A stretch of DNA of 62,412 nucleotides, filler included, from Kipferlia bialata (lineage: Eukaryota): the NCBI GenBank assembly GCA_003568945.1. It is 2 parts of 2 records of this genome, joined end to end, with 100 filler letters (N's around TTAATTAATTAA, not from the genome) between each part and the next. Parts side by side here need not be neighbours in the genome. Positions count along the whole stretch, not along the records: positions 31,266 to 62,412 come from BDIP01000114.1; 1 more part is not named here. The stretch is one strand, 5' to 3'. The notes beneath the pieces are model-generated. The model did not search any database and had not been told where the DNA came from. It was given only the letters and a program-made list of their open reading frames with translations. Of the stretch, positions 1 to 62,412 are shown piece by piece. Positions within the stretch are counted from its first letter, which is position 1; each line of letters starts with the position of its first letter. Both the position numbers and the translations under genes were made by a program.

Positions 1-11
1 GGAATAAGGGT

Positions 12-56
<45 letters not shown>

Positions 57-3000
57 GGTTACACTTACCCAGCGTCACATGGTGTCTCAACCACTGATCC
101 TGGTGTGCAGTAGGTGCCTGGGGGTGAGAATACCTGAGGGATAGGGACGGGTGAAGATATACATAAAGGAGCATGCAGTGGGAAGTGAGAGTATATACGT
201 ACCCTTTCTGCATGTGGAGCAGTCTCCCTCACTGGCAGCACCTGCACTGGAACGGTAGGTGCCTGGGGTGAGACATAGAAGCACTGTTACAAAGAATTAC
301 AATAGCACAAGAGACTGGACCGGTAGGTGCCTGGGGGTTAGAGTGATATATCATCATAGAATACAAATAGATGTTTTCTAAAACGAGTAAGAAATACTGT
401 GAGTGATACTCACCTCCTGGGCATGGGACTGCATCACTGACACATGTATAAAATGTACAATACATATACATTTGATAACCTATGAAGATGTAACTATGCA
501 TATACATTTACACACCTCCTGGGCATGGGACTGCATCACTGACACCCTGCTCACAGTAGTATCCAACGGCACAGAGGCTGGGGGTGAGAGATACATATAC
601 AGAAAACATAAATATACATAAGTACAAACTTGGAAGAGTAGTACAGGATACTGATATATATATACCTTCCATCTAGGTCAGACAGGGCCTCCTCGTCACA
701 CAGATACCCAGCTGGGCAGGGGAGACAGGCATCGCTGGAGGATGCTCCTAGCATTAGATTGAACATTTGTGTAGCACAAAATCTTTCGTGTAGACAATAA
801 AATGAGCACTCACCAGCTGTGGGGTTGTATGTCTGCTCGAAGCATGCCACTGGGTTCTCCTCCAGGGGACAGTAGTAGCCAACTGGGCACTCTGGTGATT
901 AGAGAAAAGGATTGATGGAAAATCAAAATATTGAAAAATGAAGAATACACTAGAGAATGAGAACAAGAGAATGATAACTGACCTGAGATTGATGAGGAGG
1001 TGCAGACAAACCCTGCAGCACAGGGGCCACACTGGTCAGAGGAGGAAGCGCCCTGGGGATAAGTGGTGAAAGAGAGAGAGAGAGACGGATATATATAAAC
1101 AGAGAATGAGGTACACTGGAAAGGTCAGAAGAGAAGAGTAGAATAGGAGAGGGATATTCGGAAATAGATGTCCATAGGTCACAGGAGGATGTGTGCAAAA
1201 GCTAGTAGAAGTAGAACGATAACCGTACCGTGAACGTTGTCCATGTGTCATCGGGACAGGGTGTGTCTGAGGAGGAACCCTCTGGACAGTAGGAGCCAAG
1301 GGGACATACATCACCTAGAGAGTAAGAGGGAATTACATATACATATATCAATTATTGATGTGTAAATGTAATGAACCTGTGTATCCGTCTGTGGGCATTG
1401 ATAGTACTTACCATTATACATTCTAACTCACTACCACACTAAATCTATGTATTAATAATAGTTGATATGGTTGACGTTTACCTGTGTATCCGTCTGTGGG
1501 CATTGACGTGCTGGCCCCTGATCTGCACCAGTACCCACCAGCACAGTCACCCTGCACAACACCACCTGTGCAGTACTTGCCTAGTGGGTTAGAGAGAGGG
1601 AGAGAGAGGGAGAGAGAGAGAGAGAGAGAGACCCTCCACAACACCCCCAGTGCAGTACTTGCCTAGTAGGTTAGCATATACAATATAGTGTAATGTGCAA
1701 TATATACCACACCACTATAGTTACCTGGTGGGCAGTTGGGGCATCCACTGGCAGTGATGACAGATGTCAGAATGCCATAGGTGCCATCTTCACAGGGCGT
1801 GGGGGTGCTAGGGTTAGTAATCAACATACGACTGATTTGGAGGCGAATAAACAAATACATATATGCATACCTGCTGCCAGCTGGGCAGTATGAACCTATG
1901 GGACAGTCGGTGGGTGTCTCTGTACCCACATCACAGTAGTAACCCTCGGGACAGGCGTCACAGTCCTTGAGAGTCAGAATTGATATAGAGATTTACTTGC
2001 AATCATAGAATGCTATAATAATTGATACACATTTATATATACTACACACTCACATCATATGCGTCACCGGGTTGGTATACCTATACATGCGTGTATACCC
2101 CCACACATATATATATATTCATATAGGTATATATATATATGTATACAGATAGATAGATATAGATACACTCACCGCAGATGCGTCACTGGCCTGGTACGTC
2201 CCAGCTGGGCACTCGGTGTAGGTCTCACTGCCAGCCAGACAGTAGGAGCCAGCTGGGCACCTAGGGTGAGGGCGAATCATCGTGTAGGAAACTATATATA
2301 ACTATATTCCTGTACCTGAAAGCTGTGGGAGTGGCAGAGTATATGCTCTCCTCAGCTGGGCAGTAGTACCCCTCTGAACAGAGACCAGTGGCAGAGGTCT
2401 GGGCAGTGCTTTCACAGTAGCTGCCGCCTATCATCAGAACCCTAACAGGACAATATACACATACCACATTGGGGGGGGGGGTGGCGAGAGAGAGAGGTAT
2501 ACCTGGGCAAGGCAGGCAGCTGTCGAGAGATGATCCATACAGGTCAGCGTTGATAGTGCCAGAGGGACAGGGGAGGGGCTCACTGGAACCTGGGAGTCAA
2601 TACTACAAAGAGAAGATAGAGAGAGAGAGAGAATACATACCTGATGGGCAGTAGTGTCCCACGGTGCATGGCAGGTTCTGGTTGGACACATCATCAGGGG
2701 TGTACTCGCTGGTGGTTAGAAAGTATAATCATTCATACATAACGTATAACGCTTTACACCTAGCCCCTGTGCTGAAGTACCACCCTGCCGAGCACATATA
2801 ACTATACATATATATAGAGAGAGAGAGAAAGAGATATATCTATGTATATACCTAGCCCCTCTGCTGCAGTACCACCCAGCTGAGCAAGGTCCAGATGGGG
2901 ATGTTAGCCCAGTCTCGACACAGGCCTTGCCAGCAGTGCAGGAGCTGTTATAAGAGTATATGGGAGTGTATCTATATACCAATAGATTGGAGCACATAAC

Positions 3001-4106
3001 ACAAGAGAAAATGAACTGATTCATCACACACCTACACTGCGTACTGCTGTACAGGCCCGGCAGACTGCTGAATGTACCAATTGGACAGGGGGTGTCAAGG
3101 TAGTTACCAGTGCCAGTGGGACAGTAGTAACCTAGGAGGTTAGGATAGACAGAGAGAGTATTGGTGAAGTAGTAGTGCATACCTGCTGGGCACTGGGTAG
3201 GTGTCTCCACACCCTCTGTTCCACAGTAGTACCCTGCCGTACAATCATTGCATACATAGGACCCCTCAGCACTGTACTCAGCAACAGAGCACAGGGTGGG
3301 GTTGATGGTGCCGGCCTCACAGTAGGAACCACCTATCGGTGAGTTTAGAATGAAGGTACATATAGTATTAGTAAATAATATATATATATAGATATATACA
3401 TACCTGGGCATGGCCCGTAGTATCCATCGACAGTGGTCTCAGGTCTGCTACTGGGGGAGCCTAGGGTGCAGAAGTAGCCTGCCTCGCAGTCGCCCTCGGG
3501 AGCAGTCAGGCCTGGAGGGTAAGTACATATAGAGGTAAATGAATAGATATACATGTACCACTAACTGCGATACCCACCTGTCCTAGAGCAGTACTGCCCT
3601 GCCTCACAGAGGGTGCACTCACCCTCGGCCTGGAGACCAAGGAGGGAACTGTAGGATCCTAAGGTTAAGATGAGTATCTAACAACTACAAGAAGAAACAT
3701 ACCCATAAATAGACGTGAGTGACAGAAGAGAGAGAGAGTACCTGCTGGGCATGGGATGGCCACGGCGGCTCCCTCGGGACAGTATGACCCAGCGGGGCAC
3801 TGCTGGGAAGGTGAGTCAGAGACCAACAAGGATATACCACAAACTTATATATATATGTGTGTGTATTTGCGAATACATACCTCTGTATCAGCCTCTGTGC
3901 TCCCACCCTCACAGATGTACCCAGCGGCACAGAGACCAGTGGCCTCGGAAAGTCCTAATGTCAGTATATATATCAGGATAGAAATCTACACGATTGCAAC
4001 ACACCTGCTGTAGCACAGTATGATCCAGCTGGGCACGTGTCACACTCTGTGACATAGGCTAGACCGGTGGATGTACCAAGGGTGCCTAGAGGTAAGAATT
4101 GTAAGT

Positions 4107-4149
<43 letters not shown>

Positions 4150-5272
4150 AAGGGAGACTCACCGATGGGGCATGGGTTCTCTGTGGACCTGGATGATCCA
4201 GCTGGACAGTAGTAGCCTAGGGGGCACTCGACACTGGAGGACATGCCTATGGTGAGTGAGGTATATAAATTTGTATATATACATATTGTACAGAGAGAGA
4301 GGACGAGAGAATGGTCGAGAGAGAAAGATAAGGTACCTGTCTCATCGCAGTAGTACCCCTCTGGGCATGCAGAACAGGAGGTCTTCTGGGACCTGAGGTG
4401 AGCATACAGAGAACTCTACACGATACTAGGTAGTATTCCTACGCGGTTACCTTGGCTGGTATGTGCCCTCAGCACAGGGCTCGGGCTCTGATGTACCAGC
4501 CTCGCAATAGTGACCGGCAGGGCACACATAACTGAAGGTCAGATATCATAATTCTTTCACTATAGAGAATGGCTCTTGTGTGAAGATACTCATAAGAGCG
4601 CAACCGAGAGGACGAGACTGTTTGTACAAAGCGTACCCATATGCATTGGCCCCATCTACTAGCTGTGGAGTGGCAGAGTACTGAGTACATACAAATTTAT
4701 AAATATACGTACCCGTAAACATTGGCCCCATCCACCAGCTGTGGGGTGGCTGAGGATGAGCCTCCGGTGCAGTAGTAGCCAGCAGCACAGTCGCCTGGGG
4801 TCAGATACACATATTTACAAACACAAGTAAATGAAAATATGAAAATATGAGATACTGTATCGGATTTCCCACATAGAGTGAAGGAGAGAGAGGAATGTGT
4901 GTATGAGTATATTTACCTGCCACTGCCGATAGACCCGACAGGTCACAGTATGACCCAGCTGAGCACTCCACACAGTCAGTAACGGCCATGCCCCCAGTGG
5001 TGGACTTGTAGGTGCCTGGGGTCAGTACATCGCGAGGAGTTAGTACATCGTGTAGAGACACAGTGTATTACAACAACTACCACACTTGCAGTTACCTAAG
5101 AGAATGAAAGATGCAAATGATTACATTGGTATTGGGGAATAGTACCTGATGGGCATGCCGTAGGTACACTGGTGCCGGCTGGACAGTAGTATCCAGCAGG
5201 GCACTCCTAAGTGTGAGATACTGATACCACTGCAAGGTACATGATATATACGTGTATATATGCGTATATGCG

Positions 5273-5305
<33 letters not shown>

Positions 5306-8096
5306 ATTGTACCTGGCCTTCGGTGAAGGCAGCAGTCTCTCCGTTGTAGCAGACGTAACCAGCTGAACAGACAGCAGTGGGAGCCAGAAGTCCTGATAGG
5401 TAAGACTAGCCAAGCATACAATTTGTGAATACCCTACCAAGAGAGAAATTGTATTATACGCACCCTCTGTGGCACAGTATGACCCAGATGTATATACAAC
5501 GTATCAACATATATTGAATACATATATACAGAGAGAGAGAGAGAGAGTCATCGTACCCTCTGTGGCACAGTATGACCCTGCTGTACAGGGTGTACACTGG
5601 GACTCTGAGACAAGGGATGTGGAGGCGCCATAGGTGCCTAAGTATTAGACAAATCATATATGAGAGAGAGAGAGAGAGAGATGGATACTCTGGCACAAGG
5701 GAGGTGGAGGCGCCATAGGTGCCTAAGTATTAGACAAAGAATATATGAGAGAGAGAGAGAGAGAGAGAGATGGAGACTCAGACACAAGGGAGGTGGAGGC
5801 GCCATAGTAACCTATAGGTTAGACAACTAGAGAGACATAAAGGCAGATTGAACACAAAGAGTAACATAGAGTAAGGGGATTGTACACAGTGAATATACCT
5901 GCAGGGCAAGGGTGGTCATGGGCTGTGTCTGACCCAGATGGGCAGTAGTACCCCTGGGGGCATGGGGTGTATGTCTCGGGGGAGAGACCGTCACAGTAGT
6001 AGCCGGCTGGGTGTGAATAGGAAAAGAGAGAGAGAAAGAGAGAGAGAGAATGAGAAGTAGGTCTCAGGGGAGAGCCCTTCAGCATATCCAGCTGTGGTGA
6101 TATACATATACATATATATATATATATATTGAGAGAGAGAGAGATATGTACTCACCTGGACAGTCCTGGCACACGGTTCTGCCCTGGGAGGACGAGAAAT
6201 ATCCTGGGGTGAGAAGTCGCAACACACACGAGAAAAGCCATATACTGTTAGGAGGCAGAGAGTGTAACAGCTGTTTCGTACCTGGCTCACAGATGACTGG
6301 CTCAAAGACACCGGCGGGGCAGTAGTGGCCAACGGTGCAGATGTCGCCTAGAAGTCAGACACGGGAGTCGAGAATAGGGAAGATAGAGAGAGAGATGATA
6401 CCTGTTGTGCCGTCCATGGGTGTACTTGTGGTGGCCCCACTCTCACAGTAGTATCCTGCACTGCAGTCTCCAGAGGGAGCAGTCAACCCGGCGCTGGCAC
6501 AGTAGTGGCTAGCAGTACAGGTCTAGCGTCAGTATATACACATAAACATCAACTATAATATATACAGTATATGTGGTGTCAAACGTACCTGGCAGGAATC
6601 CAGGTCCTCCCCTCCCTCCTCATCGCTGAATGTACCGATGGGACAGAGGGAGTAGGTGGAGGCACCAGCTGGACAGTAGCTACCCGCAGGGCACTTGTAG
6701 GCCTAAAGTCAGAAGAAGTATGTAAACACATCGCGTAGAATGTTATTCGTACCGCAGGGTTCTCCTCGGACTGGCCTGCTGGGCAGTAGAATCCCTTCAT
6801 ACAGGCGCCAGTCACAACAAGCAGTCCCTCAGTGGCACAGTAGGAACCAGCAGGGCAGGCAGTGCACCTGGAATGAACAACACACATATGGAATACACAT
6901 CCAGATGGTAATATGACACTAGGAAACATATGTAGTATACTCTGTGAGTAGGGACAATGGTACCTAGCAGATGACGTGAGCCCAGTGCTGAGGGAGAGTG
7001 TGCCAGCTGGGCAGAGGAACTCAGTGGAAGAGGTGGTACCAGCAGGGCAGTAGCTACCAGCCACACAGGAGACGGGGCTGTCACACCCTGGGATAAGTGA
7101 CGAAAATACAAGAATCATAAACTGGAGAAAAGAATTGGGAAAATGGTTATTGATAATTCAACAATCGTACCCTTCTCGCAGTAGAACCCTTCTGGGCACT
7201 CCTTGCAAGAGGCCTGGCGCTCCTCATCCTGGGAGTAAGGCATGGAAACGAAAGAGACCAATATACTGCGGGAGAGAGAGGGAGAGATAGATGGTACCTG
7301 GTATGTACCGGCTGGGCACTCTGCAGGCTCAGCGGCACCGGCCTCGCAATAGTTACCAACAGGACAGCTGGGGTTAGAGAGATACCCGGAAAATATCAAT
7401 AGTATAGACATATGTGAGAAAACATACCTTGTGTCAGGTGGATCTGATCTGTCAGATCCCTCGGGACAGTAGTAGCCCTCAGCACATAGGCCGCTAGGGG
7501 CTGAAAGTCCTGAAGGGTGAGGGGTACCAGAGTGATATCCAAAGAGTGAAAGAGATGTTACTATCGATACTATGTAATATAACACAGGTATACGCACCTG
7601 TTCCTGAACAGTAACTACCCTCTGTGCAAGTGTTGCACTCGGACAGAAGAGAGGATCTGGGGGTGAATGAAAGACAATGGCTATAGTACAATAGAAAAGA
7701 CTGAAAACAGTACTATGTAATACATGAAATAATCGGATGTACAAGAATGTACCCTGGGGAGCTGTTGAATGTGCCGCTGGGACAGTTAGTCTTGGCAGCG
7801 CTGGCCTCTGGGCAGTATCCACCGGAGGGGCAGGGCTCGCCAGTATCATCGCCTAGTATTAGAACACGTATACACATATACTAGTATAATAGATATAGTA
7901 AAGCAATACCTCCGTCTGGCTGAGCTGTGGATGACCCACTGACACAGATGTATCCAGCACTGCACTTGTCAGTGGCAGTGGACTGGCCTGAAAGTGAGTG
8001 GAACACTAGTAGGATGCGTACACAAGAAGAAACAATGATACTTGCCAGTGGCAGTGGACTGGCCCACAAGTATTTAGATATATTATCAATTGAGAC

Positions 8097-8127
<31 letters not shown>

Positions 8128-11100
8128 ATGGCGTCACTATAATATACCTGTGCTAGGGACGTAGTACCCCCCTGGGGCAGGGATGGGCTGGGATGTACCG
8201 GTGCAGTAGTATCCCACTGGACAGATGTCACCTGGAGATAAGCCATACATGTAAATACACAACCATATAATACTACAATAGACACATATATACGACTGAC
8301 CTCCGTCTCCACCGGTTGGCGTAGCTGTTGTGGATGCTCCATCACAGTAGTAACCAGGGTCGCACTCTCCAGTGTGGGTCAGCTGGGCCTCGGCCTCGCA
8401 GTAGTAGCCCTGATAGTAAGAAAGGATCACTGATCTCCATATCAAACAGGTATTGCAATATATACATATGATAGTAATATACCTTTGGACAGTCGACGCA
8501 ACCAGTGGAGGATGTGAGACCGGTACTGCTGTAGTATGTACCGGCAGGGCATGGGAACTCATCAGCAGCACTGGTACCGGCTGGGAATGAGAGGGTGCAA
8601 CAAGTACATACACTAAAGGAGTACTGGAGGGATGCGGATATACATATATATATACATATGTATACCTGCACAGTAGTGTCCAGCGGCACAGACGTTCCCA
8701 ATGTATGTGGTGGATCCCGCGGGGCAGTAGTAGCCAGGGGGGCAAGTCAGGCACTGCAAATTAGAAACATCACTATATGAAAGACATTTGAGATATAGAA
8801 ATGTATATACGTGTATATACCTCAGCCTGACCGACTGTGGGGTTGTATGACCCTCCGTCACATGCCACCTCCCCGGTACTACCCTCAGGACACTGCATGC
8901 CAACACCACACCTGTCACCTGGAGTGAGATACCAATAAAGGTGCATATATAGCTAGTGAAAGAAGAGGGAGACATGCTTACATAAAGAACTGCTCGGCCT
9001 GGTTGAAAAGGGATATATTAGCATACCTGTTGTTCCATCGGTAGGCGAGCCAGTGGTGGCACCACCCAGACAGTAGTAGCCTCCAGTGCAGTCAGGGCCA
9101 ACGGCAGTCATCCCTGAGGTGTCGCAGTAGTGTCCAGCGTCACAAGAGGTACACTGCGACTCCATCTGGGCACCTGTGGTGGCACGGTAAGTGCCAATAG
9201 GGCAGAGTGTGTGGGTAGCAGAGCCTGCAAGACAGTATGAACCCTTGGGACATACATAGGCAACGGGATCGGCCTGGGACTGTCCAGCTGGACAGTAGTA
9301 ACCAATGGCGCAGTCGCCAGTCACAGCAGAGTTACCGGTACCGCTGCAGTAACTACCTGCAGTACAGGGAGTGCAGTCGTCGACTGACTCGAGGCCAGTA
9401 CTGCTGGAGAATGTACCAGCAGGGCACAGGTACTCCTCACTGCCCTCTGTTCCAGCAGGGCAGTAGCTACCAGCAGGACATATCACAGGGTCCTCGGTAC
9501 CTTCAGTGCAGTAGTACCCAGCGGGACAGGTGTCGCAGTCAGACTGCCCTGCCTCACCCTGGTACTCACCCGCGGGACACTGGCTCTGGTCACTAACACC
9601 AGCCTCACAGTAGTACCCGGCCTCACACTTGTAGGCGGGTGGATTGGCCTGGATCTGACCGGCTGGGCAGTAGTATCCTGCCTGGCAAGCGCCGCTCACA
9701 GTTGAGCGACCAGTACCAGAGCAGTAGTACCCCTCGGTACAGGCCAGACAAACGATATCGGACTCCCCACTGGGGTTGGGGTTGAGGTAACCCTCTCCAC
9801 ATAGTGTGACAGTGTCGGTACCAGTCTCACAGTACCCACCACTTGGGCAGGGCTCGCCGGTCACTCCACCGTCATCGGGTGAATCCGTAGTGGAACCACC
9901 GTAACAGATGTACCCGGCAAGACAATCATCCAGAGTATCTGGGTCATAGAGACCGGTAGTAGGGCAGTACTTGCCAGCAGGGCAAGTGGTAGCAGTGCTA
10001 GCACCAGCAGGACAGTATGAACCTGCAGGACAGATGTTACCACCCTGTGTGTCGTCATCGAGAGGGGTAGACACAGTAGCAGCCAGAGTGCAATAGTATC
10101 CCTGGGTACACACGTCTGTGGGTGTCAAACATGCAGAGCCCTCACAGTATTTGCCAGGGGGACAGTCGATACAGTGCGCCAAGGAGTCATTGCCAGTGGT
10201 AGTGTAGTATGTACCAGCAGGGCAGGCGTTCTCGGTGGCAGTAGAAGACCCCTCGGGACAGTAGTGCCCGGGGTCGCACTTGCTGCCGACGTACGTGGTG
10301 GATCCAGTGACGCAGTAGTACCCAGCTGGACATGTGATACACTCACTCTGACCAGTAGAGGGCTGATACTCACCAGGCACACACTCGACATGGTCTTCAA
10401 ACCCAGCCTCACAGAAGCTACCGGCAGGACACTCGTCTCCAGTGGTACCGTCTGTGGGAGTGCTTGTAGTAGCGCTGCCGAGACAGTAATACCCAGCTGC
10501 ACAGTCGGGTCCAACGGCAGTCATACCGGCAGTGTCACAATAGTGTCCAGCATCGCATGCAGTACACTGGGACTCCATCTGGGCACCTGTGGTGGCACGA
10601 TAGGTACCAATTGGACAGAGAGTAGGAGTATCTGAGCCAGCAAGACAGTAGGACCCAGCAGGGCACTCGTAGGCCACAGGGTCGGCCTGGGATTGCCCGG
10701 CAGGACAGTAGTATCCAGCGGCACAGTCTCCAGAGACAACGGAGGCACCTCCACTGCAGTACTTACCAGCGGTACAGGGAGTGCAATCATCAACTGACTC
10801 AAGACCAGTACTGCTGGAAAAGGTACCAGCAGGGCAAAGATTTTCAGCACTCGACTCAGTACCAGCAGGACAGTAGCTACCCGCAGGGCAGATAACTGGA
10901 TCCTCCACTCCCTCTGTACAGTAGTATCCAGCGGGACAGGTGTCGCAATCAGACTGTCCGGCCTCACCCTGGTAAGTCCCAGCGGGGCACTTGCTCTGCA
11001 CACTTACACCAGCCTCGCAGTAGTACCCAGCATCACACCTGTATGCAGGAGGGTTGGCCTGGATCTGACCGGCTGGGCAGTAGTATCCCGCCTGGCACGC

Positions 11101-14100
11101 GCCACTCACCGAAGAACGTCCAGTACCAGAGCAGTAGAATCCTTCAGTACAGGCCAGACAGACGGCAATGGACTCGCCACTGGGATTGGGGTTGTAGTAA
11201 CCCTCTCCACAAAGCACAACGGTATCAGTGCCAGCCTCACAGTATCCACCACTTGGGCAGGGCTCGCCTGTCACTCCACCATCATCTGGAGAGTCTGTAG
11301 TAGCACCACCATAACAGATGTACCCGGCTAGGCAAGTGTCAAGGGTATCGGGATCATAGAGACCAGTAGTAGGACAGTACTTGCCAGCAGGGCAAGTAGT
11401 AGCAACACTAGCCCCAGCTGGACAATAGGAGCCGGCTGGACAGATGTTTCCACCCTGAGTGTCGTCATCGAGAGGGGTGGCGACAGTAGCAGCAAGTGTA
11501 CAGTAGTAACCCTGATCGCAGTTATCGTTGAGAGACTCACGTCCAGTACCCTCGCAGTACTTGCCAGGGGGACAGTCGATACAGCCGTCTAGTGACTCGT
11601 TGCCGGTGGTGGAGTAGTAGGTACCAGCAGGGCAGGCGTTCTCGGTAGCAGTGGCGGATCCGGCCGGACAGTAGTGACCGGGGTCGCACTTGCTACCGAC
11701 GTAGGTTGTGGAACCTGCCAGGCAGTAGTATCCCTTTGGACACTTGGTGCATGCACTCTGGCCAGTGGCGGACTGGTAGTAGCCAGGTAGGCACGGCACG
11801 TGGTCCTCACACCCAGCCTCGCAGGCACTACCGGCTGGACACTCGTCTCCAGTGACACCATCGGTAGGTGTGCCGGTGGTGGCGCTACCTAGACAGTAGT
11901 AGCCAGCCCCACACTCGGGTCCCACGGCAGTCATACCGGCAGTGTCACAGTAGTGTCCAGCATCGCATGCAGTACACTGCGACTCCATCTGGGCACCTGT
12001 GGTGGCACGGTAGGTACCAATGGGACACAGCGTAGGTGTAGCTGATCCGGCAAGACAGTAGGACCCAGCAGGGCACTCGTAGGCCGCAGGGTCCGCCTCG
12101 GACTGTCCAGCGGGACAGTAGTATCCAGCGGCACAATCGCCTGTCACGGCTGAGTTGCCGGTGCCACTGCAGTAACTGCCAGCGGTACAGGGAGTGCAGC
12201 TGCCTAGCACCTCGAGGCCTGTGGTGCTGGAGAAGGTACCGGCAGGGCACTGGTTCTCAGTGGCACTCTCGGTACCAGCAGGGCAGTAGCTACCAGCAGG
12301 GCATATGACAGGGTCCTCGGTACCCTCGACGCAGTAGTAGCCAGCAGGACACGTGTCGCAGTCAGACTGACCAGTCTCGCTCTGGTACTTGCCAGCCGGG
12401 CACATGCTCTGTACACTCACCCCTGCCTCACAGTAGTAGCCAGCATCACACTCGTATGCTGGTGGGTTGGCCTGGATCTGGCCGGCAGGGCAGTAGTATC
12501 CTGCCTGGCACGCCCCACTCACAGTCGAGCGACCAGTGCCAGAGCAATAGAACCCTTCAGTACAATCAACACAAGAGCCCTCGCCAGTTCCACCTATAAT
12601 GAGAACGCATCTCTGGAGGTCTAAGAGTAAATTAATACAAAACAATACAGGTACATAACACTTACCAGCGTTGGGGTTGAGGGTTCCCTCGGGGCAGAGC
12701 ACGACAGAGTTGGTGCCTGCCTCGCAGTATGCACCGGCAGGACACTGCTGAAGGATAAGAAACGTTATGACAAGTATAAGAGTAGATGGACCACCTCAGA
12801 GACACCAAGTGATAACTAAACGAGTAGATGTTACATCCATACCTCTCCGAGTGACCCATCTGTGGGGTTGGACACTATGGCCCCACCGTAGCAGATGTAC
12901 CCAGCGTCACAGTCAGGTAGGGTGTCGGGATCATACAGACCTGTGGATCCACAGTACTTGCCTTGGGATCAGTGAATACATATACACACATAGAGAGAGG
13001 GGGGGGGGGGAGATCGTGTATGGTAAGTACCTGCTGGGCAGAGGATGTGTGTCTCTGTCCCTGCCGGACAGTATGAACCCTCGGGACAAATTCCACCACC
13101 TGAGTGAGACAAAACATCCAACACAACAATGTGAAGATATACAAACATGCAACACTCACCTGCGGCTTCGTTAGGGGGGTCGGGCCTGGTAGCGCTACCA
13201 CTGCAGTAGTACCCCTGAGTACAGGTACCAGCATAGCTAGTCTGCTGGGTCCCTAGACAGTACTTCCCTAGGGGTAAGACATATAAGCTGAGAATAGAAC
13301 GGAGAGTAAAACAGTATATATACTATAACTCATAAAGAGAGAGAGAGAGAGAGAGGTACCTGCAGGGCATGCCAGACAGTCTTCTTCGGCAGTGAGACCA
13401 GAGGTGCTGGAGTAGGTACCCTCTGGACACTCATACTGGTCACTGGAGACAGTGCCCTCGGGACAGTAGTAGCCTAAGGGGTAAGAAAGAGAAATATATA
13501 TATACACAGAGAGATATATATGCAGAGTATATATGTCCTTATAGTAGTAGTAGCCTAGGTGACAATGATAGTAGGATACCTGGTGGGCATATCTTGTCAC
13601 TGAAGGAGTCTGACCCCTCTGGACAGTAGAACCCGACCACACAGGTCTCGCACCTGTCCTGGCCCTCGGATGCCTAAGAGTCAGATAGATATACTACACG
13701 ATACATCCCACTAGCGTGTAAGACTCCGAGAGCCCTTACCTGGTATGTGCCGGCCAGACACAGCGTGTGTGTCTCTGACCCTGCCTCACACATACTGCCA
13801 GCTGGGCAGATATCACCTGGGGGTAAGGGAAGAGACATTTGTATAAGTTCATCGACTCAACTCCCTGACAGAGAGAGTGTGGGATGGGCAAAATTGGAGA
13901 TAGAATAGAGAACCATACCTGTTACGCCGTCTGTGGGTGTGGATGTGGTGGCACCACCCATGCAGTAGTAGCCTGCAGCACACTCATCACCTGGGTGTTA
14001 TTACAATAGATAATGTGGTATGTATGCAGTACTCAGAAGTAGACTGAGAAGAAGGTGTCAGAGTGTCCAATATAGTGCACTTGTTGGCTTCACCCACCTA

Positions 14101-14331
14101 GTGCGTCCATCCCGGTCTCATCACAGTAGTACTTGGCATCACAGGACTAAGGGGTCAGAAGAGAGTCAAACAAGATAAATAGAGAATATATAATCCGCCA
14201 AACGTGTCAAGACTATGCCCCCCTTCGAGGGTAACACATACATACCTGACACTCTCCCAGTGCAATAGCCCCAGTGGAAGTGAGGTATGTGCCCTGGCGG
14301 TAAGAAGAGAGACCGCAACGCACACAGAGAA

Positions 14332-14374
<43 letters not shown>

Positions 14375-14496
14375 CTGAGGAAGGAAGAGAGAAAGAGGAA
14401 TACCTTAGGACACTGCACATAGCTCTCTGTCCCCGCTGGACAGTAGGACCCAGCCGGACAGATACCACCGACAGAGGAGGTGTTGTCAACATGACC
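1..14496 (-). CDS. Giant multi-exon cysteine-rich repeat protein (GCC2/GCC3, ephrin-receptor-like CPAGYYC repeats); partial at both ends
   Basis: Dozens of short GT-AG exons encoding C-P-x-G-[YHST]-Y-C repeats, plus one 3567-bp exon (9027-12593). The 5' end is lost at the poly-G/N gap and the 3' end runs off the window. Confidence 0.9.
9027..12593 (-). repeat. About 2.5 tandem copies of a ~470-codon super-repeat inside one intronless exon
   Basis: CTEG[FY]YCSGTGRS.VSGACQAGYYCPAGQIQANPPAY recurs at ~12554, ~11141 and ~9731 (periods 1413 and 1410 bp). Confidence 0.9.
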
Positions 14497-14569
14497 TGAG
14501 ATAAGAATCAATTGATAGAAAACTCTCAAGAGAATCAAGAATTTAAAGAATGAAAAATCAAGATCATGA

Positions 14570-14570
14570 T

Positions 14571-14604
<34 letters not shown>

Positions 14605-14814
14605 TCCACGCCCCCNNNNNNNNNNNNNNNNNNNNNNNNNNNNNNNNNNNNNNNNNNNNNNNNNNNNNNNNNNNNNNNNNNNNNNNNNNNNNNNNNNNNN
14701 NNNNNNNNNNNNNNNNNNNNNNNNNNNNNNNNNNNNNNNNNNNNNNNNNNNNNNNNNNNNNNNNNNNNNNNNNNNNNNNNNNNNNNNNNNNNNNNNNNNN
14801 NNNNNNNNNNNNTT

Positions 14815-14853
<39 letters not shown>
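14570..14853. other. Assembly gap (N run) flanked by poly-G and poly-C
   Basis: About 200 N between a G tract and a C tract; the genes on both sides lack 5' ends. Confidence 0.95.
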
Positions 14854-14856
<3 letters not shown>

Positions 14857-14868
14857 CCTTCACCCCAG

Positions 14869-14982
14869 GACACCTCCTTTGTGCTGGCCAAGACCATCTG
14901 CACCTTTGTCCCGGGGACAGCAGTGCTGGTGGTGGGGGGGGAGTCCCTCGAGTTCTACATACCCAACCCCAACCCCAACTAG
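14869..14982 (+). CDS. Terminal exon of an unidentified gene (DTSFVLAKTICTFVPG...PNPN*)
   Basis: tcaccccag acceptor after the poly-C tract, open frame to TAG. Confidence 0.45.
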   Translation, partial: DTSFVLAKTICTFVPGTAVLVVGGESLEFYIPNPNPN

Positions 14983-15311
14983 AGAGAGGGGGTGGGGGAG
15001 AGACCTACACATCTACAATAGGAGTTATGAGGAGCTAGTCAGGAGTGTGCCTACTCTCTGACTGTATAGAGAAGGATGAGATTTGTGCACACACTCAATA
15101 GACTGGTCAATACTGCTTTGAGTATCTAGCTGACCCATAGAGCAGAATCACAGAATCATGGTGTGAATAACAGAAGTTTATTAATAATATTTAATAGTAC
15201 ATAACAGTATATACACACTGATTTGGCTCTCTTCGACTCTAGTCTACACCATTATCAGCTAGATCCTCTGAGCGTCTGGGGTTTGACAGTTGTCAGTCAT
15301 CTCCATCGAGG

Positions 15312-18300
15312 CTACACCAGTCCTTCACCAAGGCTCTGTAGGTGTCCCCTCACCATATCTACCTCCACTGTCATCTAACGCACAGGGTATCTGCCCTATA
15401 TGTGTAAAGCGCAATGGAACACGGCCCTATTAACGGCAACTACCGACCCTGTGCCTAGAGACCACTCCCCAGCCTGGGCTTTGTACCTGTGGACCGTCTC
15501 TGCTTGGCGGGCTGGACATGAGGTACTATGGCAGTTGGCTACTTAGTATAGTATTCAAGGTGATAGTGATCACATATATCACAGAGAGAGAAAGAGAGAT
15601 GTAGATTCATAGAGCGAGAGCGAGAGAGTGACAGCACCTTGGCGTGGGGGAGGGGTGAGAAGGGAGGGGTGTATGCAGCGGTGGACCGTCTGGCATACCC
15701 ATCGACCTGGACATGAGAGGGGAGGGAGCAGGGTATCCTTACAGGAATGTATTGCATACAAACACCCGCTATTATGGGTGTGTGTGTATATATATGAGGA
15801 CGATAGAGCAACACCATAAACAAGAAAGAGACCTGTGTCATTCTGGATGGTGCGTGCAGTCCACTGTCTGGTCTAGACACAGGCATCTCTCTCTCCCCCT
15901 CTCCCTCAGGTACCTCGATACTTAGGGGTGCAGGGTTGGTGGCATTAGAAGGAGCACTCTCCCCAGTCTCCTCCTGGGTATCTCTCCCCCTCTCTCCCCC
16001 ACCCTCTCTCCACCCTGCCTCAGACCACAGTCTCTCCTTGCGGTCTCTGATCTGCCTCTCTCTCTGCTTGCCTGATTATAAGGGTTTATGCCACTTGTCA
16101 ACATCTATATCTATATATTTATATACCTAGGAGCTCCTGTGCGCCCTCGGACAGCTGTTGAGTGCTCTTGGAATCAAAGGGTGCAGAGGAAGAGTGTGAG
16201 AGTCCCCCCAATGGTGCTGTCCTAGCTAGGTTAGCCTCTCTGCCTCTCTCTGCCTCTCTCTCTCTGTATGTGTTACGCATACGCTCAGACGGGGACTCAG
16301 TATCACGCAGACTGGAGCCAAGAGCCTAGAATTAGCAGTGTATACCTGTTCATACAAAATTACTTTAAGCATTATTGTAAGGTATCATCTGAATACATGT
16401 AACAACAATAGTGTGTCTCACTCTATAAATATTGTACTTCATACATATATGTCTCATATATATGTATGCACCTGAGTGATTGACATTGACCTCCTGGGCA
16501 GAGGCACAGAGTCAGGCACAGTGGCAGAGACTGATATGAGGGTATAGGGAAGGAGAGAACATAGTGTATGCATACAGACATAATGTCTATAATGCAGTCC
16601 TAACCTGTCCTCACTAGTGTGGACTGTGATGCCACGTGTCGGGTCAAGGCACGGAAGCGGGCATAGCTAGGGTCAGACAATCAATATGCACTCAATACAT
16701 TCATGCCTACACCTGTGATCTGGGGCAGCGGGACAGGGGGGTGAGGTATATACAAGAACCTTCCTGATATACATATATACTCTCAATAACCCATCTACAT
16801 GCACCCTACCTGTGATCTGGGGGCAGTGGGAAGGACAGGGTGGCAGAGGAGAGCTGGTCTGGGGCCCTAGGGGTTAGGAAGGTGGATGCAAGTATGTGCA
16901 CTCATAAGAGAAACAGTACCACTCATCTCTGAATCCAAGACAAATGCTAGTGTGAATGAATACAGGCAGTGTAATACCCACCTCATGAGTGTATTAGTAT
17001 CCATATGAATACACTTAGTGTACAACGCATATCATACATACTACCCACCTCACGAGTGTGTCCAGGACCGATGGCAGTGTGAAGAACACCCCCTGCGTGT
17101 CCGGGAAGGAGTGGGTCCTGGGCACAATGTGCAGAACAAGTCTGCGGGGTGAGACACTTGACTTCCTGTTGGGTACATGGACCAATGCATATTCGACAAA
17201 ACATACAATTCAACGCTACCAATAGATGTCCATTGCTATACTGCGTCCATTACTATACCAATGAATTCATTACAATATATACTAGATATCGTACCTCCAC
17301 ACCAGAGGTGGGTACTGGACCAGGGTCTTGGTGGACTGGGTGTCAATGCCTAGGGAGGCAAGGATGTCACTGGGGTGAGGGATGTGTACAATCATAAACA
17401 GAGAGGTAGAGAGAGAGAGTCTCAACCACAGTACAGAAGCAGGGGTCTGTACCTAGCCACCCCCTGCCCCTCCTCCAGTGTGCCCATGTCCCTGGGGTCC
17501 AAGTCACGCAGACAGCAGGGGGCAGTGCCTGGAGTGAGAATGGTGTCGTGTATAGGAGAAGGGAGAAGGAGAATTCATTATCATCAGAATATGTATACAT
17601 ACTATACACACAAGGGCATACATGCTAAAAATACGATAACGTGCGCTGAGAGTATATGGGGGAGCATGGTGTCATACATGACGCATATACTATATATAAG
17701 CATCTAATAATCAACACGGTGTCACAATATCCAAACCTGCATACACTGCCACTATGTGTGTGTCTGGGTCTGCTGCATAGAGGGTCCAGTCACCCCGCCT
17801 CCATACCCTAACTCTCTCTCTCCCCCTCTCTCTCCGTGTGGACGAAGGGGTGTTGGGTGCCTCGGTACCACCCGTACAGACGCTAAGGGGGAGCAAGAGG
17901 GTCTGTCCATCCACCATGGCACTGTCATAACTCGCGGATAGAGTGGGCACTGTCTGTATATAGGGCACAGTGATGCATGAGTAGTCCTTGGCAGTCTCCT
18001 CCATGACAACAAAGTCAGGCTCCTGGGAATGAGGGGCTAGAGGGGGGTTGAACATATCTTACAGATCTATACAGGGCAAACCAATACTGATACTATTATA
18101 GTATACAGCTGTGACCAATACCTCTCTGATGCTTCCGTCACTAGGGGGCAGGGGACACATGGACAGAAGGAGAGACAGACAGCGCTGGGATTAATTAAGG
18201 AGGGAGAGAGAGAGACAGAGAAAGGGTAGGAGACAGACGATTCTCTTTCTTCCATTATGCACACCCACCTGTGTGTTCGCATCTCCACCATACATCGCAT

Positions 18301-20516
18301 CCTCCATTCTCTCTCTCTCTCTCTCCCGTGTCAACTTCGGAGAGTCCAGCTGGGTGCCCCTGAACGGTGAACGGTGAGTGGTTAGTATTATCAATAAGAA
18401 CACTGTTTGCATGGTCTGTGTAGAGGGTCATCCAGGTAGACAGGTTCCCACCAATAACACTGGAATAGCCACATACCGTGGGTTGTACTGCTTTGGTGAT
18501 GCTGCAGTGGCACCAGACTCATGGACGGCACTGGCGGCCTAGGGGTTGGATGTGCATGTATTAGGGTGTACTAGGATATGTACATTGTATATATGTGCGT
18601 AGGAATGCAATGTCCCCACCCTCATGACCCTCCTCCTCATGGCAGCCACTATACATCTGTTCAAAACATATGATACATGTTCAACATAGATATGAATGTG
18701 TATCCATATATTGAATATATACCTTCATGGCCCTCCTCCTCCTGGCTGCCAGAACAGGGTGCATGGCTGGAGGTTAGGGCACACTATAATATACTATACT
18801 ATACTATAATATACTATACAATACTATACTAGGGCATCCAAAGAAATGGAACACATACACATGCTTGTATGGCCCAGCAGTATACACATGTTACCTGAGT
18901 CGAACCGGTGCATGAGTGACCTGATGGCATCAACACCTGGATATGTACATATGTATATTCATATATATATAATATCATATATACAAATACATGCACAGAG
19001 GGTATATACCTGAGTCGAACCGGTGCATGAGTGACCTGATGGCATCACAGCTGGTGATGGGGTGGGGGCCCTGGGGGTAAGAGTTACATATACACACTAT
19101 AGATACAATAATTATGCGCAATATATGCACTATTATGAAGGGGGCCCTGGCGGTAAGGGGTGAGCTATCCCATCCATTTCTATGTGATACTGATACTGTG
19201 TGCTGTATACCTGCAACACTGCCTCTGGGCTGAACAGTGCATGGAAGGGTGCAGAAGGGTGCAGGGCAGCATGGACCGGGGACACACCTGCAGTGGGTAT
19301 TGTGTGGACGAATGAATACATATGTATAGACAGGTGAATGTACATGACCATATATAGTAGCCTGGTGGGAGGGCCAAAGTGTACAATGGAGTTTGAATAG
19401 CTATAGTCTAGAGAGTGTCACAAACCTGATGGCTCCACTATGCGAAGTTCACACCGGATATCCCCACTGGTCCTGAACATCAGAGGGTAATATGGCATAT
19501 TAATGATTACAATCAATAGCCAATAGTATGCACTATCCAAAGATGCTAAGAGAGTATTGGAAATAATGATATACTATCCATTGTACACTCTCGTACATCA
19601 AATTTCATATTCCATGAATCCTGGATGACCATAATACAATAGAATAGTAGTATATAGTATGTATATGTAAGTAATACCTGTTGTACACCCTCTCGTGCGT
19701 CAAATATGATATATATGGGATGATATAGTAGTACTTAGTACACATGGTACTTATGCATGCAGATATATATGGTATGCGTGTACCTGTTGTACACCCTCTC
19801 GTGTGTGGACCGGGGTGATGGTACAGGGGTATCCCTCTGGGGTCAGAGGATGGGTGGGAGAGAGAGAGAGAGAGAGAGATCCACACCTAGTCTTGAGAAG
19901 AGCACCTTCACACCAATAGCTCTTGTGATACACTCATACTCCTCTGTACAATTGTCAATTGTGTAGAGCATAGAGTGCATACATCGTATATACACCTACC
20001 TGCCCCAGGTTGTCTGTCTCTGCATGGACCGATGCCTCATCAGAGGCATGCCAGTACTGGACCTGGGGTTGGGCATGCATACTGAGAGAGAGAGAGAGAG
20101 TATCAAAGGCATGACAGTACTGCCCTGGGCCTAGCGTTTATAGAGAGTAGAGTGTGTGTGACAGGTCTACACACACACAAACACACACACATGCATACAT
20201 ATTTTCCAGGTCATAGTCTGCATGGAAGGTATATATCCATGATACTGATTCTGCTCCATACCAGGTCATAGTCTGCATCATCTGTATATACTAAATACAT
20301 GATACTGATACTGGTACTGATACTACTACATATCAATATATATATATATACATACCAGGTCATAGTCTGCATCATCTGTGGGCACTGCCAGACTCCTGTG
20401 ACCCAGGACAACCTGGGTGTTAGGGGTACATGGGTATGTGTATGTAGAGAGGAACGAGAGATAGAGACCGGGCGGAGAAGTACAACATGAGCACAATACC
20501 AAGATGTGAAGGGGAG

Positions 20517-20559
<43 letters not shown>

Positions 20560-21489
20560 AAAAAAAAAAAAAAAAATAAATAAGGGGGGGGGGGGGGGGG
20601 GGGGGAGACAGGACCACCAATGCACAGGCTTGGGGTAGACGGAATACTGATACATATTTAGAGAGGGAGAGAGAGTCAGTGCACTCACTTCTGATATGGT
20701 GCCACCAGCCTGTACATCTCCCCCTGTCTGTATGACACAATTGAGTACTCAGATATGTACTATACATATATATATACATCAAATACACGTACTTCTGGTA
20801 TGGTGCCACCAGCCTGTACATCTCCCCCTGTCTGTAGGAGAGACTGCTCAGCTCGGCACGCATCTCAGCCGTCTGCTGCTGCAGAGAGACCTGGTATCAG
20901 GGAATACATAGTATACATAGTATATAAATAGTATATATATTATATAAATGAATATATGTGGATATAGCTGTCTGTTGCTGCAGGGACACCTGGGGTGAGT
21001 GACTATATATAGGGGAGTATTATGTAACTATATACATATGAATACGTATATACAATAAATATACACATACCTTTGCCTTGGGACTGGGTGTGACTGTCTT
21101 CCTGTGCACCCCTCCTATGCGGGAGGGAGTGCCCTCTCCCCCTCTCCCTCTGTCCTCATGTGTTGGTGTATATGTATGGGCGGTGGGGGAGGCCTGAGAC
21201 CTGGGGGTACCAGCACTCCTGATGTCAGAGAGGAGTAACGCATAATAGTATATAAGTATATGCATATATGTACGTATATTATAGGTATGGGCGGTGGGGG
21301 AGGCCTGGGACTGAGGGGTGCCGCTCCTAGGATGAGAGTAGTATACTGTATGTATATACAGAGAGAGAGTAGTATATAACCTGTATACATAGATAGAGAG
21401 ACAGGTGCCTCTGAGAGTACCAATCCTAGGCACAATGAGTCAAAGGGGTGTATAGTCAATAAGACCAAGTCAGGAGAAGGTATGTATAC

Positions 21490-21522
<33 letters not shown>

Positions 21523-21752
21523 TATGCATATATAGATCTAAGTGCCTAGAACCCTCACTTCCTTGTATGTCCTGAGGCACGATGTGATATCACACAGAAG
21601 GATAGACGTATATATAGAGAGAGTGACCATATATACATTGAACTACCATCTATGATGCATCCACTCACTTGTATGTCCTGAGGGATGATATGATCTCCGA
21701 CTTCTGCTTCTGGAACTCTGGGTTACGCACAGACTCCTGCTCGCTGATGGTA

Positions 21753-21787
<35 letters not shown>

Positions 21788-22012
21788 GCCTGGACTAAAC
21801 TGCATCGAACAGTACACTCCTTCCATAGCATGCATTGTTCTATACAGCCACTCTCCAGTAGTATATAACTGGTCTGATCATAACCCTAGTCCCACTCACC
21901 CCACAATCTCCTGCACCTCCCTCTGGATGGTCAGTCTGATCTGGGCCATCGTGTCGTCCAGGTGCGTGTGCCAGTCATCGCCAGAGTCACCCATCTCAGG
22001 GCCTTCTGACAT
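15312..22012 (-). CDS. Large multi-exon hypothetical protein (possibly two genes joined at the 20511-20605 G/A tract)
   Basis: ATG at 22012 (MSEGPEMGDSGDDWHTHLDDTMAQIRLTIQREVQEIVG) followed by many GC-rich exons with minus-strand splice signals. No family recognised; the stop position is tentative. Confidence 0.55.
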
Positions 22013-22218
22013 CGTCCTCAGTTACCAAGGTACGTGGTGGAGTAGCTGTGAGGGGCGCCTTCACCTCGTGAGTGTGGAGAAGCACCTTGTCTCCAGACGC
22101 TGAGAAAGGGTGCAGAAGCGTGTTTTTGGACCCTTTTCTAACATGTTTTTTGTTCCGTACAGAGTGCTTCTGTGAGTACCTTGCCCTCTCTCACTGTGCC
22201 CCTGGTGTCCCTATCCAT

Positions 22219-22610
22219 ATGGACAGTGAGGCACTGGATGAGGCAGCCAGGGACAAGGAGAACCTGCAGCCCCTGGACGGTGGGCGCCAGCTGAAGCGGG
22301 TGGGTCTTGCCCTGGCACCAGCTGAGGAGACCAGGGATACTAGGAAGCAGAGTGTCAAGTGAGTGGGGGGTGCATAGATATGGACACTGTGCTCATATTA
22401 TGATAGCTTAGTGGTATATATACTGACCTATAGGGGTAGCTGACAGGGTGGTGTGTGTTAGGCCTGTGGCACCTCCCATTTAGTGACTCGACCTTCTCCT
22501 CCCTCACTCCAGGTCCTTTAGGAAGCAGCTCGCCAACCCCTCTCTCGAGGATCCCCTTGAGGTGTGGAGAGAGTACCTGCTGTTCCTGCAACAGAGCAAG
22601 AAGGAGGAAG
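22219..22610 (+). CDS. Mad3/BubR1 (MadBub) N-terminal fragment with KEN box
   Basis: Two exons (22219-22358, 22513-22610) give DKENLQPLDGGRQ...KSFRKQLANPSLEDPLEVWREYLLFLQQ, matching the BubR1 KENVQPLRQGR...DPLDVWDRYISW pattern. Confidence 0.8.
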
Positions 22611-22752
22611 GTATGAACGGGATACATATATGTGTATTCAGAGTGGTATTCAATCCACATGACCCCCCCTCTCCCCCCCCCCCCTCCCCCCCCCCCCGCA
22701 TACCTGCTCTCTCACGTACCTACCGGCTGTATTGTTCTATTCTCACCCTCAG

Positions 22753-23546
22753 ACTTGGGATCCGAGTCTCGCCTTCGCACCACCCTGAGGACAGAGGTTC
22801 ACAGGGCACTTAGTCAGGACGTGACTGTGATCATTGACGCCTTGAACTATCTCAAGGTTGGACACTATCCCTCTGTGATTCATCTCTCCCTTCTTACCTC
22901 AGAGCTTCCGGTATGAGCTCTTCTGTCTCTCTCGCGATGTCCCCACCCCGTATCTCCACGTGCGGTGTGAGGTCACGAGGGAGGAGGCCCTGGCCCGCAA
23001 TGCAGTCTCGGGTCTCTACACAGAGGAGCAGATATTCCGGCTGTGTGCGTGCTACGAGCCCCCCCTGGCCAAGTCGTCATGGGAGCTCCCCTGCTTTCCA
23101 CTGGGTGCCTCTGACCCGACCCCTGTCTCTGACATCCTGGCCATCTGTAAAGGGTCCAAGGCAGTGCGGTCCTCTGCCTCCAGGAGACTACCTCTGGGCT
23201 CCAACATGGTGGGCATAGGCCTCATCACAGCTGTGACGGGGGATGTGGTGGCTGCCCTGGTGGAGGCATTGGCGGTGCTCAACGCAGGTGGGTGTGTATA
23301 TGGTATATACATTTGATGTTGTGTGTCTGTGTATGAGCGTATCGACGCCCCAGTCCCTCTGACCCCCCAGGCGACAGTGTGGGTGTGGGCTATGGCGTCA
23401 CGTGGCTGGTCCCCCCCGGACTATCCGTCAACTCCCTCCAGTCCCTCAGACAGGAGTTCCTCCTTGTGGCTAGGAGCAGGGCAGATGTGGGTGCCACAGA
23501 CGTGGCAAGGGCATTCGTCAGCTACCTCACACAGCGGTGCAGATGA
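22753..23546 (+). CDS. KTI12: KTI12 (Elongator-associated kinase-like protein), lacking its N-terminal P-loop
   Basis: Spliced product: LRTEVHRALSQDVTVIIDALNYLKSFRYELFCLSR...YEPPLAKSSWELPCF...LQSLRQEFL...FVSYL, typical Kti12 motifs. Confidence 0.85.
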
Positions 23547-24189
23547 GCAGTGCGTCGGTAGAGAGGTTGCAATCATACATCTTGACGTGGGTTGATTCTA
23601 CCGGATTCATTGATATGCCCGTCTCAGTTGGCCTAACAGGGCCTGTGCCTTACCTACCGTGTCCACCTACTGGGCCTATACGTGTGAGGCCTCGCCATTG
23701 GTGTCAGGTTGAGACTCCAGTACTGTCTCCTTCCCTCAGTGGACAGGAGTGAGGATATGGCGTTCCTCCTTCGTTCAATGCAACTAGCCATTGTCTCGTC
23801 TGCATGAGTGTTACTCATGAGAGGGTCCCAGTCTGTATGGATACATGCTGCTTAATAGTTCAGACTGTCATGCCGCTTTGCTGTATCGTTCTGTGGGGAA
23901 CCTCGGTCACAGTGTGATGCTCCACAGGTTGGTTGTGTAGTCGACAGCTAGTGTGTCTGTTTGGACAGATACTTGTGACTCACGGTGTTTGGAGTTATCG
24001 AGGCTTGAGAGGGCCCTCTATCTAATAGAATCAGGAATATGTATTGTGGTCTGAAGTGAGTAAGATCAGATGAGCCAACAGCTGAGATTGGAATTGGAAT
24101 TGAGGGTACAGAACAAGCAAAAAATCTGGAATGTCTGGGAGTCACCTGACAGACTGATCTCTCCACCCACCTCTGTTCACTGTTCGACC

Positions 24190-25359
24190 ATGACAAGCCT
24201 GCAGAGCAGCGTGGACAGGCTGAAGACCCGGGCGAAGGAGCTGGCCCCTGTTGTTGGCAAGAGCGGTCTGTCTGTGGAGGTCAACTCAGTGCTTGACCAC
24301 CTGCAGTCCAACACATCGGAGCAGGACACGCTCACGGCAGTGGCCTTTCTGGAGGAGTACCTGGACACTCTGCAGAGGTGGGTAGTGAGGGGGGACTTGG
24401 GATAGGACACGACAGTGTTAATATTGAGGACTATATGATTAGTGTATTCTCTTCAGTGTGTATGTTACTCTTCGCCACCCCCCTGTCTTCACCCACATTA
24501 GGGAGTCTGAGCTGAGGTCTGCTCTCCAGACAGCCCAGACCGATGCCGAGGAGCTAGCTCTTGCCCTGGACCGGTCCACCCTGGAGTCTGGGTACATCTA
24601 CCTGCCTGACACCCACAACTCTGTGGTGGACGGGGTGATGCCAGCCGGGGGGAGGGGCTGGGGGCTGCCTGTGGCCAAGGACGAGAACCCTCTCAAGGAC
24701 TGCGCCATCACTAGGTGGGGTGGCATAGCTACCGTCACCATTAACCATATTCATTCTCACACCGACTCCCATTCTCTTCTCTTCTCCCTGATCCCCCCCC
24801 TCACCCCAGGGTAGTTGTGGATGAGGCTGTGCAGCACAAGGGCAGGTTCCACCCATTCCACTCATACAGGTGGGGATGGAAGATGTATTGGTATTGGTCT
24901 TGGAATCACTCTATACACTGTCATTTATCTGGGTATTATTAACCCTAGGGTGCTGACTATTACCACCAACGGCCGCATTTACATGGTAAGGAGGCGGTTT
25001 AACGACCTCAAGGCCCTGCACAAGGGCCTCTCTACCCGGGCAGACCCCCCTCCCTTCCCTTCTGTCAGGTTGGTATCAGTATGTATATATACCAGTGTCC
25101 TCTCTTCCCTTCCTACCTCTCTGATACATAGGCACTGGGCTCTTGGAGGAGGAAAGCCAGAGTTCATTGCAGTGCGTGTCCGCGAGATGTCTCGGTATCT
25201 GGAGAGGGTCTGCGGCAGCCAGCTCTTTGCAGAGTCGGAGGTGGGTTGGCATATATATACACATATACACACCCTGTCCTCTTTACTGTCTGATATCAGG
25301 AGCTGCATGCCTTCTTCACAGATGGGGCAGAGTTCAGACCCCAGGCACAGGGGTACTGA
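24190..25359 (+). CDS. PX-domain (sorting nexin-like) protein, 6 exons
   Basis: VRRRFNDLKALHKGL...PPPFPS...EFIAVRVREMSRYLERV...ELHAFF is a PX signature; in-frame GT-AG junctions. Confidence 0.8.
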
Positions 25360-26686
25360 GCCGGGTGTGGGGGGTGAGGCTAAGCCGGGGGCCTCGTGTA
25401 GCTGTACCAATGAATAATAGATCATAATAGTGTGAGGGACTGAAATGGTGCAACTGCTTCAATGGACCGACACATCCCTGCAAACGACATTTATGACGGA
25501 AAGACAGCCTCCAGGCAACAAACCTGGGGCAACGACAGATGTAGTACAGCATCTGAAACACTAACTAAAGAAGTGTACTATAGGAACTATTACAACTGTG
25601 GAACGCACTTCGAGTAAACTTGTCTTCACCTGCCCTTCTTCTCCTTGTCGCCAAAGCAAGCAGCCATGGTCCCATCAAGATACTCCTCTCTCTCCATAAC
25701 ACCATCACTCTGAATCACATAGCTCTTGCCAGGCTTTGCACTGACAAAGAACTGGTCTTCACACACACACATTTCAATCTGGGCCCTAGTAGGCAGAGGA
25801 CGAATACTCGGGTAGTACACTCGTGTGCTGGAGCCCTTGTATCCTGGTATGAAAAGAAACCCTCAATGAAGTTATGAGTGTAGCAGGACTAGTCACCTGG
25901 AGCAGCTTCCTCAACGACAAACTCCTCAGTGGGAGCAGCGGAAAACAGCTGGAACGGGGTACCGAACGGGTCACCCGCGGAGCTGCTCTCTTCGTCGGAA
26001 CAACCTTCCATGATACTCAATATCTTCTTCTGACAGAAGAGTCCCCCAGCAGTCCCCTAGTCAACCTACTCTGAAGAGGACCCTTTTGTTAATATCACCG
26101 AATCGGATTTTTTGTCGGAAAGTTCCGAATTTCCAGTGGAAATTTTCCACTGGAGTCCACATCGTGGTATCGAGGTGGGGATAAGCAGCTCTTTTGTCGC
26201 TGTTTTATTAGCGAAGGATGGTTACTTTGTAGCATATCGCCTTTGTCTATGCTGACAGCGCATAATTGAGTTTTTGGTGGCCAATCAGGGGGCTTTTAGC
26301 ATCTCTGGTTTATGGTTGTTCTATTCGAACTAATCTGGCTACTGACTTCTTATATGCTCTGTTTATTAATGGTATAGCGGTGTTCCCGTGACGATATCGA
26401 CTCTTTCCCGAGGCATCTTGCCCAAGAGTGAATATTCCAATTGGTAGGGCTATCCTGACTCTTCTCGTCTGGCTCTGTCGGAGAGAAGGATGATTGGTTG
26501 CTTTTACCGCTATCTGAGGGACACAGTTATTCTGGTCTGTTTATTAAGCTTAATGCTTGACAGTATTAGTTCTGGCGGGCTGAGCGTTTGTGAGGAGATA
26601 CCTTCATGCTACCCTGAGAGCCCATAGGGTATCTCTCGGTACTATCACAAGCCCCTCCATCACTTAGCTATTCCAACGATACTGGC

Positions 26687-27599
26687 ATGCCTCAGTACTT
26701 TCGGAGGATCTCCCACATAGAGAGGCTCATATACAAGGTCCCCAAGGTATGGTGGTTATTCTTGATCAATTATCTGTGGCATTGTTCCCATTCACGGCAG
26801 GACCTTGTGTATGTTACCACTCTCCACATTCGTCAGGTCAACGTGGGGCCCAGTGGCATCACAGTGGAGATCCCGGTTGGGTTCTGTCTGTCCAACGAAG
26901 GTACACGACGTGTGCTATATTGTTACTCGCGCACACTTTCCGTTTCTCTCTCTTTCTGTCTCTCTCTCTCTCTCTCTCTCCCCCCCCCACTCTGCCCCTA
27001 ACCACCAAGCTGCCGATGTCACCAACCCTAACCTCTTGTGCCGCATCCCCCCTTGGTTGGTGCATGAGTTCCTCTTCCGCACTCACAGGAACAAGCTGCG
27101 TGGGAGCAAGGTTACGAGGGAGACAGCCAACAGCCTACTCACTGGGACAGAGTGGGGGGTGAATCCAGAGCTGCAGGTGAGCACTCTCTCTCCCTCTCTC
27201 TCTCCTCCTCCTCTCTCCATCAACCACTGCCCTGCCTCCCTGACCCCAGTCCATGGAGCGCTTTGTGGCCCTTGCCAACACTGCCACAGTCATACCTAGC
27301 CTGGTGGCAGTGCCCAAGGCAGCAGTCAGGTGGGAGGCACATACATACACATTCTACTTTGGATACTTGGGTGGAGAGTTGCTGTGTATGTATTCATGAT
27401 ACATAGAATTCTATATAATATCCTATATGTATATATATATATATCTGACCCCAGGTTCAGCTCTGGGGAGAAGGCCCCTGTGCAGGAGAGAGTGGGCCAG
27501 GTCTTCATCGGCCTGGGGGTGATAGGGGGCGGCATACTCGCTGGGATCCTCACCAACCTCTTCATTGAGAGTGAGGGCGTCAACTTCCCAAGGCTATAA
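26687..27599 (+). CDS. Hypothetical protein with a C-terminal TM helix and weak DUF1353-like motifs
   Basis: Five exons splice in frame: ...VEIPVGFCLSNEAADV...PWLVHEFLFRTH...VTRETANSLL...VFIGLGVIGGGILAGILTNLF. Confidence 0.6.
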
Positions 27600-27925
27600 A
27601 TCAAAGGGGTATATGAGTGGTATTGTTGTATTTCATGTTACAACGATGTATAGGTATGGGATGTGGTTTTGCACTCATTTGGGAATAGAATTACTCTGCT
27701 ACACAATGTGTATTGAAGAAGTCATCCCGGTATCAGTACACTGTATTGTATATATAATCCACTGCAATGTGTCTGTGAAGCATCTATTCAACGTTCACAA
27801 AGTATCTATCTAGTCGAGCACCATGCCCTCTCCACTGCCTGGGAGGGAGAATGCACTGGCATTGCCTGGAGGTCAGGGACAGAGAATAGAATATGGATAC
27901 AGTAGAGAGAGTGTTGTATGCACTG

Positions 27926-29236
27926 TCAAGACACTGCCCCCATACCTAGGACTGTGAGGGATGTGGCCACTGAGCTCTCCATCAGCCTCTCGGCCAGCTC
28001 CGACAGGTGCCTCTTGGGGTCCAGCCTGCCCGTGTCTGGTACCTTGTCCTCGGTGTCCAGGGAGGACTGCTCCTTGAGCCGGGAGGCAAACTGCGACATG
28101 AGGTCTGCTGCCTTGTCGAGGGAGGCATCGGTGTCTGCCTCTGCCACACCCACCCCTGCCCCTAGGGTGGCACCACCAACCCTGTGGAGAATGGCGTCCT
28201 CCACCTCGTTGGGCCTGATCTCGGTCTCCAGGCAGTAGTACTGCTGGCCCAGCCCATGCACAATGGTCTGGATGGGGGGTTGCCTCAGGTACCCCAGGTT
28301 GGAGGTGGTCTTGCGCTTGGCGTCTGGGTCCCCGGCCAGCATGCCAGCTGGGCCATCCCCCAACAGCCGGAATGCCTCCAGCACCACATTGCCCCTGACA
28401 CTCTGCACAGGGTCCACAACAACGGCAACGGCCCTGGGGGGTGAAGGGAAGGAAGGGAGAGAAAGGGGGAGAGAAAGAGGGGGAGAGAAAGAGGTGGGGG
28501 GTAGAACACAAATGACTGGAAGCATGTTACGCTGACTACATCAATGGAAGATAAAGAACACAACTATACAACAAACCCAAACCACCCTGCTAACCACGCT
28601 GCCTACCTGTCGTTGAGCTGCTCAAACGAGGCCTGTGTCCTCTGATCTGTGCCACTCAGCCAGCACCCAAAGCCAGGGTGGGAGTGGTACCAGCCAACGG
28701 AGGGCTCGGTGGTGCCCACCCGCTTCAGCAGGTCCATCATCTCAGCCTGGTACACCTCGTCCACAGCCTCGACAGAGGTGCCAGAGCCTGGGGGTGAGAC
28801 TGGGCAATAGAGAAGAAGGAAGAGAGGGCCATCTACGGATAGGAGTCCTCAGGGACAGAAGTGATTAACCAGGGATACATACATACACACAAATACGGCC
28901 AACAGCAATATGAATATGTACATCTAGAATAAGTAGAATAAGTAGAACTAGTAGTAGTGGAAGAGTAGAAAAGGAAAGGGCGGCCCACACAAACCAACCA
29001 CATGTCAACTGACCTGACTGAGGCATTGCGAACACGTCAGTGATGTGTACTGTGTACTGGTCAACATATCTTCCCAGGACCAGCCCCATAACCTCCATGG
29101 GCACCCCACTCTTACCGTGGGCCAGCATCTTGAGCAGGGCCAGTGGCGAGATGACCACAGTCTCAGATGTGTCGCTCACAGTCTTCTTCTTCCCAGCTCC
29201 GCCCATCTGCTGCTGCAGCAGGGCATTAATGTCCAT
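27926..29236 (-). CDS. RPN11: 26S proteasome deubiquitinase subunit Rpn11/PSMD14
   Basis: [28 protein letters not shown] motif [28 protein letters not shown]; three exons. Confidence 0.97.
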
Positions 29237-29518
29237 TTTGAACCTGTGTGAGAGGAAGAAAAGGACGGTTGGCAGGTGTAAGGAGAGAATACTTCAAAGG
29301 ATCGAGGCCAATGTACTCTCACCCATCCAACAGACACTGAAAAGCAACCAAATATACCAGATCTAGTAAACTTACACACCTGAGCCACTAGAGAGACTCT
29401 GGTTCCGTGTTACTCACGAGAATGTGTAGGAAAGGCAGTAGTGTACAGCAGCCAACAATTGTATTAGGGGTTAGCTCTCAGACTGCAAAGCCTCTCTTGC
29501 CAGTGACTGCCACTGTCA

Positions 29519-30880
29519 ATGGCTAAGCGGGGCTCACGGATCATCGACTCAGACGATGAGTCAGACTATGAAGACGATCTGTTTGCCCAGCCATCCAGCG
29601 AGGAAGAGGTATGAATAATGAATCCTACTGGAAACTACATACTATATTATAAGCGTAGGTTACTCAGTCCCAGCTGGGTCACCAGGCCTTGTACCCCCTA
29701 TCTGTTAGTATATCCCCCCTCCCCCCCCCTCTCCCGCCAGGTGTATGTGGACGAGGAGGTGCAGTCTGTGAGGGACAAGGCCCGGCTCAAGAGGCGGCAG
29801 GCTCTCAAGGCCAAGGTCAGGGGCACCCCCAGCAAGAGGAGACCCGAGGTCAGGACCAGACCCAAGGCCAGTGTGATCGAGGACTCGGACGATGAGGTTG
29901 AGGGAGAGTGGGAGGGAGAGAAGACCCACCAGGTGATGGGTGCCGCTGACCTGAGGCGGCCTGCCCTGGCCCTTCCCGTCTTCTCCAGTCAGGCGACATA
30001 CGGGGTGGGGGAGGATGTTGCTCTGAGGGCATTCAGTGTGGCGGTGTCTGAGTGGGTGAAGAACAAGGTGGGTATTGGCTTTGAAACGAACACTATATAG
30101 CCACCACATTTACTCTCTCTGGCCTAACACCCTAGGGAGAGCGCCTCGACCTGGCTGGAGGGGCCATTGAGGTAACCTTTGTACAGTCTGTGGGTAGTGA
30201 CAGGAGCACCCGTGCTCTGATGGATGAGTGGTACACCACGCCCAGAAAGGCACCAGCTCTGAAGGTATATGGCAGCTCGTCTATCTAGTAATTAGCAACA
30301 CTGCTTCCTCACACACTCGACTGACGTGCAGACCCTCCTCAAGATGGACCCCTTTGTCAGCATAGTGGCATACCCCAAGGAGGCCAGCCTGGCCCAGCCT
30401 GACCCAATGTCCTTTGCACACGATCTGCCCCGCTATGTGGCCCTGCAGACCTGTGAGTCCTTCACCCCAGACGGTAACGGCCTGTCAGACGCTGTGCTGT
30501 CTCTGACCCAGCCCATAGAGAGCACACAGCCGTCCTCATCTCCCAGGGTGAAGGGTAAGGGCGAGGCAGCACCAGCTGGTGCATGTGCGGGACCCGCCAT
30601 GTTCACCTCCCTCATTGGCAAGCTGAAGGAGAGTGCTGTTCGTACCCTTGGTCCTGTGAAGTGCTCGACTAAGACTGGCGGTGGCTATGTCCCAGGTAAT
30701 GTCGGGGGTGTGACTGAGGTTGACGGGGTGCGGTTCCTGTCTATAGTTGGGACAGGTGCGTCGAAGGGGGAGGCCGTGCCCCAGCCGCTGAGGATGGCCA
30801 AGACCATGGTGGTCAAGCAGCTCAAGACAATGTACGCAAGGGTGCTGGATCTCTACCTCGAAAGCCTCGAGTCAGAATGA
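29519..30880 (+). CDS. Hypothetical protein with an acidic/basic N-terminus, about 4 exons
   Basis: MAKRGSRIIDSDDESDYEDD..., GC-rich exons with canonical splice sites, long last exon to TGA at 30880. Confidence 0.65.
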
Positions 30881-31113
30881 GACAGTGAGTAAATGGTGTA
30901 TAATTATGGGTTTGTAGTAAGATGTGCATAAGTAGCATTGGTGTGACACTGTCAGAAAACAAGTACAGTTGAATGAGTGCCGAAACGTGTATTTGAGTAT
31001 TCCAATGGATTGACTCTACCCTGTCCTCTGTCACTCTGCTCTCTTCACTCACAACCCATCATACATTGAACTGAACACATCTCTGCCCTGTGGTATAACC
31101 TGTAACAGGACCC

Positions 31114-31165
<52 letters not shown>

Positions 31166-31265
31166 NNNNNNNNNNNNNNNNNNNNNNNNNNNNNNNNNNN
31201 NNNNNNNNNTTAATTAATTAANNNNNNNNNNNNNNNNNNNNNNNNNNNNNNNNNNNNNNNNNNNN
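31166..31265. other. Artificial scaffold linker N...TTAATTAATTAA...N
   Basis: A 12-mer with stops in all six frames, centred in an N run (31210-31221). Confidence 0.9.
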
Positions 31266-31862
31266 GGGGGGAGGGGGGTGGTCGGGCACGGTTTGCGCTG
31301 GTGTGGCCCTAATAGAGAGAACCAAGAGGTCTAGGGCGTCTGGTAAGGTCTCGTCCTTCAGAGCACGCACTCTCTCCCCCTGGATTGTATCTGCATCACA
31401 CTCAGGGCTCAGCAGTAACGGGAATGCACTCCTCACGCTCCCGGGCTTCCTAAGAGCAGCTTGGTGTACCAGACCGACCTCCGGCTTGACACAGGCCACC
31501 AGCCGAGCAAGTCTCCTCTTATCAGTGATGGCAGCATATGTGGTGGGATTGGCGTCCACACTGACGGCCTGGTCTGAGGGTCCAGACATTGCGGCATCCC
31601 GCAGCCCAACCCGCACCACCCTGTGTATGTCCTCTGTGAGGGAGTACAGGGACGGGTGGATGTCTGGGGGGCAGAGGGGGGGGTCTCTCTCAGACAGACA
31701 GGAGAAGGGAGTGCCGCCCATCCGGAAGGTATCATCTGCTGCCAATAAGATATGGCCAATGCCACTTGGCTCTGTTGCAAAGTCTATACATGTGCTGGTG
31801 CGATGAAATCGCATGCAGATTGATGCCGCGCAGAAGAGGCAGCGCGGCCAGAGAAATGCCAT
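31266..31862 (-). CDS. Hypothetical protein, 3' end lost at the gap
   Basis: About 200-codon GC-rich open frame from ATG at 31862. Confidence 0.55.
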
Positions 31863-32045
31863 AAGGGTTTAAGTGGTTAAAAGTTGTTTTTTGGTCGGAC
31901 CGACAATGTCGGTGTGTCAGCTTGCCACCGTGTTGATATGTTTAACATATTACAATTACCTGGTTAATCCAGTATCACTTCATCATGTTTGCCGCCCATA
32001 GCCTTTAAACTACACAATATCGATGGTGGGGGTGAGGGTGGCCCG

Positions 32046-32667
32046 ACTCTGAGTCAGAGTCTCTGACACAGTGTACATGACAGCCTGTCATTGACAGGAC
32101 ATCTCGGAAAGCAAAGAGTCGATTACTTCCAACAATTTCTCAGTGTAAGGAATGCCAAAGGTACGAGTGGTGTAGGTACACTAGTGAAAGGCGTTGTCAA
32201 AGCCAAAATGGTGTTGCCAATGAAGTGTCGATAGTATCGACTCGATACTCTATGCCAATTAGAAGCTCTCTCAAGGCTATTAGTAATAGTAGTATTGTCC
32301 CTACAATTACCTCATCGATCATGTACACATGTTCACAAACTGCAAGTCATTGTGCGCTTGACCGAAAGTACATGTACGAAAGAACTGTGGCTCAGACCAC
32401 CACAGGACCCTGATGACTCACGACATCCTACAGACCACAGTTACTGGGATTGACAGGTTCAAGACAATATATATGACAAGAACGGAAGACCTTAGGAATC
32501 TTGCTGGGACCAGAATCCAGTAGACACTATCTACCCTACTACGAAACTATGATAACCAAACCCAACTTAGCATTCCAATGTGACTATGATATTAGATTAC
32601 GATATTAGATCGTATGACGTCAGGTGATCACTCAAGTTATACGGGACCTCCACTGGAGGTCCTCCAG
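32046..32667. mobile_element. Four putative hairpin-type transposon excision footprints
   Basis: Exact 22-mers at 32046-32067, 32077-32098, 32227-32248 and 32646-32667. Confidence 0.6.
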
Positions 32668-33087
32668 TCATCTTGGAAGCTTAGTGGAGGCTGCTCAAAT
32701 ATCGTACATGAACAGTATTGTCACTATATACATTCTCTTTACAGAAGGGGCAAAGGTTGAACGTGCTAGTACCCCGGAAGCTTCTATAATAGACTATTAT
32801 TAATAGTCACTTGGGACGCTACACGGACACAACCTTCCTTGAGTTGAAGAACACACTCAGCTCTCACCATTGCTAATGGGAGGGGTACCAAGTCCTATTG
32901 AGTGTGGGAATACTCATAAGACTCCTTGCATAACGATGTTAGTGAGCATTGGTTGCTCTAGGTGAAGTTCGCCATGGAGTCGTATATCTCGTGACGAAAG
33001 ACTCGCCGAATCGACATCACAATATGAATCCATTTTTGACTTTGGGTTCTGTGTCGACAAGACCCTCATGTAGATGTGTTTCCCCTA

Positions 33088-35074
33088 TCAGTCCACAAGA
33101 GCAGTCACCAGGCCTTCTAGATGCCTGGCGTCTGTGCCGCAGCACCCACCTATAGGTGAGGGGTGTAATATGGAAGAATGGGTTGAGAGACACCCACCCA
33201 CATCAGACACAGACCATGACTTCATAACTACGTAGGCGAAGTATGACTCAGAATAGCCTCCATATAGGGTATTTGGAAAATAGTATTTTCATGTCACACA
33301 CCTAGTATGCGCACTGACGGGTGGGTGTCCCTGACAGCCACCATATCTGCTACCCACTGGGAGAGGGGCTCCTCCCTCGTGTCTAGGCAGGACTCCAGCA
33401 CAGCAGGGCTGAGACTACTGGCGTTGGCCATTATGCCAAGCAGTCTAGGGTGAGGTGGGGCGGGAGGGGAGGACGGGGGGGAAGAGTGATTGAATAGTTC
33501 AAGAACAGACACATCACACCTGGAGCAGTCCCCGTTGCCTGGCCTGACGGTGCATGGGTAGCAGCAGTTGACCTGGGGGGTGAGCAGTGAACTCAAGCCA
33601 CAGAGATAGACAATGCCAGTGCGTTACAAACAATACAACATCCCTATAGGCATCCAATTAACACGCTCCAGAACCCTCACCATATATCCCAGAGGGGGTG
33701 TCGATGCATACTCGTCGACCTCTCGGATGGCCTCAGAGAGAGGGGTGCCATCACGGAGATTCCTGAGAGGTTATATACTAAGAGGTTGGAGAGGAGAGGG
33801 TCTTAACATACTGTACTATGCGTCTATCTGACAGTTCATATACAGGGCCCGGACTGGACTGCGTTCTAGAGTGGGTAACCACTAACCCGTCACTCCCAAG
33901 GACGAATGAGATTACGTAGTCCACTTTGGCGTCAGCCAAGGCCTGAGTGTAAGTGGAGTGTGTACCATACCAGTACACATCTATACCCATATCACATCAC
34001 ACCATTAACCCGCACCTGTGCCATTCCCTTTGCCTCAGACAGACATGGGAGGGTCTGACCTATGATGCAGTCGACACCCCCTCTCACCAGCTCAGAGATC
34101 TGGGGTCAGCGGTCATGACTCATGAGGGTGTATCTGGGTTAAATATTCTACACGATACTAAAAACACAACCTGCCAGGCGTGAGCTTCTCTGGCCTCACT
34201 CTCAGTGAGGCCCTGTGAAGGAGTATAGCAGTCGTTCTTAGGTCCTATAAGGCCACCTATGCAGATATCGACCCCCCCCCCAATATCTTCTCTTGCCGTT
34301 AGAATCCTGAGTACAAGTGATATCATAAAGGTGGATACAAATGTACGTTGTCACCTAAGGCGCCGCATAAACATGGCTGCGTCATAGTTACAGTCCATGT
34401 ACTTTGTGGCATCACCGGCATCCATTGAGGCAGCTAGGAGACTGGGAATGTAAGATGGGAGGGAACAGTGAGGTGACAATAGATAGAACAGATAGAATAC
34501 AATAGATAGAAATAGAAGATGTCCAACAGTCGTGCTATATAAACTAAGAAGAAGCCGTACCGGTCTCTACTGGCCCGAAATGTGGGTGTAGACACTACGA
34601 GGGGTACCTGAAAGTAAAGAAAGGGGATGCACAATAGACAGAAGGAGAGTGTAGTAACATAGCCGCTGGTTCCTCACCTTAGCTCTTCGGGCAATGTCAA
34701 TGTACTCAGTGTATATGACCTGCAGTGCCCTGCGACCAGCGTCTGAGTAGATGGCACTGCGGATATGAGTATGTGTCGATACAGTAGTAAACAGTAGAGT
34801 CACGTACACACTTGGGTGACATTCTATGGGGAATTCGTCCACCAGCTAGATATACAAAGCGCCTACACGTAACCACTGCAGACGTACCCAGAGTTGAACA
34901 TGTGTCTGTCGAGGGTCACACCTGGAAAGGTCTTCAGCCTGGGTCAGCCTACAGTGGAGAGTACATGGCACACACAGGGAGAAACAGCACACAAATATCG
35001 GACATTTACCTCTCAGCAACACCTGCTTCAGCCAGCAGGAGGCCGGAATGGCTCTCTATCTCATCCAACAACAT
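33088..35074 (-). CDS. Homocysteine S-methyltransferase family protein, multi-exon
   Basis: MLLDEIESHSGLLLAEAGVAERL...STPTFRASRDR...GPKNDCY...GQTLPCLSEAKGMA...VNCCYP...ANASSLS...GGCCGTDARHL; the Zn-binding VNC and GGCCGT motifs are intact. Confidence 0.9.
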
Positions 35075-35426
35075 ACAAGCCTAGTATATTCAGAGGAACA
35101 GTAGAGACATTTATTATCATCAAAGTCTGATCAAACCACCAAACGCTCTGGGAAAAAGGGTCTATTACTAGTACTTTTGCCTCTGGTGCAAAAGCCGCAA
35201 AGTGACCTCTCTCTCTCGTATCAGTTGTGGCTGCCTCATGCTCTCTATGGCACGCTCTCTGGATGGGGATGTCATCCTGGCTTTCAGAGGTGGAACAAGG
35301 GTGTGCCCAATCAAGGGCTGAGCCGCTGAAGGCTGATATTGACACAGCCTTGTGTCAGGGCAGAAAAGGTTAGAGGTTCCTAGAGGTTCCGTTCTTCTCA
35401 GCCATTAAGTATTGACTCCAGGACAG

Positions 35427-37290
35427 ATGCTCAAGAGTATTGAGTTCTACGAAACGCAGGGGACAGATAAGTGGCCATTCAGGTCGCACCGTATGTCACA
35501 GTACCCAGTCACGTAAGTGTTCTATCACGATAGATTCAAGCATCGCCCGACTACACTACTGTCCAATTCGTTATCGCTATGCTTACTTAAAGCTAACCCT
35601 AGGTCTGTTGTGAGTGGCGACCACGTCATTGTGGCTGTGTCCGGGGGAGGCATCGGCATAGCCTATGACAAGGACTCCCTCCAGTTCCTGTGTTACGTCA
35701 ACCCATTCACCTCCTCCTATATCAAGACAGCATTCTTCTGCGAGAGGGGGGGAGGGTACTTCGTATTCTCTTGCGTGGCTCTGCCAGCGAAAGACTATGT
35801 AGGTGTGGATTGAGTAACACCATCCTGTACTCGTTTGACTTGATACCCATACCCTTCATCCATCCTGACTCCCAGTGCTATACAAGGTGCCTGAGTCCAG
35901 CATAGTGGGAGGGACCCCCATCCCCAAGCGCCTGTACCCAAAGAGGATGAACTTCCCCGGGTGTGTCACTCTTCTCTCATCAATGCACCATCATATTCTG
36001 CATCCGACCTCCAGGTACATCGAGTGGGACTTCAGCACCGGCCTGTATGCCACCTTTGTGCCCAGGGGCACGTGGTCCAAGGACCAGGTGCGGTACACCC
36101 CATTACTCGGTACATGCCTCGGGGTATGATGTGACGCTCTGACCCCAGATCAAGGCCCTGGGCCCCAACAAGGCCATAGAAGGGACATACTCTGTGTGGG
36201 ACAGCCTCAACAACTCCAACCAGGCGCTCTTTAGGTTCGACAGCATGGAGGGCAATGTGTGCGACATCAGGTGTGTGTGTGTGTGTCTGTGTGTCATCTC
36301 TGCGTCTCTATGGTGATATGGCCCTAACCCCAGGCTGTCTGACGGGTATCTGCTCCTGGTCTTTGGGGCCACCCCTGTCGGCTCCGTCACCGTATCCACC
36401 ATCCCCCTCCACTCCTTCTGCTGCCAGGCCCCAGGGTATGACCTGCCAGCCACCCATGACAATGTCAAGCTGCTCAGACACCACAGGCTGGCCTTCAAGG
36501 TGGACGGGCAGGTGGGTGGTGGCAGATATACGGAGTGGTGTCATGGGTACCAGTGTAGTGTACATTATACCCCCCCCCCCCTGCCGACCCTTACCCCAGG
36601 CATCGCTGGAGCATGTCGAGATATGCATGGGACGGCTGTTCCTGCGGCAGAAGCGGGGTCCCCTGTGTGTGAGTAGGGTGAGAGGGGGCAAGGTGGAGCT
36701 GGCCAGGACAGGAGCAGTCATAGAGGGGGAGATGAGGTGGGGTCTGGGTGTCTGGTCCTAGCTGTGTTCTATATACTCTTGGCAACCCTGACCCCCAGTG
36801 TGGAGAAGAAGAACTGGTTCGGTGTCATTGAGGTGCACTCCGACCTAGGCACTGTCCTATTGGATCAGGGGGGGCACCCGCTGCACCCTGCCCCCCTACA
36901 GATACGGCCTGTGAGGGGAAGAGCCACAGGGACCATAGTCAGGTGTGGGAGACTATCTGTTCAGCATGACTCAGTCTATATGTGTAGGGTATGTTTTGTA
37001 TACCCACCTCTCTGACCCCAGGTGCCCTGGAACCAGACATGCTGTGTGCATGGTGCCCCTAGATCCCATGAGGCCTGAGGGCGAGGCCCACCTGGTCATC
37101 ATGGACAAGGTGGGGGTGGTTTGGATGTATGGGTACTTGTTGGTGTGATGGCCCTCACTCCCAGACCGGCACGGTGCTCTCCTCCCTGATGCGAGTGGAC
37201 CCCTACACCATATCCTGCATAGCATCCATCCCAGCTGGCATCCTAGTGTGCAGGGTCAGTGGGGCAATGCAGCTGGTGGGGCTGTCCTAG
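35427..37290 (+). CDS. WD40-like beta-propeller protein resembling an uncharacterised plant/protist family
   Basis: FLCYVNP..YIKTAFF, FPGYIEWD, VEICMGRLFLRQ echo the remembered motifs ICFLN..IRSLFY, WPGFVEFD, IEQFNEKLLVKQ; about 10 exons. Confidence 0.6.
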
Positions 37291-37660
37291 GCAGTCCAGG
37301 GCCATTTCTCTATGTGTTTCTGTTCGCCTGTGTTTGTGTATTCGTTTGGTTCTATGTTATCCTTCACTATTGTATAAATGATGTGTCAGGATATACAGCC
37401 TAAGGTCATTATTTGGACAGTGTTTCAAACTGGGTAGACGGAGTCAAAAACACCATTGAGGGTCTATGTTAACATACATTCTCAGCATTCTCAGCATTCG
37501 ACAGACTCCTGCACTCTCTTTACACTCTGTTCGACCAAGTGTAGTATAGACCAAGTTCCACCGGACATATTAGCACTACACACGTGACTAGACACTGCAG
37601 TTGCCCCCGCCCCCCCCCACTCTGTTAGAGAGACCATCCCGTAGCCTGGGGTGCTGAGTG

Positions 37661-40213
37661 ATGGATGCCGATGTCATACACACAGGCCTGCTCCGCCCCC
37701 ACTGTCTTTGTCACGGCAGAAAGCCCACGGGTGTGCACCACAGAGTGTACTGCACTGATGGTGGCAGTGTGAGCAGTTACAAGGTGGGACACGGTCTTCA
37801 GTAGAACACAGAATTCTCTCCCAATCTCACATTACAGAAGGATAGCCGGAAGCCATTCTACTGTGCTGTCCCTCGGGGAAAGGGCGTTGTCAGTACACTT
37901 GCATGCAACAGTGAGGGAACCCTGTATGCTGGTGTTGGGTCTGATGTCTACGCTGTGTCCAGAGACGGTCTGTCTGCCCAGCCCGTCATGTCCTGTGACA
38001 GTGAGGTGCGGCAGATGCTTGGTTGCTATAGTATGTGCAGTTGCTGGGTGGATGGTCGGAGAGGGATCGATGCTTTGTCCCTTAATCACTCATATTTCAT
38101 GATTCATATAGAGACCAGTGTACATAAACACATACGTATATGAATATTCCCACCCTGACCCCAGGTCCAGCGTGTCAGGTGCATGGGGTCCCGTATTGTG
38201 GCACTCTGCTCTGCCTCTGTCAATGTTTGTGTGGACGGGTGCACCCTGTCGCTCCCCCTCCCTGCCCCTGCCAGCGACTGGTGCCTCCTCCCCCCAGGCA
38301 CTCTCCTGAGCCAAGGGGCATCGGGCGCCGAGGCCGCAGGGGCAGGCCCAGACACAGTGGCTGTGGCGTGTGGGGATGCCTCTGTGCGACTGTTTGTGGT
38401 GCCAGAGGCCAAGGGGGCTGGTCTGTCCTTCTCGGCCTCCATCCCCCTATCCTGCACCTGCATCACTCCCCTGCCGGCAGAGCAGCCGGTACGGCAGTAG
38501 CAGTCTATTCTACTTGAGATATTTCAAGACCATACCCCCCCTCCCCCTTCCAACATTCCCCTATATATAGTAGTCTATTACACTTCTATTTTTGCATTCC
38601 CCCCTGTATCCATGACCCCAGGGTATGCTGTTCAGCGACGGGTGCAGCGTGAGTGTCATTGTGAGTGGCCGCACCCACCAGGTGTGCACCTCCCCCCGAC
38701 CCATATCCAGACTGGCAGTGCAGGACGTGACGGGGGACGGGGCGCTGGAGCTGGTGCTGGTCAGTGGCGAGAAGCTGACGGTGAACAGGTACGCCCAGTG
38801 GAGGCTGGAGTTGGTGGTGCCCGTTGTACCTTTCCTTCCACTTCTCTAAATATTCATGTGGTATACCTGACTCTATGACTGGCTGGACAACCCTGTATAT
38901 ATATTACTATATTCCCTGTATATTACTATACTATCGAATGTCAACCCTCGTACTTATCTCTAGGATCCTGCCTGGGTTCAGCGTGTTGCCTGTGCGTGTG
39001 CCTGACCTGCAGGGGGTGGTGGATGTGATGGGGTGCGAGGACACACTCTACGTCGCAGTCGGCACAGGTGAGTCTTACCCTCTACTTTCCCGTCTTCCTG
39101 TTATGACTGGCTGAATAGATCTACCCCATGCATATCAATACTTATCTTACTTTACCCCTCTCCCCCACCCCAGGGTCCGTGTCCATTGTGTCTCTTGGCC
39201 AGGGCTCCAAGTCGGGGGAGGGCATCGTGAGGAAGGGCGGCGAGGCCAAGCGTCTGCAGGCGCTTCAGGAGCGTATCTCTCAGCTGGAGGTCAAGCTGAG
39301 TGCCGCCGACCAGGCCAGAGAGAGGGAGAGAGAGGCAGAGGGGCAGTACCACCAGGAGCCGGCCTCGCCCTCCTCCGCTGCCCCCTATCCCTCTCTGTCG
39401 GTGAGGGTGACCCCATCTCTGCGGTCTCTCTCTCTCTCTGTCACCGTCTCCCTCTCTGTCCCCTTCAAGTCCCTCTCTGTGTGTCTACCTGAGACTGTGG
39501 TGTGCACGTCTGTCGAGCCCGAGGCTGTTGTGTGTGCCGTGACCAATGGATGCGCCCTGTCCTTTGCCTCTAGTGTCACCAGTGCCATCCTGACCCTCAG
39601 ACTCCCTCAAGCAGGGGCAGGGGGGGACGGCAGAGTGCTCGTGTCGGCCCTGACCCAGTCCCCTGTCTCCCCCTGCGTCGTGGGGGTGCTCCCCATACCC
39701 ATACTCCCCTTCCACGCCCAGTCCCGCCCCATTGAGAAGCGCCCCGTTGGCATGAGGGTCCGGGGTGTGCTAAGGCAGGGGGTGTCGTCACTGGCCCCCT
39801 CCCTCACTCCCCACACCACCCTCCCCCTCACCTTACTAGGCCCAGCTGACATAGTCTGCATCATGGCCGCAGATGGGTCCGAGGGGGTGACGTGTGCGGC
39901 AGGGGTGGACGTGGTGGTCGAGGCAACCAGCGTGGCCAGTGGCACCCTCTGTGCAGAGGCCCTCCTGACCGATGCCCACCCCACCGAGACCCTTGCCCCA
40001 GGCCTGCTGGCCAGGGCCTCTGCCTTTGCCCGACAGCTCAGGTACCAGCTGGCGGGGGGCACTGCCGACTATGGCCTGGCCACCCTCAGGAGGGATGTGG
40101 TGCTGCTGGGGGGGGAGGCCTCGGATATCGACGGGGCAGTCTCTCTGTTGAAGGAGGGTCAGGACGCCGCCCTGCCCCTCCTGGTCTCTCTGTTCAAGAG
40201 ATTGGCATCATAG
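37661..40213 (+). CDS. BBS7: Divergent BBSome subunit BBS7-like protein
   Basis: Colinear with BBS7: VAVACGDASVRL, QDVTGDGALELVLV (cf. DIVGDGVKDLLV), coiled coil KRLQALQERISQLEVKL, GAE-like region ending ILPFHAQ. Confidence 0.65.
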
Positions 40214-40573
40214 AGCTTATCAAATGGGGTATTGACTAAGTGTTCAGGAAGGGTTATATATACTTTTACACACTGGTATTCTCGGTAACTTGGATTCTAT
40301 AGCACACTCCTAAATTCCCCCCGACGTAGTATCTGTAAGGCTATCAATACAATCTGTATTCTGTGGGCCATTGCACGTTACTAGTATACCTCTTGATTCA
40401 CCGGTTTCATATGCAGAAATCTTATAGAAGCTATCTTACTCGGTATGAACATGAAACACGGTCCGACATTATAGACCCTAATTATTGACCCAAAAATGAG
40501 GGTCCAGCGTTATATCAAAACCAAAATCTGCAGTTCTCTCTCACCAAAAGAGCCATAGAGCTCCCAACCCAAC

Positions 40574-43365
40574 ATGGCTAAGAAGTCAAAGGATTCACCA
40601 GCTCCTGATTATAGGTATATAGCTTCTTCAGAGTAAGGATATAGATGACATGACACTGTGAGTATATTTTTAGAGATTCATGTCTTCTTTTAGATTTCTG
40701 CTGTCTCTATGTTTCTTTACATATATCTAGGAGATTAAAACAGCTAGTACTGCTTGTGATAGTGTTTCCTCTATAGTTTTAGCACTCAACTAGTAGGATA
40801 TGCGGGTCTTCCATGTATCCAAATATACCATTCTATTTTTGTACTTGTACTCTTGCCTTCAGATACTCTGAAGATGCCATAAAGGAAGTGCTTGTGACCT
40901 CTATATCAGTGATGAGCTTACTGTCTTATTCTCAGGCACTTTGACGGTCCCGTCAAGAAGCGCAGATGCCGCGACTGCTGGTTCCTGCCATTCTTCGTTG
41001 CCTTCTGGCTCTTCATTGGATACCTGATCTATCTGAAGTATGACGCATCCCTCGGGCTCTCCGCCGATCAGTTCATCGAGGTGCAGCGTGCCTACCTCCC
41101 CATCGACAAGATGGGCAGGTTCTGTGGCCGTGGGGATGACTGGAACACCGCCAAGCACCTCACCCCTAACTCCCAAGGTATATATACATTGTCATGAGTG
41201 TAGGGGTAATGGTAATATATATATATATATAATTATTATGTATTATACATGTGTGTGTATATATCATGAACTGTATCTCACTCCAGGCATCATCAACGAC
41301 CTAGCCGTCACCATGTTCACTACTGCCGTGGGTACCACCAAGGCCAACTACCTCCAGTACTTCATGAGGCTGCCAGATGCTGCATTCGAGGATGTTTCCT
41401 ACACGAACGCCAGCTACCTGACTTCCGATGACCCCATTCTGTCCTATGACCACACTAATCGCGACTACCTGTGGTACTCTCTGTCTCCCTCCCTGGACGA
41501 CATCACCTCTGTGCTCGACAACTGTATCTGTGTGGAGGACTGTACCGCAATCTATGGCCTGGTCGACATCGACGAGGTGTTTGGAGATGACGGAGAGGTG
41601 GACGACGACAGCGTTGTGTACCCCTATGTCTGCTCCAGCGATCTGATGGACCTTGCCACCAGCTACCAGACTGACAACCCCAGCATCGTGGTCGACGCCA
41701 ACGGCTACTACGACATCACGGACTACACCCTTCTCAAGAGCAGGATGTCCACCGCCATGAAGTCCCGTCACTCCGAGATCACCGACGCCGAGGTCGACGG
41801 TCTCTTCGAGCAGGAGTGCTTCACCGTCTGGATCGACACTGCCTCCGAGAGCATCTCCAAGCGTTGCCTCCCCCCCTCCTCCGCCCTGTCCTCTGCCAGT
41901 GAGTACGCCTCCGACGTCGTGACCTCCTTCCTCGAGGGCATTGTGGGCCAGTCCGTGGGCACCATGGCCATCTCCTCTGTCATGGATGGCTGGCAGTTCA
42001 TGCTCGGCGGCGTCGTTGTGTCCGTCCTCCTCGGATTCCTCTGGCTCCTCCTCCTCAGGCTCTTCTCCGGCCTCATTGTGTGGATCACCATCATCGGCCT
42101 CTTCGGCTGCCTCTGTGCCGCCACCTACTACACAGGATACAACGTACGTGATACTGATACAACGTACGGGAGAGGCTCTGTCTGCTGTCTATGTTTATTG
42201 TTTCTCTTTTCAGCCCCCCCACCCCCCTCACCCCCAGGGATACACTGAGAAGACATACTGTGAGGACAACACATGCACCGACTCTCGTTCCGAGTCTGCC
42301 AACCGTATGTTCTACGTCGGATGTGGTCTTGCCGCCATCACCATCATCTACCTCCTCCTCGTGTTCTGCATGTGCTCCAGGATCAACCTCGCCATCGCCA
42401 TCCTCAAGGTGTCCTCCACCGCCATCCGCAACATGTTCCGCCTTGTGTTCCTGCCCATCGGCTTTGTCTTCTGGGGTCTGGTCCTTGGATGCATCGCCAT
42501 GTTCGCTGCTGTCGTTGCCTACACAGGCGCTGAGTTCCACTGTGCCGAGGGCCACCGTAGCTGGGAGCCCACCACCGTTGAGTACGTGTATGCCGCCGTC
42601 GGCCTCCTTGGCTTCTGGTGGGGCCTCTACTTTGTGCTGGGCCTGTGCCAGACCACCATTGCCATGTGTGTCGCCACCTGGTACTTCACCAGGGACAGGA
42701 ACCACCTTCCCAAGCGCCTCGTGACCGCCTCTCTCTTCAAGGTGCTTCTGTTCCACTCCATGTCCGTTGCCCTTGGCTCCTTCTTCATCGCCCTGCTCAC
42801 CTGGGTCCGCATCATGTTCCAGTTCGTCAAGAACCAGGTCAAGAACAAGCACGCCGACAAGGGCTTTGTCAAGTACCTCCTGGCCTGTGTCGACTGCTGC
42901 CTCTGGTGCTTCGAGAAGATCCTCAAGTACATCAACAAGAACGTGTACATCGCCATCTCCATCCAGGGCAAGTCCTACTGCAAGTCTGCCTCCGAGGCTA
43001 TCCCCCTCCTGCTCGAGAACGGGGCCAGGATGGTGGCTCTCAACGTCATCGGGGACTCCCTGCTCTTTGCCGGCAAGATGTTCATCTCCCTCGCCTCTGG
43101 CATTGTGGTGGGTCTGGCCATCTACCAGTGGGGTGACGACGGTATCTCCGCATACTGGCTGCTTCCCTCCATCATCGTGACCCTCTTTGCCTTTGTGTTT
43201 GCCTCTCTGCTCATGTCTGTGGCCGAGCTCGTCATCGACTCCATCTTCTACTCATTCCTCATCGACGACAAGCTCCACGCCGGAAGCCCCTCCTCCCACT
43301 ACTTTGCCCCCAGGGAGCTGCACTCCTTCATCAAGGAGAGTGACCCCGAGAGCGGATGCTGCTAA
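40574..43365 (+). CDS. Choline transporter-like protein (CTL/SLC44), 4 exons
   Basis: YRHFDGPVKKRRCRD, RINLAIAILK, FHSMSVALGSF, CCLWCFEKILKYINKNVYI, GKSYCKSA; multiple TM helices. Confidence 0.95.
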
Positions 43366-43803
43366 GGGACCAGATGGTCATCAGTTAAAATAGAAAACAT
43401 TTGTACTGTCGTGTTCGTTAGTCAGTGAGCAAGAGTGTACTAAGGGCTAGTGTTTGGTGACGCGATATGGTATGTATATACATATATATATGATATTTAG
43501 GATCGAGTCTAGATAACTCCCAACACCTCTATGTGAAACTGAGTGGTTCTCTCTATTGGGTGTCCTATCGCTGTCCAGATTAATACCAGATGTATAGCGC
43601 AAGCGACCTTTGTTACAAATATGCTCTTGCTTTCGACTGGAAGAGACTTCTGAAAGGAAAGAGACCTCTTAAAACGCAAGAGGTGGCAGGAGGATAGGGT
43701 GATAGGAGGACTCGGCGTTCTCAGAGTCAAAGGCCCGGCAGACATAATCATAATCAGTGTGTCAGTGTGTCAGGGACAATGGAGAGTGGATACATGGATG
43801 TGC

Positions 43804-44214
43804 CTAGTAGCCAAGCCTCTCCTTCACGGCGTCTGCAAAGAGAGGCGCCCTGATGGGCTGGTCTGGGTTGACCAGGGGGGACTTCAACACATAGTCTGCG
43901 TAGAGCTGGTAGACATCACCCAGCATGGCCTGCAGGTCAGCCTTGTGGTCGAGACTGGCCAGCAGCAGCATCTTGAGGCCGGTGGGGGTCTCGAGACAGG
44001 CCGCCTTCGTCTTGGCTGTGCTGAACTCCCTGATGCCACTGGTGGTCTCCCTGCCTCTGGGGGCCACCTCGTTAGACAGGGCAAACAGGCCGTGGAAGGT
44101 GGACAGCAATACTAGGTAGTCATTGGCACTGATCCCAGTCTCACGGGGGACAAACTCCTGACTGTACACAAGACCTCCAGCCTTGGAAATGATAAAGAGA
44201 GCGTGTACACCCAT
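43804..44214 (-). CDS. TRAPPC4: TRAPP subunit 4 (Trs23/synbindin), intronless
   Basis: IISKAGGLVY, NDYLVLLSTFHGL, ETPTGLK, YQLYADYVLKSP. Confidence 0.93.
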   Translation of the reverse strand: MGVHALFIISKAGGLVYSQEFVPRETGISANDYLVLLSTFHGLFALSNEVAPRGRETTSGIREFSTAKTKAACLETPTGLKMLLLASLDHKADLQAMLGDVYQLYADYVLKSPLVNPDQPIRAPLFADAVKERLGY

Positions 44215-44255
44215 ATGCAGACTACTCTGGTGTCGGTTAGAGAGTATATGTACAG

Positions 44256-44277
44256 GGACCAGTCTGGTCCGACCAGA
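44256..44277. mobile_element. Putative excision footprint within a divergent promoter
   Basis: g-gaccag-t-ctggtc-c-gaccag-a. Confidence 0.6.
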
Positions 44278-44368
44278 CTCAATTCAAAAATGTTACTTCA
44301 ACCCTTCGACTCGGGCTGATGGCTGTACAGTAGCAGTCTCTTCACCCAACCCTGTTGGACACTACGGT

Positions 44369-46140
44369 ATGTCCCTAGGGGACTTCGGGGATCTTGGATC
44401 ACACTATGACGGTGAGTGGAGTTGGTTCTAGTGTTACCAATGGAGGTTACAAAGGCTATACTCCGATGACGTACTTGGCATGTGTATACTATACCTCACC
44501 CCAGACTTCTCTCCCAGTGGCGATGTACCCAACACCACCCTCACCATTGTGAAGGAGGCAGACACGCACCAGATGTTTGTTCAGGACTCTGTGGGCCCCC
44601 CCATGCCTGCTCACATCGAGCCTAGATTCGGATACATGTGCCCTGACGCACAGCCAGAGGGGGAGGACGCCTACACCAGCATGCTCACCGTGACGCCTGG
44701 CCCCTTCCTGCCTCCAGCCGGCAAGATGTACCCCTTCCTGCCTGACACTGAGGCCATGCCCTGCCCCGTGTCCCACATTGTCAGGTCGGGGGTGTCAGTG
44801 CGCACAGACACAGCCGTGCTCAGGGTATCCGGCATATTCACAGACGCAGCCCCTCAGGTGGGTGTACGTAGTAGCAGTGTACCTTGGTCCTGCGTTCTAT
44901 ACATGTCACTCTCCTCTCTTTGTATGTATGTCTTGGTCCTGGCCCTTCTCGCTCACGCCAGGGTCTGCCCGACATCGATGTGGCCGGTATGGCGTCTGTC
45001 AAGGGGGTCATTGTAGGGGGACAGTGTGCTGGCCTGGGTGACGATGCGTCTATAGCCGTGAAGGGCCGTGTGATGAAGGGCACCCGCACCAGCATCACCC
45101 TGGGTGCCATGGCATCAGTCAACATGGACGGCATGGATGTTGGGCTGGACTCAGACACAGAGGACGAGGACGACGAGGAGTACCGCAGGATGGGCGACCC
45201 CACTCCCCCCCCTCGGTCCCAGGCTGACACCCGGTCATCCTCAGGCCACTCCTCTCGGTCGCACTCCTCCTCACCCCCCCACAGCCCAGAGGCGCCGGGT
45301 CTCTCTCTGGCAGGTCTGTCCATCCCCCCCATCTCCCATGGCGCTGTGCCAGCCGGTGTCTATGCCTCTGCCATCACCAGGGTCAAGGGCCAGACATCTG
45401 AGTCCGATACAGCTAACAATGACAAGGGCAAGGAGTGGGGTGTGAGGTCTGTTGATGTGGGAGGTGAGGTGCTGGCAGGCATGTGTCTGCCTGCTGTCAG
45501 TGTGGGTGCAAGGGGGGTGGTGGACGTGCCAGTCCCCACCTTCATCCTCCCTAGGCGGCTGAGGCGGCAGAAGTGCCAGCCCGTGGCCCTGTCTGACACC
45601 CTCCCCCCCCCTGCCCTCCCTCCCCCCATGGACACGGAGGAGGGGGTGGATGTGTCCCACTTTGCAGGGGATGCAGACACCCACTACAGCACAGGGAGGG
45701 TCGGGTACTCTGCCTTTGCCCCCTCTGTTATGGAGAGGCCCTCCTTCCACACCAGACCCCACATGGGTACAGGGGTGGCATCGCTATCCATGGCATCTAC
45801 CGGCAGGTCCTGCGCCTCAGTCTCTCTCTCCACGCCCCTCAGGTCTGTCTCTGCCAAGCTTGGGGCCAGGATTCACGCCCTGCCCGGTCTAGCCCCCAGA
45901 CACTCTGTGGCGGCCAGGGTGTCTGACCCCAGGGGTGACACGTGGAGTGTGGGTGTGACGTCTGGCAAGGCGGCCTCGTCCTATGTCCGTGGGTCTGTGC
46001 AGTGGAGGCTGAGCGACAGTGTGTGCATGGGTGTAGGGGCAGAGTGGCAGGCTGGGACAGGCAGCGAGGGAGGGTCCCTGAGGAGGGTCGGTATGAGTCT
46101 GGCATATGGTAGCAAGGGGCTTCTGTCCACTCTCGAGTAG
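44369..46140 (+). CDS. Candidate Tom40/eukaryotic porin beta-barrel with a low-complexity insertion, 3 exons
   Basis: N-terminus LGDFGDL..TLTIVKEADTHQMFVQDSVG..RFGY; C-terminal amphipathic strands ending RRVGMSLAY (beta-signal-like). Confidence 0.5.
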
Positions 46141-46344
46141 ATATAGATATAGACACAGCAGTCAGCTGTTCAAACACCAACCGAATTCATATATTGACGA
46201 TAAAATAGCAATGTACTGCATCACTGCAGCGGTAACCGACCCAGCACCCTAGGGGAGTATAGAGACCCCCGCACAACACACACGAAAGACACGGAACCAT
46301 ACTTAACACAGCAAGAAAGAGCAGGGTCTGGTAACTGAGTGTCC

Positions 46345-46643
46345 TTACTTCTTGGACTTCTTCTTGGACTTCTTCTCTCCCTTCTCTCCCTTCTTGGAGG
46401 ACTTGTGGCTCTTCTTGGAGGCCCCCTTGCCCTCCTTAGACTTCTTGGCCTTCTTGGCCTTCTTAGCCTCCTCCGCGGCCTTGGTCTCCACCTCCTCAAG
46501 CAGGGCTGGGGTGGGGGGTAGAGAGAGAGAGAGAGAGAGAAAGAGAGTGAGGGAGGGACTGCCGCACCTGCGAGTGTCTCCTCGTCGATGTCCTCAGCTA
46601 TCATGTCATTGTCGTCAGAGGCCTCCTCAGCAGGGGTCATGGC
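46345..46643 (-). CDS. Two 3' exons encoding an acidic then lysine-rich tail (probably from a different gene than the methyltransferase)
   Basis: AMTPAEEASDDNDMIAEDIDEETLAALLEEVETKAAEEAKKAKK...KKSKK*. Confidence 0.7.
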
Positions 46644-46657
46644 CTGGGTCAGACACA

Positions 46658-46699
<42 letters not shown>

Positions 46700-46801
46700 G
46701 AGATATGTATATATATATATGATTAGAATCTGTGGCCCGCAATCAAAGGTCAAAGTTCCGGCTTTGTACATACACTATCACTACACTATCCCTACATATA
46801 C

Positions 46802-47491
46802 CTGGGAGAAGGATACGTCCACCAGAGGCTTGGGGATAGTGGTGTGGGTGACGTCCCAGGACAGAGCCACGCTGTCGAACACTGGCAGCCTGGTGTCCTC
46901 TCCGGAGTGGGACACAATGACCAGCACTCCAGCCTCACGCAGCACCCGGTGTGCCTCGCGGAGATACCTCTGGACGGCAGAGAGGTTGTCGAACCCACAG
47001 AGGAGGGTGTCGAGGAGAGCCTTGTCCACAATCACGTCAAAGGACTCGCTCTCAAAGTCAAGCAGGGTCACGTCCATGGTGAGGTACTGCATGGAGGGCC
47101 GGGCCTCCATCTCGGGGGCCATGATCTGGCGGCACAGGGGCACGTAGTCAAGGGCAACCACGTTCTCAAACCCATCGTCGTGCAGCTGGATGGGCAGACG
47201 GGAGGTGCCGCTGCCGGGGAGCAGCACACGCACAGACCCAGCGAGGTGGGGCTCAACAAGATGCCGGAAGTTCTCATAACGCACATAGAAGTCGAACATG
47301 CTCGGCCTCTGAGCATACCTGTGTCAGAACAGAAACACAGAAACATCCACTGAACATAGTATGGCTGTTAACAAAGTAATGGCGCAGAAGAGCCACAATA
47401 AGCAGAAACACAGGAGAGCGAGTCATACTCCATGAATGAGGTACCTGGCAGCCCAGTAGCTCTTCTCAGCGTAATTCTGACTATCGGTCAT
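46802..47491 (-). CDS. Class I SAM-dependent methyltransferase, EEF1AKMT4/METTL13-N-like
   Basis: YAEKSYWAARY, FDFY, VLLPGSGTSRL, MDVTLLDF, FDVIVDKALLDTLLCG, RVLREAG. Confidence 0.9.
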
Positions 47492-47630
47492 CTTTCTTTT
47501 GGGGTTCGACTGCTCTGAAATGATCTATGAGGGTGAGCAACTACTCAAACTGCCTAGACAGCGAGGCAGTATGGCAATTCGAAGTTAGCCAGTCCGATTT
47601 TTTGGTCGAGAAGGGTTTAGGAACTCGAGC

Positions 47631-47699
47631 TTGAGTCAACTTGACTCAGTCAAGCAGGCTGCTTGAAGCAGCTTGACAATTGAGTCAAGCAGCTTGACA
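47631..47699. mobile_element. Two overlapping putative footprints next to an unmodified copy of the site
   Basis: 47633-47654 and 47651-47672; pristine copy at 47680-47699. Confidence 0.65.
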
Positions 47700-47858
47700 G
47701 GGTAACTCTCACTTGAATTATTACCCGACCAGCCCTCAGAACAAATATTTCAACTCTTTATTCTATTTTCACACTCAATTAACGTACCACACTCCTGCTC
47801 AAAAGTCCACAGGAAGCGGTGAAACTCACACTATGTTGTACTACTACCCTGTAGGGGT

Positions 47859-49296
47859 TTACTGGTTCAGGTTGTCGAAGGTCTCGCTGATCTCGTCGTA
47901 CACGGCCTGGAACTCGGCCACGGCCATCTCCTCCGTCATGGAGACGTCGTTGGTGTCGACCTGGTTGAGGGTGGCAACCCTGTACAGAAGGTCACGGGTG
48001 GCGGCGCTGATGGCGTCGTAGGTGAGGCCCTTCTCCTTGCCCTGGGGTTAGTATGTGACACGACACATACACACTGATTGACTGGTAATCATCATTGCTT
48101 CTAATGCACACATACCTTGACAAGAGAGTCCTGGGCCCTGTTGTAGTAGTGGAGCATGTTCTTGAGGATCCACACAGTCTTGTAGAAGGGGCAGTATCTG
48201 TCGTGGGGGGTGAATCCGTTCTGCTGGAGCCATCCCTCCTTGATGATGGCGGCAATGGCAAGCTTGCACTTGTCAGACTCGGGCAGAGAGTCCTGGGGTC
48301 AGAGGTGTATTATATGAATCACTATATAATATATGTATATATATGCTACCTGTCCGACGAGCTGCACAATCTCCTGGAGCTCAACCTCATCCTGAAGAAT
48401 CTGCCTGCACTGGGACCTAGTCGTAAGCACAGACAGATACAGAGAGAGAGATCCCTTGAGAGAGTATGCAAGGTATATACCTGATGGGGAGGAAGTCGGC
48501 GTGGTTCTCCTCGTAGTATGGCTCCAGGGTGTTGGTGCATCTGGAGTAGGAGATGTGCCAGTCGATGGAGGGGAAGTGCTTGCGCCTGGCAAGCTCCTTG
48601 GACAGTCCCCAGAACACCTGGGGTGAGTATCAGGGTGATGAGTTGTGTCTGCAAGAGAGATAAAGATAGAGAGGGAGAGGGAGAGAGAGCGTACCTGCAC
48701 GATGGACAGGGTGGACACACACACAGTGTCAGAGAAGTCTCCTCCGGCAGGGGACACAGCTCCGACAATGGACACAGATCCGTGCCTAGAGGGGTGAGAG
48801 GAAGATAGGTAGGTGAGCTATTATGCCACACTATACAGCTACACACCTGTTGGGGGATCCCAGGCAGGACACACGGCCGGCTCTCTCGTAGAAGGAGGAG
48901 AGACGGGTTCCGAGGTAGGCAGGGTAGCCAGACTCACCGGGCATCTCAGCAAGACGTCCGGAAATCTCACGGAGGGCCTCAGCCCACCTGGGGGGTGAGA
49001 AAAAGATGATACAGAGAGAGAGAGAAGGAGAGGGGGGGAGGGGGGAGGGGGGGTTAAAGAATAGGAGTGTAGATATAGTATCTATATAGTGCATACCTGG
49101 ATGTGGAGTCAGCCATCATGGCCACGTTGAGGCCCATGTCTCTGAAGTACTCAGACAGGGTGATGCCGGTGTAGATGGAGGCCTCACGGGCAGCCACAGG
49201 CATGTTGGAGGTGTTGGCGACGAGGGTGGTACGCTTCATGATGGACTCCATCTTGCCGTTGTGCTCCATCTCGAGCTCGGGGAACTCGACAAGCAC
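47859..49296 (-). CDS. VMA1: V-type ATPase catalytic subunit A, 3' half only
   Basis: [62 protein letters not shown]; truncated at the G/C tract 49336-49392. Confidence 0.97.
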
Positions 49297-49636
49297 CTAG
49301 GGTAAGAGAGGGGGGTCACATGTAGAGTAAGAAGAGGGGGGGGGGGGGGGGGGGGGGGGGGGCACCCCCCCCCCCCCCCCCCCCCCCCCCCCACAAATCC
49401 AATTACCACCCTATGGATTCAGAGTGTGCAGACAATTCCAATAGTATGAGTTGGGTCTCTCTCCCTCTCTCGACCAAGTAGATCTACTCCTCTTTATATT
49501 CGTGTTTCCGCACCTTCCGTATTACTTCTATCATTTGTGCATATCCATTGTCAACCGATGGTTGAGTCCCCATCCCCCCCCTCCCCCCCCTCTCTCGGTA
49601 CATGTCTCTCTCTCATCCTCTCTCCCTTCCCCCCAG

Positions 49637-52600
49637 CTGTATCAATGGAGGTACCGATGAGGAGAGTGTATGTGTCAATATATATTTTAGAGTGTCTGTC
49701 TATTTATACATCCCTCCCCTTACCCCCAGCTGTATCTCTGGAGGTATCGATGAGGAGAGTGTCTGTATCAGTGTGGGACAGCAGTGCCTGGCAGACTGTC
49801 AGCTGGAGGAGACAGGTGGGTATATGTATATGTACTATGTATATGTCGATATGTACATAGTATTCTCTATATTTCCTCCTATGTGCCAGACTGTCAGCTG
49901 GGGGAGACAGGTGGGTATACATATATACATATATACAATATCCCTGTGTTCGCTCCTGTTTGACATTTGTATATACTCACTCCCAGCCTGTGCCAGGGAC
50001 TGTCTCATCTCTCTGCCTGAGGTGGACTGGTGGCCTATCCCTAACTTCGGTGCTCCCCCTGCAAGGTAGGGACACTCACACACTCTCTCATACATCTACA
50101 CAAGCACATGACCCTTACTTTGTTCATATATAAATTATGTGGCCTATCCCCAACTTCGGTGCACCCCCTGCTAGGTACAGAGCATTTCTCTCTCTCTCTG
50201 TGTCCCCCCCCCTCATTCCTTCCTGTTTCTTGCTCCCTTCTCTTTATCTGGCGCATGAACTACTCCATTTTCTCTCCTCTCCATCTCTATCTCTATCAGG
50301 ATTAAGAAATCATTATCGAAGCTGTATATCTATATATACCCGTACACTGTCTGACCCCAGGCGCATGAACAGTCTCACTTCTGACATATATACCTGCCTG
50401 CGTCAAAATATATACATACGCAAAATGGTTAACCCAATATAGAATAGTATATGTATAATTATCCCGTGTCTCACCACCAGGCGCATGAACAGTCTGCTCC
50501 TCAAGGACACTTCATCCACAGACAGAGAGAGGTATGCATGTGGTTATATATATATGCGCATGTGTATATACATACAATCATATGTATGTATTATTCCATT
50601 AAGTTATTGTTGTTGGCGATAACTGACACATCATCCAGAGACAAGGAGAGGCATGAGAACACAACAGAGAGTATATATAGAAAATATAGTATATATAGTA
50701 TATCTATACCTATCCACCACCCACCCCTCTCTCTCAGTTCATATTGTGACAGAGAGAGAGAATTGAGCGTATATGTGATAACATACTGCCACCCCCCCTA
50801 TATCCATTGTGACCGTGCGTCACTATCCTCTCTCCCTCCCTGTCCCACATGCATGAGACTTCTTCTCCTTGGTGGCACCCACACCATCTCCTCCTACTAC
50901 TAACCTCTCTCTCTCTCCTTACACCCTCATTCCAGACTACTACTATTTAGTGGCACTGACACCATCTCGTACTACTGCAATTCTCTCTCTCTCCCCCTCT
51001 GTGTGTGTGTATATATACCCTCATATCAGGTTACTGCTGTTTGGTGGCACTGACACCCTCTCGTACTACAGTGATGTCTGGTACTACAACACACACTCCA
51101 ACGGGGAGTCTGACTCCACCAACTATACATGGTACAAGGCAGCGGTCAAGGGTCAGTACTACTCCTATATATATATATATATGTACCAGGTATATACTAT
51201 AGAATATATTAACTGTATACACATATATTTAATGGGGAGTCTGACTCCACCAACTATACATGATACAAGGCGGCAGTCAAGGGTTAGTACTAGTCCTATA
51301 TATACAAATATGCAAATACTATAGAATACAATCACTGTATACACATATACTCAATGGGGAGTCTGACTCCACCAACTACACGTGGTACAAGGCGGCGGTC
51401 AAGGGTATGGGTGTACTTCATATATACTACTTTTTTTTTATTTTTTATAGTATATTCACAATATATATATTGTATACACATGGTTCCAAGTAGTCAAAGG
51501 GATGTGCTACTAATACATACACTACTTGTGTCCCATCCCTCACCCCAGGTGACAGTCCCCCCCCTCGTTCTGAGGCCATTGGGTTCCTCAGTGGTACCAA
51601 CCTGTACATAGGGTTCGGAAGGAAGGTATCAGACAGTCATATTCACTATGGTCTCCTTTAGATCAGATATTGTACTGATTGCACAATTTCACTAGGCCTA
51701 ATAGTGTTAGGATAAGTCCTCCTAACCCGCAGGACAACACCTTCTACAGTGACCTGTGGATGTTGAACACTCACCTTGAGTATATTTGTATATTATATAT
51801 ATGTGTGTGATACTAATATGATGATTTTTTTATAGTGCGTCTCCTTACCCCAGGACGACACCTTCTACAGTGACGTGTGGGTGTTATCAGTATCAGTATC
51901 CACTAACCTACCAACTACATTACTTGCTGATACCAAGGACAACACCTTCTACAGTGATATGTGGGAGTTGATCACACTATACCCATACGGAACTTCCAGT
52001 GCTAATAGTTTGTCTTTCTCTTTAAAGGATGAATCATATTAGCGTTAAGACTCTGCTTAACCCCCAGGACAACACCTTTTACAGTGATGTGTGGGTGTTG
52101 AACACTGACCCAGAGTATATATTTGTATTATATATATGTGTGTGATGCTGATATGTATATTGTATAGTCTGGCATCTAACTCCTAGGACAACACCTTCTA
52201 CAGCGATGTGTGGGTGTTGAACACTGACCCAGAGGACATGGTGTGGAGGGAGGTGGACACACCACTCGGGGCAAGTAAGTACACATACACACATATATAT
52301 ATGAATATATATATATATATATAAATATAAGTATATATTCAATTTGGGGACATGGTGTGGAGGGAGGTGGATACACCACTGGGGGCAAGTGCGTATATGC
52401 ATATGTGTATATGAATATATGTATATATACAATACTTAATCCTATATATATTCATCCAGAGGACATTGTGTGTTGGAGGACACAATTCTGGGGGCAAGTA
52501 TGTATATGAACAAAGACGTCAATAACGATGTACTATACATTTATGACGCATATTCTCTTTCACTGTGGTTCACTTCACCTAATTTCAGGATCAGGTGCCT

Positions 52601-55600
52601 TTAGCGCCCCTCTAGATGTCACTACTTGTCACGAGACAGGGTGCAGCACAGATTGTAACACCAGTTGTGCCACAACGTGTGGGGCAGATGATCCGGACTG
52701 TTCCACTTCATGCCAGGCAGAGTGTTTACTGACATGCCCTATGGTAGAGTGTGACGCAGACACCCCTACTGGCCCCACTGTGGAGACATGTCTGCTGGTG
52801 TTTGGGGGGGCAGTCGGGAACAGGCTGTTGAGAGGTATATCTCAATTCTCTATGCAACCCGGTAGTTCTAAACTTCATATTGAATATATATCTTCCCATT
52901 TACCCCCAGAGACGTGGCTCTTCACCCCCTCCACCGAGACCTTCACCTCTGTCCCCCACCTGGACCTAGCATCAACGCCACCCGCCAGTGCTAAGGGATG
53001 TGCCGTATCAGCAGGTGTGTACCACACATATATATACATGATAATTCAAGTATGAGTGTAAATATGTGTTATATTGACCAATGTACGACTATTTCACCTG
53101 TCTATAAGTATAGGTACAATTATACTTGGTGCATATAGTGTATATAGAGCATATATTGCATTATCTTCCTCTTAGAGTTTAAAGAGTCCACAATTTTATC
53201 TATATTGGTATTGTTCTATATCTACAATATATCTCTACATACAATCTATCTCTACATGCGGGTATATGTATTAATCGTTTCACTATATGACCCTATCCCA
53301 CCCCAGGTGACACTGTGTACCTGCATGGTGGCATGGCAGAGTATGACTACGAGGTGGGTCATCTAGAATATATATATTTACTACGTATAGAAACATCTAC
53401 TCTTATGTAATCGTAGTGATGAAATCCAGTCAGACTCTTCACTCTCTCCATATACTGAATATATATGACAGCAACGCTTCCACATTTCATCTGTATTTAC
53501 CAGTGCCTTCCTCTCACCCCTTAGACTGGTCTGCGCCAGGGCAGCCCTGCTACCTACGCGTTCTCAGCAGACACAATGGTGAGTAGAGATCATCTCTTTC
53601 ATGTGAATATGTGCATGCCATCAATTGGTATGTGAAAGGAGTTTTTACATAGTATATGAATACTCTTCAGTCACTCTCTGTTCTCACCCTAGGCTTGGTC
53701 CATTGTCCACCAGCCAGACTCTGCCACTGCCACCATGATACAGAACATGCCATGCTACCTGGACTCAACGCAGTCCATACTGTATTCAGGTAATTGCAGT
53801 ATGTATAGAATATGCAATATACATACATTGTATATATAGTAATGATACAGAACATGCCATGCTACCTGGACTCAACAGGGACCATACTGTACTCAGGTAT
53901 ATGGCACACATACCCATCATTATGCTTATATTCTAGGATACACTGGCAGAAGTACAAAGTAGATTCTCTCAAATTACCCCCAATTTACGGTTGAATACAC
54001 TTTCATATAGGTGACATTTCCTAACCACAGTGTATGGCATGGATGTGACCACTGGGGACATTGAGACCAGGCTTCGGTCTCTACCCCTTTGTGCATGCAC
54101 TGCATCCCCTGCATCTGATGAGTGTGAGTGGTCGGTAGAGTACACATCCAGGGACCTAGCTAGGTAATGGTGTAATAATGGATGTCAGATCAATCACTAT
54201 ATCACATATGAGAGTGGTATCAGACCTTACCTGTGCAAGTGGGTGGGGACTATAGACACTAGTAGAGATGCTGATGTTATTACTATCCGTTCGCTCTTAC
54301 CCCAGACACTCCCACACCTAGATGATGGTGATAACTATACATATATATTATATGCATTTTTATTATATACATATATATTATATATACTATATACATATCA
54401 GACATTGAGTCTAACCCCAGACACTCCCACACTGCAGCCCAGTCATTCAGCAAGGTGGCCTTCATGATCGGAGGTATAGAGTATATATTCAGTATACAAC
54501 GATATATTCATGTCATATGAATTCATTTATTTATATCATAAGAATTCATTAATTATATGGCCTTGTATCGTTGTATCTCCTTGTGATATGACTCACCCAG
54601 GCTGGCGCAACGAGGTCCGCAACGACGTCTGCTCAGTCTATCCCGATGACAATGGGTACTCAGCAAACACGTATGTGCTCAACCCTGTGTACGATGGAGG
54701 GCCGCCCACAGGTGTTACATTTCTCTCTGTGTCTATTGGTCTCTATGTTTGTATAAAGGTGTATACATTTAACACCTCAGGCCTTGAGTCCACTGCCTAT
54801 GCCACCAGTGGTGACAGTGTCTACGCATATGGCGGAAGACTTGGGGTACGTCCTCTGTTTAACCTCACATCTATATTTATACATTATATATTATATATTT
54901 CACTATCAGTTGTATGATTATGCCTCTCACAGTCCATATTTATATTGTTTCCAATGGTATGATGATATTCACAAGTAGGACGGCTCAGTGCTCAACACCC
55001 TGATTGCCTTCAACACCACTGCCACGTGCATAGACATGTGCCACGAGGAGTGGCAGGTACTGGATAGTCTTTACGCGATTATGTATCCTACACGACTAAC
55101 AATGCTCACAATTAGGAGTCTGGGATGGAGGCCTGTCATGATGAGTGCGACATAGACAAGTACCTCTGTGACAGCTGTGAGAGTGCCCATGACACATGCC
55201 TAGCATCTGCTGTCACTGAGGCAGAGACATCTGACTGTGACACTGCATACACAGAGTGCACGTCTGGTCTGGACGCCGTGGAGGAGCCATGCTACCAAGC
55301 ATACAAGACGTGTGGGGTGGAGGTTGATGAGTACAAGGAGCAGTGCACGGCTAGCCAGGAGGAGTGTGTAGCCCAGGCCCCCCCTGCCCAGTGTGCTGAT
55401 ACATACTACGCATGCTATGACCTAGCGGAGACTGACGCAGATGTTTCTGTCTGTTACCAGGACTATCTTGGCTGCTTCTACACCACAGCCGAGGTCATAT
55501 GCGACACCGCACTCGCTGAGTGTGAGGCAGCAGAGGATGGAACCGACTGCGAGGCTGCATTCAACCAGTGCTACCAACAGACAGATACTGGTGCGTGCTA

Positions 55601-58600
55601 CTCCGCATACTGGGACTGTGCTAATGGTGCCACTGACTGTGTGGCTGGATACTGGGAGTGCGTGGCCGTACCCCCTGACTGTACTGCTCTCTACACGTCG
55701 TGTAACATTCCGTGTACTGAGGATGATGGACCGTGTGAGGCAACCTGTGCCGCTAGTGGTGCACCCACCCCTAACTACTGGGTCAGACCAGAGATGGGGG
55801 GGAGCGTCCCAGATGCCAGGTACTACAAACTGTTCATTCTTACTGCATGACTTCCACTCTTACTTCTTCTAACGACACTCTCTTCTTATCACTCAGATAC
55901 GACGCCATGATGGTCTCCTTCGGTCCTCTCCTCATGGTGTATGGGGGCAGGGACAGTGACGGTGCCTACCTGGACGATGAGTTCACATACCACACCGACA
56001 TCAAGGAGATCAACGAGCAGGTACATATACTCCCTAATCATAATTTATATATATACATATATAGTATATACAACAATACATACCGTAGCATTAATGCCAC
56101 ACTGACATCAAGGAGATCAATGAGCAGGTATATATATTATTCTTCACGACTCTGTCAGATATCTCAGCGATAAGAAACATGCACCGCCTCCTTCTAATAC
56201 CAGATCAGCACTGGCAAGAAGCCCTCTGCCCGCAGTGCCTCAGCTGTCACAGCTGTTGGAGAGACACTCTATCTCTTTGGGGGCATGGATGGAGAGGGGG
56301 TGCTGGGGGACATGTACTCGTTCAGCTACTTCGACAAGGTGGGTACATCATTAACATTGGTACATATGGAGAGGTATCTTCTTTATCCCTCTGTGTCTCT
56401 CCCCCCTTCCCCTATCTCAACGTAGGAGTGGACTGCACTTACTCGTGACCGGGCCTCTCTCAAGCCTGCTCTGTCCCATGCATCGCTGTTATTCACACCC
56501 ACAGAGACAGAGGACACACGAGAAGGTGAGTATTATATGTCCTTCTCAATACATATTTACTATGTGATATATCAATATGATATATCAATATCTTCATACC
56601 CACAGAGACAGAGGAGACAAGGGAGGGTGAGTTTGAATTGTCCTTCTCCATACATTCTTGCTATGTAGTATATCCATACCTTCATACCCACAGTGACAGA
56701 GGAGACAAGGGAGGGTGGGTACAGATTCTTCCGCTCCATCACATATTCACTTTATGCTACTCCAATACCGTACTGACGACTTGTGCTTACTAGTAGGTAC
56801 ATACACGCTCTCCGACGGGACCCTCTATCTGCAGGGTGGGGTGTCTACTGCTATGATGTGTGTCAGCACTCTCTATCGCGTAGATATCGACACCTCCCTA
56901 GGGACTGTGTCCTATTCAGAGGTCACCCAGCTCAACATCGATGGAGACGGTCCTTCCACAATCAACACTGCATTCTCCAATGCGCCTCTGTCTGTGCTGG
57001 GAAAGAGGTTAGACACTTTGTATTGTGGAATATATTGGATGCTGGAATGAATCCTTCTTCTCCCATACTATAGTATTACATAGTATATATATATGTCACT
57101 GTGTCACTGTCATCCTATCATCTCTCCTACTCTCTCATTCTTATTACAGGGCTCTAGCAACAGGTGGCAGGAGTAACAGGATGACATCGGAGGACGGAGT
57201 CATTAGGTATGATTGCGATGATCAATTGATATCATGAATATGGATTTCTCGTTGAGTTGTGGAAGTACCCTCTGTATAGATGTACTCACCCCTACAAGCA
57301 TAACAGTCTGCTGACGCCCAGGGTGTTTGACTTCTCAGATGAGTCACCAGACTCTGTGAGGGTCTATGAGATCACAGCTTCGACAGGAGAGACCATGGAG
57401 AGAAACAGAATGGCTACTATTCAGGTAAAGATCTACTTGCATCAGATTAACGATATCTCATGCCGAGTGTTGTTTCTTCCACTCTTTGTGCAGACCTTCC
57501 ATTGACCATACATATATGATGTGGCACTAGATAGTGGCACTAGACCTCAACCTCAGAGTGTTGTTCAGAACTACTTCACCACCATTGGAGGCAGTCTGGT
57601 GGAGTCTAATACGGCACCTGAGGGACAGGCCGTGGCAGAGGTATAGTGTAGCATGCATACTATGTCATATGAGACATATCATATATCCCATATATCACCC
57701 TGTCAACTATATACTTACATATCGTACCATACTACTACTCATACATACCATTAATTACTATAACTATTTATAAACGGACAGGTATATATACCTATATGTT
57801 GGCTCGTTTGTTGCCCGTTTCTCACATCATGCCTGGTACACTCTGCTGGGCGATGCATGTGACCCAAGTGTGGAGGACTATGACCCAACTTGCTGGCCTT
57901 GTGCTAGGTATGCGTGGAGTAAGCCCCCCCCCCCAACCTACACGTGTCTCTCCTACTAATATGTGTTTGGATGACTGTTCTGTGTCTGAGTCACCTGCTT
58001 ACTTAATATCCTCACCACCAGGGGCACTGTGTATCAGGCCTCCACTGCCACCTGTGAGTCATGTCCCAAGGGGCACTTTTCGGCACATGATGGTATGGAT
58101 ATATATACATATATGTACATACAATACTTATATATATGTATATATATACTGATACCCAGGCATGGCTGAGTGCACCCCCTGTCCGGCTGGGTTCTACAAC
58201 GGAGTGCCCCAGGGGAACAGCAGGTAAATTTGTATATTGGATATATTCTTGATTATACATATATAATGTGTGTGTACTCTGGTGAATATTCTATGCGAAC
58301 AATCCTTCACCCCAGGCTGTTCTGCCTGGCCTGTCCCAGTGGCACATACAACAGTACCCCAGGCCAGTCAGAGTGTCTGCCCTGTCCAGGTAGTGTTAGG
58401 TTATATATACACATATATACATATACATTAATAGATATGTATCAATATACATATACCTATTAGCTAATATACATATATATGTAAAATACACTGTCTGCCA
58501 TGCCCAGGTAATAACACCATTATTGTTCACATGTACCCAGTGGTATACAATACAAGAGTTAACATACACCCAAACACAACCCAAGTGCGTCACTCAATAA

Positions 58601-61376
58601 TGTCTCACTCACAGATGGCAAGAGCTGCCCCGTGGCGTGTGTCGATCCCGTTGACAGTACGGTCGATGGGACAGATGTGGTGGTCAACACTCCCCAGGAG
58701 CTGGAGGTAGTGTAAATACTTAACCCTAGCCAACAATTATTTCCACAGCCATTATCTGTACTTGTACTCCAATGTTTACATATCTCTACATATGCACTCA
58801 CCCTCCAGGTCCCCACTGAGAGGGCCAAGCAGCTTCAGCTGATCCTGTACATAGTGCTAGGCCTTGTCAGTGGCAGTGTGCTGTTGATAGTGGTGGCTGG
58901 CAAGAGAAGCATCATTAAGGTGGGTAGCACGGGTATACTCAATATGAATACTATGTTAACCAGAGTCTGTTTGGTATTCTAGAATAGATATAATGTGTGG
59001 GTCAGTTAATCCTTCCTCACCCCCAGGCCCTGGACCTCTACTCTGTGCCCTATGTCTTCACAATGCCTGCTGCCCTGGGGTAAGATACAAATATACATAC
59101 AGACATATGTACATACCTCCTCTGTCTGAGGATTTGGTGTATAAGTATACATATTCGACTTACCACTAGGAGTAAGAACACTTGGATTGGCGGCATCTTC
59201 AGTGGTCTCTTCATATGTGCCTTTGTGGTCATGGGAGGTGGGGCAAGTATAGTTGCACTACTTACTCTATTGGATTGTTAGTCTAACCGTTCTCACTGCT
59301 AGGTGGCCTCATCATCCCGTTCCTGAAGACCAATCTGGCCGAGGACAGGAGCCTTGTGCCCTTGTGTCTGGCAGACACCACACTCACAGCCACACTCGAC
59401 ATAGACATCAGCCTGACAGGTATGTATGATGTAGTAGTATATAAATATACAATTGAGTCAAAGTCTCACTGCCAGGTGGGTTTGAGACCTGTACCCTTGG
59501 TTGTCTATATACACTTATGTATAAATATATGATGCGACTACTATGTATGAATCTTTACAGTATAGCATTAACTCAGGTGGCTTTGAGACCTGTACCCTTG
59601 GGGGTGTGGCCGAGGGTGAGTGTGCACCTGAGGTCACAGTCACACTGCCATCGGGGGTCACAGCCAGTCAGGTACACATATACATACATCACTTCCTGTC
59701 ACTGTATGTGTTCTTCATATGACTATTAACAGATCATGTGCTACTCTTCCTCGTCTCTGATTATCAGGTGGAGCAGAAGTGCAGCCAGCCAGTCGGAGAC
59801 ACAACCACCTGTAGGGTACGGGTGCTACATGTAATAGTTACTGGTATCTAAACCACACCAAGAGTATTGTGTACTGTAATTCAATCTACAGTCCATCTTC
59901 GTCTCCACTCTTTCGCTACCATGTTGTTGATATTTATAGACCTTTACTGCGCTACTAACCCTCCAGGTCCAGCTGTCTGTGAGTGAGGCAGAGCTGCAGA
60001 GCAGACTGTCAGAGTACGGAGTCACACTGCTGGGCTCTGGCGAGTACTTTGCTAGTATTGTAGGTACCTACTCATCTGGTGTTTCCAATGCGTGGACCTT
60101 CCAATGTGTGTACATATAGGAAACATGTTAGTGTAGTACCCTCTGACCCCTAGACTGGAACGTAACCTCTGCTGCGTCCAACCCCGGTCAGTACTCCAGC
60201 ATAGCAGGACAGCTACTACCCGATGCCCAGATGACATTCAGGGGGACAGCTGAGCCAACGGAGGTGATTACTTTATACCATAGTTTGTATTACTACAGCA
60301 CTGCCCCCTCGTCTCTCAGTACTCATTCCTCAGATTGGTGTCTTCAGCACTGAGTCTCTGTACCATGTGGAGTATGAGGCAGAGTCATCGGGTGTAGACA
60401 GTGATGGACTGTACAACCCAGACCTGAAGAACCCCAGTACAGGCAGGATATTTGAGGTCAGATACTTAATTGTCATCATATATACACCCCAATTACATAT
60501 ATGGGCATGTGGATATTACTTCTGTAGAGGTATACATACATACACTACTATACGTGAGCTTCCTACTCACCCCAGTTCATTGGCTATGAGCGTGGCAGCA
60601 TGGTCAACTCGCAGAACTTCTGGGACCAGAACGGAGTGAGGTACGGTTGACAATATATCTACTGTGGATCATAGTACACTGATAGATATATATATATTCA
60701 CTTCCTGTTCTGTCAAGGACTTACCCTCAGTCTCACCATTGCCTTTGAGAGGTCTGAGAACATCCTGTCCTGGAAGCAGTACAAGGTATATGACCCCAAG
60801 AGACTGCTATTTGTGGGAATAGGCGCAGATATATCTCTATCATCATGTTTGTGTCAATTCAAATCCGTATGCTCACTATAGGTACAAGACTTGGCCGCTT
60901 TCCTCGCTGCCCTACTAGGATCCCTCACCGGTCTGCAAGGTACTTCTATACCCCTGTACTTGAGCACTTCAGTAATAATGAACCCGACAGTCTTGATATA
61001 CATAGGTGTTAGACATGGATTAGTGGTTCAGACTGCAGTCTAGTACTATTATTAGTGTATCGAAATATTTCTAATTATTGACTTTCTAACTCCAGGCACC
61101 TTTGGCGGTGTGGCTGGGGCCATCCGGTCCGTCTGGTGCATGATCAAGGTACTACTATACATACGCGCAAATACTCATGTATTAGGGGAGTACACCATAC
61201 CTTCTGGTGCATGGTCCACGTACATGTATGTGATATATATACATTACTCCTCTCACTCCCAGGACAAGTACGGCAAGGACGTGTTCACCAAGAAGGTTGA
61301 CAAGATGCATGATAAGAAGAGGGGCAAGAGAGCAGCCACCGAACTGAGACAGACACGCGAGGTGGCATTCATATGA
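49637..61376 (+). CDS. Large multi-exon membrane protein: kelch repeats, Cys-rich inserts, GCC2/GCC3-like repeats, three TM segments; 5' end missing
   Basis: LLLFGG..YSDVW, VYAYGGR, LMVYGGRD, LYLFGG kelch blades; CPSGTYNSTPGQSECLPCP; hydrophobic segments near 58840, 59190-59320 and 60890-61145. Confidence 0.8.
51731..52500 (+). repeat. Five copies of acceptor plus exon 5' end (DNTFYSD.W) and three copies of exon 3' end plus donor
   Basis: ag|gacaacaccttctacag at 51733, 51854, 51938, 52068, 52187; ...ggggcaa|gt at ~52274, ~52388, ~52497. Confidence 0.9.
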
Positions 61377-61701
61377 CTCAGAGACAGAGAGGTGTAAGCA
61401 TAACAGTATGTGACGTATAAGCTATTCAATAGATTCTATTGAATATCAGAGTAGATATGTTTGTTTCACTACGGATCAGACTCTTGTGCCAATTAAAGAG
61501 ACAGAAATAGATGGATGAGAATACTTAGTAATTGAATTATTTACATACTCATTGGCGATTAATACGAGAGAAGGTGACATAGATCTAATAATAATACTGG
61601 CCTACTCTCGCCAATTGGGTACCGGAGTACTGCAAGGCAGTGAAAGACAAGAATTTCTCCCCTAGTAATAGACTAGATGTCACCAACTCTCTCTACTCAT
61701 A

Positions 61702-62411
61702 GCCTATGAGTCATAGGTCCTATGGGTCATGCATTAATATTCTTCAGTATACAGTATGACTCACACTGTCTGCCAGACAGTGTCTGGACTCTAAACCCAA
61801 TAGTTTGACCGCCTCATGATGAGGCTCATCACATTTGTAAAGTCTATTGTATGTGAAGATAGTTGATAATACCCACTTGCAAATTGAAAGCCTCAGACTG
61901 AGGCCCTCAGTCCAACATATGGGCTTGCAGTGTGACGAATCCTCCTACATCTCCCCACTTGCACAGTCTGACAAAGACACAGTACTTCACTGAACAAATG
62001 AGTGATACCAATGATGTGCTAGGTCCTAGCCTAGGATTCCATCTTGTAGCGGATGCTTGCTACACTGAAGAAGGTCTCCCCCCATGTGTTGTTGTTGACC
62101 ACAACACTGTAATGGTAATGACAGAGAATAGCAGGTAAGACCTGTTGTTCGATGATACTTGTGACCTGAGATTAGCGCTCTGTTCTTACACATATCTTCT
62201 GTGACCATCTTGGTGCCACCAAGATGGTCGAACCCATGACCTCCCCTTGGTATGTGGAAAAAGAACGGCTGCGTTTACACTAACAACGGTTGAAACCAGC
62301 GGTGAAACTTACATTACCAGACGTCATTCCCAATATACCCATTGGATCCCATTTTCTTTCTCGGCAACGTCCCAATCTAAGTGGATTGGGAAGGTTGGGA
62401 AGTCTTCCCAA
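61702..62411. mobile_element. Cluster of exact and degenerate putative footprints
   Basis: Exact at 61766-61787 and 61890-61911; variants near 61702, 61811, 62018, 62203-62229 and 62395-62411. Confidence 0.6.
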
Positions 62412-62412
62412 T

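Follow-up and report, generated by a model that had tools for sequence, protein, structure and literature searches.

Forward-mirrored-forward scars in intergenic DNA of Kipferlia bialata as probable footprints of hAT-type excision

Introduction

Intergenic DNA in a stretch of 62,412 nucleotides from the free-living, anaerobic fornicate Kipferlia bialata (GCA_003568945.1), referred to here as the window, repeatedly carries short motifs in which one word stands forward, then mirrored, then forward again. This raises the question of which process leaves so fixed a geometry, and whether the motifs record the movement of a transposon, as an earlier note on the same DNA had proposed. The window is a eukaryotic scaffold rich in introns, its GC content is 50%, and both properties agree with the available text of the species description (PMC5874029). 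Its genes include KTI12, PX, RPN11, a choline transporter, Sybindin/TRAPP, a methyltransferase, V-ATPase A and Kelch/Cys-rich. The choline transporter has its best match (68%) in Kipferlia bialata itself and its next named matches in Dysnectes brevis (39% and 36%), among 50%-cluster representatives and with names available for the top 8 of 150 matches. Seventeen intergenic intervals were delimited by eye, amounting to 7216 nt or 11.6% of the window; their borders are approximate, one being placed ~45 nt early, and no scar is affected.

Shape, number and length of the scars

The motifs are insertions of 14 bases (twice 12) that turn one local word into a forward-mirrored-forward form. With T as an 8-nt word, the scar reads T[1-7]+revcomp(T)+T[2-8] and spans 22 nt, that is, T plus 14. 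The earlier note had listed nine such 22-bp inverted triplications, and a direct scan of the window recovered all nine at their coordinates and in obedience to the rule. The same scan brought the window total to 14 exact scars, 12 with an 8-nt word and two with a 7-nt word (Table 1). Three with 8-nt words (26129, 32786 and 61696) and both with 7-nt words (61812 and 62018) had been overlooked before. Each spacer had been described as the complement of the opposite outer base, and all 12 triplications in which the core has 6 nt and the spacers 1 nt follow this rule.

For words of 5 to 11 nt, exact matches to the general form, T[:-1]+rc(T)+T[1:], number 5, 1, 2, 12, 0, 0 and 0; the corresponding means in 300 block-wise third-order Markov controls are 1.34, 0.12, 0.007, 0.00, 0, 0 and 0. 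Relative to these controls the spectrum within the window has a sharp peak at 8, as the earlier note had predicted for an 8-bp site, and a small real excess at 7. Words of 5 and 6 nt, whose counts do not exceed the control maximum, were judged to be chance matches or by-products and were rejected as scars. There are no 9- or 10-nt scars in the window, even with two mismatches allowed. Inexact cases of length 8 comprise two with one mismatch (control mean 0.02) and four with two mismatches (0.42), TA-repeat windows having been filtered; a TA-rich near-match at 54372 and an AT-rich two-mismatch case at 18083 were left uncounted. When nine trimming geometries were compared (0–2 bases lost per side, at lengths 7, 8 and 9), matches appeared solely for one base lost on each side. 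The output of a repeat finder run on the window consisted mostly of microsatellites and Cys-rich exon repeats.

Table 1. Scars and related features of the window, by position
Position	Feature	Setting and remarks
26129..26150	Exact 7-8-7 scar	Between two divergent genes; new relative to the earlier note
31892..31913	7-8-7 scar, one mismatch	30 nt upstream of a minus-strand start codon
32046..32067	Exact 7-8-7 scar	
32077..32098	Exact 7-8-7 scar	
32227..32248	Exact 7-8-7 scar	
32646..32667	Exact 7-8-7 scar	
32786..32807	Exact 7-8-7 scar	New relative to the earlier note
33269..33290	Possible decayed scar, two mismatches	Apparently intronic (intron read by eye)
44256..44277	Exact 7-8-7 scar	In a 75-nt gap from the TRAPP/Sybindin gene (minus) to the next gene (plus); in a spliced contig of the presumed RNA run
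47628..47677	Older scar, one mismatch	Seen only once two nested scars are collapsed
47633..47654	Exact 7-8-7 scar	Nested in the older 47628 scar
47651..47672	Exact 7-8-7 scar	Nested in the older 47628 scar; 4-nt overlap with the 47633 scar
47680..47699	Second copy of a 20-nt tandem duplication	Both 8-nt words once, unscarred (internal empty allele)
61420..61441	7-8-7 scar, one mismatch	Right palindrome reaches 11 nt
61696..61717	Exact 7-8-7 scar	New relative to the earlier note
61766..61787	Exact 7-8-7 scar	
61812..61830	Exact 6-7-6 scar, 7-nt word	
61890..61911	Exact 7-8-7 scar	
62018..62036	Exact 6-7-6 scar, 7-nt word	
62203..62230	Variant scar, canonical length (62209-62230)	6 nt of the right part match the left flank in reverse complement; 13-nt palindrome arm

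Genomic setting and target bias

All 14 exact scars are intergenic and none is exonic, which agrees with the depletion in exons that had been expected. They contribute 192 nt to the ~7.2 kb of intergenic DNA (2.7%), at a density of ~2 scars per kb, and they are clustered, occupying 5 of the 17 intergenic intervals where permutation gives a mean of 8.7 (P 0.006). Some lie tens of bases from start codons and may remodel promoters. An intronic location apparently applies only to the two-mismatch candidates at 33269 and 18083 and to the TA-rich match at 54372. Introns are abundant in the window and almost free of scars, which is an observation against a hAT origin.

The target words show a bias of the form nYnnnnRn. 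With 12 sites symmetrised, a pyrimidine occupies position 2 in 21 of 24 cases (P 1.4e-4), and T occurs at position 1 once in 24 (P 0.005, ten positions having been inspected).

Nesting, direction and age

An older, third scar with one mismatch, at 47628, comes to light once the overlapping pair at 47633 and 47651 is collapsed. The same collapse restores a 20-nt tandem duplication, whose other copy (47680-47699) contains both words once. The unscarred duplicate, with each word once, shows that at this one locus the ancestral state was a single word and that the scar arose by insertion. The earlier note had proposed a search for 8-bp empty alleles, and the duplicate provides one inside the window; it is also the one locus at which the single-copy ancestral target of a hAT footprint is seen. 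The two younger words are placed mirror-symmetrically on the older scar, in this one case. Three events in one 22-nt site, two of them mirror-placed, are more than plain random insertion suggests and speak against a hAT origin.

Re-targeting of prior palindromes was considered as a general rule and rejected, being clear only at the 47628 nest and weak, by eye, at 32786; most collapsed sites are without a pre-existing palindrome. The scar at 62209 has two mismatches, both of which match the reverse complement of the left flank and extend the arm to 13 nt. This single case agrees with hairpin opening at a distance of more than 8 nt from the tip, or with a later quasi-palindrome correction. Exact scars outnumber those with one mismatch by 12 to 2 (P 0.006 against equal classes), or by 12 to 3 when the nested scar is included (P 0.018), an excess that suggests recent activity or quick loss of older scars.

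Excision by a hAT-type transposase

The scars are most likely footprints of hAT-type cut-and-paste excision, with annealing as the probable mode of repair in a cell for which classical end joining is reported absent; the probability of this reading is put at about 0.8. We infer membership of the hAT group from shape, length and target bias rather than from an element. Transposases of this group form hairpins on the flanks, excise with blunt ends or a 1-nt 5' overhang and produce 8-bp duplications (PMC8151067). The target word is 8 nt long in 12 of the 14 exact scars, 7 nt in 2 of 14 and never 9–11 nt, and the palindromes are centred on the complement of the element-adjacent base, with one base lost per flank. 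A weakly palindromic target bias and an intergenic preference, as hAT footprints would have, are also present. Ac/Ds prefers intergenic DNA and reinserts nearby (PMC7599172); the clustering and intergenic bias of the scars match this behaviour, and nYnnnnRn is compatible with the TnnnnA of Hermes (PMC7599172).

The proposed course of events would begin with the insertion of an element into open DNA between genes, by which the word T is duplicated. By the known chemistry of hAT transposases, its excision would leave each flank minus one base on one strand and sealed as a hairpin, the centre of which would be the complement of the element-adjacent base. A host nuclease (Pso2/SNM1 or Mre11) would then open the hairpins at least 8 bases from the tip and leave 3' tails. 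The left hairpin would read T[1-7] followed by revcomp(T), and the right one revcomp(T[2-8]) followed by T, so that opening on the far strand would give 3' tails starting with revcomp(T) and T, which are mutually complementary. Both flanks would end in T, and the tails would pair over exactly |T| bases; Rad52 or Pol theta would anneal them, and after removal of the flaps and ligation the product would be T[1..n-1]+revcomp(T)+T[2..n]. The geometry is deduced, and we infer the named enzymes as its actors. Worked through in this way, the annealing of both opened hairpins through the target duplication yields the observed shape, as the earlier note had argued for its +14-bp scar.

The same product would arise for any opening distance beyond 8 nt as long as no Ku/Lig4 joining comes earlier, and the scars would therefore be uniform. 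Metamonads are described as being without Ku70-Ku80, DNA-PKcs and accessory proteins (PMC8516963). For K. bialata the cells for Ku70, Lig4, Artemis, CtIP and PARP are empty, and there are entries for PolQ, Mre11, SNM1/PSO2, ERCC1 and five Rad52 (PMC8516963 Supplementary Data 2); the absences rest on a fragmented assembly with 84% BUSCO (PMC8516963 Table 1). The likely loss of classical end joining in the host would account for the uniformity of the scars. How a eukaryote of this kind repairs hairpin-capped breaks is left open in the available text of the same study (PMC8516963).

Among known systems, Ac/Ds in plants, S. cerevisiae and Candida albicans is similar in its P-nucleotide palindromes on the complement of the element-adjacent base, in its joining by microhomology, often used (PMC5873905), and in its 8-bp, occasionally 7-bp, targets (PMC5873905, PMC1978519), a Ds with a 7-bp duplication being on record (PMC1978519). 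Its footprints are heterogeneous and mostly short, with 28 types among 128 clones in Candida (PMC5873905, PMC1978519), whereas in Kipferlia one full-length annealed form prevails and is fixed in a natural genome. The variety and shortness of the published Ac/Ds footprints speak against a hAT origin. Hermes and Tol2 share with the inferred origin of the scars a flank hairpin, a 1-nt 5' overhang and an 8-bp duplication, and with the scars themselves a regulatory or intergenic bias and a T..A-like target bias (PMC8151067, PMC10368747, PMC7599172). Unlike them, the Kipferlia system has Y at position 2 and R at position 7 rather than strict T and A, and no transposase or element was found for it in the window.

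The earlier note had spoken of hAT/RAG-type footprints. The hAT half of this label is supported by the exact geometry, the 8-nt peak and the absence from exons; the RAG half is unsupported, as the geometry without a lost base has 0 matches at word lengths 7–9. RAG/Transib duplicates 5 bp and forms hairpins that keep every base, and the peak here lies at 8.

Footprints that keep both cores under the hairpin model, counted in intergenic DNA, comprise 12 of the full annealed form, and 6 distinct candidates of shorter forms that are near chance; one further shorter case is a by-product of the nested scars. Short Ac-like footprints amount to 10 rows at gap 0, which represent 4 distinct tandem duplications (1.6 rows expected), two at gap 1 (0.79 expected) and one at gap 4, inside the nested scars; intergenic DNA contains none at gaps 2, 3, 5-7 and 9-16. 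The description of the excision as stereotyped is thus apt among footprints keeping both cores, and does not extend to precise or deleting repairs, which are invisible in one sequence.

The window had been said to hold no visible transposase, and no transposase family was found among 249 Pfam-scanned frames (30+150+69, partly redundant; frames of at least 78 aa; most of 1-14600 excluded). Nor did the window yield a convincing TIR element with a 7-10-bp duplication, all 60 rows being AT-repeat, exon-repeat or whole-gene-spanning. Both absences speak against a hAT origin. Among metagenome loci for the TRAPP subunit there was no related locus.

Alternative origins

A Mutator-like (MULE) transposase, instead of a hAT one, might make the hairpin-and-anneal scar. 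Muta1, like RAG/Transib, forms hairpins on the flanking DNA, and its duplications are of 8 or 9 bp (PMC5499845). This origin is nevertheless improbable. Duplications in the MULE class are of 8-10 bp, yet the scars are of 7 and 8 nt and the 9- and 10-nt forms are lacking even at two mismatches. Excision of Muta1 is moreover >90% precise in yeast, and its hairpin, sized at 43+43 nt, has lost no base as far as the text shows (PMC5499845).

Replication template switching or flap fold-back, of the kind that gives small inverted triplications in FEN1 (rad27) mutants, would require no transposon at all. Such events yield DUP-inverted-DUP structures with the same forward-inverted-forward layout (PMC13334657), and the re-use of a palindrome at 47628 and the variant at 62209 are what a structure-driven process might produce. 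They are, however, 10-20x larger than the scars and broad in size, with medians of 148/160/148 bp, and they have ~30-bp spacers, 6-bp junction homologies and a position at nucleosome midpoints (PMC13334657). The scars of the window, in contrast, lack broad sizes, spacers of ~30 bp and junction microhomology: they have a fixed length, a one-base turn and exactly one base lost at both ends, and most collapsed sites had no prior palindrome. A template-switch origin is very improbable.

A third possibility is that no element was ever resident, and that a domesticated or orphan hAT-like nuclease (compare Kat1 of Kluyveromyces) or aborted integration made an 8-nt staggered break, the ends of which were filled in except for one base, capped by hairpins, then opened and annealed. 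On paper the geometry is identical, none of the 14 scars retains an element or transposon remnant, and the mirror-placed re-cutting of an old scar would agree with such an activity; Kat1 itself makes hairpin-capped breaks and does not transpose in vivo (PMC4763223). This route, which we regard as having very little likelihood, requires a capping step that is unknown, and Kat1 requires TIR sequence and cuts one locus (PMC4763223); the absence of an element across 62 kb is weak evidence.

Presence in sequencing data

Two public runs of one sample contain the region, a DNA run (X1) and a presumed RNA run (X2), the contigs of which skip GT..AG introns. Long contigs of the DNA run over 31300-48200, which covers 8 of the 14 exact scars, agree with the window without another letter or an indel, at a word depth of ~480-540; this agreement attests presence only, since the run is possibly the window's own source and contigs hide minor alleles. 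A spliced contig of the presumed RNA run spans 43546-44410 and includes the 44256 scar unchanged. No filled or empty allele was found in the contigs over 31300-48200, which represent one sample and hide variants. That the scars are a library or assembly artefact is hardly credible: the matching DNA run may be the source of the window and both runs come from one sample, but contigs at ~500-fold word depth concur with the window, one scar is carried by a spliced contig of the second library, older mismatched scars and nested scars occur, and exons are spared.

Significance

The type of footprint is already known; a dense, fixed and natural form of it across a genome did not turn up in the literature searched, which covers few subscription papers, and the exact form may already be among the published Ac/Ds or Ascot-1 footprints. 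The same search, mostly outside subscription journals, returned no paper on such scars or on Kipferlia transposases, and the main text of PMC6635534 makes no mention of Perkinsus or Kipferlia. Footprints of excision are usually known only from assays and vary in form. A single genome suffices to read the form described here, and no reference allele is required because the scar encodes its own ancestral word. The scar pattern is a cheap genome-wide test across eukaryotes with and without Ku, and the published loss of classical end joining in this fornicate offers a testable cause for the form of the scars.

A broader rule can be put forward tentatively, with the odds somewhat against it. Wherever a hairpin-forming transposase with 8-bp duplications acts in a eukaryote without Ku/Lig4, repair may proceed almost exclusively by annealing through the target duplication and leave a self-describing +14 scar. 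A genome of this kind might then keep a record of thousands of jumps that could be counted and dated, and of the target preference of a possibly vanished element; scars would make up ~3% of intergenic DNA, and older scars would themselves be hit again in a fixed register.

If the excision reading is true, the activity of DNA transposons, with its hot spots and its target bias, is recorded directly by the scars of a free-living fornicate, and the scars also show, in nature, how a eukaryote without classical end joining repairs hairpin-capped breaks.

Probable excision scars and their target sites

The scars, 7-8-7 motifs composed of the first seven nucleotides of an 8-nt target word, its reverse complement and its last seven nucleotides, and read as hAT-type excision footprints, include three non-TA members with one mismatch (31892, 61420 and 47628, the last being an older scar that holds two nested ones). 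The mismatch lies within the outermost two positions in 3/3 of these, a placement that may reflect tolerance of imperfect duplications where the tails end (n = 3). A perfect tandem duplication of 8 nt is present in intergenic DNA at 15143-15158, where shuffles expect 0.045, possibly representing a footprint that retains both target copies, or slippage. Divergent start codons are located just 75 nt apart at 44215-44289, with a scar taking up 22 of these 75 nt, and the gap is bridged by one contig from the second public run of the same sample.

Large repeat-bearing genes

Coordinates of the large genes with internal repeats
Feature	Position	Strand
Very large gene, tandem Cys-rich (GCC/ephrin-receptor-like) repeats	1-14500	minus
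Large Kelch/Cys-rich gene	49400-61376	

The first of these genes harbors a 1.41-kb unit in three copies, with ~75-81% identity among them. In the Kelch/Cys-rich gene, several short exons with their adjoining intron ends occur in tandem duplicate (e.g. near 51100, 51230 and 51350).

Assembly features

Long G/C homopolymers flank the scaffold gaps 31166-31265 and 14616-14812, and the N run of the former encloses a palindromic AT spacer of 12 nt, likely an assembler mark. At 49337-49392, the minus-strand V-ATPase A gene ends where poly-G and poly-C runs directly abut, and the gene that comes next is unrelated and on the plus strand; this junction is possibly an assembly misjoin.

The contig end

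One hexamer is repeated five times, in both orientations, within the terminal ~115 nt of the contig (62297-62412), with 23 copies across the window; repeated hexamers are equally numerous in other 100-nt windows. The 8 nt preceding this stretch agree with the target bias of the scars (nYnnnnRn), and an 11-nt motif at its start is found again at 47816, likewise close to a scar cluster. The stretch is a weak candidate for a transposon end.

Follow-up and report, generated by a model that had tools for sequence, protein, structure and literature searches.

Kipferlia bialata is a free-living protist. The locus described here lies in a 62,412-nt stretch of its genome (the window), between the RNA contig ends of two minus-strand genes and hence on the promoter side of a methyltransferase gene. 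The placement upstream of the methyltransferase that had been proposed is thus borne out, the putative scars at the locus lying at least 77 bp upstream of the RNA contig end at 47554. The same contigs supply an extra upstream exon (47442-47554), so that the methyltransferase probably begins with the ATG at 47491 and not with that at 47299. The other gene encodes V-ATPase subunit A; one of its exons in the window is 97% identical to a K. bialata protein, with the next-best match at 90%, and outside intron interruptions that protein matches the exons of the window at 98%. The features of the locus are listed below, where A and B are two overlapping 22-mers and X is an 8-bp site.

46784..47554, minus strand: methyltransferase gene; RNA contigs splice 47315/47442 and extend to 47554
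47628..47677, no strand: likely older scar with one mismatch (first base), whole only once A and B are removed
47631..47678, plus strand: left copy of a 20-bp duplication, lengthened twice by 14 bp
47633..47654, no strand: 22-mer A, putative recent scar; X1-7, reverse complement of X, X2-8, with X = GAGTCAAG
47651..47672, no strand: 22-mer B, putative recent scar of the same form, with 8-bp site CAAGCAGC; overlaps A by 4 bases
47679..47679, plus strand: one base, extra or substituted, where the two copies meet
47680..47699, plus strand: right copy without A and B; has 19 of the 22 bases of the likely older scar
47746..49296, minus strand: partly visible gene for V-ATPase subunit A, with RNA contig ends at 47746-47767, some 50 bp beyond the right copy

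Both 22-mers match this form exactly. When each was shortened by 14 bp in a scripted collapse, the left copy became a 20-mer identical to 47680-47699. The left copy carries two exact 14-base fold-back insertions that are absent from its twin; the duplication has a period of 21, with one extra base at 47679, and the longest direct repeat within 47601-47720 grows from 13 nt in the raw sequence to 20 nt after the collapse. The 22-mers at this locus are therefore exact 14-bp fold-back expansions of 8-bp sites with the unexpanded form alongside, as the original prediction had it. This situation is peculiar to A and B: a nearby copy reading across the restored site was found for none of the 10 other perfect 22-mers in the window (longest match 2-5 nt), and these accordingly have no unscarred single 8-mer state to be compared with. 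Tandem Repeats Finder (TRF) did not report the locus.

The tandem arrangement itself is supported by a DNA contig from run X1, which covers 46750-48450 with 0 differences. As run X1 is possibly the window's own source, this contig excludes an assembly slip yet gives support that is not independent. No second allele is listed there, and 46750-48450 showed no allele with an element in place, nor an empty or unscarred one; this is a single locus represented by contigs, which drop rare variants.

The original prediction also called for two events, and indeed no single insertion and excision covers both 22-mers. In a brute-force test that allowed duplications of 7-9 bp, tails of up to 45 nt and any hairpin opening, a single origin of the double scar left at least 17 nt unexplained. 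Derivation of the 21-bp duplication from one hairpin repair left at least 14 nt unexplained, and the duplication is an event separate from A and B.

The form seen at the locus recurs across the window. We scanned for it with core lengths of 5-12 and trims of 0-3 bases on each side. At a trim of one base on each side there were 12 perfect matches with an 8-bp core, two with a 7-bp core and none with cores of 9-12; other trims of 0-2 bases gave no match at cores of at least 8 bp, and the matches of core 9 and 10 obtained with larger trims are apparently identical 22-mers parsed anew. Perfect 22-mers appeared in none of 200 order-2 and none of 300 order-3 Markov resamples of the window. Variants were also in excess, with two 22-mers bearing one mismatch (0.01 expected), four bearing two (0.36 expected) and, with a 7-bp core, two perfect 19-mers, a form that 200 resamples yielded 4 times altogether. 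Besides A and B, the perfect 22-mers are the following.

26129..26150, no strand: perfect 22-mer
32046..32807, no strand: five perfect 22-mers (32046, 32077, 32227, 32646, 32786)
44256..44277, no strand: perfect 22-mer, 42 bp upstream of the ATG of a sybindin-family gene (44214, minus strand)
61696..61911, no strand: three perfect 22-mers (61696, 61766, 61890) and a 7-bp-core 19-mer at 61812

A 22-mer with one mismatch lies at 31892, near the second of these groups, and further variants lie close to the last (61420, 62018 and 62203). The perfect 19-mers at 61812-61830 and 62018-62036 could reflect occasional 7-bp duplications or a second element, and three palindromes centred on a single base (62203-62229, 61423-61445 and 61712-61724, with arms of 13, 11 and 6 bp) have the look of one-sided or nested scars.

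The sites are strongly clustered, 10 of the 12 lying within 500 bp of another, which was reached in 0 of 20,000 random placements. None of the 12 overlaps coding sequence in 16 checked stretches with Pfam, RNA or homology support, a set that is not a full gene map. They were not set apart from background by proximity to intron-type microsatellites (5/12 against 60%). Position 2 of the core tends to be a pyrimidine and position 7 a purine (21 of 24 slots; p=1.4e-4 for a pattern picked post hoc), a strict T/A at these positions accounting for just 11 of 24 slots; the sites of both A and B are among the three exceptions to the position-2 preference. Metagenome contigs contained no close strain, and the three matches found, at 33-34% identity and 11 kb in total, held no such scars.

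Palindromes with arms of at least 7 bases point to the same geometry. Those centred on a single base number 41, against about 7 expected, whereas those with even centres show no clear excess (10 against about 8). V(D)J coding joints and Transib resemble the present sites in that hairpins are opened with P-nucleotides, but RAG-type hairpins lose no base and so give even-centred palindromes, and Transib duplicates 5 bp; we rejected a RAG/Transib joint on the centring of the palindromes. Palindrome pairs at spacings of 5 and 10 were also discarded, as they are mostly AT-rich repeats or by-products of the scars. By the definition of a footprint in PMC5873905, both sides of all 12 perfect 22-mers are palindromes centred on the complement of the element-adjacent base.

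Several other features of the window were recorded. Exact copies of TTTTKGTCG occur only at 26109, 31889 and 47600, each no more than 35 bp from a putative scar, and two of them lie just upstream of minus-strand starts (the RNA contig end at 47554 and an ATG at 31862). The motif is possibly a promoter element; at one mismatch it is not enriched across the window (7 against 6.2 expected). In the last 90 bp of the contig, 62327-62412 holds 5 of the 16 plus-strand copies of [TA]CCCA[AT]T in the window, together with inverted copies; these crowded copies could be subterminal repeats of a transposon end, perhaps that of the scarring element. A very long cysteine-rich repeat gene occupies about 500-14500 on the minus strand, with a stop-free stretch of 1280 aa (8956-12795), weak Ephrin_rec_like matches and internal repeats of about 1410 bp. 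Pfam identified ordinary genes at 22879-29293 and 41923-44214 (KTI12, PX domain, RPN11 (JAB), choline transporter and sybindin family). The N gaps at 31166-31265 and 14571-14858 are bordered by long C or G runs, one gap holding a 12-base AT spacer, and these, together with a G27/C28 inverted run at 49336-49392, are probably sequencing or scaffolding artefacts. A general repeat listing of the window consists mostly of microsatellites and coding repeats.

The geometry of the 8-bp cores matches that of hAT flank hairpins rejoined through the target duplication; the enzymes are those we infer, and the putative duplication is read from the form of the scars, not from the flanks of an element. The overlapping 22-mers are thus probably excision scars of a hAT-type DNA transposon. 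The element would first insert, duplicating the 8-bp site X. On excision, the transposase would cut one base into each flank and the ends would be sealed as hairpins, whose tips would then carry the complement of the element-adjacent base. Opening of each hairpin at least 8 nt from its tip would unfold a 3' tail on either side; the sequence would read X1-7 followed by the reverse complement of X on the left, and the reverse complement followed by X2-8 on the right. These tails could anneal via the reverse complement of X that both contain, an 8-nt microhomology guaranteed by the duplication; trimming and fill-in, for which Pol theta is the probable enzyme in a Ku-less cell, would then give a net gain of 14 bp. 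If they annealed via X2-7, an overlap of 6 nt, the site would be restored without a visible trace.

Much of this scheme agrees with published work. hAT transposases leave hairpins on the flanks and mostly duplicate 8 bp (PMC5499845, PMC2921059), and Ac/Ds footprints contain palindromes centred on the complement of the element-adjacent base, usually joined at microhomologies (PMC5873905). Within the window, a one-sided long tail with 13-bp arms (62203-62229) suggests that opening far from the tip does occur. In a simulation, the +14 joint offered the longest microhomology at 11 of the 12 sites, which largely follows from the assumptions of the model, and in 13 of 24 slots the predicted microhomology continues into the flanking base, a weak effect (permutation p=0.013). 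The element itself did not come to light: there were no transposase families in the 179 ORFs (107 + 72) scanned with Pfam, of the 564 ORFs of at least 55 aa in the window, and no convincing pair of terminal inverted repeats with a duplication among 22 candidates, which were mostly coding repeats or AT-rich matches.

Comparison with known elements brings out both likenesses and differences. The sites resemble those of Ac/Ds, as studied in plants, S. cerevisiae and C. albicans, in their P-nucleotide palindromes centred on the element-adjacent complement, hairpin intermediate, microhomology joining and 8-bp duplication (PMC5873905, PMC1978519, PMC2921059); a 7-bp duplication has also been described for Ac/Ds (PMC1978519). 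However, Ac/Ds footprints are varied and mostly short (28 types in 128 C. albicans clones, the longest P stretch being 3 nt), whereas here one full-length form predominates among the detectable scars, with an inverted target between two near-complete target copies, and has accumulated in the genome. This contrast may be overstated, since short footprints are undetectable here; with short footprints and precise excisions invisible in one sequence, the uniformity holds only among long scars. Hermes and TcBuster resemble the present sites in the 8-bp length and the proposed flank hairpins, and may do so in a bias at positions 2 and 7 and a preference for nucleosome-free promoter DNA (PMC10368747, PMC7534453, PMC3499496). 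The target pattern of Hermes is nTnnnnAn (PMC10368747), and its promoter preference is for nucleosome-free DNA (PMC7534453). The bias here is one of pyrimidine and purine rather than T and A, and the central TA of TcBuster is absent.

We consider it unlikely that the same repair route was fed by a MULE, or by some other hairpin-forming transposase with a mostly 8-bp duplication, rather than by a hAT element. Muta1 does leave hairpins on flanking DNA and can duplicate 8 bp (PMC5499845), and the two perfect 7-bp-core scars testify to some variation in length. Yet Muta1 also makes 9-bp duplications, which should then be common, and cores of 9 or 10 bp are absent; its excision in yeast is more than 90% precise in the same source, and the core bias in the window resembles the Hermes target pattern. 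In its lack of 9- and 10-bp cores the window does not fit a Muta1-type footprint.

Nor does an origin without any transposon, by a double fold-back of a host polymerase where open chromatin has broken (template switching or synthesis-dependent end joining), seem likely to us. Such a route would fit with the failure to find an element in the window, with PolQ being listed for K. bialata and with the templated 21-bp duplication at the same spot. In single-stranded form the DNA of the locus also has a strong fold (z -3.3), a possible source of fragility from the first scar onwards. Against this, free template switching would not be expected to invert a constant 8 nt with a single-base centre at either end, other core lengths and trims are essentially absent, and the palindromic character of the bias at positions 2 and 7 points to a dimeric enzyme picking its site.

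A further reading would leave the origin of the 22-mers unchanged but reverse the polarity of the locus: the segment would have been duplicated with its scars already in place, and slippage between 6-nt direct repeats would later have removed the two 14-mers from the right copy. Exact reversion of a 22-mer is conceivable because X2-7 occurs twice in it, 14 bp apart, round the hairpin. Two such exact reversions would be needed, both confined to a single copy, when the window still retains 12 perfect scars, and we regard this as very improbable. Finally, although the sites lie near gene starts, it is hardly credible that they represent an assembly artefact or a protein-binding element dispersed with a fixed sequence: the 12 cores all differ (best-strand identity 1-5 of 8 in 66/66 pairs), a search of the window allowing up to two mismatches finds the right copy's 14-mer just once, an Rfam search gave no match and one contig runs unchanged across the locus.

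Reading the 22-mers as hAT-type excision scars, we can propose a history for the locus. The right copy, which had been taken as ancestral, does keep the state that preceded A and B, but it is not pristine. After the collapse a third 22-mer starts at 47628, with one mismatch, in the first base, among 14 constrained bases, and before the collapse it can be traced by a pair of palindrome centres, at 47684 and 47691. As 19 of its 22 bases are present in the right copy, that copy is ancestral to A and B but probably itself a scar. The simplest order would be an old scar, a 21-bp tandem duplication of part of it, and then A and B, in either order, as two further cycles of insertion and excision 4 bp apart in the left copy. 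The history would thus probably comprise three transposon visits and one 21-bp duplication, by which some 8 bp of promoter-side DNA would have grown to about 71 bp. Local hopping is possible, as the duplication of a resident element A need not have been harmed by the insertion of element B next to it. The clustering of 10 of the 12 scars favours repeated targeting of open intergenic DNA, which would be sufficient.

The proposed repair may be set against the genes of the host. Metamonads are reported to lack Ku70-Ku80 and DNA-PKcs (PMC8516963). K. bialata is listed with PolQ, Mre11, Rad50, SNM1/PSO2, XPF and ERCC1, and without Ku70, Ku80, Artemis, CtIP, Lig3 and PARP (PMC8516963, Supplementary Data 2), this single source furnishing both lists. 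In yeast, the opening that Pso2 makes in a hairpin lies 2 nt from the tip (PMC3299998), not at least 8 nt from it, so that distal opening needs another route, for which an Mre11 nick and fold-back resynthesis are candidates. Loss of NHEJ would not be required, as palindromic arms of up to 20 nt occur in Ku-proficient S. cerevisiae (PMC5873905). It is a tentative idea, and one we hold to be rather doubtful, that this eukaryote, lacking Ku and Artemis, heals transposase hairpins mainly by distal opening and Pol theta joining via the inverted duplication.

The chemistry of hairpin excision is textbook hAT biology. What appears to be new is the full-length footprint as a genome-wide class: no account of such a 22-bp class was found in the literature searched, which left subscription papers mostly outside, and neither that literature nor the supplements searched reported hAT elements in Kipferlia. 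The available parts of PMC11787283, PMC4423477 and PMC5874029 (the last with its supplement) contain nothing on such scars. To this the locus adds an internal before-and-after pair in a host reported to be without NHEJ, and with it direct evidence within one genome for the polarity from 8-mer to 22-mer, which the other ten scars do not provide. If there is indeed one stereotyped repair route, every visible transposon visit would add 14 bp. At 12 per 62 kb, the genome of 51 Mb, which is probably diploid (PMC5874029), could then hold in the order of 10,000 scars. Past insertion sites could be mapped, and the target preference read, from one genome without finding the element, and hairpin resolution without classical end joining could be tested by comparing counts of scar types between Ku-positive and Ku-negative genomes. 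The scars would then constitute a record, readable from sequence, of past insertions and of NHEJ-free hairpin repair, a process that would be ever rebuilding promoter DNA.
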